Assembly: GCF_000002075.1 (NCBI RefSeq)
Contig: NW_004797344.1
Coordinates: 1-64,000 of the forward strand
Source: Aplysia californica
Lineage: Eukaryota
Length of the DNA stretch: 64,000 nt
Direction: 5' to 3'
Shown: piece after piece, positions 1-64,000 of the stretch
Layout: every line of letters begins with the position of its first letter
Numbering within the stretch: the first letter of the stretch is position 1
The notes under the pieces: model-generated
Database searches by the model: none
What the model saw: only the letters and a program-made list of their open reading frames with translations
Told to the model about the DNA's origin: nothing
Program-made: the position numbers and the translations under genes

Positions 1-373
1 TCATCATAAATGTATTATAACAACACATATTTATAAGTGCAATTATATCAACATTGCAGCAGCCTCTCTCTCTCTCCCTTACCCTCAGCGCGCAAAAAGC
101 GCATCTCACACACGCGCATAGTCAAACAAACACATAGCTACCCGTACACGGCACATTCAATGTGCTCACACACACTCACTATGTGGTGAGTTCGCACTAT
201 AAGGCAATGTAATGTGGTGTGAACTAGGTTCGGGACGAGTCCATAGACACTTTTGTTTTCATTATGATTCGCTTAATTACTTTCCGTTTCTAATATTACA
301 CGCGCGCACAACCACACCAAAAACTATTTGCACTCAAGGTGGTGACAACAATTATAGAAAGAAAAGTACTTAC

Positions 374-800
374 CTCTTCTTTTGATAATATCCTACACTT
401 TCTTCAAAATAATAACACATTTGCACATCTACAATCTACACTGTGCGAAGACGATAACGCGACTCTCAGCACTGTGCGTGAGTAGGTCAGGACTGAAGCC
501 AGCCTCTATGCTCCCTGGCTCCAGTGTGTGTGTTGGCCAGGTAAAGCATTCGCTTCAACACTATCTATCGAACGGTTGCAAACTCTTCGTCCTGCGCTTG
601 ATACTCCTAGTAGCAGTACTTGGACGATACAATATTACCTTCATCAACATCAAGATCCATATTTAAGATAAAAATTGAATTTCTATTGCACGATAGTCTT
701 CAAATTCGAGTATTGTAATGATTGTCTAGTGTTATTGGGTGCCCAACTTGGCATGAATCGATCGAGGAAAGGAACTCATTCCCGGATGATAACCTTTGAC
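374..800 (-). other. Possible first (largely 5'UTR) exon of an unidentified gene extending left out of the window
   Basis: Strong donor AG|GTAAGT on the minus strand at 373. Only short ORFs lie upstream, the last being MCYYFEESVGYYQKK.. from 420. The flank is relatively CpG-rich and promoter-like. The 5' boundary is a guess. Confidence 0.3.
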
Positions 801-1439
801 CCTTGACATTATGTTGAACTATTAGGCAAAGAGAACGGTTACGCGTGAGTGCGTAACAACTGCTGGCTTATCTGTAGCGTGAAAATAGCTTTTGCTCGTT
901 GTAGAGTTCGGTATCGTCATTATATTAATGAATAAATGATCTTTAATTTACCCCGGTGAACTGGTTTGTCGGTTGAAAGTAGCGTTCCATGTAGGCCTAA
1001 TAATATAGATCTAGATAATCTAGTGCGCCATGTCGTCAGCTGTAAAATTCTTAGCAAGGGAAAAGGTGTAGAATCAAGGTCCAGTAAGCCTATTGGTTCG
1101 AGTTATAGAGTTGATTTAGATCTATGACACCAAAATAATAACAATTATAACTTAGTTTAGCGCAGGAGAAAATTGTTGGATACGCAGACAGAAGCAACAA
1201 CTAGGGAGCAAATGGAAAGATCTATACCACAGAACAGAAATATTTTAAACTGAATGTTCAAAAGGAAAAAAACCCAAAAAAACCCAACAGCCAGAATACT
1301 CTGAGCTCTACTTCAAAACAAGAGTTCTAGAATGCTCAAAAGACTGCAATTAAGTACAGTCTACTGCCCCGCATGTTATCACGTCATATTGCTTCTTATC
1401 AAGAAACCTGGCTTTTTTCAACGTAGCATATATTCAGTC

Positions 1440-1751
1440 ACGGTCACCAACTAGGAAGTGTTAAGGAAAACAAGAGAGATGAGGTAGGAAGAAGGCGGTT
1501 GAGATGGATTGGACATATTCTCAGGAGGTCAGGCAGCTGCGTTACAAAGAAAATGTTGGATTGGAATCCACAGGGTAAGAGATCAAGGGGAAGACCACAT
1601 GGAACCTGGAGAAGAATCACTGAAATTGATGTACTGAAAATTGGGAAGACATGGAATAAACATAAAGAGGCTAGCCCTGGGCAGAGAAAAGTGGAAAGTG
1701 TTAGTCCGTGGCCAAAACCCTGGTGCCGGGTGAGAAAGGCAATGATGATGT
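1440..1751 (+). mobile_element. RTE-clade LINE 3' fragment
   Basis: Translates RWIGHILRR..LDWNPQGKRSRGRP..TWRR, the RTE C-terminus, and ends in a (GAT)n tail. Confidence 0.85.
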
Positions 1752-4700
1752 ATTTGGTCAGGTACAGATCAGGACAACATACTTTACATTGAAAAGTAGT
1801 TAGTGAAAGACAAAGAGCAGGTGAGAATCTTCGCCAACCACATTCATTCAGGCAGGTGGTTTTAAAATGAAGTCGAGTACAAAGAACTATATTTAAAGTT
1901 TTATTTTCTATTGGATACCGAACACCACATAATTAGCTTTTAAAAAAAATGAACCATATATTTCTACTGATAAGACATAGTCACATACACATGTTCCGCG
2001 TCAGTAAACAGATTTGGACAATGAGAACAAAATAGAACCAGTCCAGTCACAACAGGGTGACCAAAAGAGTGTAATGTGTTATGTTCCTGTTCAGTTAACA
2101 ACACAAGTGAGTCTCCAACAATATAAGGCTCAGAGGCATCTGCTTGAACCGAAATCTGGGGGGCCGCCGGATTTTCTTTGGTTTAACCGGGATATCAGTT
2201 TAGAGAGATAGCTCAAATAAAAGAAAAAGAATTGAGGAGTTTATATTAAATTAATAATACTAATTAAANNNNNNNNNNNNNNNNNNNNNNNNNNNNNNNN
2301 NNNNNNNNNNNNNNNNNNNNNNNNNNNNNNNNNNNNNNNNNNNNNNNNNNNNNNNNNNNNNNNNNNNNNNNNNNNNNNNNNNNNNNNNNNNNNNNNNNNN
2401 NNNNNNNNNNNNNNNNNNNNNNNNNNNNNNNNNNNNNNNNNNNNNNNNNNNNNNNNNNNNNNNNNNNNNNNNNNNNNNNNNNNNNNNNNNNNNNNNNNNN
2501 NNNNNNNNNNNNNNNNNNNNNNNNNNNNNNNNNNNNNNNNNNNNNNNNNNNNNNNNNNNNNNNNNNNNNNNNNNNNNNNNNNNNNNNNNNNNNNNNNNNN
2601 NNNNNNNNNNNNNNNNNNNNNNNNNNNNNNNNNNNNNNNNNNNNNNNNNNNNNNNNNNNNNNNNNNNNNNNNNNNNNNNNNNNNNNNNNNNNNNNNNNNN
2701 NNNNNNNNNNNNNNNNNNNNNNNNNNNNNNNNNNNNNNNNNNNNNNNNNNNNNNNNNNNNNNNNNNNNNNNNNNNNNNNNNNNNNNNNNNNNNNNNNNNN
2801 NNNNNNNNNNNNNNNNNNNNNNNNNNNNNNNNNNNNNNNNNNNNNNNNNNNNNNNNNNNNNNNNNNNNNNNNNNGGGGGGGGTATTCCTTTTTTCCCCCA
2901 ACTACCCACTATAGAGGCGATTATGGGAATCACATCAAAGGGCACTTGAGTTCAAGCTTTCACATGCAGTGGCGAAGCGTCTACAAAATCAAATAATTAC
3001 TGTTTCCCTTCCTTGATGGGTAGGACTCAAGGAGGTTATGTAGTAAGATCTTTTGTAGGCTTACATCGTCACAGTCAAATTAACCCATAGACTGTGATAG
3101 AAAATGGCCTTATGAATACCGGTATCTAAATAGTAATAGGTGTCCAGGAAATCACCAATGAGCAGCGTGCACAACATTCGAAACCTAAGCCATCTTAGAA
3201 GAGCTTAGCTCGACACTGTTTCAGCATAAATACGCTGCTCACCCCTTTCAGGCCACTCTCATTTTAAGAAGTCACAAGCGCTGATTATGTAAGCTATACA
3301 ATTAAACTGGTGCAGTGTACTTCAAAAAGATGATGAGGGTGGGGACTTATTCCATGACTGCTGCTGTAAATACGTTGTACATGCACTTTTTTTCCCCTCG
3401 ACTTTTCAACGTCATTTAATCTGCCACTGCCTGATTATCGGCTCCGGTCGTGAAAGACTAGATATAAAAAGACATCCAAATTTGAAACAAACTGATAATA
3501 CATGTCGTGTAGTATTGTCTTCGCTATCTGCTTCTTTAACTTCTGTTTGTGCATTCATATATTTTAGTTGCATTTACTTTTTAAAAAATTTGAGACTATT
3601 AATCCCATCGCATGTTTAAAAGTTATGCTTACCTTTTAGTAATAAATATTAATCAATGAGATATTTTCTCGATTATGTTGGCGTGTCAATAATATACATG
3701 TACAACATAAATTGAAGATTTGCAATTCAGTAATGCTACCTCGAATATGAAGTTTTGTTGATTAATTATGTTCACATTGTGGGGAAAGCTTTTCCTGTGT
3801 GGACTTATCTGTACCAGGTTCTTTGTCTTACATTGATTATGACCAAGTCAGCCTTCGCCCCTGTACATATCTATAGGCCCTACTCAGATGTAGATCTATT
3901 CTTCTCTCTGGAACCAAGTTTAAGGGTTTTTGACTATCCTTTTCACACCAGAAGACATAGTAAACGCAAAGCGCACATAAGTATGTAGATGTGAACAACA
4001 TGATATGAAGACACCGGTTTACATGTTGAATTTTCTGCTTTCAACAATTTACGTACTCTTCCTTTTTTAAAAGAACAATTAAAACAAAAACACACTAAAA
4101 TACCTTTTAATGTTATTTGTAATGTTACAACGCGTGTGCAATTACACAACACAAGGCGTGTTCTCTGTTCAACCATAATCAAAGACTCTTCTTTATCGAA
4201 TTGGGCACGGGACGGCTGTTGTCATAAAATTTAGTTTTTTATAACCTACCATCAACCACAAGCNNNNNNNNNNNNNNNNNNNNNNNNNNNNNNNNNNNNN
4301 NNNNNNNNNNNNNNNNNNNNNNNNNNNNNNNNNNNNNNNNNNNNNNNNNNNNNNNNNNNNNNNNNNNNNNNNNNNNNNNNNNNNNNNNNNNNNNNNNNNN
4401 NNNNNNNNNNNNNNNNNNNNNNNNNNNNNNNNNNNNNNNNNNNNNNNNNNNNNNNNNNNNNNNNNNNNNNNNNNNNNNNNNNNNNNNNNNNNNNNNNNNN
4501 NNNNNNNNNNNNNNNNNNNNNNNNNNNNNNNNNNNNNNNNNNNNNNNNNNNNNNNNNNNNNNNNNNNNNNNNNNNNNNNNNNNNNNNNNNNNNNNNNNNN
4601 NNNNNNNNNNNNNNNNNNNNNNNNNNNNNNNNNNNNNNNNNNNNNNNNNNNNNNNNNNNNNNNNNNNNNNNNNNNNNNNNNNNNNNNNNNNNNNNNNNNN

Positions 4701-5632
4701 NNNNNNNNNNNNNNNNNNNNNNNNNNNNNNNNNNNNNNNNNNNNNNNNNNNNNNNNNNNNNNNNNNNNNNNNNNNNNNNNNNNNNNNNNNNNNNNNNNNN
4801 NNNNNNNNNNNNNNNNNNNNNNNNNNNNNNNNNNNNNNNNNNNNNNNNNNNNNNNNNNNNNNNNNNNNNNNNNNNNNNNNNNNNNNNNNNNNNNNNNNNN
4901 NNNNNNNNNNNNNNNNNNNNNNNNNNNNNNNNNNNNNNNNNNNNNNNNNNNNNNNNNNNNNNNNNNNNNNNNNNNNNNNNNNNNNNNNNNNNNNNNNNNN
5001 NNNNNNNNNNNNNNNNNNNNNNNNNNNNNNNNNNNNNNNNNNNNNNNNNNNNNNNNNNNNNNNNNNNNNNNNNNNNNNNNNNNNNNNNNNNNNNNNNNNN
5101 NNNNNNNNNNNNNTTAACTGTAACAGTTGTGAGCCGGCGTGATAAACAAACGCGACAAAACAGCTGTGAATCACTTGTCTATTTGAACGCCTTCAAATCG
5201 GCAAGGCGCTTTTTGACTGTTGATACATCTTTGTTTGGATTTACTTAAAACTGAATGAAAATCATCATCAGCAATAAATCTTTTGTCAACTGTCCAGTTG
5301 ACAAAAATTTGACCGGCCAGTTAACAAACCGCCCCTGATTATCAGTATATTCATTATCATCATTATAATTATCATTATCATCATCATCATTTTCGCTGAA
5401 TCCGTGCGATTAATATGCAACGGCTACTCTGATTTCCTACCCTGACCGTATCATGAAGGCCCAAAAAGTCGCTGAAGCATTATGCCATAGTTTACCTGTG
5501 GGGCAGGAATATACTGGATTACATTATTCTGGTGGCTTTGGGGTTATTATAGAAGTGGATGTCAGGAGACTTCTTCATGCAACCGTAAGTGGGAATATGA
5601 CAAAGGTCGACTGCTTGACATTCAACATGAGA

Positions 5633-5635
<3 letters not shown>

Positions 5636-5708
<73 letters not shown>
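5636..5708. repeat. (GA)n microsatellite
   Basis: Seen directly. Confidence 0.97.
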
Positions 5709-5712
<4 letters not shown>

Positions 5713-6339
5713 GGGAGAGAAGTTATTAAGATGAACAATCTTTTCTGTTCGTGCTTTCACTAGTTTGATTTGAAAGGAAACAAAATCTATTCACAAATGG
5801 TCACACTGGGTGATAATGAAAAAATTTGCTGATGCTGTTGGTGATGGTGGTGGTGTCGGTGTTTTTGTTGTTTTGTTGTTGTTGTTGTTTTCGGGGAGGG
5901 GGATGAAGGGGCATCATGACCACAGTTTTAGACGCTAAATTTGATCCGTATTCGGAGTGTGTATGTGCGTGAGAGGGGGGGGGGGGGGGGGGGGGGGCTC
6001 AAGGGCTCAGGACTCTAACCTCAGCTTTACGAATACAGGACCGTTACCCCGAAAGTAAACGGGTAGTCTAAGTTAAAAACTGGTAGCACTACGAAACCCA
6101 GACACTGAATTCCAACTTGACATGTTGAAATACATGGACGCCGAACTTCACGAGAGCAAGCCGCTGCAGACGTATCAGCAAACCTCTTAAGCGTTCGCTT
6201 CCGTCCTAGGCTAGCTCACCCAAATCTCCAAAATGCCCACTAGGGCCTATAGTCTATCAAGGCAGATATTTGTTCGTTTGGAGAAAAAGAAGCACATCGA
6301 CACAATAATGGTCATTTAGTGCTGCGAAAAGGAAAGACA

Positions 6340-6355
6340 CACAGACAGGCAAACC

Positions 6356-6391
<36 letters not shown>

Positions 6392-6392
6392 T

Positions 6393-6424
<32 letters not shown>
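6340..6424. repeat. (GACA)n microsatellite
   Basis: Seen directly. Confidence 0.95.
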
Positions 6425-6425
<1 letters not shown>

Positions 6426-6961
6426 GGGAAAGTAAAGAAGTAGAACCTACCAAATGCGCCCTCCAACCTCCCGCTCATGGCAGATTAGAGAGCCATGTTG
6501 AAATATTTAAGGATCTTTCGTTAGCTGCCTTTAAGCTCATAGGGTAGGCTTTAAGCCATAGAGCTAAATAAAATCTTTAAAAAGATACCCCTCCCCCAAT
6601 TAAATAAAAAAAATGAATGAATAAATACGGTGTCCATGGTGTAGTGGTTGGACATTTCTCCATTGCACTCAATGGACTGAATTAGGTCACTGCGTAGAGC
6701 AGCGTGTGTTATTATGGAGTGCTGGTATCTCTGTTTTTCTGTTGGGATAATAGATGCCGTTCCACCCAAGTTGACTCTTCTTCCAGCATGATCAAGGTTG
6801 TGTTGATGGGAGTGCAACACCATGTTTTCAATCATCACACAGAGTAGCTTACTGTCCCTTTCACAAATCACTGCAGCTGTCTCAAAATGTCCTTTGTGTA
6901 GCCACCTTTAGTTACGATCTCGTTTGCAAACCCTTTAAAGTTAAAGTCTTCTTCTTCTCCC

Positions 6962-7018
<57 letters not shown>
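6962..7018. repeat. (CTAT)n microsatellite
   Basis: Seen directly. Confidence 0.97.
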
Positions 7019-8324
7019 AGTTCAACAGATAGATGAGCAGCACCACATCCAATGGAATAAACGATCACATTGCTTGTATGTGCGTAGACAAAAGTGGCAC
7101 AACGTAGCTCTGTTATCACTGGAACTCAGTACATGCACCATGCTGGGCGACAGTGTGGATGGCTTTAGTTCGAATACTCAATAGGGCGTTCTTGGATTAG
7201 GGTCCTTTGGTGAGTTTTTAAACCATATTCCTGGAGAGCCCAGAAAACTTTGGGGAAAACAAACAAACAAACAAACAAAAACGTCAACTTAAGTCCAAGA
7301 ACGTCTCTTTCGGGGGTGGGGGGTGGGGGGTAAAATTGTAAAGGTTTAAGGCCCCTATCAACACTATTAGGTTATTTTTCTCTTTGGGTATTCGAATCAA
7401 ATAGAGTGTAACTGAACAATTAAAAACTTTCTCCGTTCTGTTTCATAATGGACCCTGCCGTTCCCTCACTCTATTTTTTTTTCTTAAAGTTTAACGGTAG
7501 AGTCATGATGACTCCATAGAGTAATTTTACATGGTTTTCAAAAAGTGATCGGTGTTTTCTCCTCTGCAGCCTCCGTTCGGTTTCGTGAGATTTGACTTTG
7601 AGGAATCTTCTGGAAACTGGAACGTTGAGATTTTTTAAAAAGCATACCCACTACCCACTAAGATTTAACTTATTTAGAGTTAGAGTCTCGAACTTCCGCA
7701 CGGTAGATCAAGTTTGTAACCTACTGGGCGACAGTTGTCAGCCATAAGAAATTAAGATTCCCGTGGGACTCTGGTAAATTAAATTGTCACAGACAGAGCT
7801 TCATCCGAAGTTCAGTTGGCTTTCTTGGTTTATTATTTCTGCTGATGCAGCACAAAACACAAACATGTCGTTTCGTTTGGTTTAGCAAGCGTTTTACTGC
7901 ACTTGCAACATAATTAGGTCATATAAGTGCCGAAGATTAGAACTGTAGCAAGAGAGTAACAAACATACACACACAAAAAAAGGAGGCTGATAGATGTTTA
8001 GATAGATAGAATAGGGACTAAACCGAAAAGGATCAGGGGATCTCGAGGAAGGGTGAACAGGTTTTTTTTAACATAGCCTATGAAATGACCTTTGCACCAT
8101 ACTTGTTATTATCACCAATTCAGCGCTTTTCCTTTTTGTGAGGGAGTACATCAATAAACATAGCGCTTACTACGAGTAACACCAGTGCGATTCTTAGTCT
8201 TACTCTTACACTTGCACCCCTTTCTGAAAATTGTGAATTACTTCAGAAAAAGTAAAAAGACGAAACATGTACAATTTCGTCATTTTTTTTCCAGTGTAGA
8301 TGTTTTACGCACCCATCAACACAC

Positions 8325-8520
8325 TGTAGATGATTTAAGAGGCGGGCTTCCGATCCTGCCCGTTAGGGCCAATCTTGGCGGAGAGGGATACAACATTCCA
8401 GCAAAGAGACCGGGATACTTGTTCCCCAAAAAATATTCGCCCCACCCCGGAATTGAACTCGGGTCTCCTTCATTCGACAGCGAAGCGTCTAACGGTCTAA
8501 CCGCTCACAACAGACGTCGG
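8325..8520 (-). mobile_element. tRNA-derived SINE (same family as 45786-45948)
   Basis: B box GAGTTCAATTCC, followed by a body GTTGTATCC(C/T)TCTCCGCC..GGCAGG(A/G)TCGGAAGCCC shared with the copy near 45800. Confidence 0.75.
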
Positions 8521-11500
8521 TACAAAACATCGGATATGTCGTCAATGTAGGACGTTTTAGTTTTTTTTAGTAAGGTTTTACGGCGTTCTAAACTGCATAA
8601 GGTCATATGAGCGCCAAGGGGTGGATGTCAACAGAAAAGTCCAAACGTGGAATCAGGCTTACTCTGCTCACCTCTCTAGCTTCAACAGCACAAAGTCTGC
8701 TTCGACTATCAAGGCACCCCGGAAATAGCAGTTCACAAGAGAGTAACTAACATGCCAAAGAAGTAAAGGAAAAATGACGATAGTAAGAACAATGAGGAAA
8801 GAAAAAGCAGCAGTTGCCCCCGAGTTGTTTCGGCATAGTATGACGTACCAAGGCATTGATAAGTCAGCCCATTTACAATTCTACTGTGTATACGAACATG
8901 TTAATATCCCCCCTTTGGGAATGGTCTAAAGACTCCTCAGTCAGTGGCACTGCCCGCGGGGGGGGGGGGGGGGGGGGGGGGGGGGGTAAATGGACAAAAT
9001 GTAGAGTCAAGCACAAAGGAAGAGCTTGGGGTGAAAATGGCTACAAATATGATTCATGATCCTGACCTGTACCGGAATATAAAACATAGAAGTTGAAAGT
9101 TTTATTTCCATAACTTCAAGGGGGGGGGGGGGATTACTTTTTTAAAGCTAGATAAATAGTTCAACGTGCAGACATTTTTTTTATAGAACAAAGATTGCTC
9201 CTAAAATACGAGCAAATCTGAGAAGAAAAAAAATCAACAAAAGACCGAACAATTTTGTGAATTAAAAAAAACTTGTGCATTTATTTCCATAAATTTTCCC
9301 CCAACAGCAACATAAAACAAGTAACAATTCAGTCCTGTAATGAAAAAAGACCACAAGTGCCAGCCAGGCCACGTTAACAACACATTTTTAGCACCATTAA
9401 ACACGGGTGGGGGAGGGGGCGAAGAGGGTGTGCTCATCCTTTCATCCCATGGGTCAATAACATTGTCTATTGAACTCTGGACACACAATACATGACATAT
9501 CCCTGAACGGAGTTGAGATTTGTACTTAGCAAACAATCATACAGATAAGACCTACAAATTCATAATATCTGTGCCGGCCTAAGAGTTGGTAAAAAGATCC
9601 TAAAATTCTCTAAATAACCAACTTGATACCATACATAGTAGGCCTCCCACTTTCTTGCAAAAAGTTGGTGGGGAGAGGATTTTTGGTTGTTTGTTTGTTT
9701 CGTTTTATAGCTTTTGGAACACATGGTCTTCCTACAAAACAAGACAACACATTGCCCACAAATTATGTATGTACAATTTTTACAAAATACCAATATCAAA
9801 ATATCTATAAAGCAATCACAGGTAAGAAGTTACAAGTTTCATAAAAGTTGATGAAACAAAAAAAAATATATATGTACAGAACACTAGCCACAAGCCCAGA
9901 CATAAAGTAGGCCTATAGGCCATTCTTGCAATAGATCTAACAGAAGTGTAACAACTGTAAGTGAATAAGAAACAATTGAGTAAAAAAAACAAACCAATAT
10001 TTTTTTTTGCTCAACTTGAAAGAAAAAACACTAAAATGTCAACAATGTCAAACTTGCTATAAGAAATTAACAGAAAACAAAAAATACTCCACAGAGATGT
10101 GTCACACTTCAGACATTGCCAGCCATACCATCTATGAAAACTGTTAACCATGTAGGCTACGATGCAAAGATCAAATTATACAGATGTGTCTGCTTGAACA
10201 AAGCAGAGAAAAGTCAAACTGATTGGAGCACACTTCAGAACAGCCCTTGTAACGCTTTCAAACAATAAAATGGATGAAAGCTACACAAATAGGCAGACAA
10301 AAAAGTGTAATTCCGAAATACTCAGACTTACATGGTTAGCAATTTTCAGATGATAGGACATAATCAATTCTTCCCTTGCATACAAAATGCAACACAAGCA
10401 ATTCTTCTTGATGCTCATTCTCTTTGCACTTATTTGTTCACAAACTGCAGAAAACAGCAAGACAATCAGGCAAAATCATTCTAGCAACAAAAAAAGTGTG
10501 ATGCTTTAAATAACCAGCAGAAAATACATTTTGAAGAAAAAAAACCCCCCATCTACAATACAGAAATTCCATTGCACAACCAGAAACCAAACTAGTATGC
10601 TAATATTTTTTAGTTTAATAGGTTTTCAAGGACACCATCTCTTTGAAGTTCAATGTATGTAAATTGTAAAATGGTATCGTATTTCAGATGTGCTTTCACT
10701 TAGGCAGACTTGAATTCACTCAGTGCATAAAGCGAACGTTTCTCCATGTTTGTTTTAGCTAAGATACTCAAGGAAAGACAAAGGCCCTACCCCGATGCTT
10801 AAAGCAAAATACCTTCCATGTATATCTACATCTGCTCTGTATAAATGTTTTGGATATAAAAATTACAATTTATAGGCTCATCACTGCTGTACTGGTATTA
10901 TCATACAGTTTACTACAATTCACACTCCATTTTAATATCAGAAAGTACACCTTCCAGGCCAGTCGATGATGGCAAACACAAATTAGAAGTTTTCAGGTCT
11001 TTCGGAAAAGTAAATCCATCTGACACAAGCAAATTAACTCTTACTTCAGTCATACGGTACATGTTTCAAGAAAACTCGTGTTATTTCAGTCATAGGGTTC
11101 GAGGTTCAAGAAAACCTATGCTCTTATAGGCAGGACACATTTGGTCTATCCAGAGTCAGGGCATCAGGTTGAGAGGACTGAATAAAAGTCATTGGAACCC
11201 CGCTATGATTCAAACCTTAAATTAGAAATGGGCAGATCAAATTCAGAACATAATTTGCCACAGTGGCTTAAAAATTAAAGCTTACAAATAAATAAAATGC
11301 GTGAGAGCTGTACCTAAAACTAAGATTTCAGCACTACCTCTGTTTCACTAATATGAAGTATGCAACATGGATGGCGGCTGGTGCCTCTATAAACTATAAA
11401 TAAATCATTGATGGTCAAGGTCAAGGGCGAAGTAAGCACAGTTCAACATTACATAGTGTAGAGACGAAATACGGTCAACAGATTTGACTGGAGGTAAATG

Positions 11501-12203
11501 ACATATGAGGCAGAGCGCAGAAGGAAAAGGGAAAAAAACGGACGGTCACAAACGTCCATACAAACCTATCACACTCTTTTTGTTTTCTGTTACACACATA
11601 AGCATCAGGGACATTGATGCATACCAATCTATACCAGGCTGAAATGAATACATTCTGCTGTCCCAAAAATTGTAACAGAGCATATTTTATAAATTTTTAA
11701 AAGCAAACATTTTCAATTTGAGAAAAACTATTTCTTCGAGTAGAAACTTTAAGCTAAAACAGCTTTCGGAAACTCCTTAACTCTTTAAGCATGTAATGAG
11801 GCTTACAGCTTTAGTCGGGAAATCACGAAACCACAGAAGAACACTGTTAGCATTTATCAGAATTTCCCACTGGGTATTTGAACCAAGGCCATCCACACCA
11901 CAGCCCATTGGGCATTATGCAATATACCAAATGAGCTAACGGAGTGCCTTTCATGGAACTCACCTGGTGTGAATGACTGTATCTTAAAAAAAAATAACAA
12001 CCCAATACGTATATTGTGAGGTCTACAAAAGCAATATGTAGCATACCCTAACACTACACAAAAGTCAGGTATTCAGGTGTGAGGTACCCCATTAAAACAG
12101 ACAAATGCGCAATCATCATATTTCCTACATGTTGACATCTACAAAACACTTGGTCATTTGACACCAACCTCACTAGATTAATATACCACTCTTTAAAGTA
12201 AGT

Positions 12204-12389
12204 ACCATCGAACCTGTCCAAGACAACCACACATTATTGAGGATACAACTGGTCATTGTAGACAGGTAGTCCTTTTGAACAGCGTCATTATCAAATATAG
12301 GAAAAAAAAAACATAAGGGGGAAATGGGAAGTGGTTGTTTGTACAGGTAGTTGTCTTATACAGGTGGTTGCTTGAGCAGGTTCAACTAC
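12204..12389. mobile_element. Degenerate Tc1/pogo-type MITE
   Basis: Imperfect terminal inverted repeats GAACCTGTCCAAGACAACCAC / GTGGTTGCTTGAGCAGGTTC. Related sequence at ~44860-45030. Confidence 0.55.
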
Positions 12390-12897
12390 AATTATTCATA
12401 TATATATATATATATAGGGGGAGTATTTCAAATTGTATTTCTTGACCCAAATAAATATGATCATATACATCCACAACAAAGTGGAAGCTATAAACCAACC
12501 ATATGTAATACTGAGAAATTATGAAAATCCACCATGCATGGCAAATATTAAGACTCTCCATAAATAGCAGAAGTTACACCAAGCTGGAATGTCCTTCTAT
12601 TGTACCGGTACATCTGTCATTATACACGTACACTGTACTGACTTTCTCCTCCCATACATATATCTTGAGTGAAATGATGACCTTTATGAACAATACTGCA
12701 CAGAAAGTATTGACCAAAAAGCTGACGAGACAATTACGTCTACAAACACACTCTCAGATTATTAATTTCATTTCAATCCTTTGAACCCTTGATCCTGACT
12801 GTTCTCAAATCACCAAACTCTATGTACTTGATCAAGACTCAAAGTGCACGGGACTTACAGGATACCCACAAATACTCAATGGGCTGATTAAACAGCC

Positions 12898-13075
12898 CAG
12901 GCTTGCCAACTTTCCAAAAACCTAATTGGGGCACCCAAGTTTATAACATCAGATTACATTACAAAATTACATTGAATACCGGTAGTTTTGGTGTGGTAAG
13001 CTGAAATGCCATCTCAAATTCCCCAATGTCGAATTTGGGACAGTTCTGGGAAATTTTGGACAGTTGGCAAGCCCG
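12898..13075. mobile_element. hAT-like MITE
   Basis: Inverted ends GGGCTTGCCAACT / AGTTGGCAAGCCC. Confidence 0.55.
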
Positions 13076-15239
13076 TCAGCTTAAAACACAAAGAAATACA
13101 TCTGAGCAGATTCATCAGTCATGTGGGTTCAAAAGGTTAAATTCTCAGTACTTGAATACATACGAGCTATGAAAATAATACAACCACTGCAGACCCTCTC
13201 ATCATCTGAACAAATTGAACCTCACATCACATATATAATAATAATACTAATAAGTTCTACCGTTAGGCCCAACATGAAAATACTCTGACAAATAGTGGTA
13301 AGTAGAGATCATACAAACATGTACACTGCGGCATTTGAGGTTTGAGAGTTTTTGTTCACTCTGTTGCAAATATACAATAAATAAAACAAAGAGTATCCCA
13401 ATGCATACTCAACTAAAAAAATTCTTTTCTGATCTGCTCACTGTGTACCACCCAAGTATTATGTACCTATGACAAGCTCATTTACATGAATTATGATCAG
13501 CATGCTTTTATCGTAAATCGACAACGAATACATTCAAGAGAAATTTCTCAAATCTTGCTTGCTTGTGTAGGTTCTGAACAAAAGCATTGACCTGTGAATC
13601 ACTATAACTATTTAAGTTTTCCTCATCCAGCACCACCGAAAAGTAAGAACATCGACAAAAATAATCACGCAAAATTTTTTAATAAAAATTAGGTCCTTTC
13701 AGAAAAAAGGATCCAATATTGTCAATCACCAGCACTTTTATTTAATTACCAAATACTAATAAAACTCTTTGCTGCCAGATGCAGTTGAGACAAACGTTTT
13801 AAACAGATGTAAATGACTGTCCATTTGGCAGTACATTTTCTCCCTCACCACCTGAGAGTAACAAAATAAATTTTCAACACGCTATCCATGTCACTCAAAC
13901 TGAAGCTTATACAACACGAAAATAATTCATCCCAGTTGAAAGAAACATGGTTCTGTGCTAAAACAAAGTTCTGAGTACTTAATTAGATTACACTGTATAA
14001 CCATACACCAAGAACTTAAAAAGAAATTCATCCATTCAAAATTTAAAATCATACAATCCAACAACACCCACAACTGTGCACTGCATTTTATAAGCGTGAA
14101 AAAATGTCCTGGGCAATTCTTTCCCTCTAAAATAGTGACGTCTGATTACAGAATACTAAATATATAACTTTCAACCGATTTGAAGAGACCCAAAACTGTT
14201 AATACCGGTACAGTAAGGACAAAAACATTTAAAACGACTGATCCTCCCTGGCAAAGTCTGAAAGATAACAAAAAGTCATCTGTGCTAATGATTATCGATG
14301 TCTGCCCATGGAATATCACATTACAAAGATAGCCTTGTTCAAGCTGACTGAAAAAAATGCTTGTCATACCCACCTGGTTATGGTGAACTCTTGTATTACA
14401 AAAAGTAGGCTACTAGTATGTCATAATTTGCTCTGAAGTTCTCAATTTAGTGTAAAAGAAATTAAAGATGCTTTAAGTCCCTCAGTACAGTCAGAAAAAC
14501 ATTTAAATGTTCAATGTACATGTACTGTCTTTCATGATTGAGTTCTGCTATTGTTATGAGATCAGGACCATCGAAAAAGGCTAAAACTACTTAGCTTTAA
14601 AAGCCAAATACAATACTTTTGTTAACACAACTAATCTCTCAAAAATCAGAGCAGTTTCAATTATCTAAATCATGAATACACATGAAGTAACTGCTAGTAT
14701 CTTCTTTCATTTTTCATATACGACAAAAAAATCTTACATGGCAGTCTTAAACAGTTACTATTCATATCTAAACATGTTATTAACTTTTTTCATTATAAAA
14801 TAAATAACACATAAAATCAAATCTCTTACATAAAAGTCACCCACAGGAGACACAACAAAAACCCCTCACAAAACCTAAACAACGTTTTAAAAACATGAGA
14901 AGTCCCAGATCATCCAGTGCTAGTAGAATAAGAAGGTCGACAAACAGACCTAACTGAACCAGTAACAACTTCTTTCAGAAATTAGAAAAGAAAGATACCC
15001 GAATTTCAATGCAAACATTAATCTCGGAATAGAAAAGATTTGTCAGTTTTCTTATATTCCGAAATTTCAGGAAGGCTTTTTACAAGGTATATGTAAGACA
15101 TGCTAACTACAAGTGTCTTGAAATTCTTTTTTCTTTTTCAGAAAGAAGTTTGAAAGGACGGAGGGAGAGAAACAACTTTTGAGACTGGAAACAACAAAAT
15201 TTTTAAGACATCAAGTAAAAATGACAGGAACATTGCTAA

Positions 15240-15425
15240 GTAGAGTGGTAATGAAAGATTGGGTTATGAGGCAGACCACTTCAGGTCCTAAGAAAGGGAT
15301 TCAACAGACTGTATCAGGTCAAGTGGAGAACCTGGACTTCCCTTGGGATTCCTTTTCCACAACGACAACCAAATAGAAAGGAAAACAGATACCCTACAGG
15401 CAGTGGCATGCAGTAAAGTTTGATA
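15240..15425 (+). mobile_element. Small RTE reverse-transcriptase fragment
   Basis: DWVMRQTT..KGIQ.T..QVENLDF resembles IDWVMKEAT..GIQW..LDDLDF of the RTE copy at 60360-60450. Confidence 0.6.
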
Positions 15426-18400
15426 ACTGGTACACTTCAAATGGAATTGGTCTTGACAACAGTGACATTATAATTATAGAAGGAGAAGAAGAAAGGTCCA
15501 TGACAGAACAGGCATCTTTGGAGAAGAATTTTTGATGGCCTATGTGCTCTGTAGCAAGTAAAAAGTCAGAGAGAGACAGAGAGTGAAAAGCGGGGAGAAG
15601 CAGACAGACAGACTAGTTTTAGTTAAGTTTAAGTAAGAATATTGCCATACTTGCAACACAAATATGTTATTTTAGTGCTAGAGATTAGAGGTGTTACTTT
15701 TACTAGAGAGTAACATACGAAATAAAGAATGAGGATACAAGGACGATAGATGTTTGATAGGAAACAAGGAGCAAACCATACCAGAGCACGCGCCAACCAC
15801 CCACACACAAACAGATAAATGGAGATGGACAGTAAAAGACAGTCATAATGAATAAATTTATCAGATATATATTATGCTGAGGGTGATAAGAACTTTATAT
15901 ATCTCCTTTCACCCTGTCAGACCCTCCTCACCAGTCTACAACAGACACCCTATCATGTCCAAAGTATAACAGAGTGATGCAAACTTTTCTCCATCCCCTC
16001 TGCTGGGGCCAGAAGTATGACTTTACCGAGGCCAGAGTTCAGACTTGTAACACACACCTTCAACTTGCGCGGTTACAAGGATGCCTTGCTCAATCATTCT
16101 CTTATGATACAAAGGGAGTGTGCAATAATGTTGCTTCACTCGGCCACTTTGGATATGTGATGTGAAGAGGAAACTTGGAAAGACTTGGAACAACAGAGAT
16201 CTGATAAAGAGGGAACAGCAAAAAACTAACTCATCCGTTAATTGGTAATGCCGTAACTTCATGAAAAAAAGCTTTGAACACAATTCCTCCACAGCATCTG
16301 CTAGTTTAAACACCAAAAGCCATACAAAGTTTTGAAAAATTAGCAGTCTTAAAACTTCACTTGATACCTGTGAAGTGTCCTACTGAGCAGGAGGAGCATT
16401 GGTGTAGGGTCAGTAACACAATCAGGAAATAAGAATCGACAACATAAACAAAAACAACAACATCAACAACTTCAGCAACACAACAGCTATTTCTGGAAGA
16501 CTTAGGGCCACCCGCTGACAGGGAGCGGAGAATGTGATCAGGTAAAAGCCTGGAGGGAAGCCATTCGGCAGATGAGAAGTTTTTGCTCAACTAGGAGATG
16601 AGAAGCATCTCACTTGGAACCTGGAACGTTAATTTTCACACTAGAAACATATATTATTCTAGTGAAAAAAATCAAACAGTTTATAGTCATAAAGTAGTGG
16701 TTCATGCAACTTCATATAAACAAAAATGGTCTTCACATGAGCTTAAATATATAAAAAAAGCACCCACAACACATTGCAGTATACAGAATCATTAATAGAT
16801 CTCAAAGAACAAGACCAAGATTTACTGTCACTGGTTCTAAAAGAGAATGTGCATTGGTATTGGTGGAACTATGTGACAACACAATAACATAAAAGTATGG
16901 CTCCTTATGAACATTAGTCAAAAGAAATCAAATAAGCACAATGGAAGAAACCCCCACATTGTACAATATCCAAGTCTCCTATGTGGTAGGTTCACAGAGT
17001 AATTCTTTCTTAAGCATCAGGTACATATGGATTCAATTTCACACACCTGAAACAAATTGTGCTAATGGGACTTCTTTTTGTCAATTTCTTCTTCAATGAT
17101 ACATATCCATGAACAACATGAGAGAAACGCATTATCACTTCAATAAAACATAAATGAGACTGTGTCAAAGACATTGGCAAGCGCTTCATGATCATTTGAT
17201 CGAGCATGGATGTGTTAATTTCAGACACTGAATTTGCAAATATCACAAGAATCAAAGAACAATAAAAACACACTAGAGTGCTGAACTTGAGTATCATAAA
17301 GAGACTAGCATGCTTCAAACAAGTTATTATGAACTAGACAAGCCCAGACAAACAATCTTTTGATGTCAGGACGACCTTGATATTTTATTTAAGATACAAA
17401 AATGAAACGACATTCTGATATTCCACATACTCAAACAAAGTCCAAAAGTAGTCCTGCTTTGCATCAAGTAAGAGGGATGCTGAAACCGAAAAATGGAGAG
17501 ACATATTGAAAGGAACAATTGGATCTGGGCTTACTTCACCCACCAAAAAGGAAAAAACCATAAAATGGGATATCAATATCAGGATTATCTAAATTATTTC
17601 CTTTGAATATTTTTTCACGTAGGAGTGGTGTGTTTTGGAGTTGCTTTTTAGAAACTCATCAGTTACAAGCTATACAACTTGTCTCATTGCATCTAAGAAT
17701 GAGAAAAAAGAACGTTTTGAATACTGCCTAACTCACTTACAAGCTCTAAAAGCAAGCCAGGAGCTTCTGGCCTAGTTAAGTAAAAAGTAAAAATCATCTA
17801 GAAGAAAAGGATTAAAAGACAAAGAAAAAAATGGGTACTTCAGTATTGTAAGCCCTACAGAATGCCAGTTTTCATTTTTATATCATAAACTGAAAAATCG
17901 ACCATCAAAGCAATTCAAGTGGGCAGAAAAACTATAGAGCACCATGAAGCATACAGTTACAGCATTTGATATTGTTAAAAAAAAGCCTGAGAAAGTTTTG
18001 CCTGCCCCCTCAATCACACAGATGTGAGATGAGCTGAGATGAAATAATACATTAGAACTCAAGCGTGGTAAAGTCTTATGTTTAACAGCAAACCAAGTGA
18101 AGGTCTGCTCAATTGGGAAGAAAATAGAGAACTCAACAAATTTATTTTATCAAAAGATCAAACTGAAATCCTTCAGTTTGCTTTTAGCCATGCATAAATT
18201 ACTTATGTCCCAAACTCCTTACTTCCTACCGCTGTACCGCTGGCAGCAGCTTGGGCACATTTCTTTACGACGACTTCAACGTCAAATTAGTTTTCGACGA
18301 TTGCCAAAAACAGGTCTTTTTTATCAGGAGTTCATTCATTAGATGAAGTACTATCAAAGTAGGTTCACTTGTTTTGATTTAATTACCAGTATAGTGATAT

Positions 18401-18510
18401 ATATCACTTTTAGATTTCCTATCAAAAGAGGAGTTAACAGCACAAGACCTTTGAGGAAACACACACAGTGACTAACAAATAATTCCTAAATTCGAACCAG
18501 AAATACTATT

Positions 18511-18750
18511 TGTGAGCCGCGCTGACAAAATGAGTTACTTCTAGCAATAACCAAAATGGAGACATTGGCTAAAAATCGACACAAGTGTCAAATTTGTAGA
18601 ATTTTTACTAATGTAATATTATTTAACTATAACATGCCTTTTATTTTTCCATACTAAGAAATTATAAAAACCTATAAGCGTGATAGGTCTATATCTTTTC
18701 CCATAAGTCTTGAATCTGAGAAGTAACTCATTTTGTCAGCACGCTTCACA
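18511..18750. mobile_element. MITE with ~32-bp TIRs, just downstream of the ENTPD stop codon
   Basis: TGTGAGCCGCGCTGACAAAATGAGTTACTTCT ... AGAAGTAACTCATTTTGTCAGCACGCTTCACA. Confidence 0.8.
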
Positions 18751-18792
18751 TTTAATACTCAACTAGCACTGCTGTTCTCTTTCCTTTTCCTA

Positions 18793-19057
18793 TCACAAAA
18801 CAAAACCCTGTCCTTTGACATAATCGATCCCTTGCTCCATCTGGTTTGGGTCGGTCATGAAGTAGGACATGGAGGGCACACGCTGTAGGTCTGACTTGCG
18901 CGGGCAGCAGCGCAGCCACTTCATGTAGACGACGATGGCTGTGATCACGACAAGCACGCAGACAAACAGCAAGAACTGCAGGTCTGGCAGATGAGCCATG
19001 CGCTGCCACGTGCTCAACGCCTGCGACTGCTGCAGGTCCTTCTGTCGTTCCACGTTC
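18793..19057 (-). CDS. ENTPD4: ENTPD4/7-like NTPDase, coding exon 10 (C-terminal TM and tail, stop)
   Basis: Acceptor ttcacag, phase 2. Encodes NVERQ..LQFLLFVCVLVVITAIVVYM (TM)..GQGFVL*. The spliced total of exons 1-10 is 1737 nt = 578 aa. ENTPD4 and ENTPD7 cannot be distinguished (likely co-ortholog). Confidence 0.88.
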
Positions 19058-19261
19058 CTGTGAAGACAAATAGCAGATTGTTGAACTTGAACTCGGGTTA
19101 TTCTCAGTCAAGACTTTTCAGTCTCTATTAACCCACTGAACTAAATTTTTAACTCAATACCTACACAGAAATGCAGAATACAGAGTTCTACTGTTCAGTT
19201 GTACATATTTTACAGCCTCATTGATAAAATATAGATCAATGACAAGAACGGATGTTTTTTT

Positions 19262-19432
19262 AGTAGAGGTTTTACGGCGCTCGCAACTGCATAAGGTCAT
19301 ATGAGCGTTCGAAGATTAGAGGTGTTACAAGAGAGTAACGAACATAAAAAAGAAGAAGGGGAGATAAGGACGATAGATGTTTGATAGGAAAGAAGAAGCA
19401 AACCACACCAGAGCACCCGCCAACCACCCACC
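19262..19432 (-). mobile_element. Dispersed retroposon 3'-tail repeat (LINE/SINE end)
   Basis: Near-identical copies at ~7893-7963, 8572-8615, 15683-15802, 22425-22465 and (inverted) 62622-62790. All are variably truncated at one end, and most retain a GGCGCTC..GAGCGCC stem followed by GTAAAAC. Confidence 0.7.
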
Positions 19433-20140
19433 GAACGGATGTTTCGGCCTAACAGTGAGTGACTAGGATACAGCATCCCAGCAGAAAGATGGAGATAAAC
19501 CATCAGTGCAAAGCGAATATATATGCATGTCAATGGCCCTCAAAAACATTTTTTTTTTTCAAATCTGACAAATAAATACTGAAAAAGACTTGCAAATGGT
19601 AAACAGAATAATTATGAATTGAAGCAGTGTGCAACAAATCTCCTGTTTACATAAATAATAGTCTCCAAGATTATTAAATCATGAACAATACTCACCAGAT
19701 CTTCACAATATTTAACATGAACCGCGTCTATATTAGCGGTTTAAAATCAAATTCATGAAATTTACAACACTTTTTAAAAACTTTCCCTTTTTTCTATGTA
19801 AAAAGAGGGCATTTGCTTCATGACACATTGCTGTTTCATTTAAAGTTCTGTAAGTTACCATTCAAAAACTAATCTTGTGGGATTTAGAGGATCACAGCTT
19901 AAACACAGGAATTTAAAATGTAAAAATGACATGGGGAAGGGATAGAATAGCTCTTCAGGTCTCAAGAAAAGACAAACTCTATAATGGATGAAATGAGAAA
20001 ACATTAATTACTAATTAACATTGCCATTGGATCAGTTTGTTGACAAATATTGGACACACTGAAAAACTGCCTGAGGAAATATTCAAGTACTCTGGCTTGT
20101 ACTTGTACTCATATGTATTTAGCCCTTGTGATTTTTTTAC

Positions 20141-20302
20141 CTGAGAGGAAGGTATCTGGTTTTGTAAATGAGAGCTCCGAGTGTCCAACCAACATCTCTC
20201 CCATTGACCAGCTGGGCAGAGGTCAGTTTGTTGTAACTGGATGGGAATGAGAAGCCTTTGTGCAGCATCTCGACCATCCAGGCAGACTTGAAACATTGAA
20301 AT
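20141..20302 (-). CDS. ENTPD4: ENTPD4/7-like exon 9 (ACR5)
   Basis: FQCFKSAWM..DVGWTLGALIYKTRYLPLR contains apyrase conserved region 5. AG/GT boundaries, phase 2-2. Confidence 0.93.
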
Positions 20303-21506
20303 CTGAGCAAAGACAAGGAGGAAAATTTACCATACACTGCCTCTCCCTCTCCCTCATATGGGAAATGTGGGCGACAAAAACAGTTAACTCAAACCAGCAA
20401 GCTTGATCCCTAAAAGAAATGTCATGTTTGGTACGCTGAAAGCGAGACAGTGTGGAAATTTGTTAATTTTAAAGCATTAATCTTTAAAAAGACAAAAAAT
20501 TTCGAATGAAACCCCTTTAGTAACTGTATCCTCCATCAAACCATTTGTTTCTTTTAACAATACTGAACAACAGTGCCTAGTAGTGGAACAAAATTACTCC
20601 CCTCTTCAACCCCTTGTTTCTAGCCTCACAATAAGCAAAACTATAAAGCCAGCTAGTTCACTACAATCTTGCATTTCCATTAAAAGAAGGCTAATTTGAG
20701 TTTAATAGCTCTTACAGTAGCTGATTAGTCCATTTCATTTGCTGACCCAACATGGCAAATGATGATGCAAGTTACAGTATGGAAAACTCAAGTAGAGCTA
20801 TTACTGAGAGTCAAGTACCCAATTACATGAGATGCGAACTGAAGAAGTTTCTGAAACTTGGCTGAAGTCACTATCCCTAAACTAGTGTTGTATCCAGCAA
20901 TGCTATAAATCCAACTCCCAATCTTTTGACAGCAAAACAGAAGAAAGTTTCAACCACTAGCACGGGAAGCTCATAGCGTCTGAGCACAAGTAACTTTAGG
21001 GGTAGTGGGGGTATTTCAGTTGGGTCCTTTGTCCTTATCGACTTAGTTTGGGTCCTTTAATTAAGAGACATGACTTTAGAATGAACAATCATCTCAGACA
21101 TCTCTGATAGAAAACAGCAAAGTATGTTATAAAACATCAAATGACCTGGATTTGAACAAGCGTTCCCAGGAATGTATCTTAGCATCTTACACAAAACCTA
21201 GACTAACAGTGAAAAAAAGAAGTAGGAGTTATCTTAAACTCTTGTATGTTTATTGATTATGAAGTGAAAGTGAGGAGATTAATCAATAAATAATGCTTGT
21301 ATCTTTTTATGCGCGTGTGTGTGTGCGTGTGTGTGTGCGCGTGTGAGTGTTTGAGTCAGTGTGTGGGTGTGTGTGGGTGGGGAGGGGGGGCATTAATGAC
21401 TTTCTCAACCACTAACTTCTTCTCCAAAAAGCACACAGGAACATGTTCACACTTGTATGGCAGCCATAAATGTCTTTTAAAAAACCCACAAACTGTAGCT
21501 ACCAAC

Positions 21507-21589
21507 CTGAACCTGTGGTCATCAGCCTTGGGGTAATTATCCTTTTTGTACCACGTCTCCAAAGTGTCCCAGTTGGTGCCACAAAATTC
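21507..21589 (-). CDS. ENTPD4: ENTPD4/7-like exon 8
   Basis: EFCGTNWDTLETWYKKDNYPKADDHRFR, phase 0-2. Confidence 0.9.
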
Positions 21590-22038
21590 CTGTGACAAAA
21601 ACATGTTGAAAAGAATAAACATTTGTTTTTGTTGGGAGTTCACTGCGCAGCGGGGACACAATGGGTAGTTTCAAGGCACAGAGCATTTTTATTTTTAAAG
21701 ATGTGGACAGTAAACCCTGTTGAAACAGGACACAACAAAATAACAGTAATCTCTATTCTTTTTTGTGTTCCCCTACAAGATCTCAGGGTAGCTGATGACT
21801 GATTATTCAGCTTGCAGTGCGACTGAAGTTTACATACGTGACTGTTTTTCCTACTTCGTGGAGCCTCTTGCCTTAAGGTACCCACATTTCAAATTCGAAG
21901 GTACTCTGTATACTTTTATACCGACTAACGGACTTGAATACTGTCAGTTTTTTAAGAAATTAGTTTTGAATTTTGCCCGGGTGGCAGCCGAAGCCTACTC
22001 TTATCGATTTTATGACCACTAAGTCAACAGATCTTTAA

Positions 22039-22332
22039 CTCCTTATCTCTAGCAAGCCGCTCCCAGCAGCAAGCGGTCCAAATCGCTTTGCTGTTGAGCC
22101 GCTGGCAACGGATGGGGCACATCTGTTTACAGCATAGATGACAGCTTAGTTTTCGGCAAATTGCTGAAAACAGGATTCTTTACCAGGGGTTCTTTCACAA
22201 GATGAAGAACTATCAAAATAGGTTCACTTATTTTGATCTAGCGACCATTTTAGTGACGTATTTGTCACTTTAAGGTTTCATACCAAAAGAGGGCTCTAGC
22301 ATAGTAAGAAAACCCCCTCCGGAGATAAAGAG
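22039..22332. mobile_element. TTAA-flanked (piggyBac-like) MITE
   Basis: TTAA|CTCCTTATCTC..GAGATAAAGAG|TTAA. A related degenerate copy lies at ~18213-18437. Confidence 0.7.
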
Positions 22333-22630
22333 TTAAAGTGCACAACTTGCACATGAGACCCCCCAAGATCTTTTGCCCGTATCTGAAAAGGCTTTGAGTT
22401 TTGTTTTGTTTGTTTAAGTAAAGTGTTTAACGGCGCTCGCAACTGCATAAGGTCAAATGAGCGCGCGGGACACACCTAATATTTTCAGTTTCTTTACAAT
22501 TTGTGTTTCAAGGTACACCACGAGTCCGCCAAAGTCACATGAAACCTCTGACTGACTGAGCAGTACAAGAGCTTGCTATGGCTGCAGATGTTTTACGCGC
22601 TATTTGACACAGGGGATGCGCCCCCACCAA

Positions 22631-22663
<33 letters not shown>

Positions 22664-23526
22664 CAAAACCAAAACCTAACAAACACATTAATCTAAAAAA
22701 ATAACAACCCTGATTTCTTGAAAGTAGTTCCTATGTATGTTAATGTTAAAGTGCCGAAGGCCTAACTGTAGAACGCGTGACTGTGATAGGCCTTCAGGCG
22801 TCAGGTAGAACGTGGTCAGTCAGGCATCGTGGTAGACCGTCAGGTAGACCGACCCCTCATCGTTATTGTTATCGGCACTACATATTACCAATCTTAATAA
22901 CTTGACAAACACGCATACATTCCCATAATCAAAGTACACGTAATTCTCTGCAATTAATATGCATTTGTTATATGGTTATATGGTCGCTTATATTCTATGA
23001 TTCGGTCAACTATTTCGAGGCATTCCTAAGCAAATCATATTGTTTGTTGTACTAATGTGTCCGATTAAATGCTTTTTACTGCGGCTTATAATAATATCTG
23101 TAAGTCAGTAGCTTAGCTCCCCAGCGTAAGTGTTGCAATTATGATAATTTCTTTAAAGAGGGGGGAAATAGAGAGAGAAGTATGTGTGAGAGGGAGAGGA
23201 AAGGGGAGGGGGGGTAGAAAGAGAGAGAGAGTAGGAGAGAGAGAGAGAGAGAGGGGGNNNNNNNNNNNNNNNNNNNNNNNNNNNNNNNNNNNNNNNNNNN
23301 NNNNNNNNNNNNNNNNNNNNNNNNNNNNNNNNNNNNNNNNNNNNNNNNNNNNNNNNNGGGGGGTTCACATATATATATGTATACATTAGTACTACATTTA
23401 ATGTTCATATGTATTTTAATTCTAAAATTGTACAAGAAAATGAAATGTAATGACATCTATGGAATGTATCTTATTCATCTTGATGCCCACGCTGAAAGGA
23501 ATAGAGAAAAAGACTTTTACTTTTAC

Positions 23527-23842
23527 CTTTGCTTTTGCATTAAAAGTGTCGTAGTTGTAGTGGCCGCCCATGGAGAACACATCTTCCATGCTGTACCAAA
23601 ACTCGGAGAACCCGTAAAACTCCATAGCGGGATCTATCACCGGCTGGTACACCCCATTGACGGAGCAGGGGGCTTTACTACAGGGGACAGTCTTGTTGAT
23701 CAGCGGTTCTACCGCGGCCTTGCATTGCGTGAAGTCCCCACCACCAGAGAACACGTGGCCGACACCTGCATCGTCTGTGGTTTTGAGTGTCATGCCCAAT
23801 GGGAGGCACACATCAGTGATAGGCTGGCTCTCCGTGCCTGCA
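23527..23842 (-). CDS. ENTPD4: ENTPD4/7-like exon 7
   Basis: AGTESQPITDVCLPLGM..GGGDFTQC..PCSVNGVYQP..EFYGFSEFWYSMEDV. Acceptor ttcttttccag, donor GTAAAA, phase 2-0. Confidence 0.92.
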
Positions 23843-23904
23843 CTGGAAAAGAAGCAACGCAACAATGTAAGTTGTGAGATGTTGGTGTTGTGTTGCTCTC
23901 TTAA

Positions 23905-24201
23905 CTCTTTAAGCCCTGAGTTTTTTCTACCGTCTTCCGGAATTTTTTTTACAGTCACCTAAACCTAGTGTACTATGTTTCATTATAACCCCAAAAGCTT
24001 GCCTCCAACATCTAAAAAAGGGGAAACAACAGCTTAGTCATTACTAGAGAAACTTGGTTTGGGAATAGTTCCAAAATACAAGCAAAAACAAGTACTAAAT
24101 AAAATGAAACAGTTGTCACTGGTACTGGATGCTCCCAGCGTCCGATGGGGAACAGGGTTTTTACCGCCGGACGCTCCAAGAGTCCGAAGGGGTTCAAAGA
24201 G
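23905..24201. mobile_element. TTAA-flanked (piggyBac-like) MITE
   Basis: TTAA|CTCTTTAAGCCC..GGGTTCAAAGAG|TTAA. Confidence 0.65.
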
Positions 24202-24825
24202 TTAAGCATTACATCATTACTTTGACAATAGCAAAATGTCACCAAGAACATGGTAGCTTTAATTAAATAGACCCTACCACTGTGCCCATTCCATATATTT
24301 TGGTACAGATAATAAGGACAACAAAACAAGTCTTGGTAATATAATGCTCAGACAAAGTGAATAATCAGATACAAAAACAGCTAGTCACCCGAAGAACAAC
24401 AGCTCTTAGCTGTGCACTTCATGTGTCCATGATTCCAGCTGAGCTTCTTTTATATTCTTTAGCCATCTTTAAATAATTGCTCATTTCAGTGACAAAATAA
24501 TGGTCATTTTGTGCTGGGAAAAAGCAAGACAGACATACAGACAGCAACAAATGAGAAATAGTAAATATGTAAGACCTACCAGTGGTGCCATCCAGCCTCC
24601 TGCTTTTTACAATCACAAGCAAAGAGAGTGTCAATATGGAGAGCTCTGCTGTAAAGCTCCATAAAACACAGAATGGTAAGCTAAAAAGCAGGATGTCAGA
24701 CTCAAAGTCTGTCTCTGACCAGACCGAGTCAAGTGGGAGGAGAGGTAAGACAACCACTCAAACAACCCAGGCCCAAGAAACTTGTATCAGCGACTGGAAT
24801 CAGGTTTACCTGCATCACCTTTTAG

Positions 24826-25000
24826 CATCATAATCATCACTGTCTTTCTTACGCTGCATCAGGGTAGAGGCCAAGAACACTTTCCACCTTTCCCTATCCT
24901 GTGCCAGCCTCTCGATATTATTCCGAGTCTTCCCACTTTTCTGTACATCATTCTTTGTAACTTTCCTCCAGGAGTCTTTCCCTTGATCTTAAACCTTGCA
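24826..25000 (-). mobile_element. RTE LINE 3' fragment
   Basis: Similar to 1575-1750, with a GAT-rich tail. Confidence 0.6.
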
Positions 25001-25164
25001 GATTCTTTCCAGCATGAAAGTCACGATATCAAGAAACAAACTTTTTCTTCTTCTTTTCTTCCTTGTTCTTAACAGAGACAAACATGAAGTAGCACCTTGA
25101 CGGGTAAACACATTGTATCATTAAACAAGATGAATGGATCAACGCATGCCACTTGGCTTCCTAC

Positions 25165-25343
25165 CTGTGTCCATCTGCTACAGACTTCTCCACCAACATG
25201 GACTTGTATCGGTCAAGTGCAGAATTAGCTCCAAAGCCCAAAAACGTTGTGACGTACACTTTGTACGCGTGCTCTTCATCAGAATCTTGACATCCTAAGT
25301 TGAACTTTGACAGCGAAAAGGGTGGGATCCCTTCAGAAGCCTC
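25165..25343 (-). CDS. ENTPD4: ENTPD4/7-like exon 6
   Basis: FNLGCQDSDEEHAYKVYVTTFLGFGANSALDRY, characteristic of ENTPD4/7. Phase 0-2. Confidence 0.93.
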
Positions 25344-25663
25344 CTGAGAATATGAATAAGTAGGTGCAAGATCACATGACACAAAGAATTTTTACAATAG
25401 AAAGAAGGACAAAGTGGATATTTTGATAACACACAGCACAATTTAACATTTTAATAAAACTGCTTTGAGCAGAAATGAGTCATGACAAATAAATATACAG
25501 CATTGTTAGTTATGGAATACCAATGGAAAAAAATGTGACTGATCACCATTTAAGAACATTCACATGCTGGTACAATGGCCATATTGTGCTTTACAGCTGT
25601 AACACAAATAACAATAGTGGCAGACAAAGAGATGGAATCAAAATAAAATTTACAAAGTCTCAC

Positions 25664-25749
25664 CCCAGAAACTTCATAAGCTATCTGGACAGATCCACCA
25701 CCCATGTCCATCATCCCAACAGTTTTCCTTTTTCTGTGCTCACTTGAAT
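25664..25749 (-). CDS. ENTPD4: ENTPD4/7-like exon 5 (ACR4)
   Basis: TVGMMDMGGGSVQIAYEV, phase 1-0. Confidence 0.93.
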
Positions 25750-25967
25750 CTGTCAAAATAAAAAGGTGACGCAAAATTATGGAGGAGCTAAAGAAAAAAA
25801 TTATAATTTTGTAATAAAAGCAGCAATCTAAACAAGGTTCGTATGGAAAGACAATTCAATAATGCAGTATCACCTGTTCAGCTTCTTGCCCTTAAGACAG
25901 AAAAGCAAAAAAAAAAAGCCCCCCCCCCCCCCCGGACTGTTTTAACGTACGGATTGATCACATTTCT

Positions 25968-26842
25968 CAGGGTGACTGCAAATCAGGCTTCTCAATTTTC
26001 CGGGGGAGGGGGGGGGGGGCAAACCCTTTAGTTAAAAAAACACGGCTTACAAGGCATGAGCATTGAGCATGACGGATCCTGATTCCCCACAAGGCCTGCA
26101 CCAATGCCTGCTTTGCAGAGAGCTCAAGTAGTAACCAAAATTCTAAAAACTGAAATTTGCTTCCAAGTTCAGTTTTTGTCATCCGGTGTTGCCTTCAACC
26201 CCATCTTTCCTCCCCCAAGTGTATCTTTTAAAAAAATCAATTATCCCCTTATTCCGGAGTCCTATATTTCACAGCGCTCAGACTTTGAATGAACTTTGGT
26301 GACCCCAACCATTGCTGGCACTCACAAAGTGATGGGAACACGCAGATTCACTGACCAGTCACGATGGCGAGCCCGACAAGACGCTTGTATAACTTTCCAT
26401 TTTTTCACAGGCGACAGCACTGGACAAATATTGATTTAATTTCTAGGCGACACAACGTTTGGAACGCAAAACCTGCAGGTTAAAAATGTTGTGTTTTCAG
26501 GCTATTACTGGCAAATTTCTGGGTGGTAACGAAAGCGAAAGTAGATCTTGATTTTCCCGATCGAGCTTCAGTATCACACATACACTTCCGCTTGCCACCA
26601 TAGCCGCCTGTTCACGTAAAGCGCACTCTCAGACCTGGAAAAGCCGATATCACTATCGCGACCGGCAAAAATGAACCCATGGATGTTATCGAATTTGGTT
26701 TTCAAATCTTCGAGCACTTTTATGTATTTTCCCGGTCTTTCACGGGGCAATTTAAATTTCCTCAAATTCCCGGGGTATTCCCGGGTCTCGCCGATTTTTT
26801 AAAAATTTCCCGGGGAACTCCCGGGGCCCGGCAGTCACCCTG
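25968..26842. mobile_element. hAT-like non-autonomous DNA transposon
   Basis: TIRs CAGGGTGACTGC / GCAGTCACCCTG with subterminal TCCCGGG repeats. The 8-bp TSD is degenerate. Confidence 0.7.
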
Positions 26843-26966
26843 ATTTTTTCTAAGGAAATATTTTGAGAAAGGCTTTCACGTGTGTCATCAATTTTTTAAA
26901 GGGAACCAAAAAATGTCAACAGGACACTAAAAAGGGAGGAATACCATTAGTAAACAGACAACTTAC

Positions 26967-27133
26967 CATGTGATACAGTATGTGAAAATCTGTTTAAGGC
27001 ATAGTTGATGGCAATCCACGCAAAGACCCCTTCCTGCTTGCCACTGATCACTTCAAAATGATTTTCAAGGGCGATAAAATTGAAATCTTTCTTGATATCG
27101 GTTCTGAGATCCGTTAAGATAGCATTTTGTTTC
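26967..27133 (-). CDS. ENTPD4: ENTPD4/7-like exon 4 (ACR3)
   Basis: EVISGKQEGVFAWIAINYAL, phase 2-1. Confidence 0.93.
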
Positions 27134-27849
27134 CTGAAAGATAAAAAAAAAAGTAACACAAACAATAATCAATTAAAAGTCTCTTATTCATCAGAGTGCA
27201 TTTTGTATCTTTGATAAAGAGCATATAATTAAGCGATTCAGACTGCAGCGTTGCTCACAGTGGCTGACTGTCTCCTGCGTTTTGACGCAGAGCAACTTAG
27301 AGCGGCTCTTATCTATTGCTCCCTTTCTTCACATCATTTTCCCCTCTTCTTTTCTCCTTACTACTTACATTTCAACCCTTTTTTTCTTGTGTAATTGAAT
27401 AGTATTTTTTATTCTGAACATTTCTATACGCCACAAAAAGGGTTTTATCAAATTTAGATACTTATTATCTTATCTTTTTGTGAGCCCACCCGTGAGGTCA
27501 CAAAGCGGTCATAAATTATTCGTGTTCCGAATCAAAATTACCTGCGGGCTGAATCCGTTAATATGAAATTTATCTTTGCAAATTTGATAAAATAGCCACT
27601 GATAAAGGTTGAAATCATTTATAGTTTACTGTTGTTCTATCGATTTGAATTAAGTTACAATTAGTTTTTTAATATTGAGCAAAGAAAAAAAGAAGGAAAA
27701 GAAAACAACTATGCTAGGACCCTTGTGCAAGAAACGATACAGAATACAAACATTCACATGATATAAATGTCAGGCAGTAAAAGCATCCTAGGAATCTTCT
27801 TGAAAAATATGTTTCCCAACATCACACAGCAGCACAAGGGCAAACTTAC

Positions 27850-28000
27850 TTTTCTGGAAGCATTCTCATCCCTGCTGTTGCCATGACATACAAAAATGTC
27901 TCCGAGTACTTCTTCGATGGGATATACTGCTGGGCAAACAACAGTAAGTCTTTAATATGGTCACTTGCAGCATCTGGATTATCCTCAAAAGAGGACAAGC
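27850..28000 (-). CDS. ENTPD4: ENTPD4/7-like exon 3 (ACR2), missed by the ORF track
   Basis: GLSSFEDNPDAASDHIKDLLLFAQQYIPSKKYSETFLYVMATAGMRMLPE, phase 1-2. Confidence 0.93.
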
Positions 28001-28452
28001 CTGAAAAAAGAAGAGAGAATTAGACATTTTGGTTCTTAATTTTCTTACGACAATGAAGTTGTATTTTAATACCAAAAAACATGCCTTAATGCTTTCAGTT
28101 TATTCAAACACTTAAGGACAAATAAAAGTGTATCATGTTCCCAACTGGAATTAGTTCCATGAAAAATAACTCTACGACTATCAGATAACAAAGGAGAAAA
28201 GAAAACAATAACTCACAGTTCAGATGCCTTGGCACATCCTCACCCTCCTCCTTCCCCTCTATGAAAATATTTTTTAAAGTTAGTTTTTTTTCCAAAAACA
28301 GGAATTTAGAAAACTTTTGTTTCGTTTGTTTGAGTAAAGAGAAGCACATCAACACGCCCATAAAAAGTTGTAACAATGCAAAGAACAAGTAAGCTAGTTC
28401 AAAGTAGCAAGCCTTTTTACTTTAAGCTTTAATGATATTAAAAGGCAATCAC

Positions 28453-28772
28453 CTGGAGAAACTTTCTTTTCAACTAATTTTCCACTGGAATCATGAAGCT
28501 GTTGGATGCTGAGTAAATCACTTGGATTTCCTGAATGTTGGGGCCAAAAGTAGACGTAGACTCTACTGCCACTGCTGCCACAGTCAATCACAATGGCATA
28601 CTGCAACCCTTCTTTTTCTTCTATATTTCTTGCTCCAGATAATTTGAACATTCCTGTGATGGGCAGCAGAAACAGCAGTCCAATAACGAGAGCAGCTATG
28701 ACGAATACAATACGCCAAAAGGTGTAGATACTGCTGCCTTGTGGCGAAATGCCTGGGCAATTGAGGTAAATT
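28453..28772 (-). CDS. ENTPD4: ENTPD4/7-like exon 2 (N-terminal TM, ACR1)
   Basis: IVFVIAALVIGLLFLL TM, then YAIVIDCGSSGSRVYVY. Phase 2-1. Confidence 0.93.
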
Positions 28773-29495
28773 CTGTAATCAAAGAAAAGGACATAAAATG
28801 TCAAATTTCAATTTATATTATATTTTGACTGACATGGCATCCAATATCAATTCTTCTAATATTCTTTAGGATGTGGAACCCTTTCCTTGCTTTTTAAAGT
28901 TCAACCTGGAACCGTGCAATACAGACAGGACACCTGACTAGATTCTTCTACATTAACCTAAAAGCCTGAGACTTTCTGTTTCATATATTATAAAGAACTT
29001 AGTCAGTCATGTTTGTAAGTTCATTCAACTGGATCATCCACAATCATTTTAATTTAACCTTCAGGCAGAATATGTTTGGTCTTTATAAATTGTTTAAACT
29101 TCATTCCCCAGCGATGTTCACAGTAATCAAAATCAAATCTAACACTGTCAACTAAAATATGTATCATGTGTTAAAGCTAGGGTTAGGGTTTGAGGTAGGG
29201 TTAGGGTTAAGGTTTTTAAAAAAGTTAAGGGTAGAAGGCTAAGTTAGGGTTAGGGTTAGAAGGTCTCCTTTATTTTCAATGTGTTTGTTAGGTTGGTCCC
29301 TCATTACCGAAGTCCTTCTAAAGTTACTACATAATTATGGTAGGAGTAATATAGCCTAGTAGTTTGAATTTGCGACGAATTTAAAGTCATTCTTGAAAAA
29401 AAAAATGGTATGATACAGATTTAGATTAGATAAATATCTTCTAGGTTTAACGTACGTTAATTACTATTAGCAATTTTAGTATAGAGGTTCTTTAA

Positions 29496-30646
29496 CCCTA
29501 TCCGAACGTCCTGTGGTCATTTTGTACCCCCCCCCCCCTCGGTTGTATTCTTCACATTTTAGAATACTTCTTGTGCGAAGATCTCTTTGTGCGACTTTCA
29601 GTATTCGAAGTGATTATTCGGACGCGAGTCCGAATATGAAAAAATGTTATTCGGACTCTGATTCTTGTCCAGCATGACATCACTTCCGACTTCCTGTGAC
29701 TCGTGAATCCGGCTTCCTGTCCTGCCTCACTCGTGACTCGCCTCAGGCTGGGTAGAGACCGGGATCACTTCGGGCAAAAAGGCGTTTTGTGCAGGAGCCG
29801 AGTTTTAATCTTATGATGAATTTGAGGCCGGCCTGAAAAGTTATAGCGCTTCTAATACATGTTTATTTGTCAAGAGGTCATCAGAAGCAATTAAAGATGG
29901 CTCGTTAGCGTGTGTCGGGGTCGGATGGGCGGCCTCCACACGTGTGGCTGTGTGCGTGTCGGGGAGGGTGGTGGGGGGGCACTATCGGTCCGGGCTTTGA
30001 ACGTCGCATATGCGTCAGTCTTTTCCCCCCCGGCAACTGATCATTATTACAATAATAAGCTAGTCTTGACGTAGATCTACGTAATGAATTGTGCGCTGGT
30101 CTTAGGAATCAAAAGTTGCCGTATGCTCAGCTCTACACAGCAACACAACTTTTTCTTGGTAAACAATCGATATGACACAGGCTTGTGTATTTGAACGAAT
30201 CAGTCTTCTTTTTTTTTACACAGCTCATAATATGCAGGTGCTAGGTGGTCTGCTAATCTTCAATTGTACCTTTTTCTACAACAAAGAAAGTGGGAAACGT
30301 GGGGGGGCGCGTATCAATGAGGCGGCGGGCATTGGATCGGCAGATAAGGTGTGGGGTAAACTAAAAAATGGCGGAAAATTGGAAGCACTGAACGTTAGAT
30401 CTATAGAACGAAGACACTTCCTTTTTTCCGGACCCGAGTCCGAATAACATTTTTTCATATTCGGACTCGAGTCCGAATAACGACAGCCTTCAGTATTTCT
30501 CAAAAAATCATTTTGACAGACTGCTACTGCTATGCAAAGCGTGCATATTCGATTAACGAGTAAATTTCATCTTTAAAATAGAAAGTGGTGGCACAGAGTT
30601 CCCCTCGTCGTATGGATACGATAGTAAAACACTGCGTACGGATAGG
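29496..30646. mobile_element. piggyBac-like MITE (TTAA TSD) carrying a nested insertion
   Basis: TTAA|CCCTATCCGAACG..CGTACGGATAGG|TTAA. An uninterrupted relative lies at ~48110-48335. Confidence 0.8.
29606..30488. mobile_element. 883-bp non-autonomous DNA transposon with 9-bp TSD (Mutator-like by TSD length)
   Basis: TSD TTCAGTATT at 29597-29605 and 30489-30497. ~45-bp subterminal inverted repeats. Empty site seen at 48193-48201. Confidence 0.85.
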
Positions 30647-30650
30647 TTAA

Positions 30651-30812
30651 GAGACTGGACCTCTGAGCTTTAACGGCCATCTCCGAAAGCACGAGCCCAG
30701 TGTCAAATTCCTGTGTAAAGTGCCTTTCCTAAGGACACAACATTAGACCGAGCTGAGACTTGAGCCTCCAAACCCGTAATATCCCGAATATGAGTCCGGT
30801 CTAACCACTAGA
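30651..30812 (-). mobile_element. SINE fragment
   Basis: Core GTGTCCTT(A/G)GGAAAGGCACT shared with the SINE at 45460-45605. Confidence 0.55.
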
Positions 30813-30999
30813 TTAGATTCTAGGGCGATTGTTAAGGATGCCGCGTTTAATTCTGATGTGTGTTTTTCATAGCCTCAGGCATGTTTTGCTTTGGTCCCTA
30901 CCCCTAACCCTGGAAAATGTACATCGGAATAAAACGCGGGAATCTTAACAATCTCCTATTCTAGACCAAAGTCATTCGTGTAAAAAGTAAAAACGGAGA

Positions 31000-31192
31000 G
31001 TCTACGTACACGGTCATGTAGTCTCAGGGTCACGTACACGGTAACCGGGCAAGTAGCCTCCTAAATATCTACGTACACGGTAACCTGGCACCTCTAGCCT
31101 CAGTTTCTACGTACACGATAACTGAGCATGTAGTCTCAGTGTCACGTACACGGTAACCGGACATGCAAGTAATCTCAGGGTCACGTACACTA
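31000..31192. repeat. Minisatellite, ~30-38-bp unit containing ACGTACACGGTAACC
   Basis: Six ACGTACAC-containing units. Confidence 0.85.
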
Positions 31193-31279
31193 AGGCCGCG
31201 GTAAGCCTTAGACTAAGGCAGGCTAAGGCATAATAAGACATAAGAAGGCTAAACTTAAAGTTAAGTGTACTGTAAGGCT

Positions 31280-31570
31280 TCTCTAGACTTTTGATCTAGA
31301 TTTATAGATCTAAGTCTAGTCTCTAGAATCTAGATCGAGATTCTAGGATCTCGACTCTAGATCTAGATCTAGATTAGATCTACAAAATCAAGATATCTAG
31401 ATCTAGATTAGGCTAGTCTAGATCTAGAATCTAGATTATATAGATCTAGATGTAGATCTAGATCTATCTAGATCTAGATCTATATAGATATCTAGATCTA
31501 GATATCTAGATCTAGATCTAGATCTAGATCTAGAATAGATTTTATTAGAGAATTATTTTGTAGATTCTAC
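31280..31570. repeat. Irregular (TCTAGA/TAGATC)n array immediately 3' of the ENTPD exon-1 donor
   Basis: Seen directly. Confidence 0.92.
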
Positions 31571-31587
31571 AGTTTCTACCGACTCAC

Positions 31588-31595
31588 CGAGCCAT
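31588..31595 (-). CDS. ENTPD4: ENTPD4/7-like coding exon 1 (8 coding nt)
   Basis: aaaaATGGCTCG|GTGAGT joins exon 2 in frame to give MARIYLNCP, resembling the vertebrate ENTPD7/4 starts MARIS/MGRIG. Confidence 0.8.
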
Positions 31596-32594
31596 TTTTA
31601 GACTTTCCATACAATTCAATAAATTTCTTCAGAATTAGTTTCACTTTCAAATGAATTCATCGGATGAGGCCCATGTTTGTGACTAAAAAATCTCAGGCAT
31701 TTCTAAAGAGGGTGGCAGCCTGACACACCCTTGACTGTGCGGGGTCGGCAGTAGACGTGTACGTTTCCTTCGCAGCTGACAATGATCCCAGTAACCCAGT
31801 CGAACAACACATCACAAACGGAAAAGGAAAGTTGTTTTACGACATGTTCCTCTTTGCAGCTACCGCAAACAAAATCCGTTGGGAGGTCTTATTGAATTTT
31901 ACTTGAACAAGGGCAAAGGTTAGTCTCTATGAACTTTGACCGTGCGTTGAAAGTCGAAATTGTCTGATGTTATTGCCCGGCAGCCCGGTAGCCAAGATCA
32001 GTCAACTATCAAGCAGTTGTGTTACAGTTTCTGTGCATTCACGGCAATTTTCTTTCGCTTCATTTCTTTATATCACGATTGATTGACGAGGCAGTTGATG
32101 GTATTGGTATCAGATAAAACAACTTAGCCTAGATTATATGTTTTCTTTTTAGACTTCGTTCAAAGTCTAAATAGATTCTATTAATTTCCTTTTATTAGCC
32201 TACTTTCATCTCTCATGTAATCACTTGATTCGTTGTTGTAAAAGTGGCAACACGACAGGCATGAGAATCTTCTTTCCACATTACAGTACGCTGTAGTGTA
32301 GTAGTAGGGCCAACCATTTGAGCCATTTCAGATCAGACCAGGTATAATAAGTCAGACTTATTGTGAGTGTGCCCTTAGCTTATAGTAGACTCAGGATGAT
32401 CTTAATTATTTTAAGTAGATCTAATTATCTGTCAGTGTTGCTGTAGTAGTGTAGTGTAACTAGGCGAATCACGCGCTGAGCGAAAAAATAACAATTATTG
32501 AAAGATAGAAGAACAGGAGCCTATAAAAAGCTACATTATATCCTCAGTCTCCGTCAAAAATACAATAGCAACTTTTAGTGAATCACTGACAATC
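31596..32594. promoter_or_regulatory. Putative bidirectional promoter/5'UTRs between ENTPD and PEX11
   Basis: Divergent start codons 1.0 kb apart. CpG-richer core and two DR1-like sites. Confidence 0.65.
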
Positions 32595-32671
32595 ATGGGT
32601 GTGGATTCTGATTTCATGGACAATCTCGTGAAGTTTAATTCATCTGCAAGTGGGCGTGATAAACTTTTCAG
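32595..32671 (+). CDS. PEX11: PEX11 (A/B-type) coding exon 1
   Basis: MGVDSDFMDNLVKFNSSASGRDKLFR|GTAAA, the conserved PEX11 N-terminal GRDKLFR. The start could instead be the second ATG (32616). Confidence 0.88.
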
Positions 32672-32788
32672 GTAAACTCTTCTTCTTGTGCTCTTTGTTA
32701 CCTTTCTTTGACTTTGACAACTTGTACCAGTGAATATATGAAGAGAGATCAACAGAGTGGTATCTGTAAAGTAGGTCACTACGTAGTA

Positions 32789-35672
32789 CAGCAGTCTCCG
32801 CCTAAACACACGCCATACTAAAAAACGCTTTGCTCAAACGCATGCTTTGGTCTGTCAGCATATAATAGGTTTTTTGAGAGTGCTATATAATTTAGATGTA
32901 CAAATGCACGTTCACTTCTAAACGCATCATGCTTCAATACGTGAAACACGCCGACAGGTAAAGCTTGACAAGGAGAAATTTTCACAACAACCTATACAGC
33001 TCTTGCATAAGACAGGTCTATACCGGATATTTGGCGAGACTGCCCCTCACGCAGAACAAAGAGAATATAATGGACAGAGTTAGTTTTCACACCCAACTTT
33101 CCACAGACCCAAATCTTGGACTGGTCGGGTGATGTTGGAAGGGGGGGGGGGAGACGACAACTGAAATGCCTTTTGATTAGTCACTCGAAATGGGTCTTTC
33201 AGAGAATGTTTTTATGACTATGTGTTTCTGTGACTGATATGTTTACTTATTAGGCTTATGATGCGCAACATGCGTGAATGCTGTAGTAGAACACTAGAGA
33301 GGCTTGTTGATGATTGAAGTTTTTGTCAAGTAATCAGCTGCTTTCGAAGACCGTATCGTTCTACGAATTACAAGAGAAAAGTCTCTCAGAATGTCTGATT
33401 TTGATGTCATCCATGTATAGAGCATTGCATAAGTGGATATGCGCTATATAAATGCAATCCATTATTATTATACATATGTATAGTTGAAATAGATGAAAGG
33501 CAGTCGGGAGTGGCCATGGAAGTTGGAAAGCCGTGTGGCTGAGCACTTTTCCCTCTAGCACTATCACCACCAGTGTCCATTTATCTGTTCCCGACATTTT
33601 ATAAGTGCATTATATGTAGTACAGTTAGTCCGTCTTTCTGCTCCCCCACCCATTCAACGCCTTTGTATTTCTTTCCTTTATAATTCATAACCGCAGTCGG
33701 GGAATCCATATAAAAACAGTCACGTGTTGCCACTTAATCAACCAAAGTGACCCGCTCCCCGAAGGGAGGTCAGTAAAATACCCACTAAATTAAAAGTAGG
33801 AGAGTCTGCGATCTGCGAATGTGGACACGGCCAAGAGGATGTCAACCTTATCCTTCAGCGCTGCCTGCGCTACACCACCTTTCGTACACAGGCGTGGCAG
33901 AATGTGACTCCTCTTGAGAGAAAGCTCTATGGCAGTCTCTCAGATTTGAAGTGGACTGCACAGTTTGTGCGCGACCTTGGACTGACTGTCTAGCTGCTGT
34001 CATCAAGAATGAGGAAGAAACTAAAATATCAAGGAAATGAGATGAGTGCATCCTTTCCTCCCTTTGCGCAGGTCATGGCAACGCACACTCCGTAACACCC
34101 GCTAAGGAGCCTTCCTGAGCACTCTGTGCGTTTAAGCGGAGACTTTTGTACAGACTACATGCTAAATTTTTAGTTTTAGATTAGGAAAGAATTCCGTAAT
34201 TGACCACTTTGAAATAAAGTGTTAGGGTCAGGGTTAACACTGAAGGCTAGGGTTGGTTTGGGTTAGGATCTAGATCTCTTCTTTATTGTGTTTGTTAGGG
34301 GTGGCTGATGGTTGCTCATTACGGAAGTCCTTCCTCACTTACATGTTGAACTTGCTGTCCATAGTGGTCACCTGTACCAACCAGCCGCTGTACCATGAAA
34401 CCCTTGCGTTTTTCTTATATTTTTCACCTATCCATGGTGTTCATTATCATAGTGGCTCCTGTCCAATATGACCTTGAGACAATTAGGTCTCAAAACCTGC
34501 TCCTAGTCGTAGCAGTCGCTTGATACAATAAGTTTTCTGCCTATTCATCCTCAGGCTTAGCGTGTAGCTTATTCAATCAATCAATGCACAAAGGCGTTAG
34601 ATTTAGCAGTCGGTTGCCTAATTAGACCAGGTTTGTAAAAATACTACAATCTCTCAAAGGAAAAGATTTCTTTGTGCAAAAAAAATATTAGCCTTCACCT
34701 AAACGCACAGTGGCACAGTGCTCGGGAGGGCTCCTTGGCCTGTGCTTACATGAACCTGTACAAAGGGAGGAAGGGACGCAACCATATCATTTCCTTGATA
34801 TTTTAGTGAGGGTCATTTTGGCTGATAATGTGATGAAACGTGTCTGTTTTGTGAAGGATTCCCCGACTGTGTTTATGAATTATGAATACAAAGGCGTTGA
34901 ATGAAGGAGGGGAAAAGCAGAAAGACGGACTCAGTGTATTGAATATATACGCTAATTAATGTCAGGAACTGACAAGAGGAAACTACTATTGGTAATAGTC
35001 ATAGAAGTAAAAGCGCTCAGCCATGTGGCTTTCCAAGTGAACACTCCCGACTGCCTGTCATCTATTGCAGCTGGGTAAATGCATTGATGGCTGCAGAGTC
35101 AGACACTCCGAGAGACTTTTCTCTTGTGATTCGTTGAACAAGAACATTGTTCTTCAAGTGCAACTGATTGCTTCTCAAATCTCTAAAATCCTACAGAGGC
35201 CTATCTAGTGTTCTACAGCATTCTCATACATGTTGCACATCACATTACGTATGCTGTCACTCAAACACCAGTCAGAAACCTTCTCTCAAAGATGCATTTC
35301 GAATGACATATCAAAAGATATTTCAGTCTCCCCCCTCAACATTCACTTGACCTGTCCTAGACCTATTGTCTGAGGAAAGTTAGGTGTGAAAACGCTCTCC
35401 ATCACTCTCTTTGTTCTGTGTGAAGGGGAATTCTCACCAAATATCTGGTTGTCCGGTCTTGTCTTAGGCAAGCTGTGTAGGCTGTAGCGCACATTTCCCC
35501 ATGTCAAGCTTTACCTGTTGGTGTGTTTCGCGGATCCAAGCGTGCGTGAAGAAGTGACCGTGCGTTTGTACACATCTGAATTGTAAAATAGCAAAAATCC
35601 TGTCAAATGACGAAAGTGTGCATTTGAGCAGAGGGTGCTTTTGTATGGCATCTGTTTATACAGAGACTACTG
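32789..35672. mobile_element. Foldback-type TA-flanked DNA element with ~1-kb diverged inverted arms
   Basis: TA|CAGCAGTCTCCGCCTAAACA..TGTTTATACAGAGACTACTG|TA. 32789-34170 is colinear with the reverse complement of 34680-35672. Confidence 0.8.
33790..34019 (+). mobile_element. 3' fragment of an I/Ingi/Nimb-like LINE nested in the foldback arm
   Basis: Decayed C-terminal zinc knuckle (SAICECGHGQEDV..ILQRCL), GAA-rich tail, flanked by ACTAAA. Absent from the opposite arm. Confidence 0.6.
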
Positions 35673-36078
35673 TAGCTGAATGTGAATCTGCAATAAGTTT
35701 TAAGTTTGATAAAATGCATTTATTAGAAGCTGTATGCTGAATACAAACTCTGACAAAAAGCGTTCGTCATCATATGGTCCTCATGCTTCGCAAGGCATGA
35801 CGAATGCCGTATGTCATAGCGACAATTTGTTTCCTTTACCATGATGAACTGCCCTGGACATATTATTAGTCATAAAGGTGTTAAGTTGACACTACTGTAC
35901 CTGTAATGGTATCATGTCAAATGAATAAAATGGCAAAGATGTGGGCAGTGTTTGGTGAATTTTTATATTTGATGAATATTTTGTTTCTCTCCTGGAGATA
36001 TCAGGTCGAGATTTAACATTATCAAAGATTTATACTTGTAATGGTAATTTTACAAACTAATTGATGCTGTTTCCTCAG

Positions 36079-36194
36079 GCTAGTTCAGTACTGCACCAAG
36101 TTCAGCTGGTGGTATCTAGAGAAGGCTGGAGTGCATGCCGAAGCGATTGCTCGTCTGCAGAAGCTAAGCAGTTCTCTAAGCACAACAAGAAAAT
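36079..36194 (+). CDS. PEX11: PEX11 exon 2 (missed by the ORF track)
   Basis: LVQYCTKFSWWYLEKAGVHAEAIARLQKLSSSLSTTRK. ttcctcag / GTGAGT, phase 2-1. Confidence 0.92.
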
Positions 36195-37511
36195 GTGAGT
36201 TTTGTTGTATGCTCTCATTTTTAAAGTGCTGAGTATTTTAAAAAAGAAGGACCCACTTAATTTACAGGACAACAACGCAGTCATCGTTAGACTATTTCAA
36301 CAAAACTTTGAACTACTGAAGTTCAATTTTGGGGACGTCGCATTTGTCAATCTGAAGAAAAATCAACATGTTAAAAAACGTTAATTTTTAAAATTAATCC
36401 AGATTTGAGTGAAATGGAAAACTGTGCAACTTCTTAAAAACCAAATAATTATTTGTGTGTATTTGTGCATTGAAGAAAAAATTAGATAAATAAAATTGTC
36501 ATCGAAATAAATTGGTTATAATTTAAATTGTATTTTCCAGGTGTGTACCATTTCTCTCTTGACAAGCTCGAATAGGATGCCATTTGAAATTTTGAATAAC
36601 TCAGTGGCATATTTCTGAGCAAATTCTTTAGAGATTTTGTTCACATAAAGTTTCAACTGTTAGATTGTTTGTGGGTTGTTTCTGTTAATTCTCGGTCTGT
36701 CAAAAAAAAAACCCCAAAGAAAATAATTGAGGGGGTTCAAGTTGAGAGAATGTGGTGACCATTAAAAATTTATTTGTAAGCTTTCAGCTTATAAATAAAG
36801 TATTTCCCAAACCTTACTTGCAACGATACAAGGCCCACTCTTGACATATGGGATGTGGCCCCATATCCTATGGAACGAGGCCTCCTCAACAGCAACCTTC
36901 TCCTCCCCTGATTTTTTATTCACAACTTTCCCGGCATCAGAATGGGCAGATCATGGCTCTGTAGCTGAATGTTTTTAAGAAGTAAGGTTTTGAGTTTTGT
37001 ACCCAGCTTTTTTGGAATTTTTAAAACTTGATGTCTGTCGAACATGTCAACTGATTTCCTTCATATCATGTTTAGAAATTTTATGTCCCCTTGGTTGGAT
37101 TTTGTCTGTCCAGAGTTTTGTTGTAATTAATACAAATATGGCTGAGTTATTGCCCTTGGGTTCTTTTTTTTTGTTAGACACAGTGTACAAGTAGTTTTTT
37201 TCATTGAGAACAATATTTTGTTCCAAGTTAACATGATGACTGATTGAAAGGGGATTCAGCAATCCTTGTCCTGTATATGATCTTTATGTGTGAAAAGACA
37301 AGCCGACATATTTTCCTCTTCAGAACAGAGAAATAACATTCTGATTTCTAAAGACAAGTTCTGTGAAATCTTTAAAATTGACTTGTTAAAGATATGACAA
37401 CATTTTCACCACAATGCAATATCCTTAGATGAATTTGGCCCTCATTGAGAGGTCAGTGTTATAGTTAAATATGAAACAAACGAAGCATCAAATAATGTAG
37501 AATGACTTTTT

Positions 37512-37513
<2 letters not shown>

Positions 37514-37568
<55 letters not shown>
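37514..37568. repeat. (TA)n microsatellite
   Basis: Seen directly. Confidence 0.97.
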
Positions 37569-37570
<2 letters not shown>

Positions 37571-37881
37571 TCAGTGTCATTCCACAAATGCCAAAGTCAT
37601 TTATATTGTAAGTTTTGAGAAAATGAAATTAAGAAAAAAAAATCGCTTAAATTTCAGAACCGTGACTTGGGCACTTGTTATTATTGATTAAAAACTAAGA
37701 AGTCAATAATGAAAAAACAAAGCTGTACTGTAATGTAAATGTAAAATACACCCCTTAATGTCTCAATTCAAATAATGGCTTTGTCTTAGAAATCACCAGA
37801 GACTGATTTGGGCTATTGTGGAATGACGCTTATGAAAATAATTTCTCAGTGAACTGACTTCTTGTTTATTTTGTTTTTCAG

Positions 37882-38447
37882 TTCTTCGACTCGGCAAGAG
37901 TGTGGACTTTATGCATGGGGCTCTTCGCAGCATCCACCTGACTGACTCTGTGTTACGCTACACAATAACTTTGTCAAAGCTGAATCAGGCTGTTTATTTG
38001 TTGTTTGACCATATAATATGGGCAGGTCGTGTTGGGCTGGCTATGATAGACAAAGACAAGTGGAGCAAACTGTCGGCTCAGTTCTGGATTGTGACTCTGA
38101 TACTGAACCTCGTCCGAGATATTTATGAAATTTGCATTGTGTTATCAAGTGAACTGAAGGCTCGCACAGAAAGATCTTCAAGAAGTTTGTATAAAAATGG
38201 TTTATCTGATCATAAGACTGCTAGTAAACCCATTCTTACAAATTCACAGCTGGTCAAGAAATGTGTGGAAGAGAATAAGCCACTTTTCCTGGATCTTGTG
38301 AAAAACTTGAGTGACCTTGTCCTGCCTTTAGAAGCCCTTGGACATGTCAAAGCATCTCCAGGAGTGCAGGGTCTTGTGGGAACAATTTCTTCAGTTATTG
38401 GTGTCTGGCAATCATGGAACCCCTTGCTCCGTTTGGTGCCTTCGTAG
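37882..38447 (+). CDS. PEX11: PEX11 exon 3 (to stop)
   Basis: FLRLGK..IHLTDSVLRYTITLSKLNQAVYLLFDHIIWAGRVGL..LDLVKNLSDLVLPL..GLVGTISS. Total 759 nt = 252 aa. Confidence 0.95.
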
Positions 38448-51273: not shown

Positions 51274-53942
51274 ATAGCTTGTACTCATTAAAATAGACTA
51301 TAAATGGTGAAAACCACTTTAGATACTCTATCGTTGAGTCCAAGTGTTGATAACAAGCATTAAAAATCATGTTATTAAGCTTTCAAAGCTTGTATATATA
51401 GATCCTTTTTATCCATGCTTCTCGGGGGAATCTTTGTTCAAGCATGGACAGGGTGAGGGACTTCTTGCATAATTATACACACATCGATTCCTAATCCTAT
51501 GCAAAGAAACAAATGTGATAATAATTGGAAGTGACAGGATGTCAAAATACTGTCCGAATCTATGAGAAAAAAAAAAATGTGAACGAACATGTAAATAAAT
51601 CTGGCGTCACTTTCGCACCCAGTCAGGGCCTCAAATATAGGCGAACAAGCTGAAACAGTACATTCCTGGGGTCATCCAATCACAGGGGGCTTCCTGTAGC
51701 AAGTTTCGGTTTACCTTTGGGGGCAAGGCAGATAGAAGATATAAAGCTTTAAAGTTGACACACCTATTTTCGTCCAAATTTTGACCAAATGGTAATATAT
51801 TACTCTAAGTCTAGAGGCTACTGAGAACCCTTCGAAATTGAGAGGATTGCTCGTTTCCACCCCAGTTGTACAAGAAAGTTGACAGGATGCCCGCCATTCT
51901 TTCGATATCCTACAGTTGGTAAGATTGTACTTTACCGGACCACCGGTCGGAACTACTTTCGCTATGGCGCCCTTGGGGTCTAGTGGCCTGCTATTCTTCC
52001 TTTCCAAGCTCCCCTACTCACCCTGCTACTCAGTTTTCTACTTCCTCATCCTTCGACTGCCAGCAACCAACCGATGTCTCTTACCGGATTTTTCAGTCAT
52101 CACGACCATGCCACGTGCCCTTTGACCCACGACCCTGACACCTAGAGGCTAATTGGTCAATCTAATAACGTGGTCCACTATTCTTATTTGCTCGCGACCC
52201 TGCGAGGCTAGGCCTACTCCTGATCCGGTAAAGTACAAAGGAGGGCGAGAGATGCGCACGAGAGCTCATTTGCATAATTGCAACCCCCTCTGCCCTGCTC
52301 TTTACTTGGCGAGTGCTGCAAAGCAAGGCTCGGCCTGTTCCAACTCTAATTTTAATTAGTTCTACCCCGATCGTCCACTTACACATGGTCCGCTCATATT
52401 ATTGTTTATGTGTGTTTTTTAACATAATTATTATTGTTGCCAGGGGGCTAGCCCCTCAGAAACCCCCCAGTTGTTATATTGATATGTCCAATTGACCGCT
52501 CATGTTATCGTTTTATGGCATGTGTGTCCCCTGAAGCCCCCCCCCCCCCCCCCCCCCAACCCTCTCTCTCTCCCTCTCTCTTTCTGTCTGTCTATCCCCT
52601 TTCTCTTTCCTTCTCTCTCTGTTTTTCTCCCCCCCCCCTCTCTTTATTTTCTCTGTCTGTCTGTCTGCCAGTCCCCCCCCCCCCTTCCCTCTTTCTCACT
52701 CTCTTTTTCTCTCTCCCCCCCCCCCCACAACCTTCTCTCCCCTTCTCTCTCTCCCCCCCCAACCTTCTCTCTCTCTCTCTCTCTCTCTCGTGTGCGTGTG
52801 CGTATTATGTCTTTGGCCCAGAACGAGATATTCATTCTTTCATTCAAACTATTTGCAAGCGTATTTCATATCAAGTATGCATTTTTATACAGTAAAGAGA
52901 TAAGGAAAGTTGATAGCACGGTTATCTTTTAAAAAATATTTCTTGCAACTACGAGACAAGAACTGAAAACGAAAGCTCTCAATATTATTGCCAGGTCTCG
53001 TTATCTGAGAAACTCATTATTGGTCAATGTTCCCTTTACTCAACTTTACTGTCTTATTTTGTTCTGCACTAAAACTGCGCTTGTGTTTATATATACAGAC
53101 AGACAGACAGACAGACAGACAGAGAGATTTTAGATCAGTTCCTACACTCAATTCATTCTTTTGTTTCAGCCTCATAATCGTCTCTTTCAATGACATTTGC
53201 TGATGCTGATGCTAGCGTCTAATCAACGAGATGAGAGTGCTATTTCGGCACTACCCCAGTCTCAACAGTTATCGAGCTCAGAAAATGTTTTTTGAACACC
53301 TTTTCAAAATACTTTGATGCCCTAGACTCAATTTCTCAAGATTACCCCAGCCTACTGCAATGGCATCCACATTCTTCAGCTCATCACACGACAGTTCGAA
53401 CATTGATAGGCACTAGTGGTGTAGGCATAGTGATGGAAAATATCGTGAGAGTGATAATAGTGAAGAGGAACCTTTAGATGAGGATGAACTTGCTCCTCAC
53501 CCCATTGCCAAAAAGAAAATTTCACCAATGAAGAAAGATAAAGAAGTAGATCTAGGTGACAATGACGGGTATGCGTTTTTTATTCAGCCTTTGAGAACCC
53601 ACCATCAAATAAAGTTTCAGCAAAACCACGTATTGCAACATTTAAAACCATTTATAATAACCTAATGATAGATTTTTTAGAAATGTGTGCATTTTCTAGA
53701 TCTAATCTAGATCTTATATATGACATTCCAACATGGCAGGCGTTACCTTAGCAACACAAAAGAATTTTCAAAATTTTACTTCATGACTTAATTATCCACT
53801 CTTTTTATATTGATGCTAACCAATAATGCTACCACATTTGTAAGCTTAGTTTCTTGTTCTTAACGAATTTCAAAATTTCCCCCTCATCATGCCTTAAACC
53901 GGCAGTGGACGCTCCGTCTAGTTTAGTCTAAACTAAGCTTGA

Positions 53943-54192
53943 GTGCCGTGAACGTAGCCTCAACAGAGCCTGCAAACTGCATTCAGGGCGCCGTGAACGT
54001 AGCCTGCCAACTAGAATCTACATTCACGGCGCCGTGAACCTAGCCTGCAGATTACGTTCACGGCGCCGTGAACGTAGCCACTGCGTTTCTTATTTTCCTT
54101 TTGGCGCCGTGAACGTAGCCTGCCAGTGCCAACTAGAATCTACATTCACGGCGCCGTGAACCTAGCCTGCATTCCGTGAACGTAGCCACTAC
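53943..54192. repeat. Tandem array of (CG)GCGCCGTGAACGTAGCC with palindromic TTCACGGCGCCGTGAA cores
   Basis: About 7 units with a higher-order duplication. Confidence 0.85.
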
Positions 54193-54303
54193 TCAAGTCT
54201 ACTGCGTTTCTTATTTTCCTTTTCGGGCTTTGATTTAGATCTAGGCATCGGGAGCTCAGCTAAAAACTTGAGGGGGCTGTCTATACCGCATCAAATTTCT
54301 TAC

Positions 54304-54400
54304 CAACTTTCTTGGCATAAGTTCTGGCTACTGTAAATTTGCTGAACGTCATATTATTAGAAAGTCCCCGTAAGGCAAGACTTCTAAAGGACGCCGCCAT
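54304..54400 (-). CDS. MRPL54: MRPL54 exon 1 (mitochondrial presequence)
   Basis: MAASFRSLALRGLSNNMTFSKFTVARTYAKKV|GTAAG. Arg/Ser-rich with no acidic residues and an R-x-Y-A cleavage-type motif. Total 411 nt = 136 aa. Confidence 0.88.
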
Positions 54401-55599
54401 GTTGTTTTTCAATACTACTCCAAAACAAGAATTCTCTAGGTCTATTTGCCTTGCTAAGAAAACAAAATAAGTAATTTTTTTTAACAGTCTTTCTGACTTT
54501 TCTGTAATGTGTTTTGCTGCTTCATACATATGACTACTATGATATTAAAAATTTGAAAAGCTTAAATACCTTAAACAACTGTAATTTTCACCCACAGAGG
54601 CATCGCCGTTCATTTAGTTCGAAACTAAATATTTTGCTAGATTCCAGATGGCACACGAAAAGTAGCACCGACAAGAAAAAACGAATAGAACGTTTTCCAA
54701 ATGTCACTGAATCAACCGGACACAGAATTTTAGCCTTGTGATCGTGAATGGGTTTTGTAATCTTGACGTCTTTATATCTGTATTCCTTTATATAATTTAC
54801 ATATTGCAATTTCGAAGCCTTCCCGTACACTCATGTGTCTCAGTTATGCAAAACTAAAAGGTGATCCACGACATTATAATGAAATGAATGGTGGTGTAGC
54901 TGGTTTGGCCTCGTTTGTATTGTTGTTGAGTTCGGTCCGTTTTGGGGTGCTGACACAAACTCAAAATCCACATTACAGATTAGAATTTAGAATCTAGATT
55001 TCTAGATCTAGTTTTAGTCTATTTCCTATGATTTGTTGTGTATAGGCAGGTGGGGGTGGGCGGGCATAGTTTTACTGTTGTGATACTGCATGTCATGTCG
55101 TAAGAGACGACTAAACTAAAGAAAGGCGGGCACTTTTTCGGCAGTTCCCACCCCGCAGTTCTTATTCACCGGTTTTGGCCCCAAGAGTAGGCGGTTTGCC
55201 CCCTTTCCCCAATAAAAATATGGTGGAGGGGGGGGGGGGTTCAGGGGGCATGCCCCCCTGAATTTTGCCATAATCTTTGCAGTTGTTCGGTTTGATATCT
55301 TAGCTCGCCGCACATCAAATGATAGATCTAGGCTCAATACTCAAATAAGGGGGGTGGGAACTACCGAAAAAGCACTGACTTAAACAGGCCTTCAAAAGGT
55401 GGGTTTGAACAGTTTGATCTCCCGAAAAAGCCAGATTGCAGAGGGCCAACTACCCAACCCAGTAAAAACAGTCAGTTACAGAAAAACACAGCATTTATTT
55501 TACGATCTTGGGAGATGATGGAGGAGCTTCTGCATTCATAGGAACAGTGAAGGAAAGCGGACAGAGCCTAAAGGACTCTCCTTACCTGAAATCTTCTCG

Positions 55600-57680
55600 T
55601 GTTGAACAAGTCTCTCCGGATTACGTTGTGGGATTTTCACACCATGTATGAAGCAGGAAAAAGTTCTCAAGTATCACAAGAGATGAAGAGATACAGGCTG
55701 CACATACTAGGAGTCAGCGAAACACTGGATACAGTCTGGACAGAAGCAGCTCAGCTCGGGGGAACTAATTATATATAATTGTATTCTGGGAGGGAAGACA
55801 CCATGCGGAAGGGGTGGGAATCGTTTTGAGTAAGTATGCACAGAAGTTACTTAGAGGATGGGAACCACACAGGGAGAGGATCATAATGGCTTCATTCACT
55901 ACAAAGAACAGGAGCCTCAACATGAATATATAGTCCAGATCTAAGCCCCAACAAATGATACTTCGGATGAAGACAAAGATGCTTTTTACAGCCAGTTCCA
56001 GGGGTCATTGACAAACTACCAAGGAAGGATGTTAACATCATAATGGGAGATGCCAATGCCAAGGTTGGTCAGGACAACATAGGTTATGAGTGAATTATGG
56101 GACAAATGAATGCGAATGGTGAGCGATTTGCAAATCTGTGCTTTCAACAGTTTTGTTATTGAAGGCTGTTTTTCCCCACAAGAGGATTCACAAGGCTACT
56201 TGGGATTCGCCAGATGGAGTGACAGAGAACCAGTTAGATCATTTTTGTATCTCTCGTAGGTTCAGGCGTTCTCCGGAAGATGTCATAGTAGTTCAGAGAG
56301 AGGCAGACATAGGATCGGATAATCCTCTGCTGTTGGCAAAACTCAAGCTTTGACTCAAAAGCAGCACTGGAACCAAAAGAACGAAGTTCCAAATAAGTCT
56401 CTTGGACGGACACAAGAAAGAGGAGTTTCAGCGGCAGCTGAGGTACAGATTTCAGCCTCTAGCCGATCTAAGTGGAGAGGACATGGAGGTGGAGATATGC
56501 TGAACCAAGGTCAAAGAGGTCTTTACATCAACATGTCAAGAAGTAGGCCTACTTGGTGCGAAGAAATGGGAGCTCAAGGAATGGGTTAGCCAACACTCAT
56601 TGGATTTAATTAGGTTTAGAAGACAACTGAAGGCAGAAGGGAATGCAAATAGAAGAAAAGGATCACATTGAAGAAGTACATGTCAAGAAATCACTAAGAA
56701 ACAACAAGGGGGAATTCATGAACAGGCTGGTAGAGACAGCAGCGGTAGGAGGGCACATGCGAATCCTTTACTAGACCACAAAGACTCTTGCTGTAAAATA
56801 TGGGAAACCTGAAGTACCGGAAAAGGACCAAGAGGAGAAAACTATTTTTGGAAAGGAAGCTCTGTCAAAACGATGGGCAGAGCATTTCAACAGTCTCCTG
56901 AACGGACCACCACCGAGTAACCCACAAAACATCTTTCCAGCAAGAAATGAGTTATCAATCTGCTGTGACGGTCCTTCAAAACAAGAGATTCTGGATGCCA
57001 TTAAGAAGCTGAACAAAGGTAAAGCGGCCGGTCGTGTTCAGATTCGACCAGAGGCCCTAAAAGCAGATGTCAATGTGACGGTAGACCTCCTCCCATTGTT
57101 TACCAGGATCTGGAATGAGAGCAAGTTCCGGAAGGATTGGAAAGAAGGACACCTCGTGAAGCTTCCAAAAAGGGAGATCTCTGCAACTGCAGCAAGTACA
57201 GAGGGATCACTCTTCTCCCAATACCAGGTAAGGTCTTCAACAGAATCATTCTGGAGAGAATCAAGACTGCAACAGATTCAAGACCACTGGATAAACAGGT
57301 TGGTTTCCGGAAAAACCGCTCATCACCGACCAGATTGTCGCGCTGAGGATCATTGTGGAACAGTCCCTGGAGTGGTCTCAGTTGATCGTCAGTTTTCATG
57401 ACTATGAGAAGGCCTTTGACAGTACAGACTGAGCAACGCTATGGAGGATAATGAGACATCACGGAATCCCACAGAAGTTGGCGAACGTCATCATGAGCAT
57501 GTACGAAGGGACAAGTTGCAGGGTTGTACATGATGGCCAGCTCACTGACAGGTGTGAGACAGTGTCGTTTACTATCACCTTTTCTCTTCATTTTGGCAGT
57601 CGATTGGCTGATGAAGGAAACCACCAGAGGACACAGAAATGGCATACAGTGGACCCCATTGACACACTTGGACGATTTGG
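55600..57680 (+). mobile_element. Decayed RTE LINE (APE endonuclease plus 5' part of RT)
   Basis: TMYEAGK..EMKRYRLHILGVSE, MGDANAKVG, HKATWDSPDGVTENQLDH, GSD, WKEGHLVKLPK, DYEKAFDS. Many frameshifts and stops. Confidence 0.92.
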
Positions 57681-58399
57681 GTTAGAAAATCTTATCCCGT
57701 TTAGATGGGCGGGGCACTTGACATTGATGTGGTCTGAGGACCAAACACATGGGTTCGCAAAATATTTTTTTGCCCAGACAGGAATGGATAACTCGATCTT
57801 GTCAGGGATTGCTCCTATCATCTATGTCATGATGATTTTACCAACGCTGGTCAGAGCATGCTACCAAACCGTCTTGTGTAATCCAAGTAATCATATAAAT
57901 TAAATGATCACTTCTCAATCCCTTCGTTCAACTTCCATGTTCAAACTACCACAGTCACACATACACACACATGCACACAAACATAATTCACATACTTTAT
58001 GATCCAATGTATTGCTACACCCTCACATGGCTAGATTCGAGGAAGTTTTAGTGCCTTATATCTATGCACACTAACCTACACAGGTAGTGTAATGGCGTGT
58101 CTGGATACCAGCAGTGATGTGTCATGCAAAGTGAGAAGTTCCTTGGTGGCCTCGTTACAACCTGATACTGTCCATGACGATGGGTGTATTGACTACTATG
58201 GTGGGCAGAAGGCGATTTGATTTTGAATTTGAGACAGCTGAAGAGCAATCTTGACAAATGCTTTTATACTTATTGGGTTTTTAAGAAAACGTTGTTGCCA
58301 TTGATACAAAGAAAATATAGCGATTTCAGAGAATGGCTTATTGTACGGGCTATCAGTGATTTTGAGTATTTGTGTTATAATCTGTGCTTGTCTGTACGT

Positions 58400-58990
58400 C
58401 TCTCTTCTTCCTCTCTCTTTCTCTTGGCGTCATAAACGGTCAGCGATGCCGACAGCACGCAGGAACTCAACCAGAGCACTGGCATGATAGTTGGCGGGAC
58501 ATTTCAGGAACACATGGTCCATAGTCTCGTCCTCCTTGCAGGCTCGACAGGACGGATCTGGGTAGTTCGTTGGTGCAATTTTGCGGAGATATGATCTCAG
58601 CTTGGGGGATTTTCCACAAGTTCTCATTTGAGAGAGAAGCTGGTGGTCCTGTCGTCTGAGTGAGGCCTCAAGCTGGTATGATTGCGGCTGGGCGAACGGC
58701 AGTTTGGGTTTCGCCTCTCTTTTCACTTTGCACAGGTCCACCGGTGGATGATGGCATGGGTTTTAGCTGTTGAGAAATCGATTGGCATGTCAGTCTGGGT
58801 AAGCACTGCTGCTTCTTTAACCATGCTGTCAACTTCCTCGTTCCCAGTTAGTCGAGTGTGGTCTGGAGTCCACTGTAAGTTAAGTGGATGGAACATTCGG
58901 AGTGTTGGCAGAGGGTGTGCAGACGCTTCCAGATTGAGCTTGTGTAGTGAATCAAGCATGCCTTGTAGCTGGAGCAATACCGGCCCGCGG
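58400..58990 (-). mobile_element. 3' fragment of an RNase H-bearing LINE (I/Ingi/Nimb/Loa group)
   Basis: QWTPDHTRLTGNEEVDSMVK (RNase H) and CRACKEDETMDHVFLKCP (zinc knuckle), with a GAAGAG-type tail. Confidence 0.8.
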
Positions 58991-59275
58991 GTACACGGTG
59001 GTCAAGTTCAGTATGTGGAAGTGGAAGGCGAACATTTGGTGCTCCTTAATTTAAAAAAGATTATAAAAAGATGCTTTGAAAGATGGCATTGATGTGGATG
59101 AGCCATAGTGACAAGGCCCTGTGACACTGTGTACTGAACTCAGTCTTGACATGCACGTGTGCAGTAATCTTTTTATTGTAAAAGATCAAATTCAAGGGAA
59201 AGGCAACTTTCAAACAGCTTTATGGTTTGTGAAATGGTTAGATTGCTGATTAATTATATGTGATTAGGGACATAA

Positions 59276-61221
59276 CCAGGAATGAATGGATTTCACAAAA
59301 CTCTCTTGACAAAGTCAAAAGAAGAAGAGAGCTGAAGGCCCAAGTCAACAACAGCCGTACCCGAACTGAGAAACTCGCTGCACAACAAGAGTACACCGAA
59401 GTAAACCGGGAGGTAAAGAATTCCATCAAGAAGGACAAGAATACCTACCTGAATGGCCTGGCCGAAAAGGCTGAGAAAGCAGCAACAGACGGGCACTTAC
59501 GGATTGTACACCAGACTACAAGAACTCTTTCAGGTAGGTTCAGCAAGCCCACTCTACCAGTGAAAGACAAAGAGGGAAAGACTATCTTCAACCCAGAGGG
59601 GCAACTTAACCGATGGAGAGAACACTTTGATCAACTATTGAACAGACCACCTCCAGAAAACCAACCAGAAATTCTTCCAGCCAGAAATGACCTCCCAATA
59701 GTCATGGAACCACCTTCAAGAGAGGAAATTGCAGCCGCTATAAAAACACTGAAGTCCCACAAGGCAGCTGGTCCCGACCATATACCACCGGAAGCCCTTA
59801 AAGCAGAGAAAGATAGGTTTGTGGAAATTCTCTATACTCTGTTTGAAAAGGTTTGGCAAAAGGAGGAAATACCATCAGACTGGAAGGAAGGACACCTAAT
59901 CAAGCTGCCAAAGAAAGGAGATCTCAGCAATTGTAACAACTACAGAGGCATTACACTCCTGTCATACCTGGGAAAGTCTTCAACAGGATACTCCTGGAGA
60001 GAATCAAGCTGGCAACAGATGAGAAGCTTCGAGGAAACCAGGCAGGATTTCGCAAAAACCGATCATGTGTGGACCAGATCGCTACTCTGCGTATCATTGT
60101 TGAGCAATCGCTTGAATGGAACTCTCCACTCGTGGTCAACTTCATTGACTATGAAAAGGCGTTTGACAGCGTGAACAGGGAAACTCTGGAAACTCATGCG
60201 GCATTTTGGAATACCTGAGAAAATCGTCAAGCTTGTGAAGGCCACCTACGATGGAACAAACTGCCAAGTCTTCCACGAAGGACAACTCTCAGAACCATTC
60301 CAGGTACAGACAGGAGTGCGACAAGGATGCTTGCTCTCAACTTTCCTCTTCATACTGGCAATTGACTGGGTCATGAAAGAAGCCACCAGAGGCAAATGTA
60401 ATGGAATACAATGGATCCCTTGGCAGCAGCTGGACGACTTAGACTTCGCCGATGACCTTGCGCTGCTCTCTCACACACATGCTCAGATGCAAGAAAAGAC
60501 CAAGGAACTCAACAGGCTATCAAGGAGTGTTGGCCTACGTATACGCCCAGGCAAGTCAAAAGTAGTGAAGCTAGGAAAAGTTTCAAGCCCTTCTGTGACA
60601 GTGGAAGACACTCCCCTGGAAGAAGTGGACTCCTTTACCTACCTTGGAAGTGTCATCGATGGTAAAGGTGGAACCGAGGCAGACGTTAAAGCAAGAACCG
60701 CCAAGGCAAGGTCAGCCTTCAAGCAATTTTCAAAAATCTGGAAAGCAAGCAACATCTCGCTGCGCACCAAGATTCGACTCTTTAACTCCAACGTCAAGTC
60801 TGTGCTCCTCTACGGCTGCGAAACTTGGAAGACAAAGAAAACAGTACTGAATAAAGTCCAGACTTTCATCAACAGATGTATGAGGAGTATTCTAAGAATT
60901 AAGTGGCAGGATAGAATAAGAAATGAAGAACTGTGGGAAAGGACAGGACAAAAGGATATAGAAGTAGAAATAGGACTAAGAAAGTGGCGATGGATGGGAC
61001 ACACCTTAAGAAAGCCCAGCGGAAACATCACAAGACAGTCACTGCAGTCACAACGAGCACGAGGCAGGGGTAGGCCACGAGAAACATGGAGGAGATGCGT
61101 GGAAAGGGACATGAGAGAAATGAAGCTCACTTGGAACGAGCTTGGAAGGATGGCTCAGGACAGATAAATGGAAGGAGCTTGTATGTGGCCTATACCCTGC
61201 CAGGGGTGAAAGGCATTGATG
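59276..61221 (+). mobile_element. 5'-truncated, comparatively young RTE LINE
   Basis: RT motifs NYRGITLL, QAGFR, DYEKAFDS, GVRQGCLLS, LDFADDL, FTYLGS. Frameshifts at ~59965 and ~60186. 10-bp TSD AGGGACATAA at 59266-59275 and 61222-61231. Confidence 0.95.
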
Positions 61222-61633
61222 AGGGACATAATGGAACAGTTCCATGGTTTGTAATGAAAAGTAAAGTAGGTTTTTTCATGGTCTTTGGACCTTTAGATTA
61301 ATTGCGAGAATGCATTTAGAACTATGCACTGCATAACTGATAGTTGTCTTTTTACTTTAAATTTTAGGTGCTTTTCCATTCAATTCAGCAATTAATTATA
61401 ATGCTAATTTGTTTAACATGCCTTTCTTTTCTTGAGAATCAAGTTCTTGATTTACAGTATGAGATTCTGCATCTGTATTCACTAAAAATTGTTTTTATAT
61501 ATACATACTTCTTTCTGTTTCTTTCTGTATTCATGATATGTAAAGTAAAATGTGATGTATTCAAATTTAAATGTGGAGCATGTTTCTGCTTTTCAGATTG
61601 CTTGCTGTAGATTTACATTTTTAGGACACTACA

Positions 61634-62209
61634 ATGGCTGATGGAGGAGACTCAGACAATAATGAGAGGCCCAATTCTGGATTGCCTCGTCCTCAGAGTG
61701 TGGGTAATCAGTGGACTGGTTCCTCAGCCTTACAAAGGGCAGCCCTCGATGATCAGGTCATGGCCTCGCCATCATCAGCTGGTGCACCTCGCTCATCATT
61801 CTCTTTAATTTCATCTCCATTTGCACGTGGTGTTCGGGAGGCTGATCCTAGCTCATCTCACTTCATTTCTCCGAGCAAAGAAGGGGAAATACCCATGGAA
61901 TGTTCTCCAATGAGTGTGAAAAAGTCCAGCTCTGCAACGGTAGATACCGGTGCGAGTCCTGTTTTACCTACCACACCTTTGTCATCCAAGGCTTCGGAAA
62001 GTCAGGGGCCAAGTGTTGAGGCACATTCTCCGGAGCCACAAAAATCCGGCACGCATTTGTTGTTCTCCTCTGATGACAGTGACGAGGGCTACAGCTTGAA
62101 GCCTGCAGACATCTTTGCTGGGAGTCCAGACTCGCCAGACACCAGCCCGGTGTTGAAGACTATAAATCTGAACAGTTTTGACACAGAGGATGATGGAAAT
62201 GACCCTGGG
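61634..62209 (+). CDS. CDC25: CDC25-family (M-phase inducer phosphatase) first recognisable coding exon
   Basis: Acceptor 9 nt upstream of the ATG (exon starts 61625). S/P-rich with many SP/TP sites and DSDEGYS / DDG motifs. Donor GGG|GTAATG, phase 0. Identity is inferred from the downstream exons. Confidence 0.65.
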
Positions 62210-62488
62210 GTAATGATGCTTTCTGTTTTCAAAATTTGCCTCTTCTTCTTTTGTTCTTATTTTGTGACTGTTTTGTAAAATTTACTAATTTGTTTAAATT
62301 GGCTAGGTATATCAATCAATTATGTTCTCTAATGATTTTTAGATTATTTATTATTTTTTACTGATATTTTTTGTCTTTTCTCAGCCATTTATATTGATTT
62401 TGAATTTCAGTTTAGCTGAAATTTTTCAACATTGGACCAGAATAAGGATTGAAAAGATTGTTTTGACGTTATTCAATTTGGATAAATA

Positions 62489-62923
62489 CAGTCAAACCCC
62501 GTTTTACATTCGGTACTTATCAGCTATGCAATGATAATCTCTTCTGCAAGCTAGTACTTGTCGCTGATTTGCCCTGTCCCCTCCTTCCTTCCTTATCACC
62601 CTTGTCTTGTAAAGATATCAGAGTGGGTGGTTGGCGTATGCTGTGGTGTGGTTTGCTTCTTCTTTCCTATCAAACATCTATTGTCCTTATCTCCCCTTCT
62701 TTTTATGTTTGTTACTCTCTTGTAACACCTCATCTTCTGGCGCTCGTATGACCTCATGTAGTTGCGAGCGCCCGTAAAACCTCTACTAAAACTAAAAATG
62801 ATATCAGGCAAAATGCGTTCGACAAGTAGCCTCTGAGTAGCCTCTGATTGGGCAGCAATTTTCAGTTTCAATTTATGGGCAATGAGACAGTTTCAATGTG
62901 GGCAGTATAGCGCGGTTTGACTG
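62489..62923. mobile_element. TA-flanked MITE containing a nested retroposon tail (62622-62790)
   Basis: TA|CAGTCAAACC..GGTTTGACTG|TA. Confidence 0.7.
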
Positions 62924-62975
62924 TAATAAAGCTATGTTGTTTTAACTGTTTTTCACTCTCTTTTTTTTTTTCAAG

Positions 62976-63137
62976 GATTTTTTGAGCAGACAGACCGATC
63001 AAAGTTTCAGAAGATGTCGATCTCAGGAGATCCGCAAAAATTATAACGACTTGTCCAACACACCGCCCAATTCTTTCTCCAGTAGTGGTAGCAGGAGGAG
63101 TTTGTTCAAAAGACCTTTGGACGTGCCAGTTAAAGAG
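62976..63137 (+). CDS. CDC25: CDC25-family exon (missed by the ORF track)
   Basis: Long poly-T acceptor. DFLSRQTDQSFRRCRSQEI..RRSLFKRPLDVPVKE|GTCAGT, 162 nt, phase 0-0. RxxS and FKRP motifs are typical of the CDC25 N-terminus. Confidence 0.7.
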
Positions 63138-63608
63138 GTCAGTGAATGAGAAATCATGATATATTAGATGCATTATTTTCTTTTGTTCATAGAGAAAGCC
63201 TAAAATCTGTTCATGTTGGTTCTAGTCAAAAGTCAAAATGTAGAGTGAACCAAATTCTTCTACTTGAGTAAAGACTCGTACACATCTTTCAGTGTCTTGT
63301 GAAACCTGAGAACTTTGGTATTGGAGCTGAAGTAATGTTAGAAAACTATTTGCAACAGGTCATGTTTCATGCTTAGGGTTGGAATATTTCATAAACAGTG
63401 GTCCAAAAGTGGTCAAGATACAATTGTTTGAAATTATCTGTTTTTTAAGGGTAATTTATGTGTATGACTGGTGCTTGCAAATTATGAAAGGTTTCACCAT
63501 TCACTTCAGATTTCATGTCTGATCTCACTTTATACGAGATATGAACTTGTGTTTTTGCAGAAAAGTTTCTCAAAACTTTATATGAGATATGAACTTGTGT
63601 TTTTGCAG

Positions 63609-63809
63609 AAAAGTTTCTCAAAACGACTCAAAGATGGCGCTAAGTTCATATCAGAGGTACCAGAAACGGAAGCAGAAGCTGGTGATAATGGTGCAACAGC
63701 AACGGCAACGGCATCTCCCTGCAAAGAGGTCTCAGATACTGATCATGAGCGTATTCAGTCTGCTGTTGATTCACTACAGTCCGGAGAGCTGATAGCAGAT
63801 GGATCAAGG
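63609..63809 (+). CDS. CDC25: CDC25-family exon leading into the catalytic domain; gene continues beyond the window
   Basis: KSFSKRLK..IQSAVDSLQSGELIADGSR resembles the LIGDFSK motif preceding the CDC25 rhodanese domain. Alternative acceptor at 63561. The catalytic HCX5R is not in the window. Confidence 0.7.
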
Positions 63810-64000
63810 GTATATATATATATACTGTAGTGTCTAGTTTCAGCTGATTTTGCCATGTGATGATTCAAAGTGAGTTTATAAAACGCGCTTTCGATTAGTG
63901 TCATTTAGAGTTACTTTTTGGCACCAGTTTTATGTTTTGAAGGTTGCGTTTTGAGAAATTTTCTTTACAGCAGTGATTATTTCCGTTGGCCTTATTATTA

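Follow-up and report, generated by a model that had tools for sequence, protein, structure and literature searches.

The excision footprints of Tc1/mariner transposons consist of the first or last two to four bases of the element lying between TA repeats, and those of Sleeping Beauty read TACAGTA or TACTGTA (PMC6943129). In rice, 94 excisions of DNA transposons left mostly deletions and filler DNA, and exactly two copies of the target-site duplication remained in only 8 of the 94 (PMC4423477). Here we analyze four palindromic words of the form TA-xy-y'x'-TA that recur throughout a 64-kb stretch of Aplysia californica DNA (the window). A non-exhaustive literature search found no prior report of the phenomenon, and the 8-mers themselves gave only incidental matches.

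Exact matching returned 32 copies of TAGATCTA (16 dispersed and 16 within an array at 31.3-31.5 kb), 8 of TAGGCCTA, 5 of TACCGGTA, and 6 of TACATGTA. All the positions listed in an initial annotation of the window proved exact on recount. The words and their combinations are given below by position in the window; no strand is assigned.

992-999: exact TAGGCCTA; the TAGATCTA at 1006 is 14 bases away
1006-1013: exact TAGATCTA
1117-1124: exact TAGATCTA
3117-3124: exact TACCGGTA, nearest gap edge 243 bases off
3695-3702: exact TACATGTA
3891-3898: exact TAGATCTA
9908-9915: TAGGCCTA, then a partial second unit, TAGGCC
9932-9939: exact TAGATCTA
12603-12610: exact TACCGGTA
12977-12984: exact TACCGGTA
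14203-14215: chain TACCGGTACAGTA, TACCGGTA plus TACAGTA (+6 and +5 forms, TA in common)
14517-14524: exact TACATGTA
30072-30079: exact TAGATCTA
30396-30403: exact TAGATCTA
31280-31536: degenerate (TAGATC)n array with 16 TAGATCTA; 5- and 7-base and TAGGCTA-like units intermixed
32416-32423: exact TAGATCTA
40420-40427: TACATGTA, also in contigs from three other individuals
41084-41091: TAGGCCTA, also in contigs from three other individuals
41537-41544: TAGATCTA, also in contigs from three other individuals
42207-42214: exact TAGGCCTA, present in other individuals' contigs
43032-43045: chain TACCGGTACATGTA, TACCGGTA plus TACATGTA joined by a common TA
43423-43435: chain TAGGCTACATGTA, TAGGCTA (+5 form) plus TACATGTA, exact
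43823-43830: TAGGCCTA, also in two other individuals
45223-45230: exact TAGATCTA
49427-49434: exact TAGATCTA
50668-50732: trio of TAGGCCTA (50668), TAGATCTA (50699), and TACATGTA (50725), three types in 65 bases
52209-52216: exact TAGGCCTA
53547-53554: exact TAGATCTA
53697-53716: TAGATCTA heading an 18-base TAGATC-like insertion at the TA of a repeat
54236-54243: exact TAGATCTA
55003-55010: exact TAGATCTA
55323-55330: exact TAGATCTA
56544-56551: TAGGCCTA, inserted (+6) at a TA of a dead LINE

For each of the four words, none of 100 dinucleotide-preserving shuffles of the window contained as many copies as observed; the shuffle means were 1.04, 0.49, 0.40, and 1.31 for TAGATCTA, TAGGCCTA, TACCGGTA, and TACATGTA. 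Markov models of orders 0 to 3 also stayed below the counts (0.9-1.9, 0.5-0.8, 0.3-0.8, and 1.2-1.9, in the same order). The excess over background noted initially is thus confirmed, and the estimate of about two TAGATCTA per window agrees with the order-0 value of 1.88. Outside the array the window has 170 GATC cores, and 16 of them lie between two TAs, versus 4.3 expected from the half-site frequency, which shows that the TA flanks are coupled. Unrelated flanks surround the 35 dispersed words, which occur as single units; in places, different types cluster, as in the 992/1006 pair and the 50668-50732 trio. Since no motif lies closer than 243 bases to an assembly gap, the observation is independent of continuity across N stretches.

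The same words are in excess when genome-wide 8-mer counts are set against a Markov background, as the initial annotation had suggested doing. TAGATCTA occurs at 177,062 sites (roughly 8,500 expected), TAGGCCTA at 52,570 (5,000), TACCGGTA at 8,620 (2,400), and TACATGTA at 69,449 (18,000), together about 300,000 copies, or near 0.5% of all TA sites. Enrichment is confined to these 4 of the 16 TA-xy-y'x'-TA words; the other twelve are without excess, both in the window and in an independent 176-kb sample of random genome sequence (200 kb obtained). Across the genome, TACCGGTA stands at only about 3.6 times the Markov expectation. It has fewer sites than its reversed control, a poor control given that the word contains a CpG and the control does not. 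Reversed-word controls are likewise poor for TAGATCTA and TACATGTA, being the same arrays in another phase.

Comparisons with related copies demonstrate that the words arose by insertion of six (or five) bases at sites that ancestrally had a single TA, as first proposed for the 8-mers: copies with a single TA were found for a LINE, a second repeat, and a SINE. The anchors around the LINE word at 56544 have only two other matches in the genome, both reading GTCAAGAAG-TA-CTTGGTGCG, without TAGGCCTA; these matches, on contigs outside the scored LINE matches, were taken as LINE copies. The repeat at 53697 has 22 other copies. In 20 of them nothing interrupts the TA run between the same anchors, which ranges from TATA to TATATATATATATATA and reads TATATA in 14; of the remaining two, one carries a GA-type insertion of another kind and one is on a contig outside the scored matches. 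Paralogs in the sample differ by about 35 independent 6-base gaps, of which 2 prove to be exact +6 insertions at a TA; the all-against-all BLAST of 264 kb covered only 5 motif instances. Exact-anchor searches of the genome found no paralogs for the flanks of 43428 and 42207. One individual's contig over 43296-43793 has 6 letters fewer, somewhere within that span, and 42746-43322 showed a 5-letter gap, again somewhere within the span. No site was seen in three states (element, scar, and empty) among those compared, and the contigs of other individuals gave no resolved polymorphism between element and scar.

SINE copies offer the same TA many times over. At the site ACGA-TA-GATG, unmodified in 6,314 copies, the four words account for 21 of 86 +6 events (15, 3, 2, and 1), with TAGATCTA on at least three SINE subfamily backgrounds. 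The TAGATC insert there looks like the adjoining TAGATG. Some of the word copies at this site may have been inherited from one SINE master and would then not be independent. At GAGAG-TA-ACAAAC, the +6 forms comprise TACATGTA (7-8), TAGATCTA (5), TACCGGTA (4), and TAGGCCTA (2), and the +5 forms TACCGTA/TACGGTA (10), TAGGCTA (4), TACAGTA/TACTGTA (3), and TAGACTA/TAGTCTA (2). This is the product spectrum of joined short 3' overhangs, including complementary forms with one central base, and the +5 forms match the TAC(A/T)GTA logic described for Sleeping Beauty footprints (PMC6943129). The +5 7-mers are likewise enriched in the random genome sample. All four words recur at these two hot sites on several subfamily backgrounds; all four types arise independently at the same TA, accompanied by the +5 variants expected of Tc1/mariner footprints. 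A third SINE TA site has only TACATGTA and TAGATCTA as exact words, a fourth shows no such event among the 100 rows listed, and at a non-TA control site 26 +6 events include none that is motif-like. The words favor some TA sites and avoid others, and the types differ in the sites they favor. The hot SINE TA has 119 non-native junctions, and the 100 listed show no resident element; the longer insertions inspected there carry no TIR remnants.

The words also combine. The three chains read initially at 43032, 14203, and 43423 are present as written, and joining through a common TA goes far beyond chance: the mixed chain TAGATCTAGGCCTA has 2,502 genome copies versus 4 for its control, and the 14-mer TACCGGTACATGTA has 94 versus 9. 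Tandem word pairs occur, and (TAGATC)n arrays are frequent (7,478 genome sites with 20-mers); one SINE TA bears a 34-base TAGATC-like array. Within the window, only the 31280-31536 array reaches the microsatellite threshold of three or more head-to-tail units.

Candidate parents are at hand for one type. The window contains the following TA-flanked elements (no strand is assigned).

44178-44346: 169-bp MITE, TA-flanked, with a 23-base TIR starting CAGT
44383-44561: 179-bp MITE, TA-flanked, with a TIR starting CAGTGCAGCC
48927-49704: 778-bp element, TA-flanked, CAGT...ACTG ends, 13 of 16 TIR bases matching
62489-62923: 435-bp CAGT-ended MITE, TA-flanked, containing a SINE copy

These TA-CAGT...ACTG-TA elements have the terminal bases of the CA type, in keeping with the CA-ended MITEs of the initial annotation; no CC-ended TA-flanked TIR element, also claimed there, turned up in the window. 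We scanned 264 kb for TA-flanked TIRs with exact seeds and two- and three-base starts, clustered the sequence 3' of half-words, and tested candidate termini. These scans yielded no TIR element with TA flanks and a GA, GG, or CC start (or GAT, GAC, GGC, CCG), including the TA-GA..TC-TA and TA-GG..CC-TA forms that had been suggested as search targets. The lack of a GA..TC-ended element noted for the window thus extends to the whole 264 kb, and a parent is missing for three of the four types rather than for one family. For those three types, the transposon origin is inferred. Several apparent parent matches turned out to belong to large inverted repeats or to consist of two of the words paired. 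Transposase motif expressions run on the 264 kb gave nothing usable, and a YSPDLSP match at 55.9 kb falls in a LINE endonuclease region. In the genome, first-look candidates number at least 1,159 for the Tc1-type transposase domain DDE_3 (PF13358) and at least 1,217 for the mariner-type domain (PF01359); all of the 150 scored per domain lie above the family cut-off, and several have stop-free open frames of 288-420 aa.

Taken together, the four words are probably excision scars of TA-targeting, cut-and-paste transposons of the Tc1/mariner superfamily. Insertions at TA, their recurrence, the +5 forms, the chains, and the CAGT-ended MITEs partly support the initial proposal of at least four TA-targeting families; the support does not extend to GA, GG, and CC parents. 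Under this model, TA would be duplicated when a transposon inserts; at excision, the cut in the non-transferred strand would fall a few bases within the element at either end, and the element's first bases would stay on each flank as a short 3' overhang; end joining would then yield TA, terminal bases, and TA, so that each word type may represent a family with its own termini. Two terminal bases from each end are not the only reading, as 3-base overhangs (GAT, CAT, GGC, CCG) yield the same words: an x-y-y' overhang could self-anneal over two bases to give the exact palindrome. GGC and CCG overhangs could alternatively anneal over three bases with a central mismatch, which would account for their +5 forms being as common as the +6 forms. 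The TAs of existing scars are hit again, producing mixed chains, and (TAGATC)n arrays may have been seeded by scars and extended by further hits, slippage, or both. Several observations count against excision scars: TAGATCTA is the commonest word and yet has no GA-ended parent in 264 kb, the hot SINE TA shows no resident element at the 100 junctions listed, no three-state site was seen, the TAGATC insert at ACGA-TA-GATG is similar to its neighbor and may in part be inherited, one SINE TA lacks such events in 100 rows, TACCGGTA is only modestly enriched, and excision products in rice are mostly messy rather than uniform footprints (PMC4423477). It is conceivable, though we consider it doubtful, that most of the scars (the GA, GG, and CC types, about 230,000 sites) were made by agents of which the genome keeps no multi-copy element, such as a small number of highly mobile transposons in low copy or a transposase domesticated to cut TA.

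A TA-specific insertion process independent of resident transposon families would dispense with parents altogether. For example, a domesticated transposase or other nuclease might cut TA, with repair adding short self-complementary filler, and the CAGT MITEs would then explain the TACATGTA class at most. Such a process fits the absence of GA-, GG-, and CC-ended parents, the hot SINE TA free of resident elements at the junctions examined, the strong site preference with earlier scars hit again, and the array grown at a SINE TA. Yet the inserted letters are fixed words that do not copy the flanks, which calls for a fixed source, such as element ends; the paired +5 forms fit annealed overhangs from elements, the types differ in favored TA sites as separate agents would, and each transposase domain has more than 1,000 candidate matches. 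We regard this process as unlikely.

Far less probable is an origin in word bias or microsatellite debris, whether decayed or nascent (TAGATC)n, a quirk of composition, or a selected protein-binding palindrome. The frequency of (TAGATC)n arrays, the tandem pairs, and the G that frequently follows dispersed TAGATCTA on its 3' side would suit this origin, but the empty-site comparisons largely refute it: single words are clean +6/+5 insertions within copies of SINE, LINE, and other repeats. Moreover, the same TA frame surrounds four unrelated cores, whereas the twelve sister words are not in excess; the counts are not predicted by Markov models up to order 3; and slippage of a single unit cannot produce mixed chains like TAGATCTAGGCCTA. 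Illumina adapter junctions carry GATCTAGATC-like sequence, and an artefact of sequencing or assembly, such as adapter junctions with GATCT/AGATC, was considered as well. We give it almost no credence: the words at 40420, 41084, 41537, 42207, and 43823 are found gap-free in contigs from other individuals and studies and hence are not assembly artefacts, the words lack adapter context, and the other three cores behave alike.

If the words are excision scars, the genome holds a countable fossil record of cut-and-paste transposition, whose events, about 300,000 in number, exceed several-fold the resident elements of the sole type with a known parent. Excision history is usually invisible; here, sequence alone would suffice to measure how whole transposon families choose their targets and how the breaks are repaired, the termini of unfound elements would be predictable (TA-GAT, TA-GGC, TA-CCG), and the birth of TA-bounded palindromic hexamer repeats would be accounted for. 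Should agents without a multi-copy element be responsible, they would constitute a major, previously unrecognized source of small insertions and, in this lineage, of self-complementary hexamer microsatellites near genes. For annotation, it matters that the +5/+6 insertions disrupt reading frames in repeats, with the same effect possible in genes.

Among known systems, hexanucleotide microsatellites resemble the array at 31.3-31.5 kb and thousands more like it, all built of tandem TAGATC units. Unlike in such microsatellites, the unit is its own complement and is bordered by TA, it arises singly by insertion at TA in repeats, and the arrays include units of other scar types. As in the rice catalogue, which includes Mariner-type elements, excision is recognized from filled versus empty copies (PMC4423477); the Aplysia products, in contrast, are uniform and extremely numerous. 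Like canonical Tc1/mariner footprints, the Aplysia words sit at TA and are bounded by two TAs, the inserted bases are few and form a palindromic set, the +5 insertions come in both complementary forms, a SINE site carries TACAGTA and TACTGTA just as for Sleeping Beauty, and TA-flanked CAGT-ended MITEs are present in the window. Unlike those footprints, the words are numerous enough to dominate the palindromic 8-mer spectrum, they fall into four types with an element identified for one only, the GA and CA types have +6 palindromes more commonly than +5 forms, and they build mixed chains and arrays.

The palindromic words TAGATCTA (GA type), TAGGCCTA (GG type), TACCGGTA (CC type), and TACATGTA (CA type) are all in excess in the window. 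TAGATCTA occurs 32 times, with 16 dispersed copies and 16 inside the array at 31.3-31.5 kb; the other three occur 8, 5, and 6 times, respectively. The coordinates listed in the initial annotation were exact on recheck, and the three chains that it quoted (words joined through a shared TA) are present. Dinucleotide-preserving shuffles gave means of 1.04, 0.49, 0.40, and 1.31 in the same order, Markov orders 0 to 3 gave concordant expectations, and no shuffle reached the observed counts. Of the sixteen possible TA-xy-y'x'-TA words, none exceeds expectation in the window apart from these four and the trivial TATATATA. The TA flanks of GATC cores do not occur independently: of the 170 cores not in the array, 16 are flanked by TA left and right, versus 4.3 expected from half-site frequencies. 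Every word in the window is at least 243 bases away from the nearest assembly gap; therefore, these results are independent of continuity across N stretches.

The genome assembly comprises 927 Mb in 4,332 contigs, of which contig 74 begins with the window. Twenty 10-kb pieces drawn at random served as an independent sample (176 kb after removal of N); in it, only simple dinucleotide repeats exceed the four words in over-representation among palindromic 8-mers (21 TAGATCTA, 24 TACATGTA, 11 TAGGCCTA, and 4 TACCGGTA versus 1.6, 3.4, 0.95, and 0.45 expected). The genome-wide 8-mer count proposed in the initial annotation likewise places all four above Markov-based expectation, the whole-genome expectations being rough, since they were scaled up from the sample.

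Genome sites of the four words
TAGATCTA: 177,062 sites, about 8,500 expected
TACATGTA: 69,449 sites, about 18,000 expected
TAGGCCTA: 52,570 sites, about 5,000 expected
TACCGGTA: 8,620 sites, about 2,400 expected

The surplus amounts to about 270,000 sites, equivalent to roughly 0.5% of the TA dinucleotides in the genome. The case is weakest for TACCGGTA, which is only about 3.6-fold above expectation and rarer than its CpG-free reversed control. The words are about 1.7 times denser in the window than the genome average; an extreme hot spot at positions 199000-215000 of contig C1 holds about 40 TAGATCTA and 10 TAGGCCTA in a 15-kb region, three fused chains included.

Sequence comparisons show that the four words are derived insertions at TA. 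The claim that they add 6 bases (+6) at an ancestral TA was borne out by empty TA sites in copies of the sequences around 56544 and 53697, in sample paralogs, and in SINEs. The TAGGCCTA at 56544 sits in a LINE that is dead and whose family has at least 367 first-look candidates, 40 of which were scored; apart from the window, the anchors are intact in just two genome matches, and both read GTCAAGAAG-TA-CTTGGTGCG there. Their contigs are absent from the scored matches, and the two were taken as copies of the same LINE. This LINE (55600-56800) carries an endonuclease-like ORF fragment with an LGVSET motif, and identity across the 39 other scored matches is about 80%. The word at 53697 sits in a repeat spanning 53620-54089 that has at least 2,210 genome candidates. 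Between its anchors, 20 of 22 other copies have an uninterrupted TA run (TATATA in 14), the window copy carries an 18-base TAGATC-like insertion at this run, and another copy carries a GA-type insertion unlike that of the window, TAGATATCTA. A 41-bp tandem repeat at 53980-54170 (4.7 copies, with a CACGGCGCCGTG palindrome) lies partly inside this repeat family. Paralogs within the sample differ by about 35 independent gaps of 6 bases, 2 of which are exact +6 insertions at TA, one of TAGATCTA and one of TACATGTA.

We used a high-copy SINE as a natural mutation trap, looking genome-wide for copies in which a chosen dinucleotide had gained exactly 6 bases. This SINE, of about 175 bp, has window copies at 19258-19431 (with a AACGGATGTTT target duplication), 62623-62791, 15682-15804, and 7891-8005, and at least two subfamilies are visible.

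Six-base insertions at SINE dinucleotides
ACGA-TA-GATG: 86 events; 15 TAGATCTA, 3 TACATGTA, 2 TAGGCCTA, 1 TACCGGTA
GAGAG-TA-ACAAAC: first 100 of 207 events; 1 TAGATCTA, 8 TACATGTA, 1 TAGGCCTA, 1 TACCGGTA
GTGT-TA-CAAG: first 100 of 181 events; 1 TAGATCTA, 4 TACATGTA, 0 TAGGCCTA, 0 TACCGGTA
GTTTGA-TA-GGAAAG: first 100 of 111 events; none of the four words
ACC-AC-ACC (non-TA control): 26 events; none of the four words

The 26-base core segment around ACGA-TA-GATG has 6,314 exact unmodified genome copies, and several insertions there differ from one of the four words by a single base. Since TAGATCTA prefers this site and TACATGTA prefers GAGAG-TA-ACAAAC, separate agents are argued for. TAGATCTA at ACGA-TA-GATG occurs on at least three subfamily backgrounds and therefore arose there more than once, while some of these copies may be descendants of a single master. 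About 15 SINE copies (e.g., C94:593784 and C112:524975, as contig:position) share a +4 variant, TAGATCTATG, in place of the consensus TAGATG, in which TAGATCTA is formed by extension of a pre-existing TAGA; it reflects either one event passed on by descent or repair with another outcome. Among the matches listed, the events at GTGT-TA-CAAG are mostly tandem duplications, with one TAGGCC variant and two insertions of TACTCGTA (C22:1115798 and C89:1426357), which has the form of the Minos element footprint. TACACGTGTA, a 10-base TA-bounded palindrome, occurs once at ACGA-TA-GATG (C437:313822); together with TACTCGTA, it hints at further TA-targeting families.

For an unbiased product spectrum, we listed 100 of the 119 SINE copies that depart from the consensus directly after the TA of GAGAG-TA-ACAAAC and counted those that rejoin it past the insert. 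No resident element was found among these 100.

Products at GAGAG-TA-ACAAAC (100 of 119 listed)
CA type: +6 TACATGTA, 7; +5 TACAGTA/TACTGTA, 3
GA type: +6 TAGATCTA, 5; +5 TAGACTA/TAGTCTA, 2
CC type: +6 TACCGGTA, 4; +5 TACCGTA/TACGGTA, 10
GG type: +6 TAGGCCTA, 2; +5 TAGGCTA, 4

Because +5 products outnumber +6 products for the CC and GG types, they are primary products rather than later decay of +6 words. In the 264 kb of window plus sample, the +5 7-mers are also enriched, as are variants that have one more base in the center, e.g., TAGAATCTA (12 versus 1.4), a form also present at the SINE site.

In Tc1/mariner excision, the first bases of the element stay on each flank as a 3' overhang. Overhangs of the form x-y-y' (GAT, CAT, GGC, and CCG) would allow perfect 2-base pairing, and their ligation would yield TA-x-y-y'-x'-TA without loss. 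GGC and CCG could also pair over 3 bases with a central mismatch, giving both +5 forms, which fits the high +5 share of these types at the SINE site. With another stagger, identical +6 words would result if plain 2-base overhangs (GA, CA, GG, and CC) were ligated unpaired.

The excess might also be put down to word bias, to debris of microsatellites, or to a binding site under selection, yet we consider this very improbable: it is contradicted by the empty sites and by the mixed chains, which cannot be produced by slippage of a single repeat unit. Pairs of different-type words no more than 100 bases apart number 12, versus 3.9 under random TA placement (P ~0.001); at 50668-50732, three types fall inside 65 bases. 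The chain TAGATCTAGGCCTA has 2,502 genome sites versus 4 for its reversed control, and the expectation given the TAGATCTA count is still only about 50; TACCGGTACATGTA, a chain quoted in the initial annotation, has 94 versus 9. About 5% of TAGGCCTA words are joined to TAGATCTA through a shared TA. The SINE TA holds TAGATCTAGATCTA twice and one 34-base TAGATC-like array; thus, arrays like that at 31280-31536 can start from a single TA and might grow, after a first scar, by repeated hits or slippage. A sequencing or assembly artefact can practically be dismissed, being excluded by independent individuals that carry the words: contigs from other samples' runs span those at 40420, 41084, 41537, 42207, and 43823 without gaps, so the scars are real and shared. 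Two intervals that each hold a chain are shorter in other contigs, with 6 letters missing somewhere in 43296-43793 (one individual) and 5 somewhere in 42746-43322 (two contigs from two runs).

Excision scars of TA-targeting Tc1/mariner-type transposons thus remain the probable explanation, and parent elements for the CA type are at hand.

TA-flanked elements ending in CAGT...ACTG in the window
44178-44346: element
44383-44561: element
48927-49704: element
62489-62923: element
57647-58875: weaker element

One more was found in the random sample, and their ends fit both TACATGTA and TACAGTA/TACTGTA. The first two are different MITEs 36 bases apart, which suggests a local insertion hot spot. By several criteria, no TA-flanked terminal-inverted-repeat element ending in GA, GG, or CC was found in the 264 kb. 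The proposed search for GA..TC and GG..CC elements thus returned nothing there, and the CC-ended MITEs reported in the initial annotation were not recovered; its expectation of one missing parent held for the GA type, but the GG and CC parents are missing as well. With three of four parents missing, some room is left for a process that acts at TA but needs no resident families of elements, although we regard it as unlikely. Candidate agents for transposon excision are encoded in the genome in number: the DDE_3 and mariner-type domains have at least 1,159 and 1,217 first-look candidates, respectively, with all 150 scored for each above the family cut-off, and several candidate matches have open frames of 288-420 aa. 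Mariner-type matches in stop-free frames of 383 aa (C52:1810463, C666:341251, C198:92486, and C46:723182) or 382 aa (C604:339710) look like a young, possibly active family. Separately, nested inverted-repeat pairs at 32700-35600 (e.g., 32901/35568, 33289/35213, 33492/35062, and 33622/34936) suggest a single large inverted repeat centered near 34.25 kb.

In a limited literature search, we found no description of footprints dominating a genome's palindromic 8-mer spectrum, nor of a four-type spectrum, mixed chains, or the seeding of hexamer arrays. A genome-wide comparison in rice recorded 94 excisions, mostly messy (PMC4423477). Tc1/mariner footprints are described as consisting of the element's first or last 2-4 bases between TAs, and Sleeping Beauty canonically leaves TAC(A/T)GTA, a complementary pair of 7-mers with one central base (PMC6943129). 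The words described here have the structure of these known footprints.

Follow-up and report, generated by a model that had tools for sequence, protein, structure and literature searches.

Genes, repeats and the array in the window

The window, by which is meant the whole 64,000-nucleotide stretch of Aplysia californica DNA analysed here, contains a head-to-head promoter shared by an ENTPD-family gene on the minus strand and a PEX11 gene on the plus strand. Exon 1 of the ENTPD-family gene (31588-31875, minus strand) carries its ATG at 31595-31593, codes for a product starting M-A-R and has its 5' end at or beyond 31875, while intron 1 (28773-31587, minus strand) opens with the donor GTGAGT at 31587-31582, a spliced X19 contig joining 31588 to 28772, and exon 2 matches GDA1_CD39 (PF01150). 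The likely divergent exon 1 of PEX11 (32452-32671, plus strand, ATG at 32595) was assigned by reading rather than by Pfam; it is covered by an X19 contig from 32452 to 32667, with about 580 bp between it and the ENTPD 5' end, and the last exon of the gene (37878-38444) matches PF05648. Raw RNA runs X23 and X24, with less than 3-fold coverage of the ENTPD and PEX11 exons, listed no splice joint or start there. The promoter region (31541-32816) is rich in indels between individuals, with 47 gap letters in a 1.3-kb contig (X7).

Within ENTPD intron 1 lies a degenerate (TAGATC)n array (31280-31569, no strand assigned) of stacked TA-(GA..TC)-TA units, which are likely excision scars with some extension by slippage. 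Given the position of the donor, the array begins about 20 bp inside the intron: its outermost unit (31561-31569) stands 18 bp inside, its purest stretch begins about 50 bp inside, and the whole lies some 300-600 bp downstream of the ENTPD 5' end. The word TAGATCTA occurs 32 times in the window, against 1.04 expected and a maximum of 5 in 100 shuffles, with 16 copies within 31305-31532, and TRF reports a period-6 array at 31305-31534 with 73% matches and 16% indels, in agreement with the irregular array of about 290 bp just inside the intron described by an earlier, sequence-only reading. When 31280-31569 is cut at each TA, 49 units result, namely TAGATC (16 times), TA (six), TATC (four), TAGAT (three), TAGAATC and TAGA (two each) and 16 single variants. 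The array is adjoined by a TAAGGC/TAAGAC-rich spacer (31190-31280, no strand) that is not of the GA..TC scar type; the same reading had noticed this stretch correctly but had also placed TAGGCTA in it, a word found instead inside the array at about 31409. Repeat matches stop near 31190, where the spacer is abutted by a dispersed repeat with internal tandem units (30990-31190, no strand; 70-86% matches to several loci). On the other, unique side of the array, 31600-32600 matches 0 of 205 loci, which speaks against the possibility, raised beforehand as fatal to the footprint idea, that the array is an internal part of one dispersed transposon family.

Single copies of TAGATCTA elsewhere do travel inside repeats. 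An approximately 900-bp dispersed element with subterminal hairpins (29590-30488, no strand), which we take to be Helentron-HINE-like and to carry YY1-like and Ets-like words, holds its own TAGATCTA at 30072 and 30396, built into the repeat. It has 352 anchor matches and is nested in another, transcribed repeat (29541-30646), many reads and contigs skipping 29589-30489. The flanks of its copies (L176-L205) hold 3.1 TAGATCTA per kb, with clusters beside 18 of 30 copies, which suggests that it, too, either inserts into promoter-like chromatin or gives rise to it. In a second repeat family (L146-L175; 984 anchor matches) an Ets-plus-YY1-like cassette is present, in many cases as tandem or inverted pairs, and several internal TA sites are scarred.

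Two lesser clusters had also been named in the sequence-only reading, and both are present. A looser one (53547-55330, no strand), with five TAGATCTA and variants, surrounds the likely first exon of MRPL54 (minus strand, ATG at 54400-54398), a downstream exon of which (46404-46760) matches PF08561; the small one (992-1124, no strand) has one TAGGCCTA and two TAGATCTA (1006 and 1117). Beside the former cluster, what is likely the first intron of MRPL54 holds a 41-bp tandem repeat of 4.7 copies (53980-54170). Broken frames resembling reverse transcriptase, from non-LTR retroelements, were recognised by reading at 56123-57900 and 59254-61167, and further exons of a plus-strand gene, presumably YrdC-like, at 61634-63830, with no TAGATCTA within 6 kb of the first coding exon seen.

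Birth and variation of the units

Ancestral states were inferred from copies of dispersed repeats, the 900-bp element serving as the reference family for births. Judged against empty homologous sites, the GA(n)TC-TA units derive from a single TA: across 22 copies of this element single TA sites have become TA-GATC-TA, TA-GATC-TA-GATTC-TA or TA-GATTC-TA-GATC-TA, several births being double or triple already, and in two of them (L189 and L192) the flanks offer no GA/TC template to copy. An 8-bp duplication of hAT type with P-nucleotides was considered by reading and rejected, as it misfits the same two births. Over 1.94 Mb of DNA, 27/182 repeat-borne words of the GA(n)TC or stacked type were non-tandem gains at plain TA sites, as against 24/1524 other words of 4-5 nt, the comparison comprising 496 other word classes; the 27 gains include shared subfamily events and represent about 22 distinct sites, with direction taken from the majority.

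Variation within arrays is confined to the junction of GA and TC. Among 168 interrupting units 146 begin with TA, none of 16 substitutions hits the TA, and 40 of 41 one-base insertions sit at the junction between GA and TC, 39 of the 41 being GAATC or GATTC with A and T filler used symmetrically (21 and 18). The words TAAGATC, TAGGATC, TTAGATC and TAGATCC, which are equally prone to slippage, occur 1, 0, 0 and 0 times. Near clusters, GATC is enriched 31-fold (by selection), GAATC/GATTC and GAGATC 20-fold each, GACTC/GAGTC 14-fold and GAAATC 11-fold, whereas TA-GAG-TA near clusters is not enriched. Such variation is the pattern of end-joining scars and not of slippage alone, much as had been supposed when the array's units were likened to imprecise footprints.

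An alternative is that the array is a common microsatellite with a palindromic hexamer unit, lengthened by replication slippage or hairpin repair, and is for the pogo elements no more than a favoured place to land. It draws on the 2150 overlapping matches of a pure 26-mer in 927 Mb of genome, on the strong self-complementarity of the array and on length differences between individuals within 31150-31408 (+15 letters in an X7 contig, +7 in an X6 contig), a comparison made with contigs of four other runs, none spanning the array core and with 31435-31540 skipped. One strand of the array is foldable at a computed -75.3 kcal/mol (z -8.4), the structure having an ensemble frequency of 0.0003, which suggests a capacity to fold and only that. 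Slippage probably does contribute to the pure runs. As a full account it is weakened already by units that arise at single TA sites, where growth from a pre-existing tandem seed would be expected, and by insertions gathered at one junction, where interruptions spread over the unit would be expected; the agreement of the word with the ends of a resident element (below) would moreover have to be chance. We regard it as quite improbable.

Scars of other kinds were seen as well. TA-CATG-TA, a Tc1-type scar, was gained twice at plain TA (L270, L282), and CAG-ended TA elements are present. A pogo family (L249-L252) ends TA-GGG...CCC-TA, from which a two-base scar would be TAGGCCTA, a word whose enrichment near clusters is 3.8-fold and of which two gains at TA were seen.

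GAGT-ended pogo transposons as the likely source

In a search for source candidates, 20 of 123 DDE_1 matches were examined, several of which sit within arrays. Seven transposase-bearing elements belonging to several families, 3.7-5.1 kb long, all read TA-GAGT...ACTC-TA, with GA and TC as the first and last two bases in 7/7 and with ATC or GAC outside the left TA in 6/7; two bases kept from each end would therefore give TA-GA-TC-TA. DDE_1 (PF03184) is found in 4/4 of the source-element proteins and a PHD finger in 3/4, the D-D spacing being 35, 36, 35 and 35, within the pogo range DD29-56D. Natively open frames of 925 residues (L319) and 857 residues (L317) remain, the first with HTH_psq as well as HTH_Tnp_Tc5 and the second with HTH_Tnp_Tc5 and DD36D. 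The terminal inverted repeats (TIRs) match at 21/24 positions in L319 and L322 and at 17/24 in L332, an element that sits outside any scar and whose ORF has no PHD match in Pfam; in the L316/L317 family, the ends of which rest on a two-copy alignment, the TIR is about 4-10 bases. Relatives of the transposases, at 29-54% identity, occur in Aplysia californica, other gastropods and molluscs, a coral and a fungus. In L316-L322, L324 and L328-L330 the DDE domain is separated from the PHD finger by long linkers of low complexity that differ from family to family (Pro/Ala or 5-residue repeats) and by a coil rich in Lys and Glu. Excision driven by these transposases is the origin of the scars that we infer, from the ends and by analogy.

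The main difficulty is that the A/T filler of GAATC/GATTC scars is not the third base of GAG..CTC ends, which may stem from untemplated addition or from an undetected family. One could argue that the footprints are real but stem mostly from an unfound GAA/GAT-ended TA element or a nuclease, the GAGT clade being a later squatter: GAATC/GATTC outnumber GACTC/GAGTC near clusters by about 5 to 1 (154 against 31), the C-TA-G bias is less marked at birth sites than at the sites of resident elements, and few GAGT ends are left. For a GAGT origin, about 40 element ends have to account for roughly 1.5 x 10^5 TAGATCTA (extrapolated from 34 copies in 20 random loci totalling 169.5 kb), a disproportion that calls for activity over a long time as well as slippage and passive copying. 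Against another source stand the absence of TA-flanked GAA/GAT termini from 83 terminus candidates in 1.54 Mb, the lone GAA candidate being internal to a repeat, and the other ends of the Tc1-type elements examined; the scan recovered CAG, CGAGG, AACT and GGG ends but is a weak one, because it missed the GAGT clade too. The symmetry of the filler would also fit untemplated addition. A different source is accordingly unlikely, if somewhat less so than slippage.

Several candidates were tried and rejected. Of 150 Tc1-type (DDE_3) loci listed, the 30 top loci plus 20 matches end in AACT, CAG, CTG, GCC or nothing recognisable, not in GA. A terminus candidate reading TA-GAAAAGGTCC (46 matches) proved internal to an older repeat, and scans for TA-GA TIRs over 1.25-1.54 Mb of loci found no terminus.

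Elements sitting in likely scars

The target preference of the GAGT-ended elements was assessed with a genome-wide pattern confined to TIR sequence of one subclade, with no flank included, which returned 30 ends against 0 for the control. Of 28 distinct ends, 27 abut TA, 25 C-TA, 17 TC-TA and 13 TAGATC-TA, that is, an existing TAGATCTA, which 0/42 Tc1 ends and 68/23048 background TAs (0.3%; 11.8% of TAs within array zones) do. A second family supplied 10 further ends and was left out of this count because its search pattern included flank. Symmetrised over 11 two-ended sites, the target has C at -1 and G at +1 in 20/22 cases and the consensus TAGATC-TA-GATCTA, although the two ends contributed by an element are not independent, and C325 is paired ambiguously. 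The outer flanks of element ends hold 2.7 TAGATCTA per kb, as against 0.24 in Tc1 flanks.

Duplication of the target is directly visible, empty copies of the flanking repeat having one TA where L352 and L354 have two. At a homologous TA in one repeat the different states can be compared: the site is empty in L173, twice scarred in L047, L031, L359, L189 and L017, three times scarred in L016, L052 and L045, and occupied by an element end in L337. The scars at the L337 site are likely older than the insertion, because most copies share them; scars beside a resident element could in general be younger than the element.

Association with promoters and a predicted histone reader

Genome-wide, the YY1-type motif CAAVATGGCGGC (1074 matches, against 42 for the reversed control) was used as what we assume to be a proxy for gene starts. 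From the first 30 motif loci, 9 were dropped as repeats or duplicates, and clusters, defined as at least 3 TAGATCTA within 500 bp, were found at 7/21 of the remainder as against 0/48 random 3-kb windows (12 of 60 having been dropped for N; p=1e-4). The density of TAGATCTA is 1.75/kb in the first kb downstream of the motif and 0.63/kb upstream, over a background of 0.20/kb in 20 random 10-kb loci, and the motif lies within 1.5 kb of 7/28 element ends as against 5/120 random windows. At loci encoding the N-terminus of Ras-family proteins (40 of 44 matches) the density is 0.45/kb, with clusters at 13/40 versus 2/20, which is not significant (p=0.067). Compound genome patterns with arrays on either side of the motif gave 161 (control 16) and 152 (control 32) overlapping matches, many in repeats, and were discarded as evidence of array direction, being repeat-dominated and giving none; around 20 arrays, the noise in CpG o/e profiles was too great for promoters to be called. 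Taking the start-motif enrichment together with the Ras result and the two-sided compound patterns, the link to promoters postulated earlier is therefore supported, though by proxy: it holds for the start motif and falls short of significance for the Ras set.

Such a distribution might also call to mind a binding array, a set of sites selected for their recognition by a factor of GATA type or one peculiar to the lineage, comparable to the YVGATCBR element of plants, to which TAGATCTA conforms and which acts dose-dependently within 500 bp downstream of the start (PMC11525189). The density peak in the first kb downstream of the start-motif proxies would suit this explanation, whereas the duplication of TA at birth and the elements within arrays are accounted for by neither selection nor binding, 14/21 start-motif loci lack a cluster, and the region is length-polymorphic between individuals. 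That the array exists as a set of selected binding sites is very improbable, the least so favoured of the explanations weighed; scars may later have been co-opted as such.

If the words are scars, their place near promoters could reflect a property of the transposase. The best solved matches of its PHD finger are KDM7, KDM5A/B PHD3, TAF3 and Spp1; KDM7, KDM5B PHD3, TAF3 and Spp1 bind H3K4me3. The C4HC3 zinc ligands and an aromatic cage expected of an H3K4me3 reader are present, and both tryptophans, invariant in 5/5 copies at 31-80% identity, align with Trp18 and Trp28 of KDM5A, which alone form the H3K4me3 cage (PMC9814790). On sequence grounds the PHD finger of the transposase is thus predicted to read H3K4me3, and the chances that it directs insertion to promoters appear about even. 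Passer, a paralog-free pogo element with DD35D, likewise integrates preferentially at the 5' ends of genes and at active promoters and has a palindromic TA target (PMC9976928), from which it follows that promoter bias may not require a PHD finger; by analogy, open chromatin alone may suffice.

A proposed self-feeding cycle of insertion and excision

The array is best explained as a stack of excision scars left by self-feeding GAGT-ended pogo transposons ending TA-GAGT...ACTC-TA, a reading to which we give a probability of roughly 0.78. The sequence-only reading had likewise proposed self-feeding TA footprints, and it is supported by the gains at plain TA, the junction-centred variation and a resident pogo clade whose ends match the scar and which sits in it. 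The proposed cycle would start with elements which, as observed, duplicate TA, begin with GA and finish with TC. Excision, to judge from Tc1/pogo biochemistry, would keep two bases per end, end joining then yielding TA-GA-TC-TA, or TAGATCTA, and in some cases adding a filler base or losing one half. The target of occupied sites is by association the palindrome GATC-TA-GATC, which the scar itself would rebuild; since a scar supplies GATC beside a fresh TA, scars would stack, each visit improving the target. A C-terminal PHD finger on H3K4me3 nucleosomes is predicted to focus visits just downstream of active starts, where scars in first introns would be tolerated. Pure runs would lengthen by slippage, and other repeats would passively copy single scars.

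A broader proposition, that a pogo clade equipped with an H3K4me3 reader, and preferring as its target the very sequence it leaves as a scar, has over time built up a palindromic microsatellite, specific to its lineage, around active promoters, and with it a heritable sequence record of germline H3K4me3, is put forward tentatively, the odds being somewhat against it. Were the PHD finger to act as predicted, this would be a cut-and-paste transposase that brings its own means of targeting promoters, and the density of scars would provide an alignment-free map of germline-active promoters in gastropods. By the cycle, microsatellites could arise without a seed for slippage, and a strong promoter-proximal "motif", one that motif-finding programs would label a transcription-factor site, would have its origin in mutation; if true, the cycle could also seed genuine regulatory motifs. 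With other termini (GG..CC, CA..TG) the same loop, if true, would account for hitherto unexplained promoter words framed by TA in other animals, in diatoms and in oomycetes. The parts that lend themselves to testing can be named: the open transposase frames of L319 and L317, their ends, the predicted scar and the predicted histone reader.

Comparison with known systems

Each of the ingredients, excision footprints, pogo elements and PHD readers, is known. Their combination, with a scar identical to the target, promoter arrays and a transposase bearing a PHD finger, did not turn up in the literature searched, which lay outside subscription journals, Repbase and Dfam and showed no gastropod TAGATCTA arrays, scar-built arrays or PHD-bearing pogo elements. 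[quoted passage not shown] The word PHD has 0 hits in the available text and searched supplements of the pogo surveys PMC7386202 and PMC7325037, one of which includes six Aplysia pogo sequences. KDM5A PHD3-type readers (PMC9814790) have the C4HC3 pattern and both cage tryptophans in common with the transposase, although here the predicted reader is fused to a mobile transposase with intact termini.

Among promoter words, plant YVGATCBR is the same word, likewise downstream of the start and in several copies, but is a GATA-bound enhancer with functional proof (PMC11525189), whereas for the Aplysia words a scar origin is supported; "transposon" has 0 hits in the text of that source that was available. 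The linker 6-mers of teleost hypomethylated domains (PMC5607494) are likewise unexplained short words at accessible promoter DNA, and "transposon" again has 0 hits in the part of the article at hand; a common origin is a lead only. Passer is alike in being a pogo element that favours start-site chromatin and a palindromic TA target, but in the accessible part of PMC9976928 nothing equates its target AAGTACTT with a scar of its own, and no PHD finger is named.

Close parallels are the footprints of IS630-Tc1-mariner and pogo elements, such as the Tc1 footprint taCATGta cited in PMC3520976 and the excision footprints of 0-4 bp of Passer (PMC9976928). In these as in Aplysia, TA is duplicated around at most 4 bases (here two per end) and the target is palindromic and centred on TA. 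The known footprints are rare and single, whereas the likely scars of Aplysia number on the order of 1 x 10^5, are stacked, and rebuild the target that the elements occupy.
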